Shown: positions 1-64,000 of the stretch, piece by piece
Position numbering within the stretch: the first letter of the stretch is position 1
How the letters are laid out: each line of letters starts with the position of its first letter
DNA from: a virus
DNA: 64,000 nt
Reading direction: 5' to 3' (one strand)
Virus record (IMG/VR): IMGVR_UViG_3300042541_001664
Span: 1-64,000 of that record
Made by a program: the position numbers and the translations under genes
The notes under the pieces: model-generated
Database searches by the model: none
Told to the model about the DNA's origin: nothing
The model's input: only the letters and a program-made list of their open reading frames with translations

Positions 1-1
1 T

Positions 2-112
2 AATAATAGAATTGTTGAAGCAATTAAGCAACTTATCCAGAATAAAGGATATAAGGCAAATCTTAATGCTGGGCATGGTGTTACTATACAATTAACATTG
101 GCCAATACATAG
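2..112 (+). CDS. 3' end of a CDS running in from the left edge (partial)
   Basis: Open frame from position 2 to TAG at 110-112 (NNRIVEAIKQLIQNKGY...LANT*), followed by a hairpin. Confidence 0.5.
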   Translation, partial: NNRIVEAIKQLIQNKGYKANLNAGHGVTIQLTLANT

Positions 113-120
113 AAATAAAA

Positions 121-145
121 AACCCCCTATGTTTATTAGGGGGTT
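121..145. terminator. Probable bidirectional terminator hairpin
   Basis: AACCCCCTA...TAGGGGGTT inverted repeat between convergent genes. Confidence 0.65.
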
Positions 146-176
146 ATTATATGTCAAATAAAATTTTTGGGAAAAA

Positions 177-1016
177 TTAGGTAAAATACACTATTGCCCA
201 TTGTAGGGCTGTATTAGATGTATCTTTTTTGGCTACAACCATTGTGGGGTTTTTGGGTAATAGGCTGTTTGTTATTCTATTATCTAGTTGTTCTTCATTA
301 TCATATATAATGGACATTGATTTTATCATTGTATTACCGGGATTAAAGGATACACTAAAATCACTACTATTAAAGGTTATTGTATTTGGATCTATGGAGA
401 TGTTCTTTGTTTCGGTTTGTAACTTGGTTCTTAGTTCATTCATACTATTGGCTTTTATTGTTGTTGGGGTTGTTGCGTTAGAAGTATTAGTAGGGGGTTG
501 TTCAATAGCATAAAATATTTGTTTATACTTATGATTATCCCCAACAATTGAAATATGAAATGGACCAAATGTTTTTATAATATTACTTTTGTAATGTGCT
601 TTTAATCTGCCTTCTATACCCTTAATATTTATATCATATCTATCTAGGTATGTTTGCCCTGATTTATTTACAACTCCTGGTATTCCTATCGCCCCTCTTG
701 TTGTAAAGTATTTATGGGGAACTTCATTTGGTTTAACCATTTCAACATCAACATCTCCTTTGGTTTCAATGGTATTTCCATTTATGGTTGTTGATATTCT
801 TACATCAACAACTCTATAATCTCCACTCTTTAATTTTAATCCAACATTATATTCCAAATCATCATCTGATGCTTTTAAACTAAAACCATGTACCGTATCC
901 CAGTTTGGATTGGGGTATGGTTGTGTAATGGTATGGCTTACAGTTTCAATCTGGGCTTGCTCATTTATGATTCCCATTACTTCTTTTATTCTATAAATGT
1001 TTTCTTGCAAATTCAT
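177..1016 (-). CDS. Hypothetical protein with N-terminal LxE leader (MNLQENIYRIKEVMGIINEQ), candidate virion protein
   Basis: 279 aa ORF; ATATTTAT motif 14 nt upstream (1031-1038). Confidence 0.75.
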   Translation of the reverse strand: MNLQENIYRIKEVMGIINEQAQIETVSHTITQPYPNPNWDTVHGFSLKASDDDLEYNVGLKLKSGDYRVVDVRISTTINGNTIETKGDVDVEMVKPNEVPHKYFTTRGAIGIPGVVNKSGQTYLDRYDINIKGIEGRLKAHYKSNIIKTFGPFHISIVGDNHKYKQIFYAIEQPPTNTSNATTPTTIKANSMNELRTKLQTETKNISIDPNTITFNSSDFSVSFNPGNTMIKSMSIIYDNEEQLDNRITNSLLPKNPTMVVAKKDTSNTALQWAIVYFT

Positions 1017-1046
1017 ATTTTAATTTTTATATAAATATATGTGGAT

Positions 1047-1073
1047 ATAAAAAACCCCCAGAACACTAATTTG
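1047..1073 (+). repeat. 27 bp direct repeat, copy 1 (copy 2 at 2499-2525)
   Basis: ATAAAAAACCCCCAGAACACTAATTTG identical at both sites. Confidence 0.85.
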
Positions 1074-1114
1074 CAAATATAGATAATTTTGCTTATAGTT
1101 AAAATAAAAAGAAT

Positions 1115-1885
1115 ATGGCAGTAGTATATGAACATTTAAGGAACGACACCAATGAGGTGTTTTACGTTGGAATAGGTATAGACAAGGGAAGGGCTTTTGA
1201 TAAACATGGAAGAAATCCACATTGGAAACGTATTGTTAATAAAGTTGGCTATACTGTAAATATTATTCATAAAGATATAGATCATAAAGAAGCAAAAAAG
1301 ATTGAAATATTACTAATAGAAAAATATGGAAGAAAGAATTTAGGTCTAGGTAATTTGGTTAATATGACAGATGGGGGTGAGGGTTTGCTTAATCCATCAA
1401 TTGAAACAAGACAGAAAATAAGTGAAGTACATAAAGGTAAAATACTTTCAGAAGAATCAAAAAAGAAAATGAGTGAAGCAAAGAAAGGTAAAATATTTTC
1501 AGAAGAAACCAGACAGAAAATTAGTGAAGCAAATAAAGGTAATACTAATATGTTAGGTAAAATATTTTCAGAAGAAACCAGACAGAAAATGAGTGAAGCA
1601 AGTAAAGGTAAGATAAAATCAGAAGAAACAAGACAGAAAATGAGTGAAGCAAAGAAAGGTAATACTAATATGTTAGGTAAAATATTTTCAGAAGAAACCA
1701 GACAGAAAATGAGCTTAGTTCAAAGAAACAAAAAAGATGTTAAAGGGTATTTTTTTAATAAAGCAAATAAAAAATATAGAGCAGAAATAACGGTAAGGGG
1801 AAAACGTATTCACCTTGGGTATTTTAATACCCCAGAGGAAGCATTGCAGGCTTATCAAAAAGCAAGATTATTATATTTTGTATAA
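1115..1885 (+). CDS. Homing-endonuclease-like protein: GIY-YIG-like N-terminus, tandem NUMOD3 repeats, AP2-like C-terminal DNA-binding domain
   Basis: VVYEH...FYVGIG; N(L/M)TDGGEG; repeated SEETRQKMSEA-KG; C-terminal KKYRAEITVRGKRIHLGYFNTPEEA. Confidence 0.8.
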   Translation: MAVVYEHLRNDTNEVFYVGIGIDKGRAFDKHGRNPHWKRIVNKVGYTVNIIHKDIDHKEAKKIEILLIEKYGRKNLGLGNLVNMTDGGEGLLNPSIETRQKISEVHKGKILSEESKKKMSEAKKGKIFSEETRQKISEANKGNTNMLGKIFSEETRQKMSEASKGKIKSEETRQKMSEAKKGNTNMLGKIFSEETRQKMSLVQRNKKDVKGYFFNKANKKYRAEITVRGKRIHLGYFNTPEEALQAYQKARLLYFV

Positions 1886-1936
1886 TAACCCCCCATTTAT
1901 ATACCACATTAACATATTTATATATAAAATGATATT

Positions 1937-2497
1937 ATGACTTTAAAAGAAAACATCAATAGGATTAGGGTTCTTATGGAAGGTGATAAATCTGATGTAT
2001 ATTATCATGGGACATCAAACCAAGATTTTAATGAAGATGATTTAAGACCAAATGAGAGGGGATTAATCTTTTTTACAAAGCATAAGGAAATTGCATATAG
2101 ATATGCTATGGATTTTAATCATTTAGAATATTCTGAACCAGACTATAATAATGTTAGAATATTATCTTATAGGCTTAATGTGAAGAATACCTTTGACCCA
2201 GAACAATATGATGAGGATCCAGAGTATATTGAACTTGTGGCAACCAAGGGTGATTTTTCTTATGTCCAACTTGAAAGGGGTCAGATTAGAGATTATAATG
2301 AAGCCGCATCAGAAGCCCTTTATGATTGTGATTGGTCTGTTCTGGAATCAAAACCATTTATTGACGAATTAAAAGCAAGGGGGTTTGATTCCATATATAT
2401 TGATAATTCCCCCCATTATAAGATGAATTATAGGGATGAAATATTCACAGGTAAGGATATTGCAATATTCTATCCAGAGTTGGCAACACCTGCTTAA
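1937..2497 (+). CDS. ADP-ribosyltransferase-like protein with LxE leader
   Basis: YYHGTS...GLIFFT...AYRYA...LNVKNTFD...GFDSIYI...IAIFYP pattern resembles phage ART-fold (ART-PolyVal-like) domains; leader MTLKENINRIRVLME. Confidence 0.6.
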   Translation: MTLKENINRIRVLMEGDKSDVYYHGTSNQDFNEDDLRPNERGLIFFTKHKEIAYRYAMDFNHLEYSEPDYNNVRILSYRLNVKNTFDPEQYDEDPEYIELVATKGDFSYVQLERGQIRDYNEAASEALYDCDWSVLESKPFIDELKARGFDSIYIDNSPHYKMNYRDEIFTGKDIAIFYPELATPA

Positions 2498-2504
2498 AAT
2501 AAAA

Positions 2505-2538
2505 AACCCCCAGAACACTAATTTGTATTTTGGGGGTT
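2505..2538. terminator. Terminator hairpin overlapping direct repeat copy 2
   Basis: AACCCCCAGAA...TTTTGGGGGTT between convergent genes, flanked by A and T runs. Confidence 0.7.
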
Positions 2539-2555
2539 AATTTTTTATTTGAAAC

Positions 2556-3239
2556 TTATATGGCCACTTCAGCATTTAGTTTCTTATGCAATCTAATTAA
2601 CAATTGTGTTATATCTCTTGGGGTTATGCCATTATTTTCATCTGATAATTGAATAGATTGATTATCAGAACCAATAAAAAATTTAGCTTTTAATGTGTCA
2701 ATAAATGATTCTTCGGTTTCAACTATATCCCCATCCTCATTTCTCACATAATATTGATGAATTTTTAATGTTGAAATAGCATTATAATTTATATCCCTCT
2801 CCCTTGTTGTCATACCTTCAGATGATGAATTAATAGATAGGGATGGTTCTTTGTCCGCCTTAAATTTAATTGTATATTCCAATAGTATTGCAATATTGGA
2901 ATCAAATTCCACATGCTTCTTTAAGGAAGATTCAACGCTATGTATTGTTATTGGTAAATTTCTATGATAACCAGTTTCATATCTTTTCATTAATGTCAAC
3001 CCATCAAAATATTGCTCCATCTTTTTTGCAATATTATCTGCCATTATAGTTAAATGATTTGGCATTTCCAAAAAAGAATCCTTCTGGCTTCTCCTCCTGG
3101 CTGCAAAGGATCCAGTTTCATCTTTATACTTGTTTGCAGCAAGGGCTGATCTATTCTTTATGCTTGGGCTTAATTCAGCAATTACCTTAGTAACCAAATT
3201 TGATACATCTTCTTCTGTTAGTCTTACTATTTTTTTCAT
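2556..3239 (-). CDS. Hypothetical protein with LxE leader (MKKIVRLTEEDVSNLVTKVIAE)
   Basis: 227 aa ORF; ATATTTAT motif at 3256-3263. Confidence 0.75.
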   Translation of the reverse strand: MKKIVRLTEEDVSNLVTKVIAELSPSIKNRSALAANKYKDETGSFAARRRSQKDSFLEMPNHLTIMADNIAKKMEQYFDGLTLMKRYETGYHRNLPITIHSVESSLKKHVEFDSNIAILLEYTIKFKADKEPSLSINSSSEGMTTRERDINYNAISTLKIHQYYVRNEDGDIVETEESFIDTLKAKFFIGSDNQSIQLSDENNGITPRDITQLLIRLHKKLNAEVAI

Positions 3240-3342
3240 ATTTTAAATTTTATATATAAATATACTAAAATTAATTTTCCTAATCCAATTTGGATAGGGG
3301 GTATTACAAAGGAGGGGGGATAAAAAAAAATTTCTTTTAATA

Positions 3343-3693
3343 TTATCTAAATATTACCCCTTCTATAAACCCAGGTTTAACCATATCTCTTAACTCATCA
3401 TCAGAAAATTTAGCCAAAGATGATTCTTCCAGATACAAATCACCATAAATTTTCAATCCTTTTGGTAATGGTGGTATTGCTTCTATACTTGTCCATCTCA
3501 TATCTAAATCACCATGAATTTTCAAACCATCTGGTAATGATTCTATTGGTCCACCTAATTCCAAATCACCATCAATATATAAATCATCTTCTGTTAAAGG
3601 TTGTTTTGTATAAAATTTCCATATAAATGGAATTGTTTTGTCCTCTGTCTTTTTAAGAAATTCAAATATGTTCTTTAATGTTTTGTTTTTCAT
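3343..3693 (-). CDS. Capped LRR family protein, 2 repeats
   Basis: N-cap MKNKTLKNIFEFLKK...PLTEDDL; LPxGLxIxGDL repeats; C-cap KPGFIEGVIFR. Confidence 0.85.
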   Translation of the reverse strand: MKNKTLKNIFEFLKKTEDKTIPFIWKFYTKQPLTEDDLYIDGDLELGGPIESLPDGLKIHGDLDMRWTSIEAIPPLPKGLKIYGDLYLEESSLAKFSDDELRDMVKPGFIEGVIFR

Positions 3694-3744
3694 TATCTAC
3701 TTATTTTTCCTTTTATAAATCCAGGATAAACCATTTCTTTTAAT
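3693..3744 (-). pseudogene. Orphan LRR C-cap remnant (LKEMVYPGFIKGKISR*)
   Basis: About 51 nt matching the 3' end of the 4210..4800 gene with 2 mismatches; no start codon. Confidence 0.8.
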
Positions 3745-3745
3745 A

Positions 3746-4210
3746 TTATCTAATTATTTTTCCTTTTATAAAACCTGGTAAAATAATTTTTCTTAATTGT
3801 TCATCTGTATATTCTTCTAATCTTGTATCTGCTATACATAAATCTCCATAAACTTCCAACCCTTTAGGTAATGATTCCATTGCCGATTCATCTAAATCCA
3901 ATATACCACCAACTTTCAATCCTTTTGGTAATGATTCCATATTTATTCCTCTTAAATCCAAATGGTTACCAACTTCTAACCCTTCTGGTAGTGAGGTTAT
4001 ACTTGAATATTCTAAATATAAATCCCCCCCAACTTTCAATCCTTCTGGCAATTCTTCTATCTCTGATCCAGTTAAATCCAAATCACCTTTAATATGTAAA
4101 TCATCTTCTGTTAATGGTTCATCATTTATTAATTTCCATACAAATGGTGTTTTACGTCCTTCATTCCCTTCAAGAAAAGTGAATATGTTTTTTATTGTTT
4201 CTTTTTTCAT
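3746..4210 (-). CDS. Capped LRR family protein, 4 repeats
   Basis: Same caps; 20-aa LP(E/K)GL(K/E)VGGxLxLxxx repeats. Confidence 0.9.
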   Translation of the reverse strand: MKKETIKNIFTFLEGNEGRKTPFVWKLINDEPLTEDDLHIKGDLDLTGSEIEELPEGLKVGGDLYLEYSSITSLPEGLEVGNHLDLRGINMESLPKGLKVGGILDLDESAMESLPKGLEVYGDLCIADTRLEEYTDEQLRKIILPGFIKGKIIR

Positions 4211-4800
4211 TATCTACTTATTTTTCCTTTTATAAATCCAGGTTTAACCATTTCTTTTAATTCCTCATCTGAAAATTTTTCTAAAGGAGTATTACGTATA
4301 TATAAAGTAGTCCAAACTTTTAATCCTTTTGGTAATGATGTTAGAAGAGTATTACTCAAATCCAATAAACCCCCAACATATAATCCTTCTGGTAAGGAAT
4401 TTAAATTTTTACAATAACCTAAATATAAACTACCCCTAACGTTTAAATCTTCTGGCAGATATTTTAAATTTTTACAATTTTGTAATTGTAAATCTGAATT
4501 AAATTTCAATCCTTTTGGTAATGTTTTTATATTTGTGTCTTTTAAAATAAAATGACTCCTAACTTTTAAGTCTTTTGGTAGTGATTCTATATCTGTCTGT
4601 GATAAATTTAAATACCCATCAACTTTTAACCCTTCTGGTAATGAGGTTATCTTTCTGTTAGATAAATCCAAATCATCATTAATGATTAAATCATCTTCTG
4701 TTAATGGTTCATTATTTAACCATTTCCATAAAGATGGCATTTTATGTGCTTCTTTTTCTTCAAGAAAATTGAATATGTTCTTTAGTGTTTCTTTTTCCAT
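4210..4800 (-). CDS. Capped LRR family protein, 6 repeats
   Basis: Same caps and repeat; TAATG stop/start overlap. Confidence 0.9.
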   Translation of the reverse strand: MEKETLKNIFNFLEEKEAHKMPSLWKWLNNEPLTEDDLIINDDLDLSNRKITSLPEGLKVDGYLNLSQTDIESLPKDLKVRSHFILKDTNIKTLPKGLKFNSDLQLQNCKNLKYLPEDLNVRGSLYLGYCKNLNSLPEGLYVGGLLDLSNTLLTSLPKGLKVWTTLYIRNTPLEKFSDEELKEMVKPGFIKGKISR

Positions 4801-5384
4801 TATCTAAATATTTTTCCTTTTATAAAACCATCTGGTTTAATCATGTTAAGTAATGCCTCATCTGAAAGTTTTGCTAATGGTGAATCAGCAATATATAAAC
4901 TATCCCAAACTTTTAATCCTTTTGGTAATAATCTTATTGGACAATTATTTAAGTTCAAATTACAACTAACTTCTAAATTTTCTGGTAGTGATTTTATTTT
5001 AGAACCATCTAAAGTAAAATTACAACCAACATCTAAATCTTCTGGCAATTCTTCTATAACTGTATCTACTAAATTTAAAGACCAACCAATTTTTAATCCT
5101 TTTGGTAATGATTTTATTTTTGAATTTTGTAATTCTAAGCCACCACCAATATGCAAATCATCTGGTAAGGATGTTATTTTTGAACGATATAAGTTCAAAT
5201 CACCCCCAACTTTTAATCCCTTTGGTAAGGTTCTTATTTCTGTATCATCTAAATCCAAAGTACCTTTAATGTTTAACTCCTCCTCTGTAAATGGTTCATC
5301 ATTTAGTAATTTCCATTTGAAAGATGTTTTATTTTCTTCATTTTCAAGAAAACGCATTATGTTTTTTAATGTTTCTTTTTCCAT
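4800..5384 (-). CDS. Capped LRR family protein, 6 repeats
   Basis: Same caps and repeat. Confidence 0.9.
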   Translation of the reverse strand: MEKETLKNIMRFLENEENKTSFKWKLLNDEPFTEEELNIKGTLDLDDTEIRTLPKGLKVGGDLNLYRSKITSLPDDLHIGGGLELQNSKIKSLPKGLKIGWSLNLVDTVIEELPEDLDVGCNFTLDGSKIKSLPENLEVSCNLNLNNCPIRLLPKGLKVWDSLYIADSPLAKLSDEALLNMIKPDGFIKGKIFR

Positions 5385-5725
5385 TATCTTTCTATTTTTC
5401 CTTCTATAAATCCAGGTTTAATCATTTCAAATATTTCATTATCAGAAAATTTTGCTAATTTTGTGTTATATATATGCAAATTACCACCAACTTGTAAGCC
5501 TTCTGGTAATGATGTTATTTTTGTATATTGTATATACAAATCGTCACCAACTCTTAAACCTTTTGGTAGTGATTCTATATCTGTCTCTGATAAATTTAAA
5601 TACCCATCAACTTTTAACTCTTCATCTTTTAATGGTTCATCATTTACTAATTTCCATAAAACTGATCTTTTACCTTCATTATCCTCAAGGAAATCAAATA
5701 TATTTTTTAATGTTTCTTTTTTCAT
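5384..5725 (-). CDS. Capped LRR family protein, 2 repeats
   Basis: Same caps and repeat. Confidence 0.9.
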   Translation of the reverse strand: MKKETLKNIFDFLEDNEGKRSVLWKLVNDEPLKDEELKVDGYLNLSETDIESLPKGLRVGDDLYIQYTKITSLPEGLQVGGNLHIYNTKLAKFSDNEIFEMIKPGFIEGKIER

Positions 5726-6138
5726 TCTTCTCTATATATTTTCCCTTTTATAAACCCAGGTTTTATCATTTCTCTTAATTGTTTATCTGTGTATACTTCT
5801 AATGCTGTATCTGTTATATATAAATCTCCATGAACTTTCAATCCTTTTGGTAATAAAGTTATATTTCGTGTTTCCATTAAATATAAATCAATACCAACTT
5901 CCAACCCTTCTGGTAATGATGTTAACTTTGAGCAATATTCTACAAATAGATTACCCCTAACTTTCAATCCTTCTGGTAATGAGGTTGGGTTTATATAATA
6001 AAAATTCAAATCACCTCTAACATCCAAATCTTCTTCTGTAAAAGGTTCTTTATTTAGTAACATCCATAAAAATGGCCTATTTATATTATCTTCTTTTTTA
6101 AGAAAATTGAATATGTTCTTTAATGTTTCTTTTTTCAT
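5722..6138 (-). CDS. Capped LRR family protein, 3 repeats
   Basis: Caps nearly identical to those of 6135..6548. Confidence 0.9.
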   Translation of the reverse strand: MKKETLKNIFNFLKKEDNINRPFLWMLLNKEPFTEEDLDVRGDLNFYYINPTSLPEGLKVRGNLFVEYCSKLTSLPEGLEVGIDLYLMETRNITLLPKGLKVHGDLYITDTALEVYTDKQLREMIKPGFIKGKIYREE

Positions 6139-6548
6139 TCTTCTCTATATATTTTCCCTTTTATAAACCCAGGCTTTATCATTTCTCTTAATTGTTTATC
6201 TGTGTATGCTTCTAATTCTGTATCTGCTATATATAAATCTCCATAAACTTTCAAGCCTTTTGGTAATGATGTTAAACTTGTGCAATTATCTAAAAAGAAA
6301 TTACCATTAACTTCCAACCCTTCTGGTAATGACTTTATTTCAGTACTATATAAATCTAAAAAACCCCCAACTTTTAAACCTTCTGGTAAGGATGTTATTT
6401 CTGAATCATATAGGTTCAAATTCCCCTTAATTACTAATTCATCTTCTGTAAATGGTTCATTATTTAGTAACATCCATAAAAATGGCCTATTTATATTATC
6501 TTCTTTTTTAAGAAAATTGAATATGTTCTTTAATGTTTCTTTTTTCAT
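6135..6548 (-). CDS. Capped LRR family protein, 3 repeats
   Basis: Caps nearly identical to those of 5722..6138. Confidence 0.9.
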   Translation of the reverse strand: MKKETLKNIFNFLKKEDNINRPFLWMLLNNEPFTEDELVIKGNLNLYDSEITSLPEGLKVGGFLDLYSTEIKSLPEGLEVNGNFFLDNCTSLTSLPKGLKVYGDLYIADTELEAYTDKQLREMIKPGFIKGKIYREE

Positions 6549-6985
6549 CCTCTGTATATATATCTTTTTATTAATCCATCTGGTTTAATCATATTTCTTA
6601 ATTCGTTATCTGTGTATTTTTTTAATGGTGAATTATAAATGAATAAAATACCATCAACTTTCAATCCTTCTGGTAGTGATGTTATTTTTGTGGATGATAA
6701 TTTCAATTCATAACCAACTTTCAATCCTTTTGGTAATGATGTTATTTCGCTATTTCTTAAATCAAGCAAACCCCTAACTTCCAATCCTTCTGGTAAGGAT
6801 TTTATAGTTGAACCTTTTAAATCCAAATCACCATCAAACACTAACTCTTCTTTTGTAAATGGTATTCCACTTTCTACTTTTTCTATAAAGTTAATTTTCT
6901 TTATATAGTTAGAAAATTTATAAGATTTTTTATTTTCTTCTTTTTCAAGAAAATTGAATATGTTCTTTAATGTTTCTTTTTCCAT
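6545..6985 (-). CDS. Capped LRR family protein, 3 repeats, with a divergent extended N-cap
   Basis: MEKETLKNIFNFLEKEENKK...; LPEGLEV and LPKGLKV repeats. Confidence 0.9.
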   Translation of the reverse strand: MEKETLKNIFNFLEKEENKKSYKFSNYIKKINFIEKVESGIPFTKEELVFDGDLDLKGSTIKSLPEGLEVRGLLDLRNSEITSLPKGLKVGYELKLSSTKITSLPEGLKVDGILFIYNSPLKKYTDNELRNMIKPDGLIKRYIYRG

Positions 6986-7010
6986 TATTTTTTTTTAATT
7001 GAACCATATA

Positions 7011-7049
7011 ATAATAACCCCCAAGTCATCAAAACAAGGGGGTTATTAT
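7011..7049. terminator. 12-bp-stem hairpin upstream of LRR array 1
   Basis: ATAATAACCCCC...GGGGGTTATTAT. Confidence 0.6.
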
Positions 7050-7073
7050 AAATATTAGTATGTTTAAAATATA

Positions 7074-7841
7074 CTATTTCAACTGAAAGAAGTTATCATC
7101 ATCAGAACCAAGTAATGGCATAACTAAAAAGGTATAACCATTTAATCTCATAGTATGTGCATTTGACCACGTTCTGGCCTTGAAATTGATTGCACACTTT
7201 GGATCAATACTTCTGGCAAAATCAATAACCTCCAATAATTTGACTGGATTAAGAAATGATAACCCCACTTTAATCTTCATATTCTTATGTCCCAGCAATT
7301 TGCAAACTTCAACATACTTTCTAATTAAATCAATATCCCTTTGGGTAAAATCAACATCAAAAATATTCTCATCACTTAACTCTGGAATAACATTCCAATA
7401 TTGTGGAAACTTATTTCCAAACTCCTCCTCATTTTGGGCAACCAGATTTTTTAATTTATCAACATACATGTAAGTATCTTGAGTGAATTCTGAATCTGGT
7501 GCAGGAATTACAACCATTTTATGTGCATCTGTTAAGCAAATCTCCTTTCTATCAAAACAGAAGTATGCTGTCATCATAGCGGGTCTTAAATCATCTTTTC
7601 CTGCCAAAGATTTTAAACCAGCTCGTATCATTGTCTCAAAGTTTTTAAACTTTGTTGCTTTCTTTGGTTTAATATCCAAATCTTTCAACTTTTCATTTAG
7701 AAAGTTGTGCAAATTTACTTCATCATAATGTTCTTTTTTAAGATACAATTTGATTGCATCTTTGTCCTTGTTTTCCAATGCTCTTTGAAATAAATCTAAT
7801 TCATTTTCAATTGGCTTCTGGATGCTTTCTGATATTAACAT
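7074..7841 (-). CDS. Protein resembling part of the DNA polymerase III beta clamp
   Basis: AGKDDLRPAMMTAYF...LTDAHKMVV and FPQYWNVIP resemble the DnaN central-domain motifs SxDExRPxL, ATDGHRL and FPDYxxVIP; start moved to ATG 7841, downstream of TATATTTG at 7873-7880. Confidence 0.55.
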   Translation of the reverse strand: MLISESIQKPIENELDLFQRALENKDKDAIKLYLKKEHYDEVNLHNFLNEKLKDLDIKPKKATKFKNFETMIRAGLKSLAGKDDLRPAMMTAYFCFDRKEICLTDAHKMVVIPAPDSEFTQDTYMYVDKLKNLVAQNEEEFGNKFPQYWNVIPELSDENIFDVDFTQRDIDLIRKYVEVCKLLGHKNMKIKVGLSFLNPVKLLEVIDFARSIDPKCAINFKARTWSNAHTMRLNGYTFLVMPLLGSDDDNFFQLK

Positions 7842-7989
7842 AATAGTATTGGTTTTGTGATTAATTGATATGCAAATATACGTATAATCCCCCAAATAAA
7901 AAAACCTATTACCAACTTTATTTTTATATTATATGAATAAAAAAAGGCCACACTGTGTGCGACCTTTCTATACTAAATTTAGATGTTAC

Positions 7990-8454
7990 CTATTGCTTTG
8001 TCCAAGTAAACTTACCACCAGATTGAACTGGTTGGCTGGGATTAATTTGTGTTACCTTACTTGGGGTAGCCTGAACACTTTGTGTCGGAAATTCAAATCC
8101 CATAATCATACTAGGTAACTCAACAACATAAGCATCACAGTAACCCAATTTTCTTAAATTGGCAGCAGACACACTTGCTTTATCTCTGCTATTGAAAATC
8201 TGGGAGTAGAAATAATGGTATTGACTACCTAAATCAATTCTGATTATATACTCTCTGGCTTCAATCTTTCGGTCATATAGACCTACTTTCACCATATACA
8301 ACTTTGCTTCTACCACCGAAGTATCTTCAATACTACAAGGCGCAGGGGCTAGTTTCCTATATGGAAGTTCAAAGCATAGGGTGTCAATTAACATTGATTG
8401 AGATACACCAATTAAGGGTAATGAAATTAGAACTAATAAAATGAATCTTTTCAT
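7990..8454 (-). CDS. Secreted protein with a SPOR-like peptidoglycan-binding domain
   Basis: Signal peptide MKRFILLVLISLPLIGVSQ; YMVKVGLY...FNSRDKA...LRKLGYCDAYVV. Confidence 0.55.
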   Translation of the reverse strand: MKRFILLVLISLPLIGVSQSMLIDTLCFELPYRKLAPAPCSIEDTSVVEAKLYMVKVGLYDRKIEAREYIIRIDLGSQYHYFYSQIFNSRDKASVSAANLRKLGYCDAYVVELPSMIMGFEFPTQSVQATPSKVTQINPSQPVQSGGKFTWTKQ

Positions 8455-8509
8455 GTGTTTTGGTTTTTTTTATGGTTTAAAGATAAATGTTATTTATATA
8501 TAATGCAAG

Positions 8510-8776
8510 TTATTTTAAGTTTTTATTTTCTGCTCCATTGACCACCTTGCTTTTATTACTTTCTAGCAAGGTGGTCGTTGATAATATAAATTGAATCGCC
8601 TCATCTTCACTGATACTAACCAGTTTGCCTTTATCGTTAGGCAAATAATATTTGTGTAAGTCACCACGTACTAATGTGCATACTATTTTTAAACTACCGT
8701 GGTAAGTCGTGAAATCTTTAGACATTAATGCTGAATAGTACAGATTGTGAAGAATGTTGGCTACGTTGTTTTCCAT
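8510..8776 (-). CDS. Hypothetical protein
   Basis: 88 aa ORF in a co-oriented run. Confidence 0.65.
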   Translation of the reverse strand: MENNVANILHNLYYSALMSKDFTTYHGSLKIVCTLVRGDLHKYYLPNDKGKLVSISEDEAIQFILSTTTLLESNKSKVVNGAENKNLK

Positions 8777-8892
8777 AATAAATCAAATATATAATAAGTT
8801 AATATTGCCAAAAATATGCCTTGGTAAACTAAAAAGGTTAAGACTGAAACAGTTAACAAATATAACACTATTTTTATTAATTTCCTAACCAT
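8761..8892 (-). CDS. Small hydrophobic membrane protein (43 aa), not in the ORF track
   Basis: MVRKLIKIVLYLLTVSVLTFLVYQGIFLAILTYYIFDLLWKTT*; fills the gap and overlaps both neighbours. Confidence 0.6.
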   Translation of the reverse strand: MVRKLIKIVLYLLTVSVLTFLVYQGIFLAILTYYIFDLLWKTT

Positions 8893-9298
8893 TTAGTATT
8901 TTTTTTATGTCGGTGAAACAATTTCTATAAAGATTTATTTCATTGTACCTGGCTTCAACTTCTAATGGATTATCATAATATCCATGTTTTTTAGCCAATT
9001 TCTGGTACTTTGTCTTAATTGGCTGCAAGTAGTGAGTGTACTCGTGAATAATTGTCTTAATCAAACATCTAATGTAAACATTTCTTTCCAAATTTATGGA
9101 GATTATGTTATCTACCACACAATATTCGCCATATGTAGTTTTTGCCATATCATCAGCAATCCCCCCAAGTAAAGTTATCCTGGGTCTGGAATACCTCCAG
9201 TTTATTCCAATGTGCTTTTCACACCAGTCTATAACTGCAAACGCAATTGCTGTGCTTTCTGAAAAAGTTAAATCTTCTGTTTTTGTTAAAAGTTTCAT
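8885..9298 (-). CDS. Small zincin-like metallopeptidase (HExxH)
   Basis: TIIHEYTHYLQ...NPLEVEAR. Confidence 0.7.
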   Translation of the reverse strand: MKLLTKTEDLTFSESTAIAFAVIDWCEKHIGINWRYSRPRITLLGGIADDMAKTTYGEYCVVDNIISINLERNVYIRCLIKTIIHEYTHYLQPIKTKYQKLAKKHGYYDNPLEVEARYNEINLYRNCFTDIKKILNG

Positions 9299-9318
9299 GT
9301 GGTGGTTTGTTTAGATTA

Positions 9319-9350
9319 CAAAGATACAAATCACATTCAACAATTCCAAA
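9319..9350 (-). promoter_or_regulatory. Bacteroidota primary-sigma promoter
   Basis: TTTG-N20-TATCTTTG, matching the -33/-7 consensus TTTG/TAnnTTTG. Confidence 0.75.
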
Positions 9351-9351
9351 C

Positions 9352-9612
9352 TTATTCTAAAACTTTTAAAACTTTAATGTAAAAATAAATTATCACAAAT
9401 GATACTAATAATGAAAATAATAAGATTGTATAACTTACTTTAAGTTCACCTATAAAGGATTCTATTATTGATGCCATTGTTACAAATAACATAAAGCAAC
9501 CAAGCACAATTGCCATAAATGTGCCTAGCGATTTTAATGCTTTATTTTCATTTGTATTAAATAGCAAATACACCATAAAGGATATATAGCATAATAAAAA
9601 TACTACCATCAT
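9352..9612 (-). CDS. Hypothetical membrane protein (about 3 TM segments)
   Basis: Three hydrophobic stretches. Confidence 0.6.
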   Translation of the reverse strand: MMVVFLLCYISFMVYLLFNTNENKALKSLGTFMAIVLGCFMLFVTMASIIESFIGELKVSYTILLFSLLVSFVIIYFYIKVLKVLE

Positions 9613-9614
9613 AG

Positions 9615-9815
9615 TTAGAATTTGTATTTGTTAAAAACATCTTTTAATTCAAGTGGTTCAACAAGTGTTTTAGGATCAACTATTTTAAATACATTTTTTC
9701 CCTCACTAACACCCAACCCATAACTTCCAAATCTGCAATATGTTATACCATCAAGCATGAAAAACTTACCATCTGGAAGTTCATTAAATTCAATAGAATT
9801 TTCTGTGTTTGTCAT
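9615..9815 (-). CDS. Hypothetical protein
   Basis: 66 aa ORF in operon. Confidence 0.6.
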   Translation of the reverse strand: MTNTENSIEFNELPDGKFFMLDGITYCRFGSYGLGVSEGKNVFKIVDPKTLVEPLELKDVFNKYKF

Positions 9816-9873
9816 AGTTATTTTGTTTTGTTAAGAAAAGATAATAAACTTTGTCACATAATCCAAAATAAAA

Positions 9874-10779
9874 TCATTTTAAGTAAGAAAAAATATGTGC
9901 AATAACATCAACAGTCCAGGCATTGCCAATCATCTTTTTTGCTTGTGATACTGATACCAAATTTGTATACCCCTCTGGTAGTGTTTGAAGCCTCTCATAT
10001 TCCAATAATGAATAATATCTAAATGGTAGTTTATCTTTAAATGCGTTTGGATGTCTACCAATTGGCAAAGGGGTTAAAACATTATCCTTATCAACTGTTG
10101 TTAAGCAATTGCTTTTATTTGTGTTTGTTGCTCTAACTTCCAGACATTGTGTGATAGGAATATCTTTATTATAATCACTCCTCTTACCAGCCTCATTAAG
10201 CCTTCTACCAATGATGGTGGCCTTATTTAACCTTCTACCCCTAATTGCGGCTGGATTGGCATTAGAATCAATTTCTAGCACATCATTGAGGGTTATTCCC
10301 CTATCCTCAGGAATACCAACGCCAGGAATATTTGTCCAATATAATCTAACCCTATTCTGAGCTGATACTAATGAACTATTAATTTTGATTGGGGCAACTC
10401 CTAGATATTCTGTAATAATATCCTCATATTCTTTTTTCATCACAACATTTTCCAATAAGAAATATTTTGGTTTGCACTCATTAATCAATCTAACAAATTC
10501 AAAAAACAATTTACTTCTTGGATCGTCAAAATTAAGTTGCTTACCTGCAAATGAAAATCCTTGGCAAGGGCTACCGCCAATTAACAAATCAATCTTTGAT
10601 GCAATAAATTCAATTTTTGTCACATCACCTAATTGAACTGTGTTGGGGTAATGATGCTGTGTAACTTTTATGGCATTCTTATCTATTTCTGATGCAAAAT
10701 AATTGTTGTATGGAATATTAGCCTTATTCAAGGCAATTTGCCCACAACTTATTCCATCAAACAAACTCAATACATTCAT
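9874..10779 (-). CDS. DNA (cytosine-5)-methyltransferase
   Basis: Motif I LSLFDGISCG, IV GGSPCQGFS, VI ENV, VIII QNRVR, X GNAW. Confidence 0.95.
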   Translation of the reverse strand: MNVLSLFDGISCGQIALNKANIPYNNYFASEIDKNAIKVTQHHYPNTVQLGDVTKIEFIASKIDLLIGGSPCQGFSFAGKQLNFDDPRSKLFFEFVRLINECKPKYFLLENVVMKKEYEDIITEYLGVAPIKINSSLVSAQNRVRLYWTNIPGVGIPEDRGITLNDVLEIDSNANPAAIRGRRLNKATIIGRRLNEAGKRSDYNKDIPITQCLEVRATNTNKSNCLTTVDKDNVLTPLPIGRHPNAFKDKLPFRYYSLLEYERLQTLPEGYTNLVSVSQAKKMIGNAWTVDVIAHIFSYLK

Positions 10780-10835
10780 ATTTCAATATTTTTTAATATA
10801 TGAGCAATAACATCAACTGCCCACGCATTACCTAT
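10776..10835 (-). pseudogene. Orphan C5-MTase motif X remnant (IGNAWAVDVIAHILKNIEI*)
   Basis: Reading frame begins at the HNH stop codon and ends with the ATGA overlap typical of the array. Confidence 0.85.
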
Positions 10836-11425
10836 TATGTATTTAAATTTAATGCTTGTTTAAATTTAATACAATCATTCCAATAACAACCATTACAAGT
10901 CCCTTCATATTTATCAACACCTTCAATATATGAAATAGGAAAACCTAAAGTTTTAGCATCAAATCTTATACCTGTATTAATACATCGAGTACAATCTGTT
11001 CTTTTGTTTAAATTTGCTTGACCACACAAAGGCTGAAAATCTTCTACTTTTTGAGTCTCTGTATTTAAAACATTTTCATCATCATACCTACCATTTTTAT
11101 GGTCAATAACAATTCGATTGTTAGTTGTATCATTAAACCCTGTATGCACACAAGGTTTATTCGATAATTGATTTCTAATTTCTTTTTTTATAGGTCTATT
11201 GGATTTTTGAATTTCAACAAATCCATTAAACCTCCAATGTGTTATATTATTAATTATTTTTTTTTCTAATTTTAGATGGTTCAAACCCCTATTCCTCATC
11301 CAATGATTACCATTTCTTGGATATAAATTAGCAAAATCATCAACAAGTTCATTTTTTGAAACCCATCTTGATATTCCGTATTTATCTGGTTTGAATAATA
11401 AGAGAACCAAATTTGTATTACTCAT
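10835..11425 (-). CDS. HNH endonuclease, IceA/NlaIII-like
   Basis: KPDKYGISRWV, IDHKNGR, DFQPLC..AN..KR..C..C, GCYW.D match remembered NlaIII/IceA1 motifs. Confidence 0.7.
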   Translation of the reverse strand: MSNTNLVLLLFKPDKYGISRWVSKNELVDDFANLYPRNGNHWMRNRGLNHLKLEKKIINNITHWRFNGFVEIQKSNRPIKKEIRNQLSNKPCVHTGFNDTTNNRIVIDHKNGRYDDENVLNTETQKVEDFQPLCGQANLNKRTDCTRCINTGIRFDAKTLGFPISYIEGVDKYEGTCNGCYWNDCIKFKQALNLNT

Positions 11426-11485
11426 AATTTTGTTTTTTAATTAAGGTAAAATTAATGTTTTTTTTTAATTAAAGTAAATTTATTA

Positions 11486-12316
11486 CTAAATATTTTTGAA
11501 AATGTGGAAAATAACATCAACTGTCCAGCCATCACCAATACAATCATACGCCTCATCATAAGATAGTATTTTTGTATATCCAACAGGTAGGGTTTGTAAT
11601 TTTTCTATTTCAGTTTGCGATAAATATCTATACACCCCATCTCTGTATAGGTAATTTTCATTCCATTTCTTATGACCTAATGCTGTGAGGCATCCACTCT
11701 TAGGATATGGATTCACTTTAGTATATCCATTTTTTATTGATTTTTTACCGCTTTCAGAATTAAGCCATTTTACTCTACACTCATCAGCCAACACCCCGGA
11801 ATAATCAAAAATATCATTTGTAGTTATTCCCTTATCTAGGGGTTGTTTAATGTCTGGGATATTTGTCCAGTAATATCTTGGTCTATTTTGTGCTGAAACT
11901 AATTTACTATTAATTGATATTGGTTTTATTCCTAAAGTTTCAGTAATAGTATTGGTGGCCTCCTTGTTACCATGAGTATTTTCAAGTAGGTAATATTTTG
12001 GTTTAACTTCATCAAGTAATCTAATATATTCCCAGAACAATCTACTTTCTGAATGTTCAAGTCCTTCTTGATTTTTATTTAGCCTTGAGATACCCTTACA
12101 AGGGCTACCACCAATAAATAAATCAATCTTTGGTAAATCACTACCTTTTAAATTTAAAATATCCCCCAATTGAATTGTGTTGGGGTAATTATCTAAAGTG
12201 CATTTTATTGCGTGAGGTTTAATTTCAGATGCATAATAATTGTCATATGATATATTTGCTCTATTTAAAGCAATTTGCCCACAACTGATTCCATCAAACA
12301 AACTTAATACATTCAT
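11486..12316 (-). CDS. DNA (cytosine-5)-methyltransferase
   Basis: LSLFDG, GGSPCKG, ENT, QNRPR, GDGW. Confidence 0.92.
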   Translation of the reverse strand: MNVLSLFDGISCGQIALNRANISYDNYYASEIKPHAIKCTLDNYPNTIQLGDILNLKGSDLPKIDLFIGGSPCKGISRLNKNQEGLEHSESRLFWEYIRLLDEVKPKYYLLENTHGNKEATNTITETLGIKPISINSKLVSAQNRPRYYWTNIPDIKQPLDKGITTNDIFDYSGVLADECRVKWLNSESGKKSIKNGYTKVNPYPKSGCLTALGHKKWNENYLYRDGVYRYLSQTEIEKLQTLPVGYTKILSYDEAYDCIGDGWTVDVIFHIFKNI

Positions 12317-13383
12317 ATTTCAATATTTTTAAATATGTGAGCAATAACATCAACAGTCCAACCATTCCCCAGCATTTTATACCTTTGAGTATTTGAAACA
12401 CTTTTTGTATATCCAATAGGTACAGTTTGAAGTTTCTCGAAATGGTTCGGATTTAAATAAAACATTTCTTTACCATCAGTAATCGTTTTTCGCTGTCCTA
12501 CACCTGTTAGTGTTGTAAGTGTTGGATGCTTTCCATCAATATGATAAATTCGTTTTGCCATATCAAATGAATTGTTTTTAATTTCAAATTCTGTAACCGC
12601 CTTATCATATTTACAATCTTCAATACTCAAACATTTTTTTAGTTTATCCCAATATTCAACATCAGGTATTGAAAAACTGCCATCCATTCTGAACCAATGT
12701 TCTACCATAGTTTTTGGGGCATCACAAAAATTTGCTATTTCGTTTATCGTTTTTGTTTTATGGTTTCGCAAAAATAAAGCAAGTTCTTTTTTATCAATGT
12801 AATTTTTTCTTACACTAACTTTAAAATCAGATTTGCTCATCAGTATTTTATTTTTACGTTCATTAACAATCGGTAGTCCTAAAACATCTGCAATAACTTC
12901 ATTTGAGTTTGGTAATTCATTTTGAAAAGGAATATTTGTCCAATACAATCGTTTTCTCTGCTGTGCTGAAAATAATGAACTGCAAATCTCAATAGGTTTT
13001 ACACCCAACTCATTTGATATTATATCTTGCCACTCTTGTTTCATTTTAACATTCTCCAAAAGAAAATATTTTGGTTTTGTTTCCTTTAATACTCTAACAT
13101 ATTCCCAAAATAATTTACTCTTCCCATCAAATCCATTTCTTAAACCTGCGTTGCTGAAACTTTGACAAGGGCTACCCCCAATTAGCAAATCAATCTTTGG
13201 TAGATCATCTCCATTTATTTGGGTTACATCCCCCAATTGTATTGTTTCTGGATAATTGTGTTGCGTAACATTTATAGCATTCTTATCAATTTCAGCAGCA
13301 TAATACTTATCATAAGGAATATTTGCTCGATTTAAAGCAATCTGTCCGCAACTCATACCATCAAACAAACTTAATACATTCAT
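12313..13383 (-). CDS. DNA (cytosine-5)-methyltransferase with an HTH-like insert in the variable region
   Basis: Canonical motifs plus KTINEIANFCDAPKTMVEHWFRMDGSFSIP. Confidence 0.92.
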   Translation of the reverse strand: MNVLSLFDGMSCGQIALNRANIPYDKYYAAEIDKNAINVTQHNYPETIQLGDVTQINGDDLPKIDLLIGGSPCQSFSNAGLRNGFDGKSKLFWEYVRVLKETKPKYFLLENVKMKQEWQDIISNELGVKPIEICSSLFSAQQRKRLYWTNIPFQNELPNSNEVIADVLGLPIVNERKNKILMSKSDFKVSVRKNYIDKKELALFLRNHKTKTINEIANFCDAPKTMVEHWFRMDGSFSIPDVEYWDKLKKCLSIEDCKYDKAVTEFEIKNNSFDMAKRIYHIDGKHPTLTTLTGVGQRKTITDGKEMFYLNPNHFEKLQTVPIGYTKSVSNTQRYKMLGNGWTVDVIAHIFKNIEI

Positions 13384-14570
13384 AATTCAATATTTTTTAG
13401 TATATGAGCAATAACATCAACAGTCCAACCATTCCCCAACATCTTATATCTTTGGGTATTTGATACCCCTTCTGTATAATTGTCAGGAACAGTTTGCAAT
13501 CTTTCACACTCAATGGGAGTTAATTTCCTAATCTTGTATTTATCGTTTATATCATCTGTTATTAGTGCATTACCAATCCCAGTACTTCCACCACTATTTG
13601 CTGACAAACAAGGTGATTTTCCATCAGTTGAATATATTCTTTCCCCTTGTGAAAAGTTTCTTTGCAAGTTTTTCCCATTATCAAGCCATTTCTTATTTCC
13701 ACCCAATGCACCAACACATTTTAATTCAGATTCTGAATGATGACTATCAATTGTAATAACATATGGCATAAAGGAGGGGGTAATTGCAGTAAATTTACCT
13801 TCATCTGAATAAATTCTATCCTGTAATGATGGTTGTAAATCTGGAATTCCATTTCTACCCCCCTTTGAGTTAATACATATTGGAATATCTTTAATATATT
13901 GCTGATCCCTACCACCCATTTTATAATATCCAGCATGTATTGTTCCTGACTTTTCTGGTAAACTAGTTTCTTTAATGACTTTATTATTGTGTCTATTTAA
14001 TTTTTCAATAGCAATCTTTGATATGTAATATTTATCATCCACAATAGGTTCTAAAATATCTTTTAAATATATTTTTCTATTTTCTGGTTGTTCTATACCT
14101 CCAATATTGGTCCAATACAACCTAAGTCTGTTCTGCGCTGACACCAATGAACTATTAATTCTTATTGGTTCAACACCCATATGCTCTGAAATTATATCAG
14201 AAAACTCTTTCTTCATTTTTACATTCTCAAGCAAAAATTTTACATCTGGGTTCTTTATTCTAACTTCATTTAATATTCTAACAAACTCAAAAAACAATTT
14301 GCTTCTTGGGTCATCAAAATTAAGTTGCTTACCAGCAAAAGAGAACCCCTGACATGGACTCCCCCCAATTAACAAATCAATCTTTGGTAAAGTACTCGCA
14401 TCTAATTTTGTTACATCCCCCAGTTGTTTTGTGTTTGGGTGATTTTTCTGTGTAACTTGCATAGCGTATTTATCAATTTCACAAGCAAAATAATTATCAT
14501 AATTCAGCCCCAATTTATTCAAGGCAATTTGACCACAAGACATCCCATCAAATAAACTTAATATATTCAT
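13380..14570 (-). CDS. DNA (cytosine-5)-methyltransferase with a long, possibly multi-TRD variable region
   Basis: Canonical motifs; repeated QDRIYSDEGK and QGERIYSTDGK segments. Confidence 0.92.
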   Translation of the reverse strand: MNILSLFDGMSCGQIALNKLGLNYDNYFACEIDKYAMQVTQKNHPNTKQLGDVTKLDASTLPKIDLLIGGSPCQGFSFAGKQLNFDDPRSKLFFEFVRILNEVRIKNPDVKFLLENVKMKKEFSDIISEHMGVEPIRINSSLVSAQNRLRLYWTNIGGIEQPENRKIYLKDILEPIVDDKYYISKIAIEKLNRHNNKVIKETSLPEKSGTIHAGYYKMGGRDQQYIKDIPICINSKGGRNGIPDLQPSLQDRIYSDEGKFTAITPSFMPYVITIDSHHSESELKCVGALGGNKKWLDNGKNLQRNFSQGERIYSTDGKSPCLSANSGGSTGIGNALITDDINDKYKIRKLTPIECERLQTVPDNYTEGVSNTQRYKMLGNGWTVDVIAHILKNIEL

Positions 14571-15382
14571 AATTTAATATTTTTTAATATATGGGCAATA
14601 ACATCAACTGTCCACCCGTTCCCCAACATTTTATACCTTTGAGTGTTTGAAACACTTTTTGTATATCCAATAGGCATAGTTTGTATTCTTTCACATTCTT
14701 CTGGCGTAAGCATTCTATGGGCAGTTCTATCATCATCTAAAAAACTTTCCCTAATACTAATTGCTGGTCTACCACTTCCTCTTATACCTTTGTAATAGGT
14801 TGCAGTTAATGTGTTAAATATATTTTTTTGTTTAAAAACTCTATCTACCCCACAAGATGTTGGAAACCCTTCTCCCTCTATAAAATCAGAAATATTGTAA
14901 TGCTTTTGTTCAGGCTGCACCACATTTGGTATATTAGTCCAATATAGTCTTCTTCGTGCTTGGGGTACAAATTTAGCACTTGAAATTTCAATTGGTTTAA
15001 CATTTAACGCTTCAGTAATTATATCTTCCCACTCTTTTTTCATAATTACATTTTCCAATAAAAAATAAGTTGGATTAACCTCTTTTAATACTCTAACATA
15101 ATCCCAGAATAATCCACTTTTCCCATCAAAACCTGTATTATCACCAACTCTACTAAAACTTTGACAAGGACTACCGCCAATCACCAAATCAATCTTTGGT
15201 AATGTACTAACATCTAGTTTTGTTATATCCCCTAACTGAATTGTTTTTGGATAATTATGTTGGGCTACATCCATAGCATATTTATCAATCTCAGATGCAA
15301 AATAATTATCATATTGCACCCCTACTCTATTTAGAGCAATCTGTCCACAAGACATCCCATCAAATAAACTTAATACATTCAT
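14567..15382 (-). CDS. DNA (cytosine-5)-methyltransferase
   Basis: LSLFDG, GGSPCQSFS, ENV, QARRR, TLTATYYKG, GNGW. Confidence 0.93.
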   Translation of the reverse strand: MNVLSLFDGMSCGQIALNRVGVQYDNYFASEIDKYAMDVAQHNYPKTIQLGDITKLDVSTLPKIDLVIGGSPCQSFSRVGDNTGFDGKSGLFWDYVRVLKEVNPTYFLLENVIMKKEWEDIITEALNVKPIEISSAKFVPQARRRLYWTNIPNVVQPEQKHYNISDFIEGEGFPTSCGVDRVFKQKNIFNTLTATYYKGIRGSGRPAISIRESFLDDDRTAHRMLTPEECERIQTMPIGYTKSVSNTQRYKMLGNGWTVDVIAHILKNIKL

Positions 15383-15390
15383 AAAAATTA

Positions 15391-16014
15391 TTAATTAATT
15401 GTTGATAATAAAACTTCTCTACACAATTCTTCTGGGATTTTGCTTCTCTCATACGATCCTTTTCTACCTTGTGTTCCAGTCTTAGAACCCCTTGGTGCAG
15501 GTGCGTGATGACATTCTTTGTTACCATTATGACATACTGGTCTTGGAATCCATGTATCAGAGTTTGTCCATATATCAGTTGGTTTGGCTCTTTCATCACC
15601 ATATGTGCAATACCAAACAGTATGTCTTTTAAACTCTTGCATCCATGGCATTTTACGCAACATACCCCTTGGATTCTCAATAAAGAAAACCATATTAGGA
15701 TTTATCTCCAACCATTCTTTTATTAAAGAAATAAAATGCTGATTTGTAATATCACATTTTTTTGCATATTCACTTTTTGGTTCTGTATTATTTCTATGTG
15801 TAGAAATAGCAGCTATAGTATATGTAGTACAGTCTGGTGAAGCCCAAATAACATCAGGGGTAAAAGGTATATCTTCTTTTGTTAATTTTGCAACATCAAT
15901 ACATAAATCAATATCTTCATATTTCTCCCAGTCAACAGAAAATACATTCATCCCCAACTCATCCCCAACTTTGCCAATAGATCTGCTACCAGCAAATAAC
16001 TCCAATACATTCAT
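15391..16014 (-). CDS. Short phage-type cytosine methyltransferase of a distinct subfamily
   Basis: LELFAGSRS, WASPDCT, IENPRG, KPTDIW, ERSKIP. Confidence 0.8.
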   Translation of the reverse strand: MNVLELFAGSRSIGKVGDELGMNVFSVDWEKYEDIDLCIDVAKLTKEDIPFTPDVIWASPDCTTYTIAAISTHRNNTEPKSEYAKKCDITNQHFISLIKEWLEINPNMVFFIENPRGMLRKMPWMQEFKRHTVWYCTYGDERAKPTDIWTNSDTWIPRPVCHNGNKECHHAPAPRGSKTGTQGRKGSYERSKIPEELCREVLLSTIN

Positions 16015-16076
16015 ATAAGTTTGTTTTATCTAAATATAAGTGAATATACTAAATAGTCCAAACTAATAATTTAATT

Positions 16077-16379
16077 TTAAGCGATTTTATTTGCATCAAT
16101 AACGTATCCAGCCATATCAGCCTTAACCCCATTTATAACTCCCTTTGAATTTCTTATAAATGATGCCGACCCTTTAAACGGGAAATAAGTTATGGTAAAT
16201 ACATCCTTCTTATCAGAGGGTGTGAAACTAATTGTTTTACCATCATAGGTAAATTTTATCTTATTACCATCAGTATATAACTTACCAGTCCTTCCATCAT
16301 TGGCTTTATATTCACCAAGATATTCATCCAAAATTATTTCAGATTTTTTTTGATTGAAAAATTTAAAAACATTAAACAT
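16077..16379 (-). CDS. Hypothetical beta-rich protein, possibly DUF3471-like
   Basis: LDEYLGEY...FTPSDKKDVF...FIRNSKGVING. Confidence 0.55.
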   Translation of the reverse strand: MFNVFKFFNQKKSEIILDEYLGEYKANDGRTGKLYTDGNKIKFTYDGKTISFTPSDKKDVFTITYFPFKGSASFIRNSKGVINGVKADMAGYVIDANKIA

Positions 16380-16380
16380 A

Positions 16381-16980
16381 TTATTGCATTTTACTTTTTA
16401 CCATATTATAAAAGTATTTGCTAATATCATTTGGGGATGTTATGTTTTTGCTTTTAAGATCATCCCTAAATCTAATTATCATACTTTTTATTGATTGAAC
16501 TGATATATTTCTATATGGTGAATTTGCCCTATAATTCTTATCAATTAAATCTTTTTTCTGTAATTCTCTTATCTTTCTCATTGCAAATTCATCAGCAACC
16601 TCTTCTGTCTGTTTCATAAACTTGGCGGCCTCATCAATGCTAACATCACCAGAATAAACGCCATACATAATTTTATCACCATATTTCTTAAACTGGAATT
16701 GATGTGCAACCTCGTGGAAAATAACAAAAACCAAAAAACTTAAATTATCCCCAATCATATTTGAGTTTATCAAAACGCCATTATGTAATGCCAATCCTAG
16801 TGCTGGATAATTAAATTTTGCAAACTCAATTTTCTTACATCCAGATTCTTCAATAAAATCTAACATTTCCACGTATAAAGAATCAGATATATCATACTCT
16901 GCTTGTATCTTATTTAAAAAGATAGTTATACCATCAGTTTCCTCATTAATTAGTGTTTTAAAAATTTCTATTAGTTTCAT
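16381..16980 (-). CDS. HExxH metallopeptidase-like protein with LxE leader
   Basis: MKLIEIFKTLINEE; FHEVAHQFQ...EEVADEFA. Confidence 0.7.
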   Translation of the reverse strand: MKLIEIFKTLINEETDGITIFLNKIQAEYDISDSLYVEMLDFIEESGCKKIEFAKFNYPALGLALHNGVLINSNMIGDNLSFLVFVIFHEVAHQFQFKKYGDKIMYGVYSGDVSIDEAAKFMKQTEEVADEFAMRKIRELQKKDLIDKNYRANSPYRNISVQSIKSMIIRFRDDLKSKNITSPNDISKYFYNMVKSKMQ

Positions 16981-16984
16981 ATCA

Positions 16985-18652
16985 TTAATCTGTTCTAAAT
17001 ATTATCCAGGTATCATCACAAGCATATACCTCTTCCCACTCACCAGTATAAGACGATAAAGTTGCATACTGATCTATTTTAAACATCTCCAAGGCAAATG
17101 CATCCATATTAAAATAATTTTCCTTATCAAAATCATAATCGTTCATAAATGATATGGGATTATTTTCATATACCTCATATCTTGAATCTATTGCAGCCTG
17201 AATTAACTCTTCAGAAATTTCATCTGGGCGGGCATTTATATATTCAATTTCATTTTCCAAATAATCTATTCTATCTTCATCTGTTGCTGTTTCAAGTTCC
17301 TTTTTTATTTCTTGAATTTCTTTTTCTTGGGCAGAACTTAAAACTCTATCATCAATATAATCTTTAGGTGAATCATATATCATTTCTGAAAAAAAATCAT
17401 ATATTTCATCATTATCCATTTTAATTACCTTATCAAAATTAATACCCATTCTCTTTAATTTTGTATAATAGGGTTCTTTTAAAATATAATCAAACTGATT
17501 ATTATAACTATCTGCAATTGATTCTAATGCATTTATACGTGCAGTTTCCTCATCATAAATTGTATATGTAACATTAGTTTCTTCCAAATCATCATAAAAA
17601 GTAAACTCAGTATGACTAAAATTAATATTATATTCATCAATTAATGATTTCTTAATATCATTATATTCATTTATTTTTTCACCAAATTCACTATCAGATA
17701 ATTCACTAGAATTTACTATTGAATTTATTAGTTTGGCAAAATATAAACTTTCTTGCCTTGATGCTATATCTACCCCACTCTTACCTGAAAGGAATTTAAA
17801 TGCTGCTAATCTTCTGCAATCCTCCCTAGACGCACCTTTTATACTTTCACCCTGAATGCGGGCTTCATTTTGCTCAATTTCCTCATCACTAATAATTAAA
17901 TCAATTCTTTTTCTAATTGTATCAGCATATTTTTTAAAATCTAAATCAGTTAATCTAAAATCTTCACCTGATTGATATTCAGATCCAAACGATTTTATAA
18001 AATAATCACCATCTTGATTTTTTAATTCAAGCAATTTAACAATATACTTATGGTAAATTGATTCAACTTTTTTGTTGAACCTTCCCTTCAATTGATAAAC
18101 AACCCCAGACTTAATGGCTGCTGTGGCAACTGATTTATTTGTAACTTTACCAGAAGTTTTTAATTCATTAACTCTTAAAGAATATATAACCCCCTTGCCT
18201 GACCTACCACAATGTCCCATTCTTTCAGCCTCTTCTGTGCAGGGATTTTGGTTTAATCTAACCCAATAGTATCCTATACCATCATTATCTCTAAAATCTA
18301 ATATAACTTTGTTTTTTTCATCATATTCAAAATCATATTCTTTAGCCTTTAAACTTTTATGCCAAGTTTCTTGCATTTCAACTAATGTATCAAAATCAAC
18401 ATTTCTTATTGTTTGGATATTACCATTTAATCCAACTCTAATCCAATCAATAATTCCTGTTATTTTTTCTATTTTTGATTTAATCCTTTTATCCTTTATT
18501 TTCTTTGCAATCCACATAGATAATTTGCCAGCCGTAGCATAAAGCAGTTCAGCATCAGATTGGGTTAACTTTGTTATTTTAACCAGATTATCAATTGTAG
18601 CTTTATTTTCAGTTAGAATACCAAATTGACTCTCTGTTATAATTATTTTCAT
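16985..18652 (-). CDS. Large acidic protein with LxE leader and a PcfJ-like segment
   Basis: MKIIITESQFGILTE; EAERMGHCG...IYSLR...QLKGRFN; ATATTTAT at 18672-18679. Confidence 0.7.
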   Translation of the reverse strand: MKIIITESQFGILTENKATIDNLVKITKLTQSDAELLYATAGKLSMWIAKKIKDKRIKSKIEKITGIIDWIRVGLNGNIQTIRNVDFDTLVEMQETWHKSLKAKEYDFEYDEKNKVILDFRDNDGIGYYWVRLNQNPCTEEAERMGHCGRSGKGVIYSLRVNELKTSGKVTNKSVATAAIKSGVVYQLKGRFNKKVESIYHKYIVKLLELKNQDGDYFIKSFGSEYQSGEDFRLTDLDFKKYADTIRKRIDLIISDEEIEQNEARIQGESIKGASREDCRRLAAFKFLSGKSGVDIASRQESLYFAKLINSIVNSSELSDSEFGEKINEYNDIKKSLIDEYNINFSHTEFTFYDDLEETNVTYTIYDEETARINALESIADSYNNQFDYILKEPYYTKLKRMGINFDKVIKMDNDEIYDFFSEMIYDSPKDYIDDRVLSSAQEKEIQEIKKELETATDEDRIDYLENEIEYINARPDEISEELIQAAIDSRYEVYENNPISFMNDYDFDKENYFNMDAFALEMFKIDQYATLSSYTGEWEEVYACDDTWIIFRTD

Positions 18653-18705
18653 AATTTATGTATTTATTACTATAAATATAATATATTTTAAAAACAAAAG
18701 AAAAT

Positions 18706-19119
18706 ATGAAATTAATTGTTAGTAAACAACAATTAGATATCTTGTTAAAATCAATAAATGATTTAGATAGTTTAAAAAAACTAAAAAACTGGTTTAAAAA
18801 AACTAATACATTTATACAAGATAATTGGGAGAAATTACAAGACTCCACAAAGTTAGAAAAAGAAGAAACAATAATTGCATTTTCTATCTTAAAAAAACAT
18901 ATTTTAAACCAAGGTGTGACATCCAAAGAATTGGCCTTTTTAAAGAACCAATCCTTGGATCTTGTAAAGATATTTTTCCTAATATGCACTAGGTTTGTCC
19001 CCCTACCTTTACCAATACTACCGACATTAATCTGGATTTCCAAGAAAACAAAATTTAACTTTTTTCCAAACTCTCATTTAAAAAATGGCGATGAAACAAA
19101 AAACCCCAACCTTAATTAG
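18706..19119 (+). CDS. Hypothetical protein
   Basis: 137 aa; MKLIVSKQQL start; Pro-rich hydrophobic C-terminal segment. Confidence 0.65.
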   Translation: MKLIVSKQQLDILLKSINDLDSLKKLKNWFKKTNTFIQDNWEKLQDSTKLEKEETIIAFSILKKHILNQGVTSKELAFLKNQSLDLVKIFFLICTRFVPLPLPILPTLIWISKKTKFNFFPNSHLKNGDETKNPNLN

Positions 19120-19149
19120 GTTAGGGTCAATATAAAAGATTATAAGATG

Positions 19150-19419
19150 CTACAAATTTTCTATTTCTTTTAAATATTCAGTTACTTCATCTTTACTTAA
19201 ACTTGAAAGAACATCATTTGTGATTGGTGTGTCTGTTGTTATTGTACCATTTTGCAAAACTGCTAATTCGTAATAGGCATCATCCATATCCTCATCTTCA
19301 TCAACTTCTGTTATAACAGAAGCACCATAACCATTATCAAATTCAATTTGTGCCCTCATTTTTGGTCTTCCTCTAAAAGAAGGTACTTCTTCAAAATTTA
19401 AATCATTAAAAGTAATCAT
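19150..19419 (-). CDS. Phage hypothetical protein (FDNGYGASVI...YELAVL)
   Basis: Start trimmed to ATG 19419 because the longer ORF overlaps tRNA-Pro. Confidence 0.75.
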   Translation of the reverse strand: MITFNDLNFEEVPSFRGRPKMRAQIEFDNGYGASVITEVDEDEDMDDAYYELAVLQNGTITTDTPITNDVLSSLSKDEVTEYLKEIENL

Positions 19420-19448
19420 AATAAAATTTTTTAAATTGTTAATTATTG

Positions 19449-19522
19449 TTAGGATGATAGGATTTGAACCTACAACATCTTGCTCCCAAAGCAAGTACTC
19501 TACCGGGTTGAGCTACATCCTA
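19449..19522 (-). tRNA. tRNA-Pro(TGG), CCA not encoded
   Basis: Acceptor TAGGATG/CATCCTA; anticodon arm CTTGC-TTTGGGA-GCAAG; T arm GTAGG-TTCAAAT-CCTAT. Confidence 0.92.
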
Positions 19523-19528
19523 ATTTAG

Positions 19529-19601
19529 TTGCGGAGAGTAGATTCGAACTACTGTCTCTGGGTTATGAGCCCAGTATACTAACCAATTATACGACCCCGC
19601 C
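19529..19601 (-). tRNA. Initiator tRNA-fMet(CAT), CCA not encoded
   Basis: Anticodon arm CTGGG-CTCATAA-CCCAG with three G-C pairs; 1:72 mismatch; GTTCGAAT T loop. Confidence 0.9.
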
Positions 19602-19609
19602 ATTTTTTT

Positions 19610-19768
19610 CTATGAGTAATAAAAATTAATATACTCTGGATTTTCTAAATCCATTCTCCTTAATTTTTTATAATTATATCTTTTAAAGAATTTCTTAACA
19701 CTTGTTGACATTTTTGCCTTTTTTAAAGAACATTGTTCACAAGTACATGCTTTTAATGGATCCTTCAT
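19610..19768 (-). CDS. Small basic Cys-containing protein (CTCEQC)
   Basis: 52 aa from ATG 19768, downstream of a host-type promoter. Confidence 0.5.
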   Translation of the reverse strand: MKDPLKACTCEQCSLKKAKMSTSVKKFFKRYNYKKLRRMDLENPEYINFYYS

Positions 19769-19792
19769 TTTGTTATTGTTTTTATTACTACA

Positions 19793-19824
19793 CAAAGATA
19801 GAGTTTATTTTTTATAAAGTCAAA
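19793..19824 (-). promoter_or_regulatory. Bacteroidota primary-sigma promoter upstream of the small ORF and tRNAs
   Basis: TTTG-N20-TATCTTTG. Confidence 0.75.
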
Positions 19825-19832
19825 TCTTCACA

Positions 19833-20108
19833 TTAAATATCTGATAAAATATTTTTTAACGCTTCAATTGTGGATTTATTACCAGCTTTTACATTCCACT
19901 GGGTTGTATTTTCATAATCAGTATAACTATAATCATTATAAATCTTAGCAATCCCATCATCAAATTGTATTTTCCACATAATATTTGTACCCTCAGTAAA
20001 AGTGGGCATCCCAAAGGTGTTTTCAATTATATGATAAGGTATATTAACCAAACTTTTTTCTTTTAGTCCAGTTATATTTATATCCTTTCCGACTGTAAAA
20101 TTACTCAT
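19833..20108 (-). CDS. Hypothetical protein
   Basis: 91 aa ORF. Confidence 0.65.
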   Translation of the reverse strand: MSNFTVGKDINITGLKEKSLVNIPYHIIENTFGMPTFTEGTNIMWKIQFDDGIAKIYNDYSYTDYENTTQWNVKAGNKSTIEALKNILSDI

Positions 20109-20120
20109 AATTAATTTTGT

Positions 20121-20495
20121 TTAGTTATATCCAAAGAGTTCGTCTAATTCATTTTTAGTTAACGAAATAAAACTTTTTTTATTTTTAAATTTAACAAAAA
20201 TTAAAATTTCATCTTCTTTAATATTAGATATTTTAACGTAGTACTTACCAAAATTATTTTTGTAAGACTTATTAGTTAATAAAACATTTTTAAAATCAGA
20301 ATAAATACGATGTAATTCTTCATTATTTGCATTAAATTCTATTACACCCAAATCCCTTGGGTTTTTAGTTTTTTCATTATCAAAAACTAAAAAATACTCA
20401 TATTTATCTCTAACCAATAAGTCGCATTTAAATTGTGAAAACAATATAATAGGACTAATAGTTAAAACTACAATTAATAGTATTTTACTTCTCAT
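20121..20495 (-). CDS. Hypothetical secreted protein
   Basis: Likely start MRSKILLIVVLTISPIILFSQ (Bacteroidota-style signal ending S-Q). Confidence 0.6.
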   Translation of the reverse strand: MRSKILLIVVLTISPIILFSQFKCDLLVRDKYEYFLVFDNEKTKNPRDLGVIEFNANNEELHRIYSDFKNVLLTNKSYKNNFGKYYVKISNIKEDEILIFVKFKNKKSFISLTKNELDELFGYN

Positions 20496-21102
20496 TATTG
20501 ATGATATCATAGTAGTAAGAATTTGTGTTTTCAGAAACCCATCTATCAGAAACGGATTCAACAGATGGTATATGTGTATCTACTTTTATATCTTTTAAAG
20601 GCATTGGAAATTCACTAGTTACCCAATTTGAATCTTTCCAGATAATCCTATTGTTAGGCATTGCCAACAAATAACCCTCGTCAGAAAACAAAATATGGGC
20701 ACATTTATAGTCAGATGGTTCTTCTGATGAAGCATTATTAAACCAATCAACAGTAAACATATAATTCCCCCAAGTTTTGGTTTTGTCTCTTAAAATGATT
20801 TCACATTTTAAGCCTTCCAGATATTCAAATTTCATTACCTCGCAATTTTCAGAAAAACAATCCCATAATTGCTTAAAATGAAAAGGAACATCATTTTTTG
20901 GCTCAAACATAAAAACCTCTGATAATGGCACTCTACTTCTTAACATCCCATAATCAGTCATAACGTGGAATGTTATTATTTTGTTTTGAACAGATTGCAA
21001 TCCGAAAACAAATACCGAGTCAAATGTATTAAAATCAGTTTCCTCTTTTGTAAACCAACTTCTTCTAACAAACGCTTTAAATTCTGGAATATTATGATTC
21101 AT
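20485..21102 (-). CDS. Phage hypothetical protein
   Basis: 205 aa; QLWDCFS, YMFTVDW, PNNRIIW motifs. Confidence 0.75.
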   Translation of the reverse strand: MNHNIPEFKAFVRRSWFTKEETDFNTFDSVFVFGLQSVQNKIITFHVMTDYGMLRSRVPLSEVFMFEPKNDVPFHFKQLWDCFSENCEVMKFEYLEGLKCEIILRDKTKTWGNYMFTVDWFNNASSEEPSDYKCAHILFSDEGYLLAMPNNRIIWKDSNWVTSEFPMPLKDIKVDTHIPSVESVSDRWVSENTNSYYYDIINNEK

Positions 21103-21114
21103 ATATTTCTATTA

Positions 21115-21666
21115 TTAATCAAATCCTTCGTCATATTCATCATTTATTATTTCACCTTTTATAAATCCAGGCTTAATCATTTCTATTATTTCATCATCAG
21201 ATTTGGAGGCTAAAACTGTTGAGTTTATATGTAAATAACCCCCAACCTCTAATCCTTTTGGTAGAGAATGTAAACTAGATCCATCTAAATGTAAATCGCC
21301 ACCAACTTTTAATCCTTTTGGTAATGAAAAAATATATTGACAACTTGCTAAAATTAAATCACCCCCAACTTCTAACCCTTCTGGTAATGACCTTATATCT
21401 GACTCCTCTAATACTAAGTGACTATTAACTATTAAACCTTTTGGGAGTGTTTCTATTTCTGAATATGATAAATCCAATTCACCATCAACTCTTAATCCTT
21501 CTGGTAATGATTTTATTTCTGATTGTGTTAAATACAAATCACCTTTAATATGTAAATCATCTTCTGTTAATGGTATATTATTTTCCCATTTCCACAAAAA
21601 CGGTGTTTTTATTTTTTCATTCTTTTCAAGAAAAGAAAATATATTCTTTAATGTTTCTTTTTCCAT
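21115..21666 (-). CDS. Capped LRR family protein, 5 repeats (singleton)
   Basis: MEKETLKNIF cap; KPGFIKGEII plus acidic tail. Confidence 0.9.
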   Translation of the reverse strand: MEKETLKNIFSFLEKNEKIKTPFLWKWENNIPLTEDDLHIKGDLYLTQSEIKSLPEGLRVDGELDLSYSEIETLPKGLIVNSHLVLEESDIRSLPEGLEVGGDLILASCQYIFSLPKGLKVGGDLHLDGSSLHSLPKGLEVGGYLHINSTVLASKSDDEIIEMIKPGFIKGEIINDEYDEGFD

Positions 21667-21684
21667 TATTTATTCAAAATAATT

Positions 21685-22272
21685 TTACCACGCTCTACAA
21701 CTCCAATATCTTGCTTTGGTTTTTGGTCCAGGATTATCACAATTGTGTCTTGCTCTAAAATTTTTTCTTCTTTCTGGGTTTGATTTTTTAATTCTCATCA
21801 CTTTACCTTTTGCAGATGTTCCACCAAATCCAAAATTAACTTTTATTACATTACCTTTTTCATTTTTAACAAAAACTTTAAATTTTTTCACATCCCCCTG
21901 CATAGGTTTATTTAAAGTGACTGTTCTTCCTTTGTATTTTGCTTCATTTAGATTTTCAGACTCATCTTCAATTGGAGCATCCAGATAAACCATTTTACCC
22001 TCATACAAGCCAATTCTGCCAATATCAGATAAAACTATTTGTTCATCTTCTTCATTTAATTGGATTAAATTATGCATCCATAAATCTCTAACTTCATTTA
22101 TCAAATCAAAATATTTTTCAGAATAAACCTTAAAAACATTATTTGATAGAGTAAAACCATTTTCAATATGGTATTGTAATTCTTCAGATATTTTTGTATC
22201 TTCTAATAGAACTAATGTTTTATTTAGTTCTTTAATTAAATTTTCTTTAATTATTTTAGTTAAATTAGACAT
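21685..22272 (-). CDS. Phage protein with an acidic N-terminal part and a basic C-terminal domain (RKNFRARHNC...RYWSCRAW)
   Basis: Internal LNEA junction precedes the basic domain; ATATTTAT at 22291-22298. Confidence 0.75.
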   Translation of the reverse strand: MSNLTKIIKENLIKELNKTLVLLEDTKISEELQYHIENGFTLSNNVFKVYSEKYFDLINEVRDLWMHNLIQLNEEDEQIVLSDIGRIGLYEGKMVYLDAPIEDESENLNEAKYKGRTVTLNKPMQGDVKKFKVFVKNEKGNVIKVNFGFGGTSAKGKVMRIKKSNPERRKNFRARHNCDNPGPKTKARYWSCRAW

Positions 22273-22360
22273 AATTATTATATTTTTATTATAAATATAT
22301 CCATATTATAATAATTATAGTTATAACTAATATAGTTATTAATAATATTAATCATAAAAA

Positions 22361-22987
22361 ATGGAACTGTCAACTGTCAAAGAAAAATTATTAGGAGTAA
22401 TCCCAAATCAAGTTATTAATGAATTAGATATTATATTTGATAAATATGAAATTAACACAATTTTACGAATTTCCCACTTTTTGGCACAATGTGCCCATGA
22501 ATCTGGAAATTTTTCTGTAAAACAAGAAAATTTAAACTACTCAGCCAAAAGATTGCAAGAAGTATTTGGGAAATATTTTACAACACACGCAAAAGCATTG
22601 TTATATGAAAGAAAACCAGTGAAAATTGCAAGTCTGGTATATGGCAATAGAATGGGAAATGGTGATGAACAAAGCATTGAAGGATACAAATATCGAGGTA
22701 GGGGTTACATACAATTAACAGGAAAGAATAATTATTTATTGTTTGACAAATCATTAAATGAAACTGGTTTGGAGGTTGATATCATTGGTAATCCTGATTT
22801 GGTTGCTACAACATATCCATTGATTTCTGCTGCTTGGTTTTTTAACAAAAATAATTTGAATGAGATTGCTGATCTCGGAGGGACAAAAGAGATAATTACA
22901 AGAGTTACAAAGAAAGTAAATGGCGGAACGCACGGACTAGAATCAAGAATTTCTTATTTCAATAAATTTTTTAAAAAAATAAATTAA
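22361..22987 (+). CDS. Glycoside hydrolase family 19 endolysin
   Basis: HFLAQCAHESG, ENLNYS, YRGRGYIQLTGKNNY, VNGGTHGL. Confidence 0.92.
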   Translation: MELSTVKEKLLGVIPNQVINELDIIFDKYEINTILRISHFLAQCAHESGNFSVKQENLNYSAKRLQEVFGKYFTTHAKALLYERKPVKIASLVYGNRMGNGDEQSIEGYKYRGRGYIQLTGKNNYLLFDKSLNETGLEVDIIGNPDLVATTYPLISAAWFFNKNNLNEIADLGGTKEIITRVTKKVNGGTHGLESRISYFNKFFKKIN

Positions 22988-22989
22988 AA

Positions 22990-24795
22990 ATGAAAAAATT
23001 AAATTTAATATTGATATTTTCAATATTATCATTTGTATTATTCTCTCAAAAGAATAAACCAATATCTATTTTCTTTGAAACAAATTCAAAGGAGTTAAGG
23101 TCAACATCGCACAACTATGCGACCCCCCTCATATTAAACAAAAATAATATTAGGGAAATTATAAATAATAATTTGGATTCCCTAACAATAGAATTACCAA
23201 CACCAGAAGGTATTAAAATCCTTCAATTAACCAGAATGGAAATATATGTGGATAACCCAAAGATATATTCTGAATGTAACACCATATACGAGCCACAATC
23301 ACTTATTTATTCTGGGAAGGTTCAAGGTAATGATAGTGCATTTGCGTCTGTTGTAATCAACGACAATAGTTTCCAGACCTATATTATGGGTGATGGTGAG
23401 GGTTGGATTTTTGGCCCAGTAGAGAAGGGATTTCACGGTGTTTGGCATGAATTGGATGTGAAGCAGACAAAAGAGTTCAAATGTGTTTTACCAAATGAGG
23501 AGGAGTTTTTTAAAGAAACTCCAATGTTTGAATATAACCAAGAAAAATCAAATAAAATCAAAATTATAACAATGTATTTTGAGGCTGATTATGATATGAT
23601 TGAAAAACTTGGTTCAGGAAAAGAAGTTATTAAATTTATTGAAAACATATTTGCACAAACTCATTTAATTTATTTAAAGGAGGGAGTTAATATTAAAATT
23701 GCAAGGTTTAAATTATGGGATAGACCAAGTGGTTATAATTATGAAGGAATTAATATGTTATATTCTTTTGCCAATCAGTTTAAATCAGAGGATCAATTAC
23801 CTGAAACATTTGGGCAGTTGGTATCGTTAAGAGATGGATTGGGTGTTGCCTTTCTTAGTTCACTTTGTGATATTGCAAAATGGAGAACAAGTTATGCTGG
23901 TCTGGATATGGAAACAGGTATATTCCCAAATTATTCTTGGAATACAACAGTAATGACCCATGAGATTGGGCATTTACTTGGTTCACCCCACACACACGCT
24001 TGTTGGTGGAACGGAAATGGAACAGCATTGGATGGTTGTTGGTTTGTTGAACAAACAGGCCCAGTAAAATGTCCAGAGTTGGGTGTTACGCCCCAAACAA
24101 AGGGGACAATAATGTCATATTGTCATTTGAATCAAAATGTAGGTATAAATTATAAGTGGGGATTTGGTGAACAACCAGGGAATAAGATAAGGAGAAACAT
24201 AGCAGAAGCTATTTGTTTACCACTTGTAAGTATTCCTAATGATTGTAGCAAAGAAGATTCAACATATTCAAAAATAAAAATAGAAATAGATAGAAATGGT
24301 TTTTTTGAAGATTTTTATTACAACATAAAACAAGATGGGGTTACAATTGTTGATTATAATAAAAACATAAAAAGATTATCAAATGATACAATAATATGTT
24401 TGAAAAAAGATTCTTGTTTTACGCTAACTCTGATACATAATGCAAAAGCACCTTTCAAAAATAAAATTAATTTTAGAATATTGAATGGCTTTGATACTTT
24501 ATTTCAAGTAAATAATGTGTATATTATAAATGATACGATAAAAATATGCCCAAAAATTGAAGCTGAAAAGTATATTAGTAGAATTATTAATAATAACTAT
24601 TGGGTTAACAATTATGATCCTGAATTATTACCATCTGATAGATGGGTTTTATATAATTTTTTGGGTCAAAAAGTATTAGAGGGGGTTGGAAAGTTCAATT
24701 TAAATACCGAGGAAAGAAATATTGAAACTGGGCTATATGTTTTAACAAAAAACAATGTATTTCACAATAAATATTTTATAAAAAAAATAAATTAA
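22990..24795 (+). CDS. Secreted reprolysin-like (M12) zinc metalloprotease with a T9SS-like C-terminal domain
   Basis: Signal peptide; HEIGHLLGSPH; Met-turn TIMSY; C-terminal YNFLGQKV...GLYVL...KYFIKK. Confidence 0.82.
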   Translation: MKKLNLILIFSILSFVLFSQKNKPISIFFETNSKELRSTSHNYATPLILNKNNIREIINNNLDSLTIELPTPEGIKILQLTRMEIYVDNPKIYSECNTIYEPQSLIYSGKVQGNDSAFASVVINDNSFQTYIMGDGEGWIFGPVEKGFHGVWHELDVKQTKEFKCVLPNEEEFFKETPMFEYNQEKSNKIKIITMYFEADYDMIEKLGSGKEVIKFIENIFAQTHLIYLKEGVNIKIARFKLWDRPSGYNYEGINMLYSFANQFKSEDQLPETFGQLVSLRDGLGVAFLSSLCDIAKWRTSYAGLDMETGIFPNYSWNTTVMTHEIGHLLGSPHTHACWWNGNGTALDGCWFVEQTGPVKCPELGVTPQTKGTIMSYCHLNQNVGINYKWGFGEQPGNKIRRNIAEAICLPLVSIPNDCSKEDSTYSKIKIEIDRNGFFEDFYYNIKQDGVTIVDYNKNIKRLSNDTIICLKKDSCFTLTLIHNAKAPFKNKINFRILNGFDTLFQVNNVYIINDTIKICPKIEAEKYISRIINNNYWVNNYDPELLPSDRWVLYNFLGQKVLEGVGKFNLNTEERNIETGLYVLTKNNVFHNKYFIKKIN

Positions 24796-24885
24796 ATTGA
24801 CTTTTTATAGAAAATAAGATATTTATGTATTATTTTAAATAACACTCCTCCATCTTTGGAGTTTATATATCCAATTTTCCTAAAA

Positions 24886-24921
24886 AGACCTAGCAATAAA
24901 TTTGTTGGGTCTATTTTTTTT
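24886..24921 (+). terminator. Intrinsic terminator
   Basis: AGACCTAGCAA/TTGTTGGGTCT stem with G-U pairs followed by a T8 run. Confidence 0.65.
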
Positions 24922-24931
24922 CGTATATTTG
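24901..24931 (+). promoter_or_regulatory. Bacteroidota primary-sigma promoter
   Basis: TTTG-N19-TATATTTG. Confidence 0.7.
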
Positions 24932-24957
24932 CAAACTAAACAAATAAAATAACACAA

Positions 24958-25329
24958 ATGAATAAATTAATTAATTTTATTAAATGCCTCTGGAAATTCG
25001 GACCAACATTTTGGAATTACCCATATTGGGACTATACTTTTATGTTAAAAAGTATGAAAAATTCAACAGAATTAATGCTGGATTCGTATATTAAAAACAA
25101 AATAGATAATGAGGATACAAAAAATCTAAAAAGAATTATTTACTTGTTAGATAATGCAATAAATGATGTGTATTATTTAAGTAATTCGAGTGATTTTGCT
25201 AATTCTGACGCATATGCTCGTAATATTAAGGAAATGATTAAAAAAGAGGAAAGAGATTGGGAGGAATTATTTGAAAGATTAAAAGGAAATTCAAAAGGAA
25301 TAGAAGGAATAAAATCTTGGTGGGTATAA
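24958..25329 (+). CDS. Hypothetical protein
   Basis: 123 aa; WDY motif; WW near the C-terminus. Confidence 0.7.
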   Translation: MNKLINFIKCLWKFGPTFWNYPYWDYTFMLKSMKNSTELMLDSYIKNKIDNEDTKNLKRIIYLLDNAINDVYYLSNSSDFANSDAYARNIKEMIKKEERDWEELFERLKGNSKGIEGIKSWWV

Positions 25330-25340
25330 AAACAAAAACA

Positions 25341-26006
25341 ATGAAAATAACATTTATTTCAGACACTCATAATAAGCACAAAGAATTAACAGATAACAAT
25401 TTGTTAATTGGTGGTGATGTCATTATTCATAGTGGTGATATTTCAGGTCGGGGTTATGAGAATGAGGTAACTAGTTTTTTGGATTGGTTTCAAGATTTGG
25501 ACTACACTCATAAGATATTTATTGCTGGTAATCATGATTTCTGGTTTGAGAAAGCCTTTGATATTGATAAAAAATATAAAGACAAAGGTGTTGTTTATTT
25601 ATTTGACCATTTTGTTAATATAGATGGTTTGAATATCTACGGATCACCTTGGCAACCAGCATTCTTTAACTGGGCATTTAATTTACACACAAGTAAGGAC
25701 TTAAAATATTATTGGGATAAAATACCTGATAATCTGGATGTCCTTATCACACATGGTCCACCAAAGTACACATTAGATGTGTTACCTACTGGAGTCAATG
25801 TTGGATGTGAGGAATTAGCAAAGCGCATTGGGATTGTTAAACCAAAAATACATTGCTTTGGCCATATCCATTCTGGTTATGGAGAAAAATATGTTGATGG
25901 TGTCCAATATTTCAATGCCGCTGTCTTGGGGGAGAATTATAAGTTAACAAATAATCCAATTAATATAGAATATAATATAGAATCAAAGGAAATTGTCTTT
26001 ATTTAA
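25341..26006 (+). CDS. Calcineurin-like metallophosphoesterase
   Basis: ISDTH, HSGD, IAGNHD, THGPP, FGHIH. Confidence 0.9.
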   Translation: MKITFISDTHNKHKELTDNNLLIGGDVIIHSGDISGRGYENEVTSFLDWFQDLDYTHKIFIAGNHDFWFEKAFDIDKKYKDKGVVYLFDHFVNIDGLNIYGSPWQPAFFNWAFNLHTSKDLKYYWDKIPDNLDVLITHGPPKYTLDVLPTGVNVGCEELAKRIGIVKPKIHCFGHIHSGYGEKYVDGVQYFNAAVLGENYKLTNNPINIEYNIESKEIVFI

Positions 26007-26026
26007 AATGTAAACATTTATTATAA

Positions 26027-26057
26027 AAAAGTTTGGGGTAAAAAACCCCAAACTTTT
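26027..26057 (+). terminator. Terminator hairpin
   Basis: AAAAGTTTGGGGT/ACCCCAAACTTTT, 13-bp stem. Confidence 0.7.
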
Positions 26058-26101
26058 CTTATTTAGGATATTTAGCATATTTATAATAAAAGAAAATAGA
26101 T

Positions 26102-26398
26102 ATGGATGAAAATACAATAGCAACAGTATTTGTTACAGCAATAACTGTCTTGGGGTCAGCAAGTGCCTGGAGATTCTATGAAAAAAGGGCTGAAAGACGT
26201 AGAGAAGAAGATAATTTTATCAGAGAAGATTGTAGGGATAGAATTGCTAAACTAGAAGTCTTATTATTAAAAAGTTCAGAAGAAAAAGACCAGATGAGGG
26301 AAACCATTTTGAAATTGGTTGAGCAAGTTTCAGCATTAACAGTAAAAGTTCAATTTTTGGAGGAAGAAAATAAGATGTTAAAGTTAAACAACCATTAA
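26102..26398 (+). CDS. N-terminal TM helix plus coiled-coil protein, possibly lysis-associated
   Basis: Hydrophobic N-terminus, heptad-rich C-terminus; ATATTTAT at 26077-26084. Confidence 0.65.
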   Translation: MDENTIATVFVTAITVLGSASAWRFYEKRAERRREEDNFIREDCRDRIAKLEVLLLKSSEEKDQMRETILKLVEQVSALTVKVQFLEEENKMLKLNNH

Positions 26399-26405
26399 CA
26401 AAACT

Positions 26406-26885
26406 ATGGAAAAACAAACACTAAAAAATATACTTAATTTTCTTGAAGATAATGAAGAAAAAAAACATAAATACAAAAATACATTTATTTGGAAAGATGT
26501 GTTTAATGAGTCATTAACAAAAGAAGATTTAGTTTTTAAAGGTGATTTGTATTTAGAGAATTTAGATATATCAGGATTACCAGAAGGATTACAAGTTGAT
26601 GGAGATTTGAATTTATACTCTTCCCCCATACAAGAATTACCAAAGGGCTTGAAAATTGGGGGAGATTTGGATTTATATGGTTCAGATATAGATAAATTAC
26701 CAGAAGGGTTAAAAGTTGGGCGTGATTTGAACATACAATATTCATTTATTTCATCATTACCAAAAGGTTTAAAAGTATATGGTGATTTGAATATTGATTC
26801 TTCAAAATTATCAAGATTTTCTGATGAAGAATTATCTAAAATGATTATACCTGGATTTATATTAGGAAAAATACATAGACAGTAA
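26406..26885 (+). CDS. Capped LRR family protein, 4 repeats (singleton)
   Basis: MEKQTLKNIL cap; PGFILGKIHRQ C-cap. Confidence 0.9.
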   Translation: MEKQTLKNILNFLEDNEEKKHKYKNTFIWKDVFNESLTKEDLVFKGDLYLENLDISGLPEGLQVDGDLNLYSSPIQELPKGLKIGGDLDLYGSDIDKLPEGLKVGRDLNIQYSFISSLPKGLKVYGDLNIDSSKLSRFSDEELSKMIIPGFILGKIHRQ

Positions 26886-26922
26886 AAATTTAAATATTTT
26901 TCATTATCTTTACAAAAAAAAG

Positions 26923-27120
26923 ATGAAAAAAGAAACCCCAACCAACACGCCAAAGAAATACACCAGAGTGTTTACTGATGAAAATTCAACAACCACTTGG
27001 TTTTATGATGAAGCCATAACAACGAAAGGACCTGTTGAGGTAGTAATAAAGTACAATAGAGTTTACGAAGCCAATTTAAATAAGGAAATAAGTAAAACGG
27101 TTAAAAAGGCAAGGACTTAG
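26923..27120 (+). CDS. Hypothetical protein
   Basis: 65 aa ORF. Confidence 0.6.
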   Translation: MKKETPTNTPKKYTRVFTDENSTTTWFYDEAITTKGPVEVVIKYNRVYEANLNKEISKTVKKART

Positions 27121-27614
27121 TTCTTGCCTTTTATAACACCCAAGCAATGCTTAATGTATTCTCTCCCCCTTGGTGAAACGCTTTCATCATTATAGACTTT
27201 TTCTAAATCTTTAACTAGTTCTTCACCGTGCTTATTTTCTTTATATAATTCAATTATTTTATCCATAGCAGAAACACATTGATTACTTGTTTCATCAAAG
27301 TAATTGTATGGTTTATATTGATTTATCATCTTAGATACTTTAAAGCATAAGTCTTCACCCCTATCGTTTAGGTTTGGTCTTGTTCTCATTGTTTTCAAAG
27401 TTTCAATCATATCTGTTAGTGAATTAATCCCAGATTTTCTAATTTTAATTCCTTCGATATAATCTTCTTGTTCGTCTTCACCAACAATTTCTTCCAGACT
27501 CTTAACATTATTTTTGTGGCAGAATTTTCTATCTTCTTCTTTTGATTTCTCATTAAGATATAGATTTTTTATTCTAATCTTGTCTTCATTACTTATGCTA
27601 AATTTTATACTCAT
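27117..27614 (-). CDS. Hypothetical protein with leader (MSIKFSISNEDKIRIKNLYLNE)
   Basis: Start trimmed to ATG 27614; ATATTTAT at 27637-27644. Confidence 0.7.
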   Translation of the reverse strand: MSIKFSISNEDKIRIKNLYLNEKSKEEDRKFCHKNNVKSLEEIVGEDEQEDYIEGIKIRKSGINSLTDMIETLKTMRTRPNLNDRGEDLCFKVSKMINQYKPYNYFDETSNQCVSAMDKIIELYKENKHGEELVKDLEKVYNDESVSPRGREYIKHCLGVIKGKN

Positions 27615-27699
27615 GTTGTTATTTTTTATTATTACTATAAATATATATTTATTCAAAAAAAATAAATAAAAAACTATTTATCTAAAAAAATATACTAAT

Positions 27700-28749
27700 A
27701 TGAATTTAAATTTCAGTTCAACAGATGTGGCATTAGCTAAAAAAATCAATTTTGATTTGATTGCTAAACACTTCAAAGCATTAGAAGAGGGTAATGACAT
27801 TATTCTGGATTTGCCCCCAACCCAAATACAGGCTTTATCAAAAGCGACTGCATTAAATAATCAACCAAGTTGGGGTTGGAATTTCCTACAAAGCCAGATT
27901 CTCGATGAAAAATTGAAATCTGGTAGTAATTTTAAAAGAAAAATTCTTTATTGTGTTGTTGATACTATGGCTTATCCGACACATACTGCATTAACGTCAG
28001 ATAATCAATTTGTTGATAAGAAGTTTTGTAAAGACTTTACAACTGATAGTACCCAAGATGATGGACACGGACACGGACACCATGTTGCAGGTATTATATT
28101 AGGTAAACATCCGCAATATAAACTTGGTGTTGGCTATGTTAATGGTGTTAATCACGGGGATTTAATTATGGCACAAAAAGGATTAGGTTCTAATGGCGGT
28201 GGATCAACACAAAGTTTAATTAATGCTATAAATCACGGATTAAATGTTTGGAAAGATAATTTTAAAGATTATTTATTGGTGTTTAATTTCTCTTGGGGTG
28301 CAACCACTGAAAATAATGCAATAACTAAAGCTATAAATGAAGCAATAAATAATGGAGCATTTGTTAATGCTGCTGCTGGTAATAATGGAACTGGTTTATT
28401 ATCATTTCCGGGGGGCTTGCAGAATGTCATTTCTTGGGGTGCACACGATAGTAGGGGTAACAAGGCATCTTTCTCGCAATATGGCAACACGCTGGTCGGT
28501 ATTGCCCCTGGTGTACAAATTTGGTCATGTTTTAAAGATAATAATTCTTATGTTAGTTGGGATGGTACATCAATGGCAACACCGCACGGAACAGCAGCAG
28601 TTGGATTATTATTAAAATACAATCCAGATATTAAGAATCAGAATGATTTAAAAGAATACTTGGTAAACAATCTAACTGATGGTGGTAAACCTGGTAGAGA
28701 TGATTGGTATGGTTATGGGTATCCAAAATTCGATAAATTATTTAAGTAA
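27700..28749 (+). CDS. Subtilisin-like S8 serine protease
   Basis: VVDT, HGHHVAG, AAAGN, GTSMATP. Confidence 0.92.
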   Translation: MNLNFSSTDVALAKKINFDLIAKHFKALEEGNDIILDLPPTQIQALSKATALNNQPSWGWNFLQSQILDEKLKSGSNFKRKILYCVVDTMAYPTHTALTSDNQFVDKKFCKDFTTDSTQDDGHGHGHHVAGIILGKHPQYKLGVGYVNGVNHGDLIMAQKGLGSNGGGSTQSLINAINHGLNVWKDNFKDYLLVFNFSWGATTENNAITKAINEAINNGAFVNAAAGNNGTGLLSFPGGLQNVISWGAHDSRGNKASFSQYGNTLVGIAPGVQIWSCFKDNNSYVSWDGTSMATPHGTAAVGLLLKYNPDIKNQNDLKEYLVNNLTDGGKPGRDDWYGYGYPKFDKLFK

Positions 28750-28765
28750 TAAGTTTTGGTTGGGG

Positions 28766-29299
28766 TTATTTGGATTTTATAAACTCTTTAAAAGTTATCC
28801 AGCCCCAATCAAAATATTTTTCATTCACATATTGTGGTTGGTACATAAAAGGACAATCCTTTCCAGAAATATCAAAATGTCTGTAAACATCATCAGCGGT
28901 TAATTTATGCTTTTCAAATAAATGATGTAATAAATTTTTTACATTATTTATGGTTTTTCCCCAATCATTGTCTATATTTACACACATTTCAATGCCAATG
29001 AAATAATCATTTGGACTTCCACCTTGGGGAACTAATGCTTTTCTAACTGGTAGATTGCTTTTTCTTTCTCTATCACCAACATGATAAGCAACTTCATTAT
29101 CTGGTATTAAGTAAATTGTTTCTTTATCATCAACAACATAATGAGTACAACCTATTTTCCAATTATTTTTAAAATAATTCAAATGAGAGGCAGCCCCAGC
29201 ACCACTTCTAGTATTAGCAGTCCAATGAACTATAATACCCTTTAATTTCTTTAATGGTTTTTTTGGGCGTTCTGGGATAAAATTTTCAGTAATTTTCAT
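28766..29299 (-). CDS. N-acetylmuramoyl-L-alanine amidase (Amidase_2)
   Basis: IIVHWTAN, HYVVD, AYHVG, IGIEMC, RHFDISGKDCP; start trimmed to MKITENF. Confidence 0.9.
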   Translation of the reverse strand: MKITENFIPERPKKPLKKLKGIIVHWTANTRSGAGAASHLNYFKNNWKIGCTHYVVDDKETIYLIPDNEVAYHVGDRERKSNLPVRKALVPQGGSPNDYFIGIEMCVNIDNDWGKTINNVKNLLHHLFEKHKLTADDVYRHFDISGKDCPFMYQPQYVNEKYFDWGWITFKEFIKSK

Positions 29300-29394
29300 T
29301 TTATATATATTTATTATAAATATTATGAAATAAAAAATTTTGATTAATAAATTTTTTTCACTAATATTGATATTTATAATTAAAAAACAAAATA

Positions 29395-30141
29395 ATGGCA
29401 AAAACAATAAGATTAACGGAGAATGATTTACAATTAATCATTAGAAGAATTATTTCTGAACAAAATCAAGCAACTATTGCTCAATATAAACAAATATTTG
29501 TTGATTCAGGTAAGATTAGCGAAGAAGTTTATGACGAGATTGTGTCAGCTGCTGGCGGTAAAGGTGCTTATATTAAATGGTTATCTGCAAGAGTTGCTGA
29601 AAAGAAAGTTCTTGAAGAAGATATCTACAAATATGAGGACTATTTCAAATCATTTGATGATGCAAAAAAATCAAATGCAGGTAAAGCGTTTTTCTCTATA
29701 TTAGATATCAATCAGATTAAATCTAGTCGTGATATTAGAGAATTTGAAAAAGCAGCAATTGCTTTCAAAGAGAAAGGTATTGAATTTGGTATGGATGATG
29801 AGCTTGGTAGTAGTGAGAATTTAGTTTCAAAAAATGATTTATTGAAATTAGATGCTGCTGGAATTAAGTTACTAGGCCTTGTTGATGGGTATCAAATATT
29901 TAAAATATCTGACATTTCAAAAGAAACGCATAAGGTATATTGTGATATTTTATTTAAAGCTCAAAAAGGTGCTGAAATTAAATTCTGTACTTTTGGACAT
30001 GGGCATTATAGCAGATATTTAAAAGACTACCCCGGGTCAGCATATTATTTCATATTTAATTTGGGTGATCCTATGGCACCTTATCAATTCCATTATGAGT
30101 CAAATCAATTTATGGATAGAAGAGACCAACAAATATTTTAA
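29395..30141 (+). CDS. Hypothetical protein with LxE leader (MAKTIRLTENDLQLIIRRIISEQ), related to the N-half of 32194..34116
   Basis: KFCT and YQFHYESNQFMDRRD resemble WCTT and YQFQFKKDEFRDVRD; ATATTTAT at 29370-29377. Confidence 0.75.
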   Translation: MAKTIRLTENDLQLIIRRIISEQNQATIAQYKQIFVDSGKISEEVYDEIVSAAGGKGAYIKWLSARVAEKKVLEEDIYKYEDYFKSFDDAKKSNAGKAFFSILDINQIKSSRDIREFEKAAIAFKEKGIEFGMDDELGSSENLVSKNDLLKLDAAGIKLLGLVDGYQIFKISDISKETHKVYCDILFKAQKGAEIKFCTFGHGHYSRYLKDYPGSAYYFIFNLGDPMAPYQFHYESNQFMDRRDQQIF

Positions 30142-30179
30142 GGTATTTAAAAATAACTTAATTAAAAAAAAGGAAATCA

Positions 30180-30452
30180 TTAATCAATGGTTTCCTTTTT
30201 TAATTTATACCCCTCCATACTAATCCATTTCCCAATGATACTCCCAACAATATATACGGGGACTACAGCATAGTTATGGTTAAATAGGTTATCCAATGAA
30301 TAATATGCTGTACACAATGATGTCAAGTTAATCCAAACAGAATTAATCAATAGTCGGTTTAACTTATTTTCATAGGTGTATTTTATTTCCAATGTTTTAA
30401 AAATATTAAAAACAATTTGAAATATAAAAATTAAAATATATTCAAAAATCAT
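30180..30452 (-). CDS. Small membrane protein
   Basis: About 3 hydrophobic segments; YIVGSIIGKW. Confidence 0.65.
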   Translation of the reverse strand: MIFEYILIFIFQIVFNIFKTLEIKYTYENKLNRLLINSVWINLTSLCTAYYSLDNLFNHNYAVVPVYIVGSIIGKWISMEGYKLKKETID

Positions 30453-31228
30453 TACTTTGTTATACGAAGTCCAGCGCCAATCGAAAAGTCTGGGTTTATT
30501 GGGTCTATATCAAACTTAATAACAATTTTCTTAAAGTCAAATAACCCCCCAAATTTAATTCCAACAAAACTCTTACCAAATTTTGGAAATGAATATGATT
30601 TGCTGCCATTTAAAACTGCCAAGTCATCAATAAACTGATAATTAACAACTCTACTACCAAAACCAACTGAAATAAACGGTGAAATAAAGCCTATACGTTG
30701 GCCATATCCAGCATAAATCCTATAACCCTTCTCTATATCCTTTAATCGCTCATCATTCCACTGGATGGCATTCTGTATGTTAATATTGGAATAAAATTCA
30801 CTATTATCTAGGTTTGGTCTAAACATAACATCCGCAATAAAGAATTTATCTTCACCAATTGTGGTAAATAACCCATAAAGTCTTGTTGATTTGGATAAAC
30901 CAATAGTTCCATTGAATGGTTTAAGTGGAGCATATGGTAATCCTGTATATGTTGGGGAATATTGGTGATATCTCCTAGTATCTCTACCAATATATCTGGT
31001 AATTTGGTTTGGATTATAATATGGGTTGACATTATAAAATCCGTTATCCATAAATCTTGGATTTTCTTGAATTATAACAACATTTGGTGTTTTAGGTGCA
31101 AATTTTTCATTCCTAATGCTTTGTTTTTCCCTCAATTCTTCACTTTTTGACATTTCTGTCTTTTGTTTGGAATTATCTTGCCCAATAACCATTATTGGAA
31201 ATAATAATAAGAGTATTAAATTTTTCAT
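30452..31228 (-). CDS. Secreted protein, possibly an outer-membrane beta-barrel
   Basis: Signal peptide ending G-Q; alternating beta-strand pattern; C-terminal FSIGAGLRI. Confidence 0.6.
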   Translation of the reverse strand: MKNLILLLLFPIMVIGQDNSKQKTEMSKSEELREKQSIRNEKFAPKTPNVVIIQENPRFMDNGFYNVNPYYNPNQITRYIGRDTRRYHQYSPTYTGLPYAPLKPFNGTIGLSKSTRLYGLFTTIGEDKFFIADVMFRPNLDNSEFYSNINIQNAIQWNDERLKDIEKGYRIYAGYGQRIGFISPFISVGFGSRVVNYQFIDDLAVLNGSKSYSFPKFGKSFVGIKFGGLFDFKKIVIKFDIDPINPDFSIGAGLRITK

Positions 31229-31322
31229 ATGTAGTTTTATTATAAATATGAGTAATTAAAGCAATAAAATAAATTAATTTTAACAATATTAATATTTGTA
31301 ATATATTTATTTTATAAAAAAG

Positions 31323-32030
31323 ATGAAAATAAGTGATTATTTAACAATTGTTATCCCATGTAAAAATGAAAAGAATGTAATAATAGACTGTTTAACTTAT
31401 TTGGATAAACAAACTGATATTTTAGGAACAAATGTTTATATTTGTGACTCATCTAATGATAGAATTACAAAAAGTTTGATAAAATTAAATGAATTTAATA
31501 ATTTGAATATCGAAATGCTGTCTGGGGGGTTACCTGCGAAGGCTAGAAACATAGGTTTTAAACGTTCAAATACAATTTATACATTATTTCTGGATGCTGA
31601 TGTTTTTTTGAAAGATAAAAATTTATTATTAAATTGTGTGAATGATTCATTAGATAATTACTTAGATTTGCTTACCGTTAAATTTAAAACATTAAATGGT
31701 AAATATGATTTTGTTTATATTATGCTTGATTTTTTAAGGAAAATGGTTTCAAGGATATCCCCATTTTGTCTAGGCGGATTTATGTTTTTTAGAACATTAA
31801 AATTACGTGAATTGGGTGGATTTAATAATGAATGTGTTTTTGCTGAAGATTATGAGTTAAGCAAAAGAGTTGAACCAAAGAAATTTAAAGTTAGTAAGCA
31901 ATACGCTTATACATTAAATAGAAGATTTGAATCCAAAGGTATTTATTATATGGGTAAAATGCTTTTTAAGTCTTTTATAAATAGGAATAATCCAGAATTC
32001 TTTAAACAATCGCATAAATATTGGGATTAA
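31323..32030 (+). CDS. Glycosyltransferase family 2
   Basis: TIVIPCKNE, ARNIG, FLDAD, GGF...AEDYEL. Confidence 0.9.
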   Translation: MKISDYLTIVIPCKNEKNVIIDCLTYLDKQTDILGTNVYICDSSNDRITKSLIKLNEFNNLNIEMLSGGLPAKARNIGFKRSNTIYTLFLDADVFLKDKNLLLNCVNDSLDNYLDLLTVKFKTLNGKYDFVYIMLDFLRKMVSRISPFCLGGFMFFRTLKLRELGGFNNECVFAEDYELSKRVEPKKFKVSKQYAYTLNRRFESKGIYYMGKMLFKSFINRNNPEFFKQSHKYWD

Positions 32031-32031
32031 T

Positions 32032-32187
32032 ATGAAATTAATTAATGTTGCAAAAAGTTTAATCTTGGAGGCATCTGCAAAGGATGTTTTGGTTAATAAG
32101 TTAAAATTAAGTGATGAAGCTGCTGATTTCTTTGTTGAAAATTTTTATGAACTATGTTCAGAATATAATATACCAATTGAAAAATAA
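32032..32187 (+). CDS. 51-aa ORF that is mostly an LxE leader (possible truncated gene), not in the ORF track
   Basis: MKLINVAKSLILEASAKDVLVNKLKLSDEAADFFVENFYELCSEYNIPIEK*. Confidence 0.55.
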   Translation: MKLINVAKSLILEASAKDVLVNKLKLSDEAADFFVENFYELCSEYNIPIEK

Positions 32188-32193
32188 AAAAAT

Positions 32194-34116
32194 ATGAAAC
32201 TATTAAACTCTTTAAAATCCATAATTTCTGAAGCAAAGTCTTTGGAAGAAATTTATAACCAGTATTATAGTGATATACCTTTGCAAATATTTACTAGAAT
32301 TATAAAGGCAGATCCCAAAACGGTTGTTAAAAATGATAAAATAGTAAAAGTTGGTAAATATGCCAAAATATTACTAAACATTTATAAAATTGGTAATATG
32401 CCAAATCTTGAAAATTTGGTTGAAGCCACCAGATACTTAAAAATAGTTTATGATAAAAATTTGAGTATTGATATTAAGAATATCAAGCAAATATCAGATT
32501 TATATGATATTGTAAAAAAGTATATTGTATCTATTGAAACACCCATAAGGGAAATTTTAAAAGAATTGCCAAAAGATTCATATAAACTTCTGCATAATGG
32601 AGAAAATTGGGTTGTTTTTAGACCTTTAACAGAGAAGGCAGCAGCCTGGCTTGGTGTTGGTTCATCTTGGTGTACAACTTGGGGTAAATATAGTTTAGAC
32701 CCAGCATACAAGAGTAGAGCCAACTTATTTACAACATACAATTATGCACCAATATATATTATGATTGATAAGAGTGATGAAAAACACAAATACCAATTTC
32801 AATTTAAAAAGGATGAATTTAGAGATGTTAGAGATGGAATGATAAATGTGAAAAAGTTTTTTAATGACCATCAAGAATTGAGGGAATTTTATTTTCCTTT
32901 ATTATTAAATAAAGAAGGTGTTTTTACTGAAGAAGAACAATTTGAAAGATTAAATACCCTTCCAGATATGTTTTCAGGTAAAATACAATCCATTAGAATT
33001 GAAAGATTGATTGAATCTGGTATAACTAATAAAATTGCTTTGGCATTTGCCAATAATGATACTTATAGCCAATTAACAGAAGATGATGAAGAGGAAGGAA
33101 TAATACCACTTATTAGTGATAGAAATTTTTATGATATATCATATGATGGGTCAAACATTGATTTTGAAATTATAGGATCTTTCAAAAAAATTGGAAATTA
33201 TTCTTCAATTGAGAATTTAAAAAATCATATTGATTACCTAGAAGGATTAAAAAGAAATACTAATTTATCTGAGGAGATATATGAAGAAAGATATGATTTT
33301 GGTGATGTTGTAAAAGACTATGTGGATGATTATTTTGAAAAAAATAGTTCGGATATAAAGTATAGGAATTACAATTTCCCAACATTAGATAGATTTAAAC
33401 AATATTTTTTAAATATTATAAGTAATAGAAAGTCAAGTTATTTTGATAAAATATTTGATAAATGGTCAGATAAAACATATGATGCAACCATATCAAGTTA
33501 TAATGGTGCTATAGAAAATGATTTAGATTCTATAAAAAAATATGCATTTATAAGCGAATCAGGATATTATTCACGTACACAAGTTTTGAGTGTGAATTCT
33601 TATGAGTTTATCCAATATGTTAATAGACAAAGAATCGACCAAATAACTGATATCTGCCAACTTTTTGAAGATTATATTGATTATGCTGATATTGTAACTG
33701 ATGAATGGTATGTTGAGTTTGATAGAGTATATCCCTCATCTGAAGATATGTATCCAGTTATTGCAGATGTATTAGAAAATGTCATTATAGAAGAATTTGG
33801 ATCTGTGGATGACCCAAATCCAGAAAGTCTAAAAATTAGAATGAAATTAGTGGAAATAATTGAAAAATATTTTAAGGAAAATAAGGGATATGATTGGAAA
33901 TATAGGGAATATCCCAATATTTTTGATGGAACACTTGTAAAGATATATTTAAACCCACAAATTGATTTTGATGATTCAACTGTTAAAATAATCTTGATTG
34001 ATAAGAAAACAAAAAATGAATATACTGGAAATATGCCTATTGATGAATTATATAATACTATGTTTAATTACAAACTAGATTTATTTTTGGATAATACTGA
34101 TGCCAAGGAAGTCTAA
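32194..34116 (+). CDS. Large protein with LxE leader (MKLLNSLKSIISEA) and WCT-motif domain
   Basis: 640 aa ORF; GSSWCTTWG, KYQFQF. Confidence 0.8.
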   Translation: MKLLNSLKSIISEAKSLEEIYNQYYSDIPLQIFTRIIKADPKTVVKNDKIVKVGKYAKILLNIYKIGNMPNLENLVEATRYLKIVYDKNLSIDIKNIKQISDLYDIVKKYIVSIETPIREILKELPKDSYKLLHNGENWVVFRPLTEKAAAWLGVGSSWCTTWGKYSLDPAYKSRANLFTTYNYAPIYIMIDKSDEKHKYQFQFKKDEFRDVRDGMINVKKFFNDHQELREFYFPLLLNKEGVFTEEEQFERLNTLPDMFSGKIQSIRIERLIESGITNKIALAFANNDTYSQLTEDDEEEGIIPLISDRNFYDISYDGSNIDFEIIGSFKKIGNYSSIENLKNHIDYLEGLKRNTNLSEEIYEERYDFGDVVKDYVDDYFEKNSSDIKYRNYNFPTLDRFKQYFLNIISNRKSSYFDKIFDKWSDKTYDATISSYNGAIENDLDSIKKYAFISESGYYSRTQVLSVNSYEFIQYVNRQRIDQITDICQLFEDYIDYADIVTDEWYVEFDRVYPSSEDMYPVIADVLENVIIEEFGSVDDPNPESLKIRMKLVEIIEKYFKENKGYDWKYREYPNIFDGTLVKIYLNPQIDFDDSTVKIILIDKKTKNEYTGNMPIDELYNTMFNYKLDLFLDNTDAKEV

Positions 34117-34119
34117 ATG

Positions 34120-34155
34120 AAAAACCCCCAGACAAATTATGCTTGGGGGTTTTTT
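34120..34155. terminator. Bidirectional terminator
   Basis: AAAAACCCCCAG...TTGGGGGTTTTT between convergent genes. Confidence 0.75.
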
Positions 34156-34156
34156 A

Positions 34157-35020
34157 TTAAAGTAATCTACTTATTTTTTCTGCTAATTCGCTAATAAGAT
34201 ATTTTGAACTATTTTGAAAATATCTAAAATGGTCAAAACGCAAGTAATTTTCATTAAATTCATCTTTTGGTAAAACCATATCTTTTTTAAAGTCAAATCT
34301 TGTAATACCTTCTGGGTTTTTATATCCCTTTGTAAAATCTTTATTGAGGGTGCTTATGGTCTCTAATTCATCATCCTTTGGATTATATGCGTGAAATGGT
34401 CTACCTTTAACTTTAGTCATAAATTGGGCTTCATCTCCAAAGTTATAATGTGAAAATGTATCTGTGTCATCTAATCCAGGATATGATGTATTATTTGTTC
34501 CATATAAATATTTACTTCCACTATCCTTTTCAAAAATCATTACAGCATCTTGGCAAAATAGTTTTCCTAATTTTATAATGTTATCAATAAACTTGGGGTC
34601 TTCATTAAGATTTACAACAAACAAAGAATCTTCTTTTTTTTCTTTAGGTTCTGCTCTTACAATAACTTCTCCTGATTCTGCATCCAATTCTTTTTGTTTA
34701 TCACTAATATAATTTTCAATATAATTACCTTTAACATTTGTTATGGCATACTTGTTATTTAACAAAAAGGCTTTAAGTGCCTTATTTCTTCCTTTGTTGT
34801 CAGATATATTTATTTTTGTTAAATCTTCTGTATCATATAAACAATTAACTAATTCATCCCTAAATGCTGTTATGATTGCACAATCATACTTTTTAGTAAG
34901 ACTTAATACCCTACTCATAGATGATTCAGTTAGGATTTCTGGAACTTTTGGTTTGTTATTTAAATGTGAATAGTCAGTTTCATTCAATAACTTATTAAAT
35001 TTGTCTATTAAATCTCTCAT
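34157..35020 (-). CDS. Phage hypothetical protein with leader (LLNE, ILTESSMSRV)
   Basis: 287 aa; ATATTTAT at 35033-35040. Confidence 0.75.
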   Translation of the reverse strand: MRDLIDKFNKLLNETDYSHLNNKPKVPEILTESSMSRVLSLTKKYDCAIITAFRDELVNCLYDTEDLTKINISDNKGRNKALKAFLLNNKYAITNVKGNYIENYISDKQKELDAESGEVIVRAEPKEKKEDSLFVVNLNEDPKFIDNIIKLGKLFCQDAVMIFEKDSGSKYLYGTNNTSYPGLDDTDTFSHYNFGDEAQFMTKVKGRPFHAYNPKDDELETISTLNKDFTKGYKNPEGITRFDFKKDMVLPKDEFNENYLRFDHFRYFQNSSKYLISELAEKISRLL

Positions 35021-35101
35021 TTGTTTTTCTAAATAAATATTACCAATGCTAAAATATATGAAAAAGCCTGCTAATAAGCAAACTTTTCCACATAAAAATG
35101 G

Positions 35102-35314
35102 TTATTTTTCAATAAACATATTTGTTTGGTTTACTGGAAACCTAGCGACTGGATAAGTCTTTTCGTCTTCATCTTTTTGTTTAACTTCATAATATCCATC
35201 ATAAATTTTAACTGTTGGTACAGAATTAAATTTACAAATGAGGGTACCTTCAGATTTTTGACCTTCAAAAACTCTAACAGTTTTTTCTGTTGTGTTAAAT
35301 AGTAATGTTTGCAT
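35102..35314 (-). CDS. Hypothetical protein
   Basis: 70 aa ORF. Confidence 0.65.
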   Translation of the reverse strand: MQTLLFNTTEKTVRVFEGQKSEGTLICKFNSVPTVKIYDGYYEVKQKDEDEKTYPVARFPVNQTNMFIEK

Positions 35315-35387
35315 TGTTTTGTTTTTAAATTTTATAAGACATATTGTCTATTGGTTAAGTATATCATAATTTACAATTAAATCAATA

Positions 35388-36041
35388 TCATCCTACAACA
35401 TTTACCAATTCTTCTGTGTGGTGGTCAAATCCCATATCTGACGCAATTGGTTGTTTATTTAGAATAGAAAGAACCTCTTTAAAATTATATGGCCTAAACT
35501 CTGGGTGTCCATCCATCCCCACGTCCATTCTTTTGCCTTTTCCGAGCCTTTTATTGGTTGGAAGGTGGCAGTGTCCGTGTAAGTGTATAACCCCCTTGTT
35601 TAAGCCATTCCAGGATGCTATGGGGTAGTGGCAAAGGACAAATTTATTATTATCAAACTCAAGTTCAACATAGGAGTTAACGCTCATAAATAATCTCTGG
35701 ATGTTATCTTTGTTTTTCTCAATGTGGTCATCGTGATTTCCAAGAACAAGGTGGATATTCTTGCAAACTAGTCGATTGTGAAATTCTGCTATGCTATCAA
35801 ACCCACCAAATGACCAGTCGCCCAAGCATATTAATATGTCATCTTGATTTACAATTGCATTTATGTTGTTAACAATAGCGGCATTCATTTTCTCAATTGA
35901 TTCAAAATCCCTTGTGTTCTCTGTTGGGACTTGACCATCTTTGGTTCTCCAATTGGTTGTTCCCCTACATATGTTATTGTGGTTATAGTGGGGATCACTA
36001 AAAATCCAAATTTGCCTTTCTTTTTTAATTTTTAACTTCAT
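35388..36041 (-). CDS. Calcineurin-like metallophosphoesterase (phage type)
   Basis: SDPH, LGD, LGNHD, CHYP, LHGHCH, DVGMD; TATCTTTG at 36064-36071. Confidence 0.9.
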   Translation of the reverse strand: MKLKIKKERQIWIFSDPHYNHNNICRGTTNWRTKDGQVPTENTRDFESIEKMNAAIVNNINAIVNQDDILICLGDWSFGGFDSIAEFHNRLVCKNIHLVLGNHDDHIEKNKDNIQRLFMSVNSYVELEFDNNKFVLCHYPIASWNGLNKGVIHLHGHCHLPTNKRLGKGKRMDVGMDGHPEFRPYNFKEVLSILNKQPIASDMGFDHHTEELVNVVG

Positions 36042-36113
36042 TTTGTTTTGTTTTGGTGTGATGCAAAGATACAAAAAAAATGGAAATAATGATATATTTA
36101 TATAAAAAAAATT

Positions 36114-36569
36114 ATGAAAACAATAAGATTAACAGAATCTGATTTAAATAAAATAATAAGAAGAATTATATATGAACAAGATGACCAGACATTCGACCAA
36201 ATGTTAGATACTATAGAAAAATCAATAACAATAAAACCAAATAGTATTAATAGATTTTCTAAATCAATAAATTGGGGGTATAATAATACAAATGTAACAT
36301 ACCCCTGGCGTTACAGTATTTCTTTTACTTTTGAAGGTGCAAATAATTTTATTACAATAGAATTAGCTGTTTCACCATCGACAACAACTATATCTAAAGA
36401 ACTTAGAGCCATTTTAAATACTTACCCAGATATTTCAAAAGAAATATTAGGTGGGGGAGACCGATTTATGTTAACTTATAATTTTAATATGGACAAATTA
36501 AATACCGTTATTGAATTCAGTAAAAAAATATTACAAGTTTGTAGTAAATTTACAACTGGTAGAATTTAA
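36114..36569 (+). CDS. Hypothetical protein with LxE leader (MKTIRLTESDLNKIIRRIIYEQ)
   Basis: ATATTTAT at 36094-36101. Confidence 0.75.
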   Translation: MKTIRLTESDLNKIIRRIIYEQDDQTFDQMLDTIEKSITIKPNSINRFSKSINWGYNNTNVTYPWRYSISFTFEGANNFITIELAVSPSTTTISKELRAILNTYPDISKEILGGGDRFMLTYNFNMDKLNTVIEFSKKILQVCSKFTTGRI

Positions 36570-37030
36570 TTAAACCAATAAGGAATTTCTCTATTTTTCC
36601 AAGTGGCAAAACCTTTTTTTTCGCCAATATAGTAGTTTCTATATGATTGAACAAAATCATCAACTTTATATTGGTCTGGCATAGCCAAAGCTGGTGGGGT
36701 AAACCCAATATCTGGAATATTTGGCAAATTATTCAAACACCATTGAATCACATCAGTTGATTTGTGGTGTTTGTTGTATCTATATGTATATTCTTTTGAT
36801 AATTCAAGCCCAAGTTCACACAAATATAAATAATTTGTTAAAGATGTTCTGCACCAGATAGAACATGGATGATTTTTATGTGCCAACTTATATGGTGGTT
36901 CACCATCTCCACATAAATGGTTCGCTGAACATAGCAATTGTGCGGTTTCTAATATCATCTTAACAACATGTTTATCACAATGATATTGAGCGTTTATTTG
37001 GGGATTTTCATCCAATAAGAATATGTTCAT
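36566..37030 (-). CDS. Pyrimidine-dimer DNA glycosylase-like protein
   Basis: MNIF.LD...HCDKHVVKMILETAQLL, HKNHPCSIW, YRNYY; TATATTTG at 37042-37049. Confidence 0.8.
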   Translation of the reverse strand: MNIFLLDENPQINAQYHCDKHVVKMILETAQLLCSANHLCGDGEPPYKLAHKNHPCSIWCRTSLTNYLYLCELGLELSKEYTYRYNKHHKSTDVIQWCLNNLPNIPDIGFTPPALAMPDQYKVDDFVQSYRNYYIGEKKGFATWKNREIPYWFN

Positions 37031-37094
37031 GTTTTTTTTTGCAAATATACAAAAATTTTGAATAGTTGGTAATATTTATAATAAAATTAAAACT

Positions 37095-37604
37095 ATGAAT
37101 TCTTATTTTTTTAAAATAACAGATGAAGAGAAAACAAATATTCTAAGCAAACACAGAGAATTATATGATGGCTATGTTTCTATGCAAAAAAAACAAAGCC
37201 CACAACAAATAAGTGTGTATAATGACATTAGCGATAACAAAGGTTTTACCTTAAAAAATAGCGATATTATAAGGGAAAGCAAAGATAATATGTGCGAGCA
37301 ATGTGGCAGCAAAATGAACGAAAAGGAATGTCCTGAATGTGGTGCTATGAACGAAAATTGGGATACAGAGGATTTAAATTTAGATAATTCTATGGATTTT
37401 ATTGAAAGTGAAGAGTATCTATATGAACTAAATATTGAGGAGAATAAAAAATACTCCCCAATAATGGAATCTTTTATTAGAATTGCTAGTGAAATGAATT
37501 TAATTTATGAAACCCCAAAAGTTAATAAAACAATCAAATCTAATCGTTTAAATGAAGAATTAGATAATATTAAAAGTTTTATGACTAAAATTAATGCTTA
37601 TTAA
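37095..37604 (+). CDS. Hypothetical protein with leader, small Cys-rich zinc-ribbon segment and C-terminal tag
   Basis: ITDEEKTNIL; CEQC...CPEC; LNEELDNIKSFM; ATATTTAT at 37072-37079. Confidence 0.7.
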   Translation: MNSYFFKITDEEKTNILSKHRELYDGYVSMQKKQSPQQISVYNDISDNKGFTLKNSDIIRESKDNMCEQCGSKMNEKECPECGAMNENWDTEDLNLDNSMDFIESEEYLYELNIEENKKYSPIMESFIRIASEMNLIYETPKVNKTIKSNRLNEELDNIKSFMTKINAY

Positions 37605-37615
37605 AAACCATTATA

Positions 37616-37915
37616 ATGGAGATTAAAGAACTTATTACATTTTTTGTTGATAAAGAGGTAAATATTTTAGATGTGACTTTTAGATTAATAGACGATTTGG
37701 ATGATACAATTAGACAATGCCAAATTGATTATGATTTAGCCGAAGAATATGGTTATTCATTAACAAATTCTTATTTATATTTTCCAGATAATGAAAATGA
37801 TTTAGATATGGAAGAATTTGATGAGAATGAGGTGGATAAAAATGAACTTATAAATTTTTTAACAGAATACTTCACTATAAACCCAGATCAATTACCAAAA
37901 ACGCAAAACTATTAA
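37616..37915 (+). CDS. Acidic hypothetical protein
   Basis: 99 aa ORF. Confidence 0.7.
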   Translation: MEIKELITFFVDKEVNILDVTFRLIDDLDDTIRQCQIDYDLAEEYGYSLTNSYLYFPDNENDLDMEEFDENEVDKNELINFLTEYFTINPDQLPKTQNY

Positions 37916-37917
37916 AT

Positions 37918-38166
37918 ATGAAATCTAAAAAACAATTTGGCGAACAAGAAGACGCAGCAGCCGCTTCTACTAATAGTACGCCAGCAACTGGTGGTGGAAC
38001 ACCAGCAAGTAAATGGGACTCAGGTGTTGTCAGAGGAAAAGCAAACCCCGTTGATAGCAAATCAAAATGGGATTCAGGCGCAGCCAGAGGTAAAGCAAAC
38101 CCTATTGATAGCAAATCAAAATGGGAATCAGGTTTAACTAGGGGAAAAGCAAATCCTTTAAATTAA
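37918..38166 (+). CDS. Small protein with three 18-aa repeats (KW(D/E)SGxxRGKANP)
   Basis: 54-bp nucleotide period at 38011, 38065 and 38119. Confidence 0.7.
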   Translation: MKSKKQFGEQEDAAAASTNSTPATGGGTPASKWDSGVVRGKANPVDSKSKWDSGAARGKANPIDSKSKWESGLTRGKANPLN

Positions 38167-38171
38167 AAATT

Positions 38172-39482
38172 ATGGAAAATATAGATAAAAAAATAGATGT
38201 TTTGTTAAGGCAAAAATTATTGATGGGGTATAATCCATCTGATAATTTAAATGAAAATATTTCTATAGTAAAAGATTCAATCAATAAGAAAGAAAAATTA
38301 GATGAAGTTATTCTACCAGCAGGAGCAGCAGCATTAGCAGCTGGTGGTGGTGGTGCGACTGCGGCTGCATTAGGGGGGGCATCTCTTCTATTACCTGGTT
38401 TAGCCATAGCAGGTGGTATTGTTTTGGCAGGTTGGGGAATTTGGAATTTTGTTGATGGTTCTGGTAGGAATGTTGTTAGAAACAAAATTGAAGATTTTTT
38501 TAATTTTTGCAAAAGAAATCGCAATCCTTTAAATGTTGATCGCACTAAAACCAATAATATAGCAAAAGAACTTTGGACTGCATTTGAAAGAAAAGGATTT
38601 TTGGGTACAGGAATTGGTACTGATGAAGAAGGAGTTTATAATGCACTTAAAAAACTTTCAAGTATAGGAGAGTTTTGCTCTGTAATTGATGAATATTATA
38701 GAGATTATGCTCAAGGCGGTTCATCTTTATGGCGAGAAATAAAAGATGAAATGTGGAGAACTGCTGAACTAGGAAAAGTAGAAGCAATTTTAGCTAAACT
38801 TTATAGTCAAGCACAACAAGATTTGGGTCAAAGGACGTCATGTCTTGTTAAATTAATTAAGAGAAGATTTAATACTACTACTTTACCAACGGGAGGTACT
38901 CTACTTATAGCCGCAACAAGTAATAAAGATATTGATGCGCATGGTGGTATAGTATTAAAAGGTTTATTTCCAGATGCTACCGGGATTAACTGGGAAACAA
39001 AAGATGGACAAATAAAAGGTGTAACTACATGTGCCCAAAACGGATGTGTTATATTTCAAGGTTCAAATGGGTGTAAATACCTTATTGACCAATGTAACCC
39101 TAGTGGTAAAGGATGTATAGGTGCTGCTGCAACTGGAGGTGGTGGCGCTGGAGGTGGTGCTGCTGTTGTTGGAGGTAGATTTTGCCCTAATGGGTATAAC
39201 CCACCAACTGATGGCCTTTACAAAAAATGTACATCTGGTGACCTAGTTAAAAAAGTACAAGAATGTTTGGGTGTGAATGTTGATGGTAAATTTGGACCTA
39301 GAACATTAAGAGCGCTTAGAATTAAAAAAGGTGTTGAGAGTTTTAAGGAAGAAAATATACCATCAATATGTGCTGCATCACTAGATAACCCAGTACAAGC
39401 AAATCAACAAACACAACCCCAAGCAAATGATTATGGATATCAAGCTTTAGAAGTTGTGCCATTAAATAAGCCAAACTTTTAA
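38172..39482 (+). CDS. Membrane-anchored protein with an annexin-like repeat and a C-terminal peptidoglycan-binding domain
   Basis: Gly/Ala-rich hydrophobic segment; LWTAF...GIGTDEEGVYNAL...I.DEM; VKKVQECLGVNVDGKFGPRTLRAL. Confidence 0.65.
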   Translation: MENIDKKIDVLLRQKLLMGYNPSDNLNENISIVKDSINKKEKLDEVILPAGAAALAAGGGGATAAALGGASLLLPGLAIAGGIVLAGWGIWNFVDGSGRNVVRNKIEDFFNFCKRNRNPLNVDRTKTNNIAKELWTAFERKGFLGTGIGTDEEGVYNALKKLSSIGEFCSVIDEYYRDYAQGGSSLWREIKDEMWRTAELGKVEAILAKLYSQAQQDLGQRTSCLVKLIKRRFNTTTLPTGGTLLIAATSNKDIDAHGGIVLKGLFPDATGINWETKDGQIKGVTTCAQNGCVIFQGSNGCKYLIDQCNPSGKGCIGAAATGGGGAGGGAAVVGGRFCPNGYNPPTDGLYKKCTSGDLVKKVQECLGVNVDGKFGPRTLRALRIKKGVESFKEENIPSICAASLDNPVQANQQTQPQANDYGYQALEVVPLNKPNF

Positions 39483-39505
39483 CAATAAATTTTAAATAAA
39501 TTAAA

Positions 39506-40597
39506 ATGAAAAGAACACATTTAAATAATATATCTGAAAAAGAAAAAAATGATATAAGACATTTGTATAATATATTAATATCAGAACAACCAGCAAGTGC
39601 ACCACAAACAGCATCGTCTAATGATTTTATTGATTTTAATGATTATGTTAATTTAGCAAGAGATATTGTTAACTTAAAACTTTGTTCTTTTGATACTGAT
39701 TTTGAAAACATATATCCAGCAAGAACTAAGGAAAATAAAATTGTAATTGTTGCCACAGCCAAAGTTGATAGGGTTAAAGGTGCTAATATTTTCTATTATA
39801 AAAAAGGGGAAACTATTGAATTTAATGTTGGAAGCCCTGTAGAGGGGGGAATTTATTTTACTAATAAAACTAGTAATTTAAAATTTTATTTTAATTGTCC
39901 AGAATTGGGTAAAGAAGTTACAAGAGTTAGTACGAAAGTTGAAGATTTATTAGGTCAAAAAGGATTTTTTAAATCAAATAGTGTACAATTGCAAAATTAT
40001 ACAAATCAGTTAAATGACCCAAGGTATTTTGAAGAAAAATCTATACAAGAATTAGCAATTGAGTATAAAAATTCAATGGGATTTAATCCATTATATTATA
40101 TGGGGCCAAAGTTTTTCTACAAAAAATTACAAAATACAACTGAAAGTAATAATTTAACATCAGAACAGCAACAAGTTCAAAAGACTTTTGCGGAAAAATA
40201 TGGTGCAGTTGTTGAACATGTAGTTTCTGATGCAGAGAAAGTTAATTATACTAAAATAAATTTAAAAGACTACAATAATACATTTAAAGATGATTATTTT
40301 ATGTTAGTACCTAACCAAAGAATACAAGATGTTCAAAGAGATTTTAAACAAGGAAATACTTTATTATCAGTAGATAAAGAATCTGTATTTGGCTGTACTA
40401 GGTTATTGAAAACGTACAAAGAATTATTCTATAAATACAAAAATAATGAATACACCACAGATTCGGCACTTTCAAATATCAAGCCGAAATTAGAATATTG
40501 CTACCGTAAATTTAGAACAACAAAACTTGGTGGAGAATTATTCCCATTTACAAATAGTAATGATAAAAATTTAGGCCCATTCTTATTAAAAATTTAA
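39506..40597 (+). CDS. Hypothetical protein with leader (ISEKEKNDIRHLYNILISEQ)
   Basis: 363 aa ORF. Confidence 0.75.
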   Translation: MKRTHLNNISEKEKNDIRHLYNILISEQPASAPQTASSNDFIDFNDYVNLARDIVNLKLCSFDTDFENIYPARTKENKIVIVATAKVDRVKGANIFYYKKGETIEFNVGSPVEGGIYFTNKTSNLKFYFNCPELGKEVTRVSTKVEDLLGQKGFFKSNSVQLQNYTNQLNDPRYFEEKSIQELAIEYKNSMGFNPLYYMGPKFFYKKLQNTTESNNLTSEQQQVQKTFAEKYGAVVEHVVSDAEKVNYTKINLKDYNNTFKDDYFMLVPNQRIQDVQRDFKQGNTLLSVDKESVFGCTRLLKTYKELFYKYKNNEYTTDSALSNIKPKLEYCYRKFRTTKLGGELFPFTNSNDKNLGPFLLKI

Positions 40598-40600
40598 AAA

Positions 40601-41227
40601 ATGCAACTGAAACAAATTATTAAAGAAACTTTAATTATAAACGACTTAAAAAGAACTATTGAAAAGGAATCTAATTATGTTCCATTTCAAAAATTACCTT
40701 ATAATCAGAAGTTAAGAATTTCATTTATGTATATTAGTGAAATTAATAAAATGGCGAGTAATAACATTTTGTCAGAACAAATTGATTTAAATACTATTGC
40801 GAATTTTGTTACCAATAATAAAGCAGCATCAACAGTTGGATCAGGACTTGGACAAACCGCAATTGAATGGATGGTTAAAAAAATAGCAGGTAGATTAGGT
40901 ATTACAGAAGGTTGGCTTTTGGATACAATTGTAAATTATTTTCTGGACAATCCAATGGATGTTGTTAAATCATTTAAAGATTGTAATTTAATGACAAAGA
41001 AAATAATCGAGGCATTGACAGAAACATTAATGAAGAAAGTTATAGATGAAAAAATTATGAAATCTTTAGGTGTGGGTAGTTTAATTAGTGGCTCTATTAG
41101 AAATTCACTAATGGAATTAATGCAGAATGCTGAATGGGAGAGGTTACTAATGGCTAAATTTACGCCAATAGTTTGTAAATATAAAGATGATATGCTTGGT
41201 AGTGCTTGGAGTAAATTTTTTAAATAA
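40601..41227 (+). CDS. Hypothetical helical protein with leader (MQLKQIIKE...ILSEQ)
   Basis: 208 aa ORF. Confidence 0.75.
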   Translation: MQLKQIIKETLIINDLKRTIEKESNYVPFQKLPYNQKLRISFMYISEINKMASNNILSEQIDLNTIANFVTNNKAASTVGSGLGQTAIEWMVKKIAGRLGITEGWLLDTIVNYFLDNPMDVVKSFKDCNLMTKKIIEALTETLMKKVIDEKIMKSLGVGSLISGSIRNSLMELMQNAEWERLLMAKFTPIVCKYKDDMLGSAWSKFFK

Positions 41228-41303
41228 TATGGATTCTACGGATAGCATCCGTTAATCATAAATTGGATTTTAAAAAAAAGAGGAGGTATTCAAAATTTAG
41301 GAG

Positions 41304-41335
41304 AAGGTTGGGATTTACCCAACCTTTTCTTTTTT
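41304..41335. terminator. Terminator hairpin
   Basis: AAGGTTGGG-ATTTA-CCCAACCTT followed by a T run. Confidence 0.7.
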
Positions 41336-41992
41336 TTACACCTTTTTTGTTTTGACAATATCGTCAATTATGCCGTAAGCTAATGATTCATTAGCATCTA
41401 GCCATAAATCTCTACTAGCGTCATTTTTCACCTCTTCTGCTGTTTTGTTACAATAATTTCCCAATAATTCAAAAAGAATATCGTTTGTTTTTAACCATTC
41501 TTTCATAGTTATTTCGGCATCTTGAATATTACCATAAGCACCCCCAGAACTTTGGTGGAGCATAGTTTTAGAGAATCGTAACATAGACCTCTTACCTTTT
41601 GTTCCTGCGCCAAGTATAATTGACCCCATTGATGCAGCCATTCCTGTGTTCACTGTACGCACATCACAAGCAATATAGTCCATAACATCAACAATTGACA
41701 AACCAGCCTTCACAGACCCCCCAGGGCTATCTACGTGCAATGTAACGTCTGATTTTTCGACAGAATCAAGGAACATTAATTGCGCTTGAATTATGGTTGC
41801 CATTCTATCTTCTACTGGTCCAGCAATCCATATTAATCTATCCCTCATTAATCTTGAGAATATATCAATTTGAGTTGCCCTCATTTCTCTTTCTTCAAGA
41901 ATATAGGGGGTCATAGAGTTCTCAAAATAATCCAAATTAGATGATGGTTTACCTAAATGGTTAACATAATAGGATTTAAATTCGTTTCTCAT
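41336..41992 (-). CDS. clpP: ATP-dependent Clp protease proteolytic subunit
   Basis: DIFSRLMRDR, SPGGSV, GMAASMG (Ser), MLHQ (His), RDLW (Asp); TPYILEER N-terminus as in Bacteroidota ClpP. Confidence 0.95.
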   Translation of the reverse strand: MRNEFKSYYVNHLGKPSSNLDYFENSMTPYILEEREMRATQIDIFSRLMRDRLIWIAGPVEDRMATIIQAQLMFLDSVEKSDVTLHVDSPGGSVKAGLSIVDVMDYIACDVRTVNTGMAASMGSIILGAGTKGKRSMLRFSKTMLHQSSGGAYGNIQDAEITMKEWLKTNDILFELLGNYCNKTAEEVKNDASRDLWLDANESLAYGIIDDIVKTKKV

Positions 41993-42027
41993 ATTTGTAT
42001 TTTTTTTTAATTATAGGTATTTTCTTT

Positions 42028-42516
42028 TTAAGAAACAAATGATGACTTATAATCTTCCCATATTTTTGCAATAGATGATTCACTGATAAAAAGTGTTGGT
42101 GTTTTTGGTTGGAATCTCAGGGGCATTCTGGCTTCATCTGGCGTTTTATCCCCCTTCTTTAAATTACAAGGCAGACAGCAAGTTATAAGGTTATTCCAAG
42201 TATTTTTACCCCCTCTTGACTTTGGGATTATATGGTCAATGGTTAATTCTTTTTTTGATCCGCAATATGCGCATTCATTATTATCTCTTTTATATAATCT
42301 TTGCCTATTCACTCTTAAATTCTTCGTTTTATGTGAAATATAATTAAAAAGTCTAATGATTAATGGCTTTGTATAATTTACTGTTTCACTTCTAATTATA
42401 TTAACATCATTTTTTATAATTTCTGCCCTACCTTTGATAACCAGAACTATGGCTCGTTTAAGGGTGGTAATATTCAAGGGGGTATAATCTGAATTAAGCA
42501 CTAATATTGTTTCCAT
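42028..42516 (-). CDS. HNH endonuclease
   Basis: LVLNSDYTPL, RDNNECAYC, TIDHIIPKSRGG, CLPCNLKKG. Confidence 0.9.
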   Translation of the reverse strand: METILVLNSDYTPLNITTLKRAIVLVIKGRAEIIKNDVNIIRSETVNYTKPLIIRLFNYISHKTKNLRVNRQRLYKRDNNECAYCGSKKELTIDHIIPKSRGGKNTWNNLITCCLPCNLKKGDKTPDEARMPLRFQPKTPTLFISESSIAKIWEDYKSSFVS

Positions 42517-42550
42517 TTAAGTTTTATAGAAATATAATAAAATAAAAAAA

Positions 42551-42575
42551 GGGTTGCAAGTATTTTTTGCAACCC
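42551..42575 (-). terminator. Intrinsic terminator
   Basis: GGGTTGCAA/TTGCAACCC stem followed by T7 on the minus strand. Confidence 0.7.
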
Positions 42576-42584
42576 AATTCCATA

Positions 42585-42665
42585 TTAGTTTATGACTCGG
42601 GGTCTGTTTTCCAATTTCAAAATCCAATTTTTCCTAAAAAGACACAATAAGTTTGATATTTTCAT
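42585..42665 (-). CDS. Candidate 26-aa peptide (or sRNA) with its own motif and terminator
   Basis: MKISNLLCLFRKNWILKLENRPRVIN*; ATATTTAT upstream and hairpin downstream. Confidence 0.4.
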   Translation of the reverse strand: MKISNLLCLFRKNWILKLENRPRVIN

Positions 42666-42784
42666 ATTAATTTAGTTGTACTAATAAATATAATTAAGTA
42701 ATATAATTGGGTTAATATTTGGAAGTTAAAAAAATAAATTTTTACATTTTTATCTTTTATGTATATTTATTATTAAAATTTAAT

Positions 42785-43816
42785 ATGAAAAAATTAATGC
42801 AAATTGATGAAAACAAATTGATTGGGATTATAAAGAGTATGTTAGCGGAACAATCTGTTGATCCTATTCGTGCAACTATAAATAACACTCGTCCTAATAT
42901 TAATACTTTTGATATCCCAACTCAAAAAGTACAAGGAATTGATCGTATGGGGGACGATGATATTGATTACTTGGCACAACAACAAGCAGCACAACAACAA
43001 GCAGCACAAAAGCAAGCAGCACAACCACAGCGAAAAACTAAGGCGTGTGCTGGTTATACGGAAAAAGCAACAGGTCCTTATAAATTATGTGATAGCGGTA
43101 AAGCCATTATAGCATTACAAACAAAATTAGGATTTAAAGGTAACGCTATAGATGGTAAACTTGGTGTATTAACTATGAGGGCGGCTCAAAAGCAAGGCCT
43201 TGTACAAAACAATACAATTCTTGATACTAAAATAAATGATTTTAAAAGTAATGTGGTAACTACAAATACCAAGCAGAGTAATAGTAGTTCTGGGTATATA
43301 ACAATAAATAAAAAGTATTTGGGTTTACCAGGTGCAATATTTCAAGCATATAAAAAGGCAGAGTGGATTAATTTAACAAATCCAGATGGTAGAACTACAG
43401 TTACAACTAATTGTTCTAATTTAAAGACTAATATGTATTATAAATATATTCCTACAGAACAAAAAGGTTGGGTAACCCCAACAACTACAAAGAATTTAAG
43501 TGGATTACTTAATTATTATTTTTGTCAAACAAAAACAAATGCAATAAATGTCACTAACGAAGTTATAACTGAACTATCTAAAGAACGTTCAAAATATTTT
43601 TTTGGTTCAACTTTCACTGCTATTAAAAAAAGGGATGGTGGTATTCATATAAAAAATGAAAAAGGTGGAGTAAACCTTGCTACAACTTGTGGTGAACTAA
43701 ATACTAATATATTTAGAAGGAATTATAGAATGCCAAATTCTCAAGTTGGCACTACTATTGAATTACCTAAATTAAGCGAAAAAATTAAACCATTATTTTG
43801 TAGTACAAATAAATAA
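42785..43816 (+). CDS. Protein with LxE leader and a peptidoglycan-binding-like domain
   Basis: MKKLMQIDENKLIGIIKSMLAEQ; IIALQTKLG...IDGKLGVLTMRA; ATATTTAT at 42763-42770. Confidence 0.7.
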   Translation: MKKLMQIDENKLIGIIKSMLAEQSVDPIRATINNTRPNINTFDIPTQKVQGIDRMGDDDIDYLAQQQAAQQQAAQKQAAQPQRKTKACAGYTEKATGPYKLCDSGKAIIALQTKLGFKGNAIDGKLGVLTMRAAQKQGLVQNNTILDTKINDFKSNVVTTNTKQSNSSSGYITINKKYLGLPGAIFQAYKKAEWINLTNPDGRTTVTTNCSNLKTNMYYKYIPTEQKGWVTPTTTKNLSGLLNYYFCQTKTNAINVTNEVITELSKERSKYFFGSTFTAIKKRDGGIHIKNEKGGVNLATTCGELNTNIFRRNYRMPNSQVGTTIELPKLSEKIKPLFCSTNK

Positions 43817-43864
43817 TTTAATTTGACATTACACAATAATACATTATTTTTATTTTAAAACAAT

Positions 43865-44185
43865 ATGGAACTTACAAAAGAACAACTAGTTGAAAAAATA
43901 AATGCTGGTGAAAAAATGTTGGTAGATTTTTACTCTACAACATGTGGACCATGCAGAATGCTAAAGCCAATGTATGAAAAGTTGGCAAGTGAATTAAAAG
44001 AGCAAAATTCTGATGTTTCATTATATACATTTAATGTTCAGAATGATGTAAATTATGCAGTAAATGAAGCTGGAGTTAGGGGTGTACCAACAATTAAAAG
44101 TTATGCTTCATCTATTGTCAAAGAAACAATTGTAGGCTTACCAAGTTTAACTGAATTAAATGCGTTGGTTTTAGATTTAAAATGA
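43865..44185 (+). CDS. Thioredoxin
   Basis: LVDFYSTTCGPCRML...VRGVPT. Confidence 0.88.
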   Translation: MELTKEQLVEKINAGEKMLVDFYSTTCGPCRMLKPMYEKLASELKEQNSDVSLYTFNVQNDVNYAVNEAGVRGVPTIKSYASSIVKETIVGLPSLTELNALVLDLK

Positions 44186-44217
44186 TTTCATTTATATTTA
44201 TAAATAAAATATAAAAT

Positions 44218-45078
44218 ATGTTATATATAAATGAAAATGAAAAAAAACATATAAAATCATTGTATTATACTAAAGATGTAAATGAACAAGTTGAACTTTT
44301 AAATCCTATGAAAGCACCTACCTTAATAAAAGGTAGTCTGTTTGATACATATAATAAAGTTATAACTAGGTATTCTGGCGAAGAGAAAATTCACAATATA
44401 TTAGATGATACTGAACTTGCTGCTGCATTTGCAACAGCAGGTGTTGGCGATGCATATATTGGAACTTTACATTCACTTTATTGGTTTTATGAAGGTTTTA
44501 TGGATCAACTACAAGAATCGAGAATTAAAAAATTTATTCTTGGTATTGTTGAATTAGTTTTAGCTATTCCTGGTTTAAGTGAACTTAAATTTTTGGATAG
44601 GTGGAAAGATTTTATAAAAAAAAGTCCAATCACTCAGACAATAGAAAAATTATCTAAATCTATGTCACCTTTTTGGTCAAAAATAAGAACATATTTTTTA
44701 CAAGCCATAGCTAGTTTAAGAAAACTTGATGATTTTTTAGTTAAACAACAATTTGAGTTTTTGTCTAGGGTCTGTAAAAAAATAATTAAATCAATTAATA
44801 ATATAAAATTATGGTTTGATGATATGATTATATATTTCCAAAAATTAAGTGGGTCATTTTCAAAAAACATAAAATCAACTATTAAAACATATTCTAATCA
44901 AACTAAAGACAATAATGTTGTAGATATTATAGATAAAACTATAGAGTATGGTACACCCATTAAAGGAGTTGCGAAAAATACAAATAATATGCAGATGTCA
45001 ACACAAGATACAACAAATCCCATATACTATAAGCCAAAAGTCAATCCAAATCAACCTAATGTAAAATATACAAACTAA
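44218..45078 (+). CDS. Hypothetical protein with leader (INENEKKHIKSLY...VNEQ)
   Basis: 286 aa; ATATTTAT at 44194-44201. Confidence 0.7.
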   Translation: MLYINENEKKHIKSLYYTKDVNEQVELLNPMKAPTLIKGSLFDTYNKVITRYSGEEKIHNILDDTELAAAFATAGVGDAYIGTLHSLYWFYEGFMDQLQESRIKKFILGIVELVLAIPGLSELKFLDRWKDFIKKSPITQTIEKLSKSMSPFWSKIRTYFLQAIASLRKLDDFLVKQQFEFLSRVCKKIIKSINNIKLWFDDMIIYFQKLSGSFSKNIKSTIKTYSNQTKDNNVVDIIDKTIEYGTPIKGVAKNTNNMQMSTQDTTNPIYYKPKVNPNQPNVKYTN

Positions 45079-45079
45079 G

Positions 45080-45110
45080 TTTGATTGTGTTACTAAATTT
45101 ATTATATTTG
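45080..45110 (+). promoter_or_regulatory. Bacteroidota primary-sigma promoter for thyX
   Basis: TTTG-N19-TATATTTG. Confidence 0.75.
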
Positions 45111-45136
45111 TTATTAAACTAATCAAAACAAATTAT

Positions 45137-45850
45137 ATGACAGACAACAAAGCAATATTAATAGGTCATTATGGTGGTGACAAGACGCATTGTTTAGCCG
45201 CTTGGAGTTCAACATTCCTTGAATTAAATCTGGAAATGCCAAAGCAAATAGAAGATAGGGTTGATGTAATTATCAATTACATTTTAGCAAATTCAAAAAG
45301 AATCAGAAACATTGAGCAGTTATTGGAATTTTTGGCATCAGAAGGACACACATCGCCTTTTAGATTTAGTACCTTACACTTTGTCACAACAACAGAAATA
45401 GCCACACACATTCAATTTTTGAAGCATTCAGTGGCATTGGGTGCGGAGAACGCAGAATCCGCTAGATACAAAGAATTAAAAGAAGATAAATTCTACTTGC
45501 CAAATGATTGGCTTGAATATGGCGAAAAAGGTGAATTTTGGCATAACGAATTAAAAGCACAAAGTGAGAAATTAAATAAAATGTATCACAATTGCTTAAA
45601 TGATTTAATACAGGCTGGAATGCCAAAAGCAAGAGCAAAAGAATCCGCAAGATTTTTTAAGATGTATAATTCACAATTGAATAGCAATAAGATAATGTCT
45701 TTTGATGGATTTATGCAAATATACAAGAAAAGAAATTTGTTATCGCCCTCCCAAAAAGAAATTGGTGATGTTCTGGAACAAATGTTAAATGAGATAAAAT
45801 CAATACCAGATAATCCGTTTAAGGATTCGTTAAAAGCATTTGGCGTATAA
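45137..45850 (+). CDS. thyX: Flavin-dependent thymidylate synthase (divergent signature)
   Basis: GHTSPF, QFLKH...ESARY, KESARF, SQKEI. Confidence 0.8.
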   Translation: MTDNKAILIGHYGGDKTHCLAAWSSTFLELNLEMPKQIEDRVDVIINYILANSKRIRNIEQLLEFLASEGHTSPFRFSTLHFVTTTEIATHIQFLKHSVALGAENAESARYKELKEDKFYLPNDWLEYGEKGEFWHNELKAQSEKLNKMYHNCLNDLIQAGMPKARAKESARFFKMYNSQLNSNKIMSFDGFMQIYKKRNLLSPSQKEIGDVLEQMLNEIKSIPDNPFKDSLKAFGV

Positions 45851-45852
45851 TA

Positions 45853-45886
45853 AAAAGGGCTTGTAAAATAAATTACAAGCCCTTTT
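45853..45886. terminator. Bidirectional terminator
   Basis: AAAAGGGCTTGTAA/TTACAAGCCCTTTT, 14-bp stem. Confidence 0.8.
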
Positions 45887-45901
45887 CTATTTAGGTTTTT
45901 T

Positions 45902-46126
45902 TTATTTACCTTTTTTTGCGACAACTGGAGTTTCTGCTGGTGTAGCGACTGGGGCTACAACTGTTGGTACTTTGGAAAAGAAAGACCATACTGAACCAAT
46001 TATTGTTGCTAATGCACCTACTACTTCAGTAACGAAAGTTTCATCAACAATTCCTTTTGTAATTAAGAAACCGCCAACAAAAGTAAGTACGTGTCTAACA
46101 ATACCTAAAATTTGTTCTTTATTCAT
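45902..46126 (-). CDS. Holin-like small membrane protein
   Basis: MNKEQILGIVRHVLTFVGGFLITKG...GSVWS; 2 TM segments; start trimmed. Confidence 0.7.
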   Translation of the reverse strand: MNKEQILGIVRHVLTFVGGFLITKGIVDETFVTEVVGALATIIGSVWSFFSKVPTVVAPVATPAETPVVAKKGK

Positions 46127-46202
46127 TTCAATTTTTTTAAAAAAATGTTTATATATTGCAATAATGCTATATTTATAAATATATATAAAAGTATAAAAAT
46201 TT

Positions 46203-47864
46203 ATGGAGAGAGTGAATATGTTTGATTTTTTTTTATTAAACGAGGGTGAAAGTACTAGGAAATTTAAATTTATTACAGCAAATGAATTTGATTTCTTATA
46301 TAATTGTATTGACGGTAAAGGTAAGTATAACACTTGGATTGGAAATACAAATAGAAATAAATTAATTAATAATATTCTTAAATATTTAAATGTTAAAACA
46401 ACTTTTGTTGATGATCTTGAAGGGTATACACAATGTACTAAAGCTAGAGAAAAAATTAAGGATTTAGGACTTGAAGCTGGCAAGAAAGCATATAATATAA
46501 AAAATTATATAACTAATATTCAGGGGGATTATGAGGTTCAAATGGCTTGTAGCACTATACCTGAATTTATGAATAAAAATATTCAATTAATATTTGATAA
46601 CATTACTCTTAAAATTGGAGAATTAGAAAAAAATAATAATTTTAATGATTTTATTTCTCTACATATAGATATATTTATTGATTTTTTTACAACTAGAAAT
46701 ACAGGAGAAGATAAAAAAGAACCTAGAACTGCACTTTATAAACAATTAATTGATTTATATTCTAATAAATCATTCCAAAAAGTTAGAATTCAAGGAGGGG
46801 AAGATGAAGAGGAAATTGTGAGAAAATTATTTTTAATGGACTTAGAAAAGTCACAACCTAATTATATTTATAATATATATAATAGTACATTAAATAAAGA
46901 TGAAGAAATTGAAAATCCTGCTTATGCATATGAGTGTAAAAATTTTTCCCAACCGATAAATAAATTATTATGCGCTTTAACTAAAAAAAGAGATAGTTCT
47001 TTAGCTTTTGATTTTGAAAAACAATTTGAACATACAACACAATTTATACCATATAAAGGTAATATTTCTTTTAATTTTAGAACACCCGAAAGTATGGGAA
47101 TTGCTGTTAAAAAAGCTCGTGCCAATACTAAAGATGCAAATGAACAATTGGATAATGTGGTTAAAGAAGTGTATTTAAAATTATTTAATATAATTTTTAA
47201 TGACAAAGATGTTTTAGAGTTAATAGCATGTTTAGAACCTTATTCAAATGATATGGAGAATCCAGAGGCTTGTAGGGTACGTATGAACGCATTTGAAACT
47301 ATACAAAAAAAACTTATAGAGACACAAATAGTAGTGCTACTAGATGAAGATAACATTAAAAAAACAAAAGGAGATGTATTAGCAACTAGAGAAATTAGAA
47401 CTTGTGATGATAAACATATTATGATAACAGCCAACTCCAAAATTGAAATCAAATTTTTTGATGAAGATACTATTAAACAAAAAAATAATACTTTACATAT
47501 TACAAGAATATTAGAACCTAATAGTGAATATCTTATAAATAACATAGACACTAATATTGAAAAAAAATCAGCACAATTTAAAAATTTATTTAAATTGATT
47601 TTAAATAGTGTTATTCAAGTAGTAAAAATTCAAGTTGAAAAATCAGCAGAAAAAATTGAGTTCATATCTAAAGAAACTGCTGGTATTATAATTGCTGGAC
47701 CAAAATATGTCCCTAATGAAGATAATTGGAATTTTAGTGTATATGAGGGTTCCGAATATCAAAGAGGTGATGGAGTGGGAATTAAACTACAATTACCAGT
47801 AAACTTTAAGGCTTATGATATGGTTTTTGATTACGAAACTAGAGGTTATTGTCTAAAAGTATAA
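46203..47864 (+). CDS. Large hypothetical protein
   Basis: 553 aa ORF; FLLNEG near the N-terminus. Confidence 0.75.
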   Translation: MERVNMFDFFLLNEGESTRKFKFITANEFDFLYNCIDGKGKYNTWIGNTNRNKLINNILKYLNVKTTFVDDLEGYTQCTKAREKIKDLGLEAGKKAYNIKNYITNIQGDYEVQMACSTIPEFMNKNIQLIFDNITLKIGELEKNNNFNDFISLHIDIFIDFFTTRNTGEDKKEPRTALYKQLIDLYSNKSFQKVRIQGGEDEEEIVRKLFLMDLEKSQPNYIYNIYNSTLNKDEEIENPAYAYECKNFSQPINKLLCALTKKRDSSLAFDFEKQFEHTTQFIPYKGNISFNFRTPESMGIAVKKARANTKDANEQLDNVVKEVYLKLFNIIFNDKDVLELIACLEPYSNDMENPEACRVRMNAFETIQKKLIETQIVVLLDEDNIKKTKGDVLATREIRTCDDKHIMITANSKIEIKFFDEDTIKQKNNTLHITRILEPNSEYLINNIDTNIEKKSAQFKNLFKLILNSVIQVVKIQVEKSAEKIEFISKETAGIIIAGPKYVPNEDNWNFSVYEGSEYQRGDGVGIKLQLPVNFKAYDMVFDYETRGYCLKV

Positions 47865-47866
47865 AA

Positions 47867-48103
47867 CTACTCTTTAGTATTTTTATTAGTAATATACGTT
47901 GCAAATTTTTCACTAGCAATAAAACCAAGTCCAGCTATTGCCAACCAGACTAGTCCTTCAAATATATAATCTGTTATTGTATAATTTGAAAATAAATCAA
48001 CAATTGACGCAAAAATTATTGTTAGCGATGCCGAAATACCAATAGAACGTTTGCTTGATATCTCCCCACTGGAACTTAGTAATGATTTTAAAAATTTTTT
48101 CAT
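47867..48103 (-). CDS. Holin-like 2-TM protein
   Basis: ISSKR motif followed by two hydrophobic helices; overlaps the M23 gene. Confidence 0.65.
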   Translation of the reverse strand: MKKFLKSLLSSSGEISSKRSIGISASLTIIFASIVDLFSNYTITDYIFEGLVWLAIAGLGFIASEKFATYITNKNTKE

Positions 48104-48816
48104 TTTAATAAAATTTTTATACGATTTATCTCATTATTTAAGTTTTCATTATATTGAATTTTACCATCGCTAGATAATCCAGTACTATTAACAGAAATAC
48201 TTCCATCGCTAGATAGTCCAGTACTATTAACAGAAATACTTCCATCGCTAGATAGTCCAGTATCACGAACAGAAATACTTCCATCGCTAGACAATCCAGT
48301 ATCCTTAACAGAAATACCCCCACTTTTACTTGGAGCAGTATTGGTACCTTGGGTTGCATTTTTTATATCTGCTTGATTAAATTCTACTGATGTTTTATTT
48401 ATATGACTTAATGGGTTAACAGTTGAACCATTTTTCTTCATAGCAAAGTGTAGATGCGCACCCCTTGAACTTCCTTTATTTGGATCATCTGCACCGCCAC
48501 CACTATAACCTAATAGTGTTCCGCTTTTAACTGTTTGATTATTTGATACTGAAAATGACTTTAAATGGCAAAATATAGCCTCAAACCCATCACCGTGATT
48601 AATTTTTACAATTCCACCACATCTAGGCTCATCAGGTCTTACTTTTACAACAATCCCATCGGCTATTGCATATACTGGTGTGCCAGATGGTACTGCAAAA
48701 TCAACACCATCGTGTTTATATGACCCACGATTTTCACCCCATTTTGAACTTACTCTTGTGTTATTAAAACCTTTTATTGGTGGGGAGAATCTTTTTGCTT
48801 CATTTAAAAATTTCAT
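48100..48816 (-). CDS. M23 family peptidoglycan endopeptidase with a repeat linker
   Basis: HDGVD, HLK, GAHLHF; ATATTTAT at 48832-48839. Confidence 0.9.
   Translation of the reverse strand: MKFLNEAKRFSPPIKGFNNTRVSSKWGENRGSYKHDGVDFAVPSGTPVYAIADGIVVKVRPDEPRCGGIVKINHGDGFEAIFCHLKSFSVSNNQTVKSGTLLGYSGGGADDPNKGSSRGAHLHFAMKKNGSTVNPLSHINKTSVEFNQADIKNATQGTNTAPSKSGGISVKDTGLSSDGSISVRDTGLSSDGSISVNSTGLSSDGSISVNSTGLSSDGKIQYNENLNNEINRIKILLK
48164..48318 (-). repeat. Four 39-bp tandem repeats encoding ISVxxTGLSSDGS
   Basis: CCATCGCTAGA recurs at 48164, 48203, 48242 and 48281. Confidence 0.9.
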
Positions 48817-48853
48817 AATAGTATTTAATATATAAATATACTAAATAGTGTTA

Positions 48854-49453
48854 TTAAACAATATTCTTAGGTTTAAATATTTCACAAAATTTAGGAGCAT
48901 ATTGCTTATATTCGTTATATTTTATATAAATGCTTTTGTCTTCATTTAAAAATATATGTTTATTTTCATCTATTATTTTTTTAACGAAAAAAACATAATT
49001 ACTATCCTCGGCATATAATCTACCTAAATAATTGAAATATTCATCTCTTGTTTTTTTCTTTTTCTTGAAAATGAAATCTTGGAATAATTTATAATCTTCA
49101 ACACTATTAGTCCAGCAATTATATACAGAATATCCTTTATTGGAATACAAAGCAACGGTTGGTCTTCTTTCTGGTAATCTCATACCAAATAAATTATTGT
49201 TTTCCAAATAAATTGTGCTTGACATATATCCACTTTCTAGCATAGCTTGGGCAAATACGATATCTGGATATTCAATATCTTGGGATAAGATTTCAAAATA
49301 TACAAGTTTCTTTTTAGAAATTTCATCAGAAAATAAACTTATTAGTTTAATCTTTTCTGAATCAATTTCATTTTTTATGAAATTTGTTGTTAATAATACA
49401 ATAGTATTATCAAGAATTGAAATTAGAATTAAGGAAATTATTATTTTGTTCAT
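48854..49453 (-). CDS. Glucosaminidase (GH73-like) with an N-terminal hydrophobic anchor
   Basis: AQAMLESG, NNLFGM, YAEDSNY. Confidence 0.82.
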   Translation of the reverse strand: MNKIIISLILISILDNTIVLLTTNFIKNEIDSEKIKLISLFSDEISKKKLVYFEILSQDIEYPDIVFAQAMLESGYMSSTIYLENNNLFGMRLPERRPTVALYSNKGYSVYNCWTNSVEDYKLFQDFIFKKKKKTRDEYFNYLGRLYAEDSNYVFFVKKIIDENKHIFLNEDKSIYIKYNEYKQYAPKFCEIFKPKNIV

Positions 49454-49517
49454 AATTATTGTTTAAAAAAAAATAAACTAAGATTCAGTTGTCTAATTCT
49501 TAGTTTATTTTGTTTAG

Positions 49518-49936
49518 TGGAGACGCAGGGAATTGAACCCTGGTCTTGCTCGTAATTTAGTAAAAAGACTACATGCTTATTCCATAGATTCTGTATGGAC
49601 ACATAAGACAGTTCATATTTTTCCATTTGACCTGACAACTGTGGGGGGTTCACTTCCGCTATTTGCATAGACTTACAGGTAGCACCCCAAACCAAAACCT
49701 TTGACACAATAAGTAGTATCACACTATGAGGCTTCTGTTCCTGGGTTATATGCCCACCGACCCGGGGTTGTTATGACTACTAAGCCGCAACAACAGCATC
49801 TTCACGTACTAGACCTAAAGTTGCTAAAGTTTCTAAAGTGTTGCCAGTTAAAGGCTTGAACCAGTTTTTAATGAGGTTAATTCAGCCCCAACATGCCTTC
49901 TTACCCAATCCACGCCAATCGATCCCTTTCGTCCCC
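49518..49936 (-). ncRNA. ssrA: tmRNA; predicted tag (A)GNTLETLATLGLVREDAVVAA* at 49845-49780
   Basis: 5' GGGGACG pairs with 3' CGTCTCC-A including G3.U70; T arm CAGGG-TTCAATT-CCCTG; TAACT-GGC resume context; tag ends AA with tandem TAG stops. Confidence 0.92.
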
Positions 49937-49943
49937 TTGTCTT

Positions 49944-50003
49944 ATAAATATCATCATTTCTGTTGATGACACAAATATAGATCCCTTTTTTTGATTTTCC
50001 AAA
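49944..50003 (-). promoter_or_regulatory. Dual promoter for tmRNA
   Basis: TTTG(50003-50000)-N20-TATATTTG(49979-49972), plus ATATTTAT at 49951-49944. Confidence 0.7.
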
Positions 50004-50096
50004 TGGTTTTTTCATTTTCTTTTAAAAGAATTTGATTTGCTGTTTTGTGGATGGAATAATAATATTTAGTTATATTTATATATTAAAATATGAATT

Positions 50097-50687
50097 ATGG
50101 AAAAAGAAACATTAAAAAAGATATTCAATTTTCTTGAAAAGAATGATAACAGAAATGTACCATTTATTTGGAAATTATTAAATAATGAACCATTCACAGA
50201 AGAAGAATTAAATATTAAAGGTGATTTAAATTTATCAGAAACACCCATAGAGTCATTACCTAATGGTTTGGTAGTTAGTGGTGATTTAATTTTATCCGAA
50301 TGTGAAAGTTTACGTTCTCTACCAAAAGGATTGAAAGTTGGAGGTAGTTTGGATTTATCATATTCATTACATTTAGACTCATTACCTAATGGTTTAGTAG
50401 TTGGTGGTGATTTAATTTTATCTGGTTGTGAAAGTTTAGATTCCCTACCAGAAGGATTGAAAGTTGGTGGTGAATTGCATTTAGATAATAGTGATGTTTA
50501 TGAATTACCAAAAGGATTAGAGATTGGTGGGGATTTAATTGTTACTAATTCAGCATTAGAGGAATATAGTGATAAAAAGTTAAGAAAAATGATTCAACCT
50601 GGGTTTATAAAAGGTAAGATATTTTATAATAATGAGGATGCTGATAGTGATGATGATGATTATGATGAAGAAGATGATGATGATTGA
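50097..50687 (+). CDS. Capped LRR family protein, 5 repeats, poly-Asp tail
   Basis: Family caps; ATATTTAT at 50072-50079. Confidence 0.9.
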   Translation: MEKETLKKIFNFLEKNDNRNVPFIWKLLNNEPFTEEELNIKGDLNLSETPIESLPNGLVVSGDLILSECESLRSLPKGLKVGGSLDLSYSLHLDSLPNGLVVGGDLILSGCESLDSLPEGLKVGGELHLDNSDVYELPKGLEIGGDLIVTNSALEEYSDKKLRKMIQPGFIKGKIFYNNEDADSDDDDYDEEDDDD

Positions 50688-50704
50688 TTTAAATTAAATA
50701 TATA

Positions 50705-51238
50705 ATGAAAAAAGAAACACTAAAAAAGATATTTAAATTCCTTGAAGAAAATGGTGAGCATAATGCACCACTTATGTGGAAATTACAAAACAATATACCA
50801 ATAACAGAAGATGATTTGATTGTTAATGGTGATTTGAATTTAACAAAAACAGATATTGAATCATTACCAGATGGATTGAAAGTTGAGAATAATTTAAGTT
50901 TATATGGTTGTAAAAATATACAATCATTACCAGAAGGATTAGAAGTTGGGGGGCATTTGGATTTGGGATATTCAAATATAACATCATTACCAAAAGGGTT
51001 GAAAGTTGGTGGGAGTTTATCTTTATTTGATTGTGCAAATATAACTTCACTACCAGAAGGCTTGAAGGTTGGGCGTAATTTAGATTTAGGTTTTACAAAA
51101 ATAATCTCATTACCAAGAGGGTTAAAAGTTGAGGGCTTTATAGATTTGAATGGTACAAAATTAACAGAATACACAGATGATGAATTAAGAAAAATGATTA
51201 AACCTGGATATATAAAAGGAAGAATAATTAAAGTTTAG
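50705..51238 (+). CDS. Capped LRR family protein, 5 repeats
   Basis: Family caps and repeat. Confidence 0.9.
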   Translation: MKKETLKKIFKFLEENGEHNAPLMWKLQNNIPITEDDLIVNGDLNLTKTDIESLPDGLKVENNLSLYGCKNIQSLPEGLEVGGHLDLGYSNITSLPKGLKVGGSLSLFDCANITSLPEGLKVGRNLDLGFTKIISLPRGLKVEGFIDLNGTKLTEYTDDELRKMIKPGYIKGRIIKV

Positions 51239-51241
51239 TTA

Positions 51242-51592
51242 ATGGAAAAAGAAACACTAAAAAAAATACTTGATTTTCTTAAACAGAATGAGAATAGAAA
51301 TATTCCAATTGCTTGGAAATTAATAAATAATGAACCATTAACAGAAAAGGAATTAACTATTGATCGTGATTTGGATTTAAAAGGTTCAACTATTAAATCC
51401 TTACCAGAATATTTAAATATTAAAGATGATTTGGATTTATCTCACACAAAAATAACCTCATTACCAAAAGGATTAAAAGTTGGTGAAAATTTATATATTA
51501 AAAACAGCCCATTAACTAAATATTCAGATTATGAAATAATAAAAATGATTGCGCCTGGATATATTCAAGGTAAAATAGATAGAAGTTGGTAA
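51242..51592 (+). CDS. Capped LRR family protein, 2 repeats
   Basis: Family caps and repeat. Confidence 0.9.
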   Translation: MEKETLKKILDFLKQNENRNIPIAWKLINNEPLTEKELTIDRDLDLKGSTIKSLPEYLNIKDDLDLSHTKITSLPKGLKVGENLYIKNSPLTKYSDYEIIKMIAPGYIQGKIDRSW

Positions 51593-51595
51593 ATT

Positions 51596-52090
51596 ATGGA
51601 AAAAGAAACACTAAAAAAGATATTCAATTTTCTTGAAGAAAATGAAAGACATCAAACTCCATTTTTGTGGAAATGGGTAAATAATATACCATTAACAGAA
51701 AAAGATTTAAATATTGAAGGTGAATTGGATTTAACAAACACAGATATTAAATCATTACCAGATGGATTGAAAGTTTCTGGGGATTTGAATTTAACTGAAA
51801 CAGATATGGAATCATTACCAGAAAGATTGGAAGTTGCTGGTAATTTATATTTGGATCACAGTTTTATAAAATCATTACCAAAGGACTTGAAGGTTGGTGG
51901 GGATTTGAGTATTGAAGCCACTTACATAAAATCATTACCAAGAGGCTTACAAGTTGGTGGTGATTTATATTTGAATGATAGTTATTTGTATAAGACCACA
52001 TCCCTTAATGAATTAAGGGATATTGTAAAAAAAATGGTTGAACCTGGTTTTATTAAAGGTAATGTAATTTTTGATGACTATGATGATTGA
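51596..52090 (+). CDS. Capped LRR family protein, 4 repeats
   Basis: Family caps and repeat; acidic end DDYDD. Confidence 0.9.
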   Translation: MEKETLKKIFNFLEENERHQTPFLWKWVNNIPLTEKDLNIEGELDLTNTDIKSLPDGLKVSGDLNLTETDMESLPERLEVAGNLYLDHSFIKSLPKDLKVGGDLSIEATYIKSLPRGLQVGGDLYLNDSYLYKTTSLNELRDIVKKMVEPGFIKGNVIFDDYDD

Positions 52091-52107
52091 TTTAAATTAA
52101 ATATATA

Positions 52108-52587
52108 ATGGAAAAAGAAACACTAAAAAAGATATTTGATTTTCTTGAAGAAAATGATAATAAAAGAAAACCACTTATGTGGAAATTAAAAAACAATATA
52201 CCAATAACAGAAAAAGATGATTTGATTGTTAAAGGTAGTTTGGATTTATCTAGTTCAAACATAACCTCACTACCAAAAGGTTTGGAAGTTAAAGGTGGTT
52301 TAAGTTTATATGAATCAGAAATAATCTCCTTACCAGAAGGCTTGAAGGTTGGGGGTGATTTAGATTTAAGAAATTCATATATAGAAAGTTTACCAGAAGG
52401 ATTGGAAGTTGGGGATGAATTGGATTTAGCATATACATACATAACCTCACTACCAAAAGGCTTGAAAGTTGGGAGTATTTTGATTATAATTGAGAGTGAA
52501 TTATTAAAATATTCAGATAAAGAAATAAGAAAAATGATTGAACCTGGGTATATTAAAGGGAAAATAATTAGAGAATATTATAGATAA
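52108..52587 (+). CDS. Capped LRR family protein, 4 repeats
   Basis: Family caps and repeat. Confidence 0.9.
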   Translation: MEKETLKKIFDFLEENDNKRKPLMWKLKNNIPITEKDDLIVKGSLDLSSSNITSLPKGLEVKGGLSLYESEIISLPEGLKVGGDLDLRNSYIESLPEGLEVGDELDLAYTYITSLPKGLKVGSILIIIESELLKYSDKEIRKMIEPGYIKGKIIREYYR

Positions 52588-52611
52588 TTTACTATATTTA
52601 CATAAAAAAAC

Positions 52612-53409
52612 ATGGACAAAGAACTTTTAAAAGAAATATTATCAATCCCCTCGTATTCAGGCAAAGAAACAAAACTGGTTAATTTTATTACTAGTTATTT
52701 AAATATTAACGATATCAAATTCACAATAGATGAAATGAAAAACATTTATTGTGTAAAAGGTGAAGCGGAGTATTATCCTTGTGTCGTAGCACACACAGAT
52801 ACTGTCCATAACAACACTTTTATAGATGTTAGGACTGAACTTAAACCAAACTCCAAAAGAGTCTTAAAAGAGGCGTATAAGGGTTATGATGTAAAAGGAA
52901 ACCCAACAGGAATTGGTGGTGATGATAAGGCTGGAGTATTTGCTTGTCTTACTTTATTAAAGGAATTACCAGTAATAAAAGCGGCCTTTTTTGTTTCAGA
53001 AGAAATTGGTTGCGTGGGATCATTAAACGCTGATGCAAATTTTTTCCTAGATGTGGGTTATGCAATTCAATTTGATGCCCCCTTTGATTGGATGGTAAGT
53101 GAAATATCTTCTGGGGTTAGATTATTTGACAGAGATACTGATTTCTTCACAAAGATAGATAAGGTATTAACTGAAAACACAAATCCCCAATATCAATCAC
53201 ATCCATATACTGATATATTTGCCTTAAAGAAATTATTTGATTTTAGTTGTGTTAATATATCAATAGGATATTATGATTATCACACAAAGGATGAATATGT
53301 TGTTTTAGAAGATGTGGAGAAAGGAATTAAAATGGGCAGAGAAATGATAGAAAGTTTAGGATACGAGAAATATTACAAAAAATATAAACCATTAAGAATA
53401 TTAGGATAA
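52612..53409 (+). CDS. M20/M28-like metallopeptidase
   Basis: AHTDTV, GGDDKAG, SEEIG, YHTKDE. Confidence 0.85.
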   Translation: MDKELLKEILSIPSYSGKETKLVNFITSYLNINDIKFTIDEMKNIYCVKGEAEYYPCVVAHTDTVHNNTFIDVRTELKPNSKRVLKEAYKGYDVKGNPTGIGGDDKAGVFACLTLLKELPVIKAAFFVSEEIGCVGSLNADANFFLDVGYAIQFDAPFDWMVSEISSGVRLFDRDTDFFTKIDKVLTENTNPQYQSHPYTDIFALKKLFDFSCVNISIGYYDYHTKDEYVVLEDVEKGIKMGREMIESLGYEKYYKKYKPLRILG

Positions 53410-53413
53410 AAAG

Positions 53414-53440
53414 AAAATGGGGGTCAATGACCCCCATTTT
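53414..53440. terminator. Bidirectional terminator
   Basis: AAAATGGGGGTC/GACCCCCATTTT. Confidence 0.75.
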
Positions 53441-53443
53441 TGT

Positions 53444-55444
53444 TTAGTTTATAATAACATTTTCATCTGCGACAGTTAAAGCGTATTTTGTATTTTCTTT
53501 AACTATATTGTTTAATACTTCATCTGATATTAAATCTTCAATTTTATCTTGTATCGCTCTTTTAATTGGTCTAGCACCGTAAGTTTCATCGAATCCAACT
53601 TTTCTAATTAAATCAATTACTTTATCATCATAAGTGAATTCATAATTCGCATCACTCAATCTTTTCATTAATTTATTTAATTCTAATTTTGTTATTTCTT
53701 TAACATTATCATCTGTTAAAGTATTGAACACGATTGTTTCATCAATACGATTTAAGAACTCTGGCGTAAAGAATTTTTTCAATTCTTTTAATAACATTTC
53801 TTTTTTAGCTTCTTCATTTCCGTATTTTGAATTACTAAAACTAATACCAGTTCCAAAATCTTGGAATTTTTTAATCCCCAAGTTTGAGGTTAATACGATG
53901 ATTGTATTTTTAAAATTGACTGTTTTACCTAGGCTATCAGTTAGATGACCATCATCTAATATTTGCAATAGTAAATTAAATACATCTTTGTGAGCCTTTT
54001 CAATCTCGTCAAATAAAATGATTGAATAGGGGTTATTTTTAACTTTTTCAGTTAACTGACCACCTTCTTCGTGTGAAACATATCCTGGGGGTGAACCAAT
54101 TAGTCTTGATATGGTGTGCTTTTCTTGGTATTCACTCATATCAATTCTTATAATTGATTTTTCATCACCAAATAATTGTTTTGCTAATTGTTTGGCTAAC
54201 ATAGATTTACCTACACCAGTTGAGCCTAAAAATATAAAGCTACCGATTGGTTTATTTGGATCCTTAATGTTTAATTTGTTTCTCTTTATTGATTTAACAA
54301 TTGAATTTACTGCCAAATCTTGACCAATTACATTTTCTTTAAGTTTTTTATCCAAATCTATTAATACTTTCTTGTCGTCAACAGATAGATGAGATATTGG
54401 TATATTTGAGATTAATGAAATTGTTTCATACACATCATCTAACTCGACAATTTTCTTGTTTTCTAATGTATCTTTCTCAAATTTTTTATTTTCCGCTTCT
54501 AGTTTATTAAATAACTTTAATTCCTTATCTCTTATCTCGGCAGCCAATTCATATTGTTGGTTAATAACTACTTTCGTTTTCTCCGCTTTTAGTTCATTTA
54601 TTTTTTCCTTCAATTTTTTAATTGATTCTGGAATTTTAATGTCAATCTGTAATTTTGCACCAACTTCATCAATAATATCAAAAGCCTTGTCTGGGAAAGC
54701 ACGATCGGTAATATACCTATCAGCAAGTTTCACACAAGCACTAATAATTTCTTTACCATACGAAACTTTATGATGGGACTCGTATTTGTCAATTGAATTA
54801 TTAACAATTTGAATGGTTTCATCCACATTAGGTTGGGTTAATTTTATCTTTTGGAATCTTCTGGCTAATGCCCCATCTTTCTCAAAAGATTTTTTATATT
54901 CATCAGTAGTTGTTGCACCAATACATTGTATTTCACCAGATGCTAATGCTGGCTTAAATATATTAGCCCCATCCATAGCACCAGAGGAATTTCCAGACCC
55001 AATTAATGTATGTATTTCATCAATAAAAATAATAACATTTGGATTTTCGTTCAATTCTTGAATTATAACTTTTAATCTTTCTTCAAATTGTCCCCTATAT
55101 TTTGTTCCAGCAACAACCGATGTTAAATCTAAATTAACAATTCTTTTATTTAATAAATTTTGAGGACCTTCACCTCTTGAAATCATTAGGGCTACACCCT
55201 CAACCAAGTTGGTTTTACCACAACCTGGGTCACCAACAATAATCGGATTATTTTTCTTTCGCCTTGATAGGATTTGAGCTAATCTCTTAACTTCTTTATC
55301 CCTACCAATAGACATATCTAACTTATTCATCTCTGCTAATTTAGATAAATCCCTACTAAAATTATCTAAGACAGGTGTTTTAGACCCTGAGTTAGATTTC
55401 TTACCTTTCATTGCTTTTTCATCATCAAAGAAATCAACATTCAT
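53444..55444 (-). CDS. clpC: ClpC-type AAA+ unfoldase lacking the N-terminal Clp-repeat domain
   Basis: Two Walker A motifs (GDPGCGKT, GSTGVGKS), IDEIH, FDEIEKAH, UVR-like QQYELAAEIRD, ClpP-docking-like loop GISF; start at 55444 fits ATATTTAT at 55460-55467. Confidence 0.9.
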   Translation of the reverse strand: MNVDFFDDEKAMKGKKSNSGSKTPVLDNFSRDLSKLAEMNKLDMSIGRDKEVKRLAQILSRRKKNNPIIVGDPGCGKTNLVEGVALMISRGEGPQNLLNKRIVNLDLTSVVAGTKYRGQFEERLKVIIQELNENPNVIIFIDEIHTLIGSGNSSGAMDGANIFKPALASGEIQCIGATTTDEYKKSFEKDGALARRFQKIKLTQPNVDETIQIVNNSIDKYESHHKVSYGKEIISACVKLADRYITDRAFPDKAFDIIDEVGAKLQIDIKIPESIKKLKEKINELKAEKTKVVINQQYELAAEIRDKELKLFNKLEAENKKFEKDTLENKKIVELDDVYETISLISNIPISHLSVDDKKVLIDLDKKLKENVIGQDLAVNSIVKSIKRNKLNIKDPNKPIGSFIFLGSTGVGKSMLAKQLAKQLFGDEKSIIRIDMSEYQEKHTISRLIGSPPGYVSHEEGGQLTEKVKNNPYSIILFDEIEKAHKDVFNLLLQILDDGHLTDSLGKTVNFKNTIIVLTSNLGIKKFQDFGTGISFSNSKYGNEEAKKEMLLKELKKFFTPEFLNRIDETIVFNTLTDDNVKEITKLELNKLMKRLSDANYEFTYDDKVIDLIRKVGFDETYGARPIKRAIQDKIEDLISDEVLNNIVKENTKYALTVADENVIIN

Positions 55445-55497
55445 AGCTTTTATTTTTTTATAAATATCATACAATTTTCGGACTAATCAAATATTTT

Positions 55498-55561
55498 TGA
55501 CAAATTGTCATAAATATAATAAAGAATATGACAAATAGTCATACTATATGACAAAATGTCA
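55498..55561. promoter_or_regulatory. Three TGACA-N3-TGTCA palindromic boxes
   Basis: TGACAAATTGTCA at 55498, TGACAAATAGTCA at 55529, TGACAAAATGTCA at 55549. Confidence 0.8.
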
Positions 55562-55574
55562 TATAAAAATAAAT

Positions 55575-55589
55575 TGGCATTTAATTTGA
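55575..55589 (+). promoter_or_regulatory. Sigma54-like -24/-12 element
   Basis: TGGCAT-TTAAT-TTGA (GG-N10-GA versus consensus GG-N10-GC). Confidence 0.55.
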
Positions 55590-55630
55590 CTTTATGAAAA
55601 AAAAAATAAACATTTATAAAAATTAAAATT

Positions 55631-56044
55631 ATGAAAGACAGAGATTATTTAGCAGAGTTATTATTTGGATTATCAAATCCATTTGCCCCATCAAGTTCGT
55701 TTGGGTTTACATCAGATTCCACTTATGGACCTTATGGGGTTAAACATAATACCTATGATAGCGAATATGATATTGAATTAACTAAGGATGGCGCATACAT
55801 ATCCTTTGAAGTCCCCGGATTTACCAAAGATAACTTAGAAATATCTATAGAAGATAGAGTTATTATAATTAAAGGTGAAAGAATTATCAACAAGAAAGGT
55901 GTTGTTAAAAATATACTTCACAATTATAAAGTTGATAGTAACTTTAATGAATCAAATATTGAAGCTACGGTATCAAATGGTATTTTAACATTATTTTTAC
56001 CAAATTATATCGCTAAATCTAAAAAAACAATAACAATTAACTAA
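55631..56044 (+). CDS. Small heat-shock protein (Hsp20/alpha-crystallin)
   Basis: EVPGFTKDNLEISI...IEATVSNGILTLFLP. Confidence 0.85.
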   Translation: MKDRDYLAELLFGLSNPFAPSSSFGFTSDSTYGPYGVKHNTYDSEYDIELTKDGAYISFEVPGFTKDNLEISIEDRVIIIKGERIINKKGVVKNILHNYKVDSNFNESNIEATVSNGILTLFLPNYIAKSKKTITIN

Positions 56045-56476
56045 ATGACAAAAGTAAAAATTGACACAGCAAAAGGAGTTATGATTGCTGAATTGTATGA
56101 CAACGAAACTCCAATTACAGTTGATAATTTCAAAAAATTAATCAGCGAAGGCTTTTATAATGGATTAAATTTCCATAGGGTTATTCCCAACTTTATGATG
56201 CAAGCAGGTTGTCCAAATGGAGTTGGAACTGGTGGCCCAGGATATACCATTAAATGTGAGGTTAATGCTGATAAGCAACACCACGATAGGGGGGTATTGA
56301 GTATGGCTCATGCTGGTAGGGATACTGGGGGATCACAATTCTTCATATGTTATAATAGGCAAGGTGTTGCTCATTTGGATGGAAATCATACATGCTTTGG
56401 TAAAGTTGTTGATGGGTTGGATGTAATTGATTCAATTAGCCAAGGTGATTTAATAAATAGTATTTCAATAATTTAA
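56045..56476 (+). CDS. Cyclophilin-type peptidyl-prolyl isomerase
   Basis: FHRVIPNFMMQAG, LSMAHAGRDTGGSQFFI, HLDGNHTCFG. Confidence 0.95.
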   Translation: MTKVKIDTAKGVMIAELYDNETPITVDNFKKLISEGFYNGLNFHRVIPNFMMQAGCPNGVGTGGPGYTIKCEVNADKQHHDRGVLSMAHAGRDTGGSQFFICYNRQGVAHLDGNHTCFGKVVDGLDVIDSISQGDLINSISII

Positions 56477-56480
56477 AAAT

Positions 56481-56945
56481 ATGAAAAATTTTATATTATT
56501 TTTGGGTTTAATATCCATTTTTTCTTGTGAAAAAGAAGTTGTGCAAACAAAAGATGTTGTGAATGCAAAACAAATAAATGCTGTTATTTTAACAATTGAT
56601 TCTATAACAAAATATTCTAGCATAAATGAAGATTGGTTTTCAATTGCCTCAAATAAATCTTATAATGTTTCAACTAAATTTTTTAATAATGATTCATTGG
56701 GTAATATCACCAACTTAACAAATATGATAATTGATAGTAATTATAGTGTTGAATATAAATTATATCCATCAACCAAAAGTAATATAACTATTCTGGATAA
56801 GAATAAAACTGGGAATAATTTGGGATTACTTTTCAATATAAAGACAACAACACCTGAATTTGGTTTTATGGATGTTAAAGTTTATAACAATAACTGTGAA
56901 TCTATTTTCAAATATCAATATTCATTTATTGTAGCAACACCTTAA
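56481..56945 (+). CDS. Putative lipoprotein
   Basis: MKNFILFLGLISIFS-C lipobox. Confidence 0.65.
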   Translation: MKNFILFLGLISIFSCEKEVVQTKDVVNAKQINAVILTIDSITKYSSINEDWFSIASNKSYNVSTKFFNNDSLGNITNLTNMIIDSNYSVEYKLYPSTKSNITILDKNKTGNNLGLLFNIKTTTPEFGFMDVKVYNNNCESIFKYQYSFIVATP

Positions 56946-56972
56946 TATTATTTAAGTGTATTTTTCCATTAC

Positions 56973-57004
56973 ACCCCCATTCTTAATTAGTCTGGGGGTT
57001 TTTT
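56973..57004 (+). terminator. Terminator, near-identical to 62059-62090
   Basis: ACCCCCA-TTCTTAATTAGTC-TGGGGGT followed by a T run. Confidence 0.75.
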
Positions 57005-57038
57005 TATTTTGTTATATTTATATATAAAATATCAAATC

Positions 57039-57281
57039 ATGGGAATCACAAAAGAAATTATAAGTGGGACTAAAATTATTAACGAAATTAAATCTAGTAA
57101 CATTAAGAAAAGCGAATATGACTTAAATACGAAAAAGTTATTGATTACATTCAATAATGATATTATGTATGAGTATGACGATGTTCCACATAAATTATAT
57201 ACTCAATTTAGATTATCAGAATCTCAGGGTAAATTCTTTAGCACAAATATTGCTAAAAATTTTAAATATGTTAAAAAATGA
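57039..57281 (+). CDS. KTSC domain protein
   Basis: SSNIKKSEYD...L.ITF...YEYDDVP...ESQGKFF; ATATTTAT at 57014-57021. Confidence 0.8.
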   Translation: MGITKEIISGTKIINEIKSSNIKKSEYDLNTKKLLITFNNDIMYEYDDVPHKLYTQFRLSESQGKFFSTNIAKNFKYVKK

Positions 57282-58021
57282 AAGATAATATAATTCAAAG
57301 TTTTGTAGTTAAAGACACCTTGAACCCCAAGGTTTGGGAATCACCAAATGATATAAAGAAAGCAAAAATTAAATCTGAAATTAAAAAGGGTTTATTAGAT
57401 ATTGCAAAAGAATTTATTGAATTTCTGGATGAGGAAGTCTTTATTGAGGACATAATTCTTACTGGTTCATTATCAAATTATAATTGGTCGGAATATTCAG
57501 ATTTTGATTTACATATTATTATTGATTTGGAACAATTTGATGACGAAGGAGAAGTATATTTAAAATTATTTTCAGCAAAGAAATTAATATTTAATGATAA
57601 ACACAATTTAACCATAAAAGGCTATGATGTTGAGGTTTATCCCCAAGATTCAAAAGAGAAACACACAGCAGAAGGGCAATATTCATTAATGAATAGTGAG
57701 TGGTTGGTTGTCCCCAAGAAAGAGAAACCCCCAATCAACAAGCCAAAATTAAAATTAAAAATTGACCATTGGGTTGAAGTTGTTAAAAAGACATTAATGA
57801 CAGCTGATAAAGCATCATTAAAAGTTGCCAAAGAGAAAATGACCAAATTAAGTGATAAATTAAGAAAATTCAGAAAACGAGGTTTGGAAACTGGGGGCGA
57901 ATTTTCAAATGAAAATTTGGTATATAAATATTTAAGAAGGTCTGGGTTATTGGATAAAATATTTAATTATCAATATAAGAAGAGAACCAAAGAATTATCT
58001 ATTGAGAATGAAATTTATTAA
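57278..58021 (+). CDS. Pol-beta superfamily nucleotidyltransferase
   Basis: LTGSLSNYNWSEYSDFDLH, VEVYPQD, GEFSNENLVYKYLR. Confidence 0.8.
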   Translation: MKDNIIQSFVVKDTLNPKVWESPNDIKKAKIKSEIKKGLLDIAKEFIEFLDEEVFIEDIILTGSLSNYNWSEYSDFDLHIIIDLEQFDDEGEVYLKLFSAKKLIFNDKHNLTIKGYDVEVYPQDSKEKHTAEGQYSLMNSEWLVVPKKEKPPINKPKLKLKIDHWVEVVKKTLMTADKASLKVAKEKMTKLSDKLRKFRKRGLETGGEFSNENLVYKYLRRSGLLDKIFNYQYKKRTKELSIENEIY

Positions 58022-58085
58022 ATTTTATTTTTGCTATACTAATAATTAATATATTTGATATATTTATATATAAAAATAAAATAAA

Positions 58086-58280
58086 ATGGCTATACTAAGT
58101 GCTAATACTTTTTATGAATATACCAAAGGTATGTTGGGGTTTTTTAACGGGCAACCTTTAACTGGAACAACACAAGTTCCCCATCCAGAAACAACTATTC
58201 GCAATTTAACTGGGGGTACTGATACAGTTATTGAATTATCTGCCGTAAAATTAGGTGGAATTAATGGATTAAATAATTAA
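58086..58280 (+). CDS. Small hypothetical protein
   Basis: 64 aa; ATATTTAT at 58060-58067. Confidence 0.7.
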   Translation: MAILSANTFYEYTKGMLGFFNGQPLTGTTQVPHPETTIRNLTGGTDTVIELSAVKLGGINGLNN

Positions 58281-58291
58281 AAAAAAATAAA

Positions 58292-59536
58292 ATGAGTAAA
58301 TTAAAACCAATTGGAAGTGAAAAGCTACAAGGTAGCCAAAAACTAAATAGAATGTTGGAAATTGCAATGTACAAAGAAGTGAATAAAAGTACATTAAATG
58401 AAAACTTCACAAATGAGTATAATATAAGTTTACCAGATGGTTATCAATATTCTATTGTAAAAGAAAAATCAGGTTATATAATAAAAAAAGGTTTAAATGA
58501 ATCAACTTTAGATTACATAGAACCAATGAAGAATAGAACTTATTATAGATCATATTCACAAGCGTTTAAAAAATTAAATTTAATTACAAAAGAATTAAAT
58601 GAATTATACGATAATCCAAATGGAGTGTCGTTATTTGGCGAACAGAAAAAATACACTTTAAAAACACCAACACCCCCACCACCTCCAGCGCCAGTTGATG
58701 AGCCAGCACCAGCACCACCACCAGTTCCACAACCTGAATTACCACCATCACCTCTTGATGGGGGCGGAGCACCACCTATGGATGATAGTGGTATGCCACC
58801 ATCTGATGATATGGGAGACATGCCACCTATGGATGATATGGGTGATATGCCTATGGATGACGAAATGGGTGATGATATGATGGATAAAGGTGATAAAGGT
58901 GAAGAAAAGGTTACATTTAAAACAATCCAGAAATTAACAGGTAGATTAACACAAAAAGTTAGGGCATTAGAAAATGAAGATGGATTAACATCTGAAGAAA
59001 TAAAATATGTTGTAAACATGGTATTATCTTCTTTGAATTTAGATATATTAGAAGAAGATGATAAAGATGATATTATAGCAAAAATTGATGGTTCTGATGA
59101 AGAAGGTGGTGAAGAATCTATGGGAGATGAAGGTATGCCACCTATGGATGATATGGATGGTATGGGCGAACCACCTATGGATGATACTGGTATGCCACCT
59201 GCTGACGATATGGGTGAACCTATGCCAGAAATGACTGAGGATTATGATAACGAAGGTTACCAATATGGAGGTAGATTTAATGAATCAAAAATTGATAGAA
59301 TCATTTCAAATTATTTTGAAAAATCCCCTAATGAACCTAAAACAGATAAAAGATTAATAGAAAACTTTAAAAAAGTTAGGAATTTATCAAAAAGTATGTT
59401 ACAATTAGAAACATCGAAATCTTTTTTGAAAAAAAATAAAAATTATAATGTTATTGGTATAACAAATTTAGATAATATTATTTTAGAAAGTAAAAATAAC
59501 AAAGTAAAGATTGATAAGAGAGGAAATATTATATGA
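58292..59536 (+). CDS. Pro/Asp/Met-rich low-complexity protein, candidate head or scaffold component
   Basis: PPMDD repeats; several LxE/FxE sites; lies in the run leading to the terminase. Confidence 0.7.
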   Translation: MSKLKPIGSEKLQGSQKLNRMLEIAMYKEVNKSTLNENFTNEYNISLPDGYQYSIVKEKSGYIIKKGLNESTLDYIEPMKNRTYYRSYSQAFKKLNLITKELNELYDNPNGVSLFGEQKKYTLKTPTPPPPPAPVDEPAPAPPPVPQPELPPSPLDGGGAPPMDDSGMPPSDDMGDMPPMDDMGDMPMDDEMGDDMMDKGDKGEEKVTFKTIQKLTGRLTQKVRALENEDGLTSEEIKYVVNMVLSSLNLDILEEDDKDDIIAKIDGSDEEGGEESMGDEGMPPMDDMDGMGEPPMDDTGMPPADDMGEPMPEMTEDYDNEGYQYGGRFNESKIDRIISNYFEKSPNEPKTDKRLIENFKKVRNLSKSMLQLETSKSFLKKNKNYNVIGITNLDNIILESKNNKVKIDKRGNII

Positions 59537-59925
59537 ACAATTTAATTTTCATAAACGCATTAGGTACAAATTATAGAGGTGATAATATATATGAGTTTAT
59601 ATTTTCATCATCGAAATCTGCTTGGGGGGAGGATTGGGAATCTAAACCAGCAAACGGTAACCCCAGACCACCAGATTTAGAGTATGTTAGTAAAGTAGGA
59701 ACATTAAATGCAAAATCATATATATTTGAACTAGTACAAAACTCGGATTATTTTTCAATGAATGATTCTGTTGAAGGTATAATAGCATTAGGCTGGGAAA
59801 TGGATGAGGATATTAAAAATCGTCTTATTTTTAGATTTGGGGAAACCGAAGAAAATATAAAAAATAAACTTTATTCAAGGGATTTAATCTTAGAATTTGA
59901 AAAAATTAGTGTTTATGAGAATTAA
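59533..59925 (+). CDS. Hypothetical protein
   Basis: 130 aa; ATGA overlap with the upstream gene. Confidence 0.75.
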   Translation: MNNLIFINALGTNYRGDNIYEFIFSSSKSAWGEDWESKPANGNPRPPDLEYVSKVGTLNAKSYIFELVQNSDYFSMNDSVEGIIALGWEMDEDIKNRLIFRFGETEENIKNKLYSRDLILEFEKISVYEN

Positions 59926-60694
59926 TAAAAAAATACTACAATTAGTACAAGAAGGTTTTCAATTGAAAACTTTACAAAAAATGAGTGAAAGTAATGTGAA
60001 TTATTTATACACTAAACTAATGAATGAGCAAACTTCCACAATTAAAGGGACAATTGCTACTAAAAATGAACCAAAAGCAATTCAGTTAGCAACTAAGGGT
60101 TATAATGTTAGGCTTGAGAAAAAGGAAATGGGTGAGGCAAAGAAAAAACCTCAATCAAAAAATCCTTTTGCAATTTGTACAGCACAATTAAAAAAAGAAT
60201 TTGGAACATCTGAAAGAAGTGAATGGACAAAACCACAACTTAAAAAATATGAAAGATGTGTTATGGATGTTAAGAAAGGAATAAAAGAAGGTGTAAATCC
60301 CGTAGATGTTTTTATTGAAAATGAAATGGATAGAATGATTGAATCCTACACTCAACCGAAAATAACAAAAAGCGAATTATTATTGCATTTAAGAGAACAA
60401 GATGCCCCAACTATTAAACCAGTTGTAAAACCAGCAAAACCAACTACAAAACCAACAAGGAGAGATAATCCATTTATTAACCCAAACCCAAAAGTTAATC
60501 CAGATCCAAAAGCCAATACTGAAACAAAACCAATTGTAAAACCAGCAAAACCAACAACAAAACCAACAAGGAGAGATAATCCATTTATTAACCCAAACCC
60601 AAAAGTTAATCCAGACCCAAAAGCAGTCTCACCTGAAAAAGCAAAAAACGCTATTATAGATAATATTATGCAATTACTAAATTTTGAAAACTAA
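59915..60694 (+). CDS. Hypothetical protein with a duplicated Pro/Lys-rich segment
   Basis: Start MRINKK; LMNEQ and LREQD sites. Confidence 0.75.
   Translation: MRINKKILQLVQEGFQLKTLQKMSESNVNYLYTKLMNEQTSTIKGTIATKNEPKAIQLATKGYNVRLEKKEMGEAKKKPQSKNPFAICTAQLKKEFGTSERSEWTKPQLKKYERCVMDVKKGIKEGVNPVDVFIENEMDRMIESYTQPKITKSELLLHLREQDAPTIKPVVKPAKPTTKPTRRDNPFINPNPKVNPDPKANTETKPIVKPAKPTTKPTRRDNPFINPNPKVNPDPKAVSPEKAKNAIIDNIMQLLNFEN
60416..60624 (+). repeat. Two copies of a ~98-bp segment (111-bp period) encoding KPxVKPAKPTTKPTRRDNPFINPNPKVNPDPKA
   Basis: Near-identical copies at 60416 and 60527. Confidence 0.9.
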
Positions 60695-62037
60695 TGAAGG
60701 ATATTAACAAATTAATAAAAAGAAAACTAAAGGAGCAATTAGATTATAGTGGTTCTGAAAGAATGGATCCAAAACTTGAAAAGAAGTTGGCTGACCCCGA
60801 AAGTATGTTTGCTAAGAACCCAGCATTAAAGAGGGGTTCTTTAGATGTTCAAAAATTATATAGCAGTTCATTTAATGAATTGGTTGAAAAGGTCAGGAAT
60901 ATGACTGGCAAAGATGACTTGACTCCTAATGAATTGGCTAGTGTAATATCAAGCACTATGATGAGAAACGTTCAAGCAATACAGCAGATTGAGAGTTCGA
61001 GTAGTGATGAATTAGTAGAAATAGCAATTGAAGAAACATTAAATGAGATGGAAGTTTCCGATGAAACATTTACTATTAACGCAACATTAGGTATGCCAGG
61101 TAGTGATGTGGTGGGAAAAATGAAAAAAGCTAAAGAGAAAATAGAAGATGAATTAACTTTTGAGGAACAAGAGGTATTAGATGATGAAGTTTTTAAAAGA
61201 GATATTATCAATGCTTTAATCGGTGGGGTAGCAAAAAAAGTACAGTACATTTATGAAAAACCAGAAGTTAAAGCAAGATTGGATGAAATTAATCCAAGAT
61301 TATTTCAATTATATAAATCAACATTACCATTAATTGACCTTCATTTTTATTATTTAAATGAAGATTATATGGATATGGCTAGTGGTGGCGGTGGCGTTGC
61401 TGGTGCTGTTGAAGTTGAGGATGAAGAAGATGAAGAAACAAATGAATTAAAAACTGTTATTAATGCGGCTGGATTTATATTTCCAGTTCTATGTCATGAA
61501 ATAGGTAAGGGTATTCAAGAAGCATTAGCAAGACAAGGTTATCCATCTGACACTAATATGGCTAATATGACATTAGGTCAAGCAGACACATTAAAAGCCG
61601 AAACAGAGGGTTTAAGAATTGGACCAGCTATATTAAAGAAGATAAGAGATATTTTACCAATGGAGGTATTGGATAAATCAGATGTTGGATTAATCAATTT
61701 CTTTTTTGTTGAATTATATAAGATACCTGCAAAAGATTTTCTTAGTTTAATGAAATATGTAATATCAGATAACCCCCAAGATAAGCAATATGCTGAGAGG
61801 GAGTTTGAAGAGTTAGTTCAATTAGCAAGACAAGGCAAACAAAGATATATTGATTATTTAATGAGCCAATATGATGAAGATGAGGAAGAGTTTGATGATG
61901 GTGGATTAGGAGACCAAGATGGTGAAGATGATTCATATTCTGGTGGAAAACAAGGTGGATTTGACCCAAATGATTATGTAAATGTTAATTTAAAAGATTT
62001 ATTAAAAGATTTACGAGATGCAAATATGTTGAATTAA
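60694..62037 (+). CDS. Acidic hypothetical protein with leader (MKDINKLIKRKLKEQ)
   Basis: 447 aa; FPVLCHEIGKG; acidic tail. Confidence 0.78.
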   Translation: MKDINKLIKRKLKEQLDYSGSERMDPKLEKKLADPESMFAKNPALKRGSLDVQKLYSSSFNELVEKVRNMTGKDDLTPNELASVISSTMMRNVQAIQQIESSSSDELVEIAIEETLNEMEVSDETFTINATLGMPGSDVVGKMKKAKEKIEDELTFEEQEVLDDEVFKRDIINALIGGVAKKVQYIYEKPEVKARLDEINPRLFQLYKSTLPLIDLHFYYLNEDYMDMASGGGGVAGAVEVEDEEDEETNELKTVINAAGFIFPVLCHEIGKGIQEALARQGYPSDTNMANMTLGQADTLKAETEGLRIGPAILKKIRDILPMEVLDKSDVGLINFFFVELYKIPAKDFLSLMKYVISDNPQDKQYAEREFEELVQLARQGKQRYIDYLMSQYDEDEEEFDDGGLGDQDGEDDSYSGGKQGGFDPNDYVNVNLKDLLKDLRDANMLN

Positions 62038-62058
62038 ATTTTATTTTTCATAGAATTA

Positions 62059-62090
62059 ACCCCCATTCTTAATTAGTTTGGGGGTTTTTT
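62059..62090 (+). terminator. Terminator, near-identical to 56973-57004
   Basis: ACCCCCA-TTCTTAATTAGTT-TGGGGGT followed by a T run. Confidence 0.75.
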
Positions 62091-62121
62091 ATTTTATGTG
62101 TATTTATATATAAAAGTAAAT

Positions 62122-63885
62122 ATGACAAGAGACCAAGTTTTAATAGAATCTAGTAAGTGTATAAAGAGTACGCCATATTGTTTAAAGACATATTTGCAAA
62201 CATATGACAATACTTCAAAAAAATATGTACCATTAGATTTATTCCCCGACCAAATTAAGTTAGTTGAAGATTTTGATAATCATAATGAAAATATTGCATT
62301 AAAGTATCGACAAGCGGGTGTTTCTACTGTTACGGCAGCATGGGCATCAAAAAGACTAGCATTTGCAAATAAAAATAAGCCAGAGAAAATACTAATTATT
62401 GCCAATAAATTAGATACTGCTGTTGAGATGGCAAATAAAGTTCGTCATTTTATTGAACAATGGCCAAAATGGATTGGTATTGGATTTTCAGTTGAAAAAA
62501 ACTCTGCCAGACATTTTAAATTAAATAATGATTGTGAGGTTAAGGCGGTGGCAACATCAAAGGATGCATTAAGGGGTTATACCCCAACCATTTTGATATT
62601 TGATGAGGCCGCATACATTGAGGCTGACCCAGACTTTTGGGCAGCGAGTATGGCATCTCTTTCAACAGGGGGTAAGGTAATAGTTATATCAACTCCAAAT
62701 GGTTATGATGCAATATATTATGAGATATATGACCAAGCATTAAGAAATATCAATGACTTCAAGATTACTGAAATGGTTTGGTATAGGGATCCTAGATACA
62801 CAAAGGATTTGTATATGGTTAAAACGAAGGATATGATTCATTATTTATTAAATAAAGAAGAATATACATCAGACAATATTATAAACTTATCAACAGATAA
62901 TCCGTATGAACGTGACCACGATAAAGTTACCTCATATATTGAAGAGGGGTATAAGCCATGTTCTTCTTGGTATGAAGGTATGGTTAAAAAATTAAAGTAT
63001 GATAAGAGAAAGGTATCACAAGAGATAGAGAGTAATTTCTTGGGTTCTGGTGATAACGTATTTGATTCAAATTTGTTAATGGACATTAACAAAAATATGT
63101 TAATGAATCCCATATCAAAATTAATGGGAAATAGCTTATGGTTGTTTAAAGAACCAGAAAATGGACATAGATATGTTGCTGGGGTCGATGTTTCAAGGGG
63201 TGATTCTGAGGATTTTTCTACAATACAAATTATTGATTTTGATACGCAAGAGCAAGTTTTAGAATATGTAGGTAAGATACCCCCAGACATATTAGCCGAA
63301 GTCGCATTTAAATGGTGTACAATGTATAGAGCATTTGTTGTTGTGGATTTAACTGGGGGTATGGGCGTTGCCACAGCAAGGAAATTACAAGAATTAAATT
63401 ATCCTAGTTTGTATTATGATAATGTTGATTCAAGCAATAGGTGGAAATATGACCCCAAGATGAATGAAAGAATACCGGGTATAAATTTCAATAGCAAAAG
63501 AGTTCAGATAATTGCATCTTTTGAAGAATGTTTAAGGCATAACTTTAAAATTTATTCAAATAGACTATACAATGAGATGAATACCTTTATATATATAAAT
63601 GGAAGACCAGATCACCAGAAGGGGCATCATGATGATTGTATTATGGCAATAGCTATGGCAACTTATGTGGCTGAAAAATCTTTCCAATCGCTTGAAAAAG
63701 TTGTAAACCACACAAAAGCTATGATTAACTCTTGGTCAACTCACAGTAATACATATAACGACCAATCTCTGTATTTCAACCCATTAGTACCAGCAGGTAA
63801 TAGATATAATGCGAATATAAATAATAATCCAACACTAAATGACTACCAAAAATACGATTGGTTATTTGGTGCACCAAAAAGATAA
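62122..63885 (+). CDS. terL: Terminase large subunit (T4 gp17-like)
   Basis: KYRQAGVST (Walker A), ILIFDEAA (Walker B), ISTPNG, GVDVSRG and HDD nuclease motifs. Confidence 0.93.
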   Translation: MTRDQVLIESSKCIKSTPYCLKTYLQTYDNTSKKYVPLDLFPDQIKLVEDFDNHNENIALKYRQAGVSTVTAAWASKRLAFANKNKPEKILIIANKLDTAVEMANKVRHFIEQWPKWIGIGFSVEKNSARHFKLNNDCEVKAVATSKDALRGYTPTILIFDEAAYIEADPDFWAASMASLSTGGKVIVISTPNGYDAIYYEIYDQALRNINDFKITEMVWYRDPRYTKDLYMVKTKDMIHYLLNKEEYTSDNIINLSTDNPYERDHDKVTSYIEEGYKPCSSWYEGMVKKLKYDKRKVSQEIESNFLGSGDNVFDSNLLMDINKNMLMNPISKLMGNSLWLFKEPENGHRYVAGVDVSRGDSEDFSTIQIIDFDTQEQVLEYVGKIPPDILAEVAFKWCTMYRAFVVVDLTGGMGVATARKLQELNYPSLYYDNVDSSNRWKYDPKMNERIPGINFNSKRVQIIASFEECLRHNFKIYSNRLYNEMNTFIYINGRPDHQKGHHDDCIMAIAMATYVAEKSFQSLEKVVNHTKAMINSWSTHSNTYNDQSLYFNPLVPAGNRYNANINNNPTLNDYQKYDWLFGAPKR

Positions 63886-63894
63886 TAAAATTTT

Positions 63895-64000
63895 ATGGAA
63901 AATAATAATATTAATAGTAATGAAAATAAAACTGTTTGGCAAAGGTTGTCACACACATTTGGACCAAACTCATTATTAAATCAAGATGTTCCAACGTATA
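63895..64000 (+). CDS. 5' end of a CDS running off the window, possibly the portal by position
   Basis: Open frame MENNNINSNENKTVWQRLSHTFGPNSLLNQDVPTY; identity inferred only from synteny. Confidence 0.5.
   Translation, partial: MENNNINSNENKTVWQRLSHTFGPNSLLNQDVPTY

What the first reader, a model, noticed from the sequence alone, without database searches (positions are those of the whole stretch)
177..62037. Portable (L/I/V/F)xE-terminated amphipathic tag on about 20 unrelated proteins: candidate capsid-loading signal
Seen: unrelated ORFs begin with short related helices. Examples are LQENIYRIKEVMGIINEQ (177), LKENINRIRVLME (1937), IVRLTEEDVSNLVTKVIAE (2556), IRLTENDLQLIIRRIISEQ (29395), IRLTESDLNKIIRRIIYEQ (36114), IITESQFGILTE (16985), KLIEIFKTLINEE (16381), KLLNSLKSIISEA (32194), ISEKEKNDIRHLYNILISEQ (39506) and IDENKLIGIIKSMLAEQ (42785). 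A similar helix sits at the C-terminus of the M23 peptidase (ENLNNEINRIKILLK) and of 37095 (LNEELDNIKSFM). Established: T4 internal proteins carry a short capsid-targeting leader that the prohead protease gp21 removes after (L/I)-x-E. Inference: a modular tag that loads diverse cargo (ART-like enzyme, metallopeptidase, M23, peptidoglycan-binding and annexin-like proteins) into the head for injection. The LRR N-cap LKNIFNFLEE may be a variant of this tag.
Basis: partly seen in the sequence, partly recalled or inferred. Interest (0 to 1): 0.8.

Follow-up and report, generated by a model that had tools for sequence, protein, structure and literature searches.

The report
Portable leader tags on phage proteins
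A large uncultured lake phage puts a few short, highly conserved helical leaders on many otherwise unrelated small proteins, most likely as address labels that load them into the phage head, where the head protease trims them.

Summary
The window is 64 kb of a 73-kb fragment of a ~300-kb lake phage with a T4-type head module: TerL, gp20 portal, S77/gp21 protease and gp23 capsid protein.

Three leader families are robust:
- A: MNLQENIxRIKEVMG.
- B: MKKxIRLTESDLxRIVKRVIxEQ.
- C: MKRLIITEEEKxRILxLH/Y.
A fourth family (D), the LRR N-cap and some listed examples are weak.

Tag B:
- It starts at the initiator Met in 117 of 120 distinct ORFs and lies at the C-terminus in 3.
- 113 of these ORFs fall into 69 unrelated cargo families.
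- A profile search finds it in 7,898 protein clusters (50% identity) in metagenomes.
- It is nearly absent from cellular genomes.
- All 4 complete tag-bearing genomes encode the S77 protease.

Tag B holds an invariant L-T-E, which is T4's capsid maturation site, and ends in [IL]-x-E-Q. The same hydrophobic-x-E-Q stop closes families A and C. Tagged genes share a late-promoter-like motif with the head genes.

Known cargo domains are ART-like, SAM lyase, peptidoglycan-binding and M23. These would suit injected proteins.

Best reading (about 0.55): capsid-targeting propeptides that work like the T4 CTS but are not homologous to it. Neither packaging nor cleavage has been shown.

The parts
29395..29463 (+). 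Tag B on a 248-aa ORF of unknown function: MAKTIRLTENDLQLIIRRIISEQ
   Evidence: (53 bits). A late-type motif lies 24 nt upstream.
36114..36179 (+). Tag B on a 151-aa ORF: MKTIRLTESDLNKIIRRIIYEQ
   Evidence: 55.6 bits. AF2 predicts a helix at residues 8-20 and a break at 21-26, at low confidence. Late motif 19 nt upstream.
3171..3239 (-). Tag B on a 227-aa ORF: MKKIVRLTEEDVSNLVTKVIAEL
   Evidence: (49.4 bits). Late motif 23 nt upstream.
42785..42853 (+). Divergent tag B on a 343-aa ORF: MKKLMQIDENKLIGIIKSMLAEQ. By eye the body has a peptidoglycan-binding-like stretch.
   Evidence: 47.5 bits. Late motif 21 nt upstream of this ATG. Pfam gave no family.
18605..18652 (-). Intermediate between tags B and C on a 555-aa ORF: MKIIITESQFGILTEN
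   Evidence: Core regex. Relatives carry MK[IY]I[IL]TESQ leaders. Late motif 26 nt upstream.
957..1016 (-). Tag A on a 279-aa ORF: MNLQENIYRIKEVMGIINEQ
   Evidence: 29.4 bits, starts at Met1. Late motif 21 nt upstream.
1937..1981 (+). Tag A on a 186-aa ART-PolyVal-like ORF: MTLKENINRIRVLME
   Evidence: Pfam ART-PolyVal E = 2e-5, below the cut-off. PF18760 is precomputed on 3 of 7 homologue clusters. The tag is conserved in 6 orthologues, with indels right after E15.
48103..48147 (-). C-terminal copy of tag A on the M23 peptidase: ENLNNEINRIKILLK
   Evidence: Pfam Peptidase_M23 E = 6e-27. Tag A HMM 16.9 bits, ending 1 residue from the ORF end.
39506..39589 (+). Tag C on a 363-aa ORF: MKRTHLNNISEKEKNDIRHLYNILISEQ
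   Evidence: 26.2 bits. LISEQ stop. The gene lies in an operon behind 37095.
44218..44289 (+). Tag C on a 286-aa ORF: MLYINENEKKHIKSLYYTKDVNEQ
   Evidence: 27.4 bits. Late motif 23 nt upstream.
27543..27614 (-). Tag C on a 165-aa ORF: MSIKFSISNEDKIRIKNLYLNEKS
   Evidence: 26.5 bits. Late motif 29 nt upstream.
37095..37172 (+). Tag-C-like leader on a 169-aa zinc-ribbon ORF: MNSYFFKITDEEKTNILSKHRELYDG. It was called by eye and is not hit by the C HMM at E <= 0.01.
   Evidence: The orthologue in G039 keeps the leader. Late motif 22 nt upstream.
37545..37580 (+). Weak tag-A-like stretch at the C-terminus of the same ORF: RLNEELDNIKSF
   Evidence: Regex hit only. Not found by the tag A HMM.
16939..16980 (-). 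Family D leader on a 199-aa ORF with an HEVAH motif: MKLIEIFKTLINEE. Weak family.
   Evidence: family D found only its 5 seeds. Pfam gave no family.
32032..32073 (+). Family D leader on a 51-aa ORF: MKLINVAKSLILEA. Weak family.
32194..32235 (+). Family D leader on a 640-aa ORF: MKLLNSLKSIISEA. Weak family.
34979..35020 (-). Unclassified N-terminal helix on an S-AdoMet-lyase-like ORF: MRDLIDKFNKLLNE
   Evidence: Pfam S-AdoMet_lyase E = 4e-6, just under the cut-off. The G039 counterpart scores 2.5e-9, above the cut-off. Late motif 19 nt upstream.
36095..36102 (+). Example of the late-promoter-like motif TATTTATA, 19 nt upstream of a tagged gene
   Evidence: ATATTTATA occurs 30 times in the contig, and 22 of these lie within 60 nt upstream of a same-strand start.
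62122..63885 (+). Large terminase, the first gene of the T4-type head module. The module runs on beyond the window: portal 63895-65769, core-slot ORFs 65794-66995, S77 protease 67033-67734, acidic scaffold-like ORF 71021-72730 and gp23 from 72759.

Best explanation
The tags are capsid-targeting propeptides. Each is a ~15-25-residue amphipathic helix that sits directly after the initiator Met, and rarely at the C-terminus or between two domains.

Proposed mechanism:
1. The helix docks its carrier onto the assembling scaffold core of the T4-type prohead.
2. The prohead protease of the gp21/S77 family then cuts at the hydrophobic-x-Glu motifs that bracket the helix. In tag B these are L-T-E|S at residues 7-9 and [IL]-x-E|Q at residues 20-22.
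3. This frees the cargo inside the head, from which it leaves with the DNA at the next infection.

Shown here: the tags exist, they are portable, N-terminal and virus-specific, the protease and a T4-like head module are present, and the cleavage-type motifs are there.

Inferred only: binding to the core, cleavage, packaging and ejection.
For: 1. T4-type head genes in T4 order on the same contig.
- They are TerL, the Portal_T4 portal (2.8e-76), two core-slot ORFs, the Peptidase_S77 protease (4.7e-23), an acidic scaffold-like ORF and Gp23.
- T4's own order 20-67-68-21-22-23 was read from its record.

2. The tag B logo from 111 distinct N-terminal copies.
- E is present in 111/111 and L in 109/111 of the L-T-E core.
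- E is present in 104/111 at the closing [IL]-x-E.
- Conservation collapses right after that E.

3. T4's own sites, read from its record, have the same form: gp23 FLTE|A at residue 65, gp24 LLRE|S at residue 10, and IPII/IPIII MKTYQEFIAE|A.

4. A [LIVMF]-x-E-Q stop closes three families that are otherwise dissimilar in sequence.
- A: 3 of 8. B: 65 of 113. C: 17 of 23.
- The background is 1.8% per 30 residues.
- In family C the stop lies at variable distance (residues 19-33) and outside the HMM that defined the family.

5. The phage's own capsid protein carries LINE|A at residue 60, ahead of the conserved fold, in all 10 distinct relatives printed.

6. The core-slot ORF 65794 has 4.3 [LI]xE per 100 aa. 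The contig mean is 1.7 and T4 gp22 has 5.95.

7. Position of the tag.
- B: 117 of 120 distinct copies N-terminal, 3 C-terminal.
- C: 23 of 23 N-terminal. A: 8 of 9 at Met1.
- In the complete relative G039, 18 of 25 core-regex hits start at residues 3-5.

8. Portability.
- 113 tag-B ORFs fall into 69 cargo families.
- 7,898 clusters at 50% identity match the tag profile at E <= 0.001, and 596 at E <= 1e-10.

9. Virus-specific distribution.
- At least 585 pattern hits (275 confirmed) in IMG/VR.
- 17 pattern hits (6 confirmed) in 185,579 prokaryote genomes.
- 0 of 300 other Bacteroidales genomes.

10. Link with the protease.
- 4 of 4 tag-bearing records that are at least 90% complete encode S77. 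So do 16 of all 35 searched; the rest are 13-64% fragments.
- The Prochlorococcus single-cell-genome contig that carries the tag also encodes S77.

11. A distant 484-kb phage (LR756508) has seven small ORFs with MK[LIV][TSQ]E..L leaders in its head module. Six of them lie in a row just upstream of its S77 gene.

12. Co-regulation.
- The motif TATTTA[TG][AT] sits 19-29 nt upstream of TerL, core-slot ORF 65794, the protease and scaffold-like ORF 71021.
- It also precedes 5 of 5 regex-tagged genes that have their own upstream region, against 22 of 51 untagged genes (P = 0.02).
- In G039 the figures are 6 of 12 against 37 of 167 (P = 0.04).
- 15 of 23 tag-B genes in relatives have the motif.

13. 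Cargo fits ejected effectors.
- ART-PolyVal-like, S-AdoMet lyase, PG_binding_1, OmpA, LysM and M23.
- T4 Alt, an ART, is packaged and injected (PMC5512222 passages).

14. Precedents in print.
- T4 internal proteins are diverse, with only the CTS conserved (PMC3012670).
- Both termini of T4 Alt are propeptides (PMC9026906).

15. 0 of 32 Pfam-annotated ORFs are tagged, against 13 of 55 unannotated ORFs (P = 0.0016).
Against: - There is no direct evidence of packaging, cleavage or ejection. No cultured relative with a virion proteome was found.
- The tag HMMs score 1.2 bits or less against T4 IPI-III, gp21, gp22, gp24, gp67 and gp68. The tags are therefore not homologues of the T4 CTS.
- Tag B is about 22 residues long and far more conserved than a cleavage site needs, so the helix has a function of its own that is not identified.
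- Hydrophobic-x-E is common in this AT-rich proteome: 52 of 81 ORFs have it in residues 6-33.
- The late-type motif also precedes genes that are not expected in virions, such as the ClpB-like ATPase, an amidase and a methyltransferase. Co-regulation is therefore not specific.
- Three Bacteroidales genomes carry tag-B ORFs with no S77 found, one in a chromosomal-looking context. These assemblies may be incomplete.
- The cultured T4-like Flavobacterium phage immuto has no tag B.
- The capsid protein's LINE|A does not align exactly with T4's E65.
- 29 internal copies among the top 150 hits fit a plain interaction helix as well as they fit a cleavable linker.
Confidence: 0.55

Rival explanations
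1. The tags are docking or oligomerisation helices for a late function outside the capsid. They might gather many small proteins into a complex at the cell envelope or in a phage-made body, through tag-tag helix bundling or a common hub protein. There would be no proteolytic removal.
For: - The helix is strongly conserved over about 22 residues, more than a cleavage site needs.
- Second copies lie inside or at the C-terminus of 32 of the top 150 proteins.
- Much of the recognisable cargo binds peptidoglycan: PG_binding_1, OmpA, LysM and M23.
- The late motif is shared with lysis-type genes.
- A few copies occur in cellular genomes with no S77 found.
Against: - It does not explain why three unrelated helix families all end in hydrophobic-x-E-Q at variable spacing.
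- It does not explain why the invariant residues of tag B form the T4 capsid site L-T-E.
- It does not explain why the tag nearly always starts at Met1-4.
- It does not explain why tagged ORFs cluster next to the protease gene in LR756508.
- The tagged peptidoglycan-binding proteins have no signal peptide, so they need another route to the periplasm.
Confidence: 0.22
2. The conserved 5' ends are expression cassettes, not protein signals. In this reading a promoter plus the first codons is kept for efficient or bS21-dependent late translation, or as a recombination handle for swapping genes.
For: - Tagged genes often carry the promoter-like motif at a fixed distance.
- Relatives of this phage encode ribosomal protein bS21 in the head module (Chen et al., 10.1101/2021.10.11.463225, passages read).
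- 69 cargo families share one leader, as cassette exchange would predict.
Against: - Copies within the contig differ at synonymous sites while keeping the peptide.
- The tag also occurs at C-termini and inside proteins: 3 of 120, and 32 second copies among 150 proteins. A 5' mRNA element cannot act there.
- 8 of 23 tag-B genes in relatives lack the motif and sit inside operons.
- Recombination at the leader may well explain how the tag spreads. It does not explain what the tag does.
Confidence: 0.06
3. Compositional chance: in a 29% GC genome, K/I/N/E/L-rich N-termini look like related amphipathic helices.
For: - [LIVF]xE is found in the N-window of 52 of 81 ORFs.
- Family D found only its own 5 seeds.
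- About 7 further helices I noted by eye (e.g. 21685, 40601, 18706, 60694) have no support outside the window.
- The LRR N-cap is part of a whole-length paralogue family.
Against: - Chance is excluded for families A, B and C. See the controls, the HMM hits with strict N-terminal position in independent loci and the 7,898 clusters.
- The exact 10-residue pattern is no more frequent than my rough chance estimate in 596 Gb of cellular genomes (17 hits). It is far more frequent in viral contigs.
Confidence: 0.05

Closest known systems
T4 capsid targeting sequence (CTS) of internal proteins IPI-III and Alt, removed by the prohead protease gp21
   Same: - A short N-terminal leader on diverse, fast-evolving proteins.
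- The leader ends in hydrophobic-x-Glu.
- The phage encodes a gp21-family protease in a 20-67-68-21-22-23-like module.
- One cargo is an ART-like enzyme, as is Alt.
- C-terminal propeptides also exist in T4 Alt (PMC9026906).
   Different: - No detectable sequence similarity.
- The tag is 15-25 residues long, not 10.
- There are three or more distinct leader families in one genome.
- The sequence is far more conserved across cargo.
- The scale is larger: 18 core-regex leaders among 355 ORFs of a complete relative and thousands of clusters.
- Tandem tag-domain-tag-domain proteins occur.
- Packaging and cleavage are untested.
Propeptides of ejection and inner-body proteins of phiKZ-like giant phages (phiKZ, 201phi2-1, SPN3US)
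   Same: - Giant phage heads hold about 50 proteins, many of which are processed after Glu by a gp21-related protease.
- N-termini are conserved between otherwise diverged paralogues.
- Propeptides hold several sites (PMC5694885 passages; PMC9026906).
   Different: - Those propeptides are mostly longer than 100 residues, with (S/A/G)-x-E sites.
- They are shared among paralogues rather than being portable across unrelated cargo.
- This phage has a T4-type module rather than a phiKZ-type one.
MuF-fused polyvalent proteins and other virion-packaged effectors
   Same: Enzymes of the conflict type, such as ART, are delivered with the DNA through a head-associated module (PMC5512222 passages).
   Different: - There the address is a folded MuF or portal domain fused into a large multidomain protein.
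- Here a short helix sits on many separate small proteins.
- 1 of 117 top tag-B proteins has any Pfam domain.
Encapsulin cargo-loading peptides (recalled, not from any call)
   Same: Short portable terminal peptides address unrelated cargo to the inside of an HK97-fold shell, and they work at either terminus.
   Different: Encapsulins have no portal, no DNA and no maturation protease. Their peptides are not removed. No sequence relation was tested.

Membership tests
T4-type CTS / gp21-processed head propeptides | The phage encodes a gp21-family (Peptidase_S77) prohead protease. | tested here: met
   G000 67033-67734: PF03420 at 82 bits against a cut-off of 27. PHROG 207 head maturation protease, 1.8e-41.
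T4-type CTS / gp21-processed head propeptides | T4-type prohead gene module: portal, core proteins, protease, scaffold, gp23. | tested here: met
   Portal_T4 2.8e-76 and Gp23 1.4e-8. The order matches the T4 record. The capsid protein of G039 aligns with T4 gp23 at E = 2e-27.
T4-type CTS / gp21-processed head propeptides | A short leader at the extreme N-terminus of otherwise unrelated proteins. | tested here: met
   117 of 120 tag-B copies are N-terminal. There are 69 cargo families among 113 ORFs. All 150 top hits have an N-terminal copy.
T4-type CTS / gp21-processed head propeptides | The leader ends in the protease's consensus, (L/I)-x-E. | tested here: met
   Met at the sequence level only. 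L-T-E has E in 111/111, and the closing [IL]-x-E has E in 104/111. For the shared x-E-Q stop.
T4-type CTS / gp21-processed head propeptides | Sequence homology to the T4 CTS (MKTYQEFIAE). | tested here: not met
   The tag HMMs A-D score 1.2 bits or less against T4 IPI, IPII, IPIII, gp21, gp22, gp24, gp67 and gp68.
T4-type CTS / gp21-processed head propeptides | The leader is cleaved by the prohead protease during head maturation. | not testable with these tools
   This needs N-terminomics of virions or an in-vitro protease assay.
T4-type CTS / gp21-processed head propeptides | The leader is necessary and sufficient to put a protein into the head. | not testable with these tools
   This needs a tag-reporter fusion in an infected host. 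No cultured member of the clade was found.
phiKZ-type inner-body propeptides | Long propeptides (over 100 aa) with (S/A/G)-x-E sites, shared among paralogues. | tested here: not met
   The tags are 15-25 aa with hydrophobic-x-E, and they sit on unrelated cargo. The defining features were taken from PMC5694885.

The most novel reading that the evidence does not exclude
The tags are a general address code of a large, abundant clade of ~300-kb freshwater phages. Any protein that carries an A, B or C leader would be loaded into the prohead, possibly by tag-tag helix bundling with the scaffold core. It would then be released by the S77 protease at the flanking hydrophobic-x-E sites and injected with the DNA.

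If so, the roughly 7,900 tag-B clusters, almost all without any known domain, form a directly readable catalogue of injected early effectors. That would include anti-defence proteins and cell-wall-acting proteins of uncultured phages. The tandem tag-domain-tag-domain proteins would be polyproteins cut into separate cargoes inside the head.
Probability: 0.3. Interest if true: 0.85.

Novelty: new variant of a known kind. Interest (0 to 1): 0.68.

Why it matters
How proteins are sorted into a phage head is largely unsolved even for T4. A 2023 review calls the mechanism 'mysterious' (PMC9958956).

What this system offers:
- An unusually sharp and widespread signal: one 22-residue leader on thousands of unrelated small proteins, in a phage group that is common in lakes.
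- If the leader is a capsid address, it lets one read the injected proteome of uncultured huge phages from sequence alone.
- It would point to a large pool of candidate anti-defence and cell-wall effectors.
- It would give a second, independent system in which to find the receptor for such leaders.
- It would offer a compact tag for loading cargo into T4-type capsids.

If the leader is not a capsid address, a virus-specific helix of this spread still needs an explanation. It also has no entry in the Pfam copy searched.

Tried and rejected
- Complex prediction of tag B with the core-slot protein and the S77 protease gave no verdict. It counts neither way.
- AF2 of the ART-like ORF gave pLDDT 50.5. 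That is too poor for a fold search, so none was run, and the ART call rests on weak Pfam hits only.
- AF2 of ORF 36114 gave pLDDT 58.7. I used it only for the helix and break pattern.
- The ESM Atlas search with residues 1-30 was uninformative, because a single helix matches many things.
- The search for homologous proteins on residues 1-40 of 36114 found only 4 close orthologues. The word index is too coarse for a tag.
- tblastn of ORFs 29395, 177 and the Prochlorococcus single-cell-genome contig's tagged ORF against GenBank phages found no match.
- tblastn with the tagged ORF of the alphaproteobacterial MAG contig gave only E >= 5 hits. These served as a lead to LR756508.
- Cultured phage immuto: no tag B.
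- RNA evidence: three freshwater metatranscriptome runs hold short contigs over 29395, 36114, 37095, 38172 and ThyX. Contigs in an RNA library do not prove transcription and cannot rank genes or show starts, so I draw nothing from the uncovered parts.
- The idea that the tag is common in gut Bacteroidales was my own recollection. It is rejected: 0 of 300 other genomes.
- The idea that the LRR paralogues are the tag receptors is rejected. The LRR arrays are in G000, and I saw none among the N-termini of G039, which has the tags.
- A 5' mRNA element is rejected because of the internal and C-terminal copies.
- The search of earlier findings was not open.
- Literature searches found no paper holding the strings RLTESDL, LTESDL or NLQENI. 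The three ITESQL hits are unrelated software papers.
- No paper on such leaders in huge phages turned up in the searches.
- Supplements were closed. The genome list of the bS21 paper and the T4 CTS figure of PMC5694885 could not be seen.

Full report
**What the window is.**
- The window is the first 64,000 bases of a 73,456-base IMG/VR virus record. CheckV estimates it about 23% complete, which implies a genome near 300 kb. GC content is about 29%.
- Pfam and PHROGs scans of 94 crude ORF calls show a large phage. It encodes a large terminase, ClpP, a ClpB/C-like ATPase, Hsp20, cyclophilin, thioredoxin and ThyX.
- It also encodes five tandem C5-cytosine methyltransferases flanking an IceA-like nuclease, several cell-wall hydrolases and 18 copies of an LRR paralogue.
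- Just beyond the window the contig carries the rest of a T4-type head module. This comprises a Portal_T4 portal (2.8e-76), two ORFs in the slot of T4 genes 67/68, a Peptidase_S77 (gp21-family) prohead protease at 67033-67734, a very acidic 569-aa scaffold-like ORF and the start of a Gp23 capsid protein.
- The T4 record itself reads 20-67-68-21-22-23.

- All quoted peptides are present.
- I compared the N-terminal 30-mers of 65 ORFs, after dropping the LRR and Dcm paralogues and ORFs under 90 aa. They resemble each other more than controls do: 11 pairs score 35 or more, against 1-2 in five sets of internal windows and 1-6 in five shuffles.
- The top pair, 29395/36114, scores 84, while the bodies of the two proteins score 24.
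- The bare (L/I/V/F)xE criterion is useless on its own in this AT-rich proteome. It occurs in residues 6-33 of 52 of 81 ORFs.
- The examples also fall into separate families rather than one tag.

**The families, tested on independent sequence.** A portal search gave 80 related IMG/VR loci. Later searches raised the held sequence to 200 loci and 1.51 Mb.
- Tag B consensus is MKK[IV]I[RK]LTESDLx[RK][IL][VI][KR][RK][VI][IL]xE[Q].
  - Its HMM finds 120 distinct ORFs. 114 start within 6 residues of a Met, 3 start at 7 residues, and 3 lie at the extreme C-terminus.
  - The 113 N-terminal ones of at least 70 aa fall into 69 cargo families by single-linkage BLAST.
- Tag C (MKRLIITEEEKxRILxLH/Y) gives 23 of 23 N-terminal hits, 14 of them not seeds.
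- Tag A (MNLQENIxRIKEVMG) gives 8 hits that start at Met1. A ninth sits at the C-terminus of the window's M23 peptidase.
- Family D (MKLIxxxKxLIxE) finds only its five seeds and stays unsupported.
- In a complete relative of 321,403 bases and 355 crude ORFs (fetched), a degenerate core regex hits 25 times. 18 of these hits start at residues 3-5 of a protein.
- That genome encodes ribosomal protein bS21 inside the head module. This places it among the 293-331-kb freshwater Bacteroidetes phages described by Chen et al. (10.1101/2021.10.11.463225; passages read).
- The window's phage has no bS21 at that spot.

**Spread.**
- The tag-B profile matches 7,898 cluster representatives at E <= 0.001, and 596 at E <= 1e-10, out of 1.84 billion.
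- All of the best 150 have a copy at the N-terminus. 32 also have a second copy, 29 internal and 3 C-terminal, giving tag-domain-tag-domain proteins. The ranking favours two-copy proteins, so 32 of 150 is not a frequency.
- Only 1 of the 117 top hits of at least 100 aa has a Pfam domain, a LysM.
- The tag is viral:
  - A 9-residue pattern hits at least 585 places in IMG/VR, 275 of them confirmed.
  - A 10-residue pattern hits 17 places in 185,579 prokaryote genomes, 6 of them confirmed. Seventeen is about what my rough estimate gives for chance.
  - 0 of 300 other Bacteroidales genomes match.
- The six cellular hits are:
  - a viral contig in a Prochlorococcus single-cell genome, which also encodes S77;
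  - three small phage-like contigs;
  - two Bacteroidales loci in large contigs, one beside WYL and IS1595 genes and one that looks chromosomal.
- I found no S77 in the three Bacteroidales assemblies that I searched for it.

**Why I read the tags as protease-processed capsid leaders.**
- The invariant residues of tag B spell L-T-E, with E in 111 of 111 copies. The tag ends in [IL]-x-E, with E in 104 of 111 copies, and conservation collapses after that.
- In the T4 record the capsid protein is cut after FLTE (residue 65) and gp24 after LLRE. IPII and IPIII begin MKTYQEFIAE|A. The processing facts are from PMC5694885 and PMC9026906.
- A hydrophobic-x-E-Q stop closes three otherwise dissimilar families: A in 3 of 8 copies, B in 65 of 113 and C in 17 of 23. 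The background is 1.8% per 30 residues.
- In family C the stop lies at variable distance (residues 19-33) and outside the model that defined the family. That is how a processing site behaves, not one face of a rigid helix.
- The phage's own capsid protein has LINE|A at residue 60 in all 10 distinct relatives.
- The core-slot ORF is dense in [LI]xE, at 4.3 per 100 aa. The contig mean is 1.7 and T4 gp22 has 5.95.
- Two sites bracket the helix. This would let the same module work at an N-terminus, at a C-terminus or between two domains. That step is my inference. T4 Alt gives a precedent for propeptides at both termini.
- All 4 tag-bearing records that are at least 90% complete encode S77. So do 16 of the 35 searched, and the others are 13-64% fragments.
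- A distant 484-kb phage has seven ORFs with MK[LIV][TSQ]E..L leaders in its head module. Six of them lie in a row just upstream of its protease gene.

**Regulation and cargo.**
- The motif TATTTA[TG][AT] sits 19-29 nt upstream of the ATG of TerL, the core-slot ORF, the protease and the scaffold-like ORF. It also precedes most tagged genes that have their own upstream region.
- Presumed early genes instead carry the Bacteroidetes-type TAnnTTTG. That consensus is recalled, not taken from a call.
- The association with tags is modest: 5 of 5 against 22 of 51 (P = 0.02) in the contig, and 6 of 12 against 37 of 167 (P = 0.04) in the complete relative.
- The motif also precedes a ClpB-like gene, an amidase and a methyltransferase.
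- None of the 32 Pfam-annotated ORFs is tagged, against 13 of 55 unannotated ones (P = 0.0016).
- Recognisable cargo domains are:
  - an ART-PolyVal-like enzyme, whose orthologues keep tag A and show indels right after its closing Glu;
  - S-AdoMet lyase;
  - PG_binding_1, OmpA and LysM;
  - the M23 peptidase.
- These activities would make sense in proteins that arrive with the DNA, as T4 Alt and IPI do.

**What speaks against this reading, and what is unknown.**
- Nothing here shows packaging, cleavage or ejection.
- The tags are not homologous to the T4 CTS.
- They are longer and much more conserved than a cleavage site needs, so the helix must bind something that I could not identify.
- A plain docking or oligomerisation helix with no cleavage remains a fair rival.
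- A 5' expression cassette is unlikely, given the synonymous differences and the internal and C-terminal copies.
- Chance remains the default for family D, for about seven other helices seen by eye and for the LRR N-cap.
- Both structure models were of low confidence.
- Short RNA-library contigs over some tagged genes are too weak to use.

**Comparison and verdict.**
- A portable capsid-targeting leader on diverse internal proteins is established for T-even phages (PMC3012670; PMC9026906). Long propeptides on ejection proteins are established for phiKZ-like giants.
- This is a new variant of that kind:
  - several non-homologous leader families;
  - a leader of about 22 residues with two bracketing sites;
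  - tandem and C-terminal use;
  - very wide spread in an abundant clade of uncultured ~300-kb lake phages.
- I found no description of it in the searches, and no Pfam model covers it.
- I put 0.55 on the capsid-leader mechanism and score interest at 0.68.

Noticed in passing
window 49515-49936 (-): A phage-encoded tmRNA: Rfam RF00023, 82 bits, full-length. ARAGORN reads the tag peptide as GNTLETLATLGLVREDAVVAA. My crude ORFs at 49456-49668 and 49848-50015 overlap it and are probably spurious.
   Followed up: partly
window 19448-19601 (-): Two adjacent tRNA genes, tRNA-Pro (TGG) and tRNA-Met (CAT).
   Followed up: no
whole contig, e.g. window 36095-36102 (+), 37073 (+), 1030-1037 (-): There seem to be two promoter-like classes. 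TATTTA[TG][AT] sits 19-29 nt upstream of the ATG of head, lysis and tagged genes; ATATTTATA occurs 30 times, 22 of them within 60 nt upstream of a start. A Bacteroidetes-type TAnnTTTG precedes DNA-metabolism and homing-endonuclease genes. The first class is conserved upstream of tag-B genes in relatives (15 of 23).
   Followed up: partly
window 3343-6985 (-), 21115-21666 (-), 26406-26885 (+), 50097-52587 (+); G000 67736-70605 (+): There are 18 copies of a small LRR-like paralogue with a fixed N-terminus (MEKETLKNIFNFLE), an internal PLTEEDL stretch and a fixed C-terminus (KPGFIKGKI). They stand in tandem arrays, one of them inserted between the protease and scaffold genes. I saw none among the N-termini of the complete relative G039.
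   Followed up: no
window 9874-16014 (-): An array of five C5-cytosine methyltransferases, plus a sixth divergent one. An IceA-family ORF (Pfam ICEA, 4e-38) is embedded at 10835-11425.
   Followed up: no
G000 71021-72730 (+), beyond the window: A 569-aa ORF with long D/E/M-rich repeats and a basic helical C-terminal part lies in the scaffold slot before the capsid gene. It has no Pfam or PHROG hit. The counterpart in phage immuto is annotated 'DNA polymerase phi-like', which looks like a low-complexity misannotation.
   Followed up: no
G039 (L211 19541-19729, -): Ribosomal protein bS21 (Pfam, 33 bits) is encoded on the reverse strand between the core-slot gene and the protease in the complete relative. 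At the same place the window's phage has an unrelated 146-aa ORF on the plus strand.
   Followed up: partly
window 41336-41992 (-), 53444-55444 (-), 55631-56476 (+): A set of protein-quality-control genes: full-length ClpP (1e-55), a two-domain ClpB/C-like ATPase, Hsp20 and cyclophilin. This ClpP is separate from the S77 head protease.
   Followed up: no
P0012-P0161; e.g. P0021, P0039: Some small acidic proteins carry tag B at both ends. P0161 looks by eye like an L,D-transpeptidase-type domain placed between two tags, but Pfam gave no hit at 1e-4.
   Followed up: partly
G039 199-204 kb (L206/L207): A tandem family of seven ~100-130-aa paralogues, six of them beginning MKY[IL]ITESQ and one MRYIITQTQ. 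The core regex missed them because of the Tyr, so the count of 18 tagged ORFs in G039 is a lower bound.
   Followed up: no
L108 / L215-L216 (Bacteroidales MAG, large contig): A lone 128-aa tag-B ORF sits among what look by eye like housekeeping genes, at GC 53%. A second fragmentary tag match lies on the opposite strand about 100 bases away. No S77 was found in that assembly.
   Followed up: partly

What the first reader, a model, noticed from the sequence alone, without database searches (positions are those of the whole stretch)
3343..52587. Phage-encoded library of 15 capped variable-LRR proteins (VLR-like architecture)
Seen: 15 paralogues, 8 at 3343-6985, 5 at 50097-52587 and singletons at 21115 and 26406. 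They share an N-cap (M(E/K)KETLK(N/K)IFxFL..., usually followed by W...P(L/F)TExxL) and a C-cap (L.x(Y/F)(S/T)DxxLxxMIKPG(F/Y)IKGKIxR). Between the caps lie 2-6 repeats of 20-21 aa (58 by my count), consensus IxSLP(E/K)GL(K/E)VGGxLxLxxx. The framework residues are nearly fixed, while the positions in xxLxLxxx vary widely. Established: in LRR solenoids such as lamprey VLRs and internalins, those positions form the concave ligand-binding sheet. Inference: a constant-cap, variable-module repertoire of small binders, reshuffled by recombination between conserved framework codons. Likely targets are host defence proteins, or competing phages. There is no signal peptide or catalytic domain. I do not know of a described phage system like this.
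Basis: partly seen in the sequence, partly recalled or inferred. Interest (0 to 1): 0.9.

Follow-up and report, generated by a model that had tools for sequence, protein, structure and literature searches.

The report
Phage library of small LRR binders
A large T4-like lake phage carries dozens of small leucine-rich-repeat proteins with fixed ends and variable middles, which related phages gain, lose and recombine; they look like an inherited set of binding proteins, but their targets are unknown.

Summary
The window holds 15 intact paralogues with 58 repeats. The 73-kb virus record holds 19. A 90%-complete 270-kb relative holds 41, or 8.1% of its genome.

Variability sits at x10, x12, x14, x15, x17 and x19 of the repeat. 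Between close orthologues dN/dS is 0.55-0.67 there, 0.10 at framework sites and 0.13 in neighbouring genes. That is elevated but below 1.

Related phages show whole-gene gain and loss, whole-repeat copy-number changes and cap/core mosaics.

The phage has a T4-type head module. One array sits directly after the prohead protease gene.

Targets and function were not tested. No paper describing the family was found. This scan has noted the same kind of family before, in at least 38 other genomes.

The parts
3343..3693 (-). LRR paralogue, 116 aa, 2 repeats (array 1, last gene)
3694..3745 (-). Start-less remnant of a C-cap. It nearly repeats the 3' end of 4210-4800 (2 mismatches in about 58 nt, including the TAATG stop/start overlap). 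It is a recombination scar bracketing gene 3746-4210.
3746..4210 (-). LRR paralogue, 154 aa, 4 repeats
4210..4800 (-). LRR paralogue, 196 aa, 6 repeats. This is the protein that was modelled (pLDDT 93.7). It has a 90% aa orthologue in L001.
4800..5384 (-). LRR paralogue, 194 aa, 6 repeats; 99% aa orthologue in L001
5384..5725 (-). LRR paralogue, 113 aa, 2 repeats; 96% aa orthologue in L001
5722..6138 (-). LRR paralogue, 138 aa, 3 repeats. It is the twin of 6135-6548: caps 96-97% nt identical, core 74%.
6135..6548 (-). LRR paralogue, 137 aa, 3 repeats; twin of 5722-6138
6545..6985 (-). LRR paralogue, 146 aa, 3 repeats, with a longer N-cap insert (first gene of array 1)
21115..21666 (-). Singleton LRR paralogue, 183 aa, 5 repeats, acidic tail. 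The same slot holds 2 genes in L009, L010 and L013, and 7 in the 270-kb relative.
26406..26885 (+). Singleton LRR cassette, 159 aa, 4 repeats. It is precisely absent from L037, L018 and L020. It is present in L002 and L013, which also hold about 1.07 kb of extra DNA at this site.
50097..50687 (+). LRR paralogue, 196 aa, 5 repeats, poly-acidic tail, pI 4.2 (array 2, first gene)
50705..51238 (+). LRR paralogue, 177 aa, 5 repeats
51242..51592 (+). LRR paralogue, 116 aa, 2 repeats; 100% aa orthologue in L033 and L045
51596..52090 (+). LRR paralogue, 164 aa, 4 repeats, acidic tail
52108..52587 (+). LRR paralogue, 159 aa, 4 repeats; 99% aa orthologue in L033 and L045

Best explanation
This is a phage-specific multigene family of small, non-secreted, capped LRR solenoids. 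Each protein has an N-cap of about 45 aa, 2-18 repeats of 20-21 aa with the pattern LPxGLxVxGxLxLxx(S/T/C)xIxS, and a C-cap of about 30 aa.

Shown:
- the fold class;
- the restriction of both caps to this small phage family;
- the concentration of variation on the canonical LRR strand (x10, x12, x14) and the following loop (x15, x17, x19);
- a family size of about 40 genes per genome;
- rapid turnover between closely related phages.

Turnover takes the form of whole-cassette gain and loss, unequal crossing-over that changes repeat number, and mosaic exchange at the conserved cap and framework sequence.

Inferred: each paralogue binds a different protein partner through its variable face. The set would then be an inherited, recombination-diversified repertoire of binders used during infection, most likely against host proteins (defence or takeover targets). 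The constant caps mainly close the solenoid and also supply the homology that drives the shuffling.

Whether the proteins act after synthesis in the cell or are delivered with the DNA is open (see rival 1).
For: Fold:
- A profile of the family hits FlrP (PDB 8z5u) at E 1.2e-34, then designed LRRs, VLR-B, SlrP, SspH1 and IpaH.
- The AlphaFold model has pLDDT 93.7 and pTM 0.85, with two short strands per coil.

Family is phage-specific and uncharacterised:
- 2131 clusters at 90% identity reach E<=1e-3, and every name that a source gives is 'hypothetical protein'.
- Of the 7 Atlas clusters shown, 6 are 85-100% viral and 1 is 88% bacterial; the top three are 94-97% viral.
- The viral scan returned 50 loci, which by my count of the table lie on 39 viral records.
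- No relative was confirmed among 600 pattern matches in species-representative genomes.
- The N-cap profile finds only 145 representatives among 1.84 billion proteins. All are 30-264 aa. 85 of the 91 hits of at least 100 aa carry LRR units.
- None of 120 longer repeat homologues carries either cap.

Variable face:
- In the 20-aa units entropy is 2.8-3.3 at x10, 12, 14, 15, 17 and 19, about 2.0-2.3 at x3, 6, 8 and 9, and <=1.1 at most framework positions.
- The commonest residues at the variable positions are D, N, Y, S and G.
- pI ranges from 4.2 to 9.4 among paralogues.

Evolution:
- Pooled dN/dS over 31 orthologue pairs is 0.10 at framework sites, 0.23 at convex x, 0.55 at concave x, 0.67 at loop x, 0.76 in the N-cap and 0.40 in the C-cap.
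- Neighbouring genes give 0.13 (35 ORFs, two of them antisense shadows of LRR genes; 73 pairs).

Turnover:
- Only 4 of the 8 array-1 genes have an orthologue of at least 90% aa in the closest relative, whose flanks are 92-96% identical.
- Cap/core mosaics are seen in L034, L023, L012, L045 and L002.
- Orthologues of the long gene have 14, 15, 16 or 18 units and differ only in the first units.
- The long gene is absent from 6 loci.
- A precise cassette indel lies at 26399-26889, and a C-cap scar at 3694-3745.

Other uses of the repeat: the same repeat type serves as the substrate-binding domain of NEL E3-ligase effectors, and is fused to PcfJ-like, DnaJ and other domains.
Against: - No target, binding event or phenotype was observed. 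The binder role is inferred from the fold and the pattern of variation.
- dN/dS is below 1 in every site class, so diversifying selection is not demonstrated. Relaxed constraint on surface residues would give a similar ranking.
- The 31 pairs are not independent, and recombination confounds dN/dS.
- x positions are more variable than framework positions in any LRR family, so the entropy pattern alone is weak evidence.
- The closest solved relative, FlrP, is a structural spacer in a flagellar motor, not an immune-type binder.
- Transcription is not shown.
- The relatives are short-read metagenome assemblies, in which repeated caps could create chimeras. Against that, several arrangements recur in separate records: L023 and L012; L026, L028 and L029; L033, L045, L046 and L049. 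Also, exact tracts shared between paralogues are at most 41 nt apart from the twins.
Confidence: 0.55

Rival explanations
1. Capsid-delivered version. The LRR proteins would be prohead-core (internal or ejection) proteins, like the T4 internal proteins. They would be loaded into the prohead, possibly trimmed by the T4-type protease, and injected with the DNA to meet host defences before any phage gene is expressed. The N-cap, or part of it, would act as the loading signal.
For: - The phage has a T4-type head module: Peptidase_S77 protease at record 67033-67734 (81.9 bits over the cut-off; phrog_207), a gp23-like capsid protein, a portal and a large terminase.
- LRR array 3 starts 2 nt after the protease gene. 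It lies between that gene and a 569-aa acidic ORF followed by the capsid gene.
- The same slot holds 3 LRR genes in the 270-kb relative and 2-5 LRR genes in the other relatives whose loci cover it.
- Many non-LRR proteins of this phage start with short amphipathic leaders ending in (I/L)xE. From memory, that is the T4 protease motif.
- The LRR N-cap starts with a 14-residue helix ending in FLE.
Against: - The LRR leader is not portable. 0 of 107 non-family N-termini of the record score at least 5 bits with a leader profile, and the N-cap profile finds essentially only this family.
- The Glu of FLE is Lys in 5 of 19 paralogues, and the Glu of P(L/F/I)TE is Lys or Asp in 5 of 19 (read). Neither is a conserved cleavage site.
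- The N-cap is modelled as a folded cap on the first coil.
- The other arrays and both singletons lie outside the head module, beside DNA methyltransferases, a tmRNA gene, a subtilase and so on.
- Packaging cannot be tested with these tools.
Confidence: 0.2
2. Virion-surface adhesins. The constant caps would dock the proteins onto the capsid or tail, and the variable faces would bind host-surface or environmental ligands, widening adsorption.
For: - LRR or beta-helix domains hang on virion fibre proteins of phage Goslar (bioRxiv 10.64898/2026.04.21.720040, passages read).
- One array lies in the head gene cluster.
- Fast turnover is typical of receptor-binding genes.
Against: - No anchor domain and no fibre or baseplate neighbours were identified.
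- About 40 different decorations per virion is hard to picture.
- Many members have only 2-3 repeats.
- The longer fibre-like homologues lack the caps.
Confidence: 0.08
3. There is no binder repertoire. The family would have a common structural or housekeeping role (a spacer or assembly factor, as FlrP is). Alternatively it is a largely neutral, self-amplifying repeat family, whose copy number and mosaics merely reflect frequent homologous recombination in a T4-like phage.
For: - FlrP, the closest relative, is a structural spacer.
- dN/dS is below 1 everywhere.
- Recombination at repeated sequence needs no selection.
- The same mechanisms are ordinary for tandem families.
Against: - 8.1% of a 270-kb genome is kept as intact ORFs (41 of 41 family ORFs open).
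- Framework sites are under purifying selection as strong as in the neighbouring genes (0.10 against 0.13).
- Charge and surface residues differ widely between paralogues, which fits many partners better than one.
Confidence: 0.1

Closest known systems
FlrP, the periplasmic LRR protein of the Vibrio polar flagellar motor (PDB 8z5u; bioRxiv 10.64898/2025.12.04.692373, passages read)
   Different: FlrP has a Sec signal peptide, is a single bacterial gene, is positively charged and acts as a spacer on the flagellar rod. The phage proteins have charged N-termini and their own N- and C-caps, range from pI 4.2 to 9.4, and come as about 40 paralogues per genome.
LRR substrate-recognition domains of NEL E3-ligase type III effectors (IpaH, SspH1/2, SlrP)
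   Same: They share the short bacterial-type LRR with an LP motif. Profile and fold matches were found. Longer homologues of the same repeat are fused to NEL domains (PF14496). The LRR is the target-binding part.
   Different: The phage proteins have no NEL or any other effector domain, and they have different caps. They are not secreted effectors.
Hyperplastic internal-protein (IP) genes of T4-type phages with a shared capsid-targeting sequence
   Same: The host phage has a T4-type head. There is a constant N-terminus on otherwise diverse small proteins, a fast-changing gene content, and one array in the prohead-core gene cluster. T4 IPs are described as diverse anti-restriction proteins (PMC3012670).
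   Different: The LRR N-cap is a folded cap confined to this family, not a short portable leader. It has no invariant cleavage Glu. The variable part is one fold, not unrelated folds. Packaging is unknown.
Lamprey and hagfish variable lymphocyte receptors
   Same: Both have constant caps and a variable number of LRR modules with diversity on the strand face. VLR-B is a profile match at E 2.7e-10.
   Different: VLRs are assembled somatically from cassettes into one incomplete germline gene and have cysteine-rich LRRNT/LRRCT caps (recalled). Here every gene is complete in the genome, the caps have no cysteines and diversification happens on an evolutionary time scale.
Expanded repeat-protein families of giant viruses and poxviruses (LRR, ankyrin/PRANC, FNIP, DUF285), and tandem LRR families that evolve by unequal crossing-over (plant NLR genes)
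   Same: These are large inherited repertoires of repeat proteins in a virus, with tandem arrays, copy-number change and mosaic recombination. Giant-virus LRR proteins appear as weak fold matches.
   Different: Those viruses infect eukaryotes, and their proteins are larger and often carry adaptor domains such as F-box or PRANC (recalled). Here the host is a bacterium, the proteins are 113-387 aa, and they have only caps.

Membership tests
Leucine-rich repeat (LRR) superfamily | Tandem units of 20-30 residues carrying LxxLxLxx(N/C/S/T)xL | tested here: met
   There are 58 units of 20-21 aa in the 15 window proteins. The L11-x-L13-x-x-(S/T/C)16-x-(I/L)18 pattern is nearly fixed.
Leucine-rich repeat (LRR) superfamily | Sequence-profile similarity to solved LRR proteins | tested here: met
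   100 PDB sequences match at E<=1. The best is 8z5u at 1.2e-34, followed by designed LRRs, VLR-B, SlrP and SspH1.
Leucine-rich repeat (LRR) superfamily | Solenoid fold with a parallel beta-strand per coil | tested here: met
Pfam LRR models (LRR_1, LRR_4) | Score at or above Pfam's gathering cut-off | tested here: not met
   The best hit is LRR_4 at 20.4 bits against a cut-off of 27. 6 of the 10 proteins scanned have no LRR hit at all. The repeat is a divergent short type that the Pfam models miss.
FlrP-type flagellar LRR protein | Sec signal peptide and periplasmic location on the flagellar rod | tested here: not met
   The N-termini read M(E/K)KETLKNIF.FLE with no hydrophobic stretch. This was read from the sequence and no signal-peptide predictor was run. 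A rod association is not testable and is implausible for a phage protein.
Lamprey VLR | Cysteine-rich LRRNT/LRRCT caps; somatic assembly of one incomplete germline gene from flanking cassettes | tested here: not met
   No cysteine occurs in either cap. All 19 genes are complete ORFs with a start, caps and a stop. The defining features of VLRs are recalled, not taken from a call.
T4-type internal proteins (capsid-targeting sequence) | The phage has a T4-type prohead protease and capsid | tested here: met
   PF03420 scores 81.9 bits and PF07068 36.2 bits in the record. In the relative PF03420 scores 78.7 bits and PF07068 scores 214.7 bits. phrog_207 and phrog_138 also match.
T4-type internal proteins (capsid-targeting sequence) | A short N-terminal leader shared by otherwise unrelated proteins and ending in an invariant (L/I)xE cleavage site | tested here: not met
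   The leader profile hits 0 of 107 non-family N-termini. The N-cap profile hits only this family, apart from 6 of the 91 hits of at least 100 aa. E14 is K in 5 of 19 paralogues. The motif itself is recalled.
T4-type internal proteins (capsid-targeting sequence) | Present inside the mature head and ejected | not testable with these tools
   This needs virion proteomics.
NEL (IpaH/SspH) E3-ligase effectors | C-terminal NEL domain (PF14496) | tested here: not met
   There is no PF14496 hit in the 10 proteins scanned. Only the LRR part matches SlrP, XopL and SspH2, far below their cut-offs.
Diversity-generating retroelement target | A reverse transcriptase in the genome | tested here: not met
   PF00078 has 0 matches in the 73-kb record and in the 90%-complete 270-kb relative. 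The control rang in 3 of 14 genomes. The 73-kb record is only 23% complete.

The most novel reading that the evidence does not exclude
A T4-like jumbo phage would keep an inherited combinatorial repertoire of about 40 mini-LRR 'antibody-like' binders that it re-cuts by recombination at constant caps. It would load at least part of this repertoire into the capsid through the prohead core, so that a cocktail of binders with many specificities enters the cell with the DNA and neutralises pre-existing host defence proteins. In effect this would be a phage counterpart of an innate receptor repertoire, working in the opposite direction.
Probability: 0.2. Interest if true: 0.9.

Novelty: new variant of a known kind. 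Interest (0 to 1): 0.62.

Why it matters
If the paralogues bind different host proteins, this would be one of the largest inherited binder repertoires known in a bacterial virus. It takes up about 8% of a 270-kb genome and is widespread in lake phages. It would also add a new class of candidate anti-defence or host-takeover proteins.

The scaffold is small (113-200 aa), free of cysteines and predicted with high confidence, and nature has already varied it at defined positions. That makes it attractive as an engineerable binder scaffold, alongside repebodies.

The comparative data also give a clean natural example of how a phage diversifies a gene family by recombination at conserved caps. The hypotheses can be tested directly by virion proteomics and by expressing paralogues against defence-system libraries.

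Tried and rejected
Database searches that gave nothing useful:
- PHROGs gave no hit at E<0.01 for 10 paralogues.
- PADLOC gave none for 5.
- NCBIfam gave only far-sub-cutoff LRR stretches of SlrP, XopL, XopAC and SspH2.
- tblastn against 50,697 phage records found only one hypothetical protein of Edwardsiella phage Edno5. It shares 40% identity in the repeats only and lies in the early-left region between cI and exo/recT.
- megablast of 20 kb of the window against the same records found nothing.
- The scan of species-representative genomes with the N-cap pattern confirmed none of 600 candidates. It was a single pattern, so this is weak evidence of absence.
I used the search for related loci and the genome search for context instead.

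Ideas dropped:
- The Zn-metalloprotease at 22990-24795 as carrier of a T9SS sorting domain, and hence a Bacteroidota host: NCBIfam gave no hit. The host remains unknown.
- T4-type late promoters in front of the arrays: TATAAATA is enriched in the window (43 found, 22 expected), but none sits convincingly upstream of arrays 1 or 2.
- DNA mimicry as a common function: pI ranges from 4.2 to 9.4.
- A DGR: no reverse transcriptase.

Expression: RNA-library contigs of three runs cover the tmRNA gene. Only one 151-nt contig, of depth 2.1, lies wholly inside an LRR gene (52244-52394, with 3 other letters). A few shorter pieces, 18-70 nt long, also fall on LRR genes. DNA carry-over cannot be excluded, so this is no evidence of transcription. 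The uncovered parts prove nothing.

The many joints inside array 2 in DNA run X6 were obtained at 90% likeness with short sides. They may come from paralogues of other phages, so I do not use them.

Complex prediction was not used, because I claim no specific pair. The second structure job, the third homologous-protein search and the second Atlas call were also not used.

Papers: Matsushima et al. 2021 (Arch Virol, LRRs in dsDNA viruses) is not held and may already list short phage LRRs. I did not ask for any supplementary files.

One search looked for the code 8Z5U, and searched for the Matsushima survey. None of them turned up a description of the family.

Full report
OBSERVATION. Anchoring on the LP dipeptide gives 58 repeats, distributed 2,4,6,6,2,3,3,3,5,4,5,5,2,4,4 and spaced 20 or 21 residues apart. 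This is after dropping two spurious hits out of 60. The count is understated. The window is bases 1-64000 of a 73,456-base virus record that CheckV rates 23% complete. Four more paralogues lie at 67736-70605, one of them 387 aa with 15 repeats. That makes 19 genes in 73 kb.

WHAT THE PROTEINS ARE. Pfam sees only sub-threshold LRR matches (LRR_4 at 20.4 bits against a cut-off of 27). PHROGs, PADLOC and NCBIfam give nothing usable.

A profile of the family against all PDB sequences gives a clear answer. The best match is chain 8z5u_0 at E 1.2e-34, followed by designed LRRs, hagfish VLR-B (2.7e-10) and the LRR domains of SlrP, SspH1 and IpaH. Chain 8z5u_0 is FlrP, a recently identified 21.5-kDa periplasmic LRR protein that sits on the rod of the Vibrio polar flagellar motor (bioRxiv 10.64898/2025.12.04.692373, passages read).

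So these are short bacterial-type LRR solenoids. The unit is L1 P2 x G4 L5 x V7 x G9 x L11 x L13 x x (S/T/C)16 x I18 x S20. The 21-residue variant has C16 and one extra residue.

VARIATION. The analysis covered 65 internal units of the 19 paralogues.
- Framework positions have entropy <=1.1.
- In the 20-aa units x3, x6, x8 and x9 are restricted (H 2.0-2.3; mostly E/K or G).
- In the 20-aa units x10, x12, x14, x15 and x17 have H 3.0-3.3 and x19 has H 2.8. The commonest residues at these positions are D, N, Y, S and G. The 21-aa units show the same ranking with mostly lower values.

L11-x12 is a strand in the model. By the canonical LRR register it corresponds to the ligand-binding strand (established knowledge of LRR proteins). 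I could not map residues onto coordinates, because the tools do not return them. Paralogues range from pI 4.2 to 9.4 and from net charge -25 to +11.

SELECTION. I found 31 same-length orthologue pairs (at least 80% aa identity) between the record and 50 related viral loci, and pooled Nei-Gojobori counts by site class.
- Framework: 0.10
- Convex x: 0.23
- Concave x: 0.55
- Loop x: 0.67
- N-cap: 0.76
- C-cap: 0.40

The neighbouring non-family genes give 0.13 (35 ORFs, 73 pairs; two of the ORFs are antisense shadows of LRR genes). The variable sites therefore evolve 4-6 times faster than the framework and the genome baseline, but dN/dS stays below 1. The pairs are not independent and recombination confounds the measure. 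Diversifying selection is not demonstrated.

TURNOVER AND RECOMBINATION. This is the strongest result.
- The viral collection returned 50 related loci, on 39 records by my count of the table. An HMM of the family finds 323 ORFs in them and in the record, redundancy included, with arrays of up to 12-14 genes.
- In the closest relative (L001 and L013, one record, flanks 92-96% identical) only 4 of the 8 array-1 genes have an orthologue of at least 90% aa. That relative has three other small genes and a 521-aa LRR fusion instead.
- Array 2 has 5 genes here and 7 in L045. Only 2 of the 5 are at least 99% identical.
- The singleton at 26406-26885 is precisely absent from L037, L018 and L020. The junction lies right after the upstream stop codon and leaves the downstream gene's leader intact. 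L002 and L013 carry this gene plus about 1.07 kb more.
- The 387-aa gene is absent from six loci. Its orthologues have 14, 15, 16 or 18 units, and the differences are confined to duplicated first units.
- Mosaics occur at the cap/core borders. In L023 and L012 the 68849 gene is split into [its N-cap + foreign core + C-cap] and [foreign N-cap + its core and C-cap].
- Inside the window, the twins 5722-6138 and 6135-6548 have caps 96-97% identical and a core 74% identical, with sharp borders near nt 107 and 297.
- A start-less C-cap remnant at 3694-3745 repeats the end of 4210-4800 with two mismatches.
- Exact tracts of 28-41 nt shared between other paralogues lie in the conserved framework and caps. 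They are enough homology for recombination in a T4-like phage (inference).

Caveat: the relatives are short-read assemblies. However, several arrangements recur in separate records.

SCALE AND DISTRIBUTION. A 270,075-base relative rated 90% complete carries 41 family ORFs in 9 loci. They add up to 21,906 nt, or 8.1% of the genome. The protein collection holds 2131 clusters at 90% identity with E<=1e-3, and every name that a source gives is 'hypothetical protein'. Of the 7 Atlas clusters shown, 6 are 85-100% viral and one is 88% bacterial.

A profile of the N-cap alone finds 145 representatives among 1.84 billion proteins. All are short, and nearly all have the cap at the very N-terminus. 85 of the 91 hits of at least 100 aa carry LRR units.

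Longer proteins with the same repeat exist. They are fused to NEL E3-ligase, PcfJ-like, DnaJ, Thg1 and GNAT domains, but none of 120 has either cap. The caps thus define a phage-specific small family. The stretch 49400-53500 is held by 14 lake-water DNA runs at 74-95% of its sampled words.

GENOMIC SETTING. The phage has a T4-type head module. In order, it holds a large terminase (62122-63885), a portal (63895-65769), two small ORFs, a Peptidase_S77 prohead protease (67033-67734), LRR array 3 (67736-70605), a 569-aa acidic ORF and a gp23-like capsid gene. The same slot after the protease holds 3 LRR genes in the 270-kb relative and 2-5 in other relatives.

In T4, the internal proteins are a diverse set of anti-restriction proteins that share only a capsid-targeting sequence (PMC3012670, passages read). 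This makes a capsid-delivered role attractive. The tests I could run do not favour the N-cap as a portable leader:
- 0 of 107 other N-termini in the record match it.
- It is confined to this family.
- Its candidate cleavage glutamates are not invariant.

No reverse transcriptase is present, so a DGR is excluded for the 90%-complete relative.

MECHANISM. Best reading (0.55): an inherited repertoire of small cytoplasmic LRR binders. Each would have its own variable face, and the set is diversified by duplication, unequal crossing-over, cassette gain and loss, and cap/framework recombination. It would act on host proteins during infection. The architecture, the turnover and the purifying selection on the framework are shown. 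The binding, and the nature of the targets, are inferred.

Rivals:
- capsid-delivered internal proteins (0.2);
- virion-surface adhesins (0.08);
- a common structural role or a largely neutral self-amplifying family (0.1).

COMPARISON AND NOVELTY. The fold and repeat type are known (FlrP, IpaH-type LRRs). Tandem LRR families that evolve by unequal crossing-over are also known, as are expanded repeat-protein families in giant viruses. The closest conceptual parallel in phages is the hyperplastic internal-protein loci of T4-type phages. The VLR analogy holds for design only.

I found no paper that describes this phage family. Single members carry an automatic 'Leucine-rich repeat' name, and one possibly relevant survey was not readable. 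This scan has noted the same kind of family on other DNA before: 46 notes in at least 38 genomes, several with the same closest relatives. The overlapping window of this record was also noted. Those are unchecked AI notes and I do not count them as support. I rate the finding a new variant of a known kind.

Noticed in passing
window 49515-49936 (-): The phage encodes a tmRNA (Rfam RF00023, 82.1 bits; ARAGORN also calls it), directly upstream of LRR array 2. Contigs from three metatranscriptome runs cover 49549-49923 with 4-7 other letters.
   Followed up: partly
window 62122-63885 and record 63895-73456 (L066): A T4-type head module in T4-like order: large terminase, portal, two small ORFs, Peptidase_S77 prohead protease, then the LRR array, a 569-aa very acidic ORF (scaffold-like, no family hit) and a gp23-like major capsid gene cut by the contig end.
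   Followed up: yes
window, N-termini of ORFs at 177-1016(-), 2556-3239(-), 16381-16980(-), 27117-27614(-), 29395-30141(+), 32194-34116(+), 34157-35020(-), 36114-36569(+), 42785-43816(+): Many unrelated proteins begin with a 13-22-residue amphipathic leader ending in (I/L)xE, for example ...VIAE, ...IISE, ...IIYE, ...MLAE, ...IINE. With a T4-type prohead protease in the genome, these look like cleavable propeptides of head-internal proteins. No enrichment statistics were computed.
   Followed up: partly
window 9874-16014 (-): Five ORFs in a row start with MN(V/I)LSLFDG(I/M)SCGQIALN and a sixth starts with MNVLELFAG. This is a tandem set of paralogous (cytosine-methyltransferase-like) genes, interrupted by a different ORF at 10835-11425. 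I saw it only in N-terminus listings and in DNA cross-matches.
   Followed up: no
window 53444-55474 (-), 52612-53409 (+), 27700-28749 (+), 22990-24795 (+): The phage encodes several protein-quality-control or protease genes: a ClpB/ClpA-like double AAA+ unfoldase (AAA_2, AAA_lid_9, ClpB_D2-small), an M42/M20-like peptidase right after array 2, an S8 subtilase, and an M12B-type metalloprotease with a signal-peptide-like N-terminus.
   Followed up: partly
window 20485-21102 (-): An ORF next to the singleton LRR gene matches phrog_3704 ('ferredoxin', moron/AMG class, E 7.5e-40). In L013 this stretch (window 19858-21111) is missing and a second LRR gene is present.
   Followed up: no
L001 12276-13841 (+): The closest relative has a 521-aa fusion. 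It consists of a leader of the MNLNENINRIK type, an unknown domain of about 270 aa, 5 LRR units with the family C-cap, a Thr/Pro-rich linker and a tail of about 80 aa. It sits where the window has 2556-3693. It is the only capped LRR that I saw fused to other domains.
   Followed up: partly
window 19448-19601 (-): tRNA-Pro(TGG) and tRNA-Met(CAT) genes lie side by side (ARAGORN and Rfam).
   Followed up: no
proteins P0324, P0325, P0388, P0406, P0272: A few database proteins carry the family N-cap followed by non-LRR sequence, or by a different LRR type. They could be recombinants, frameshifts, or a hint that the N-cap can work as a separate module.
   Followed up: no
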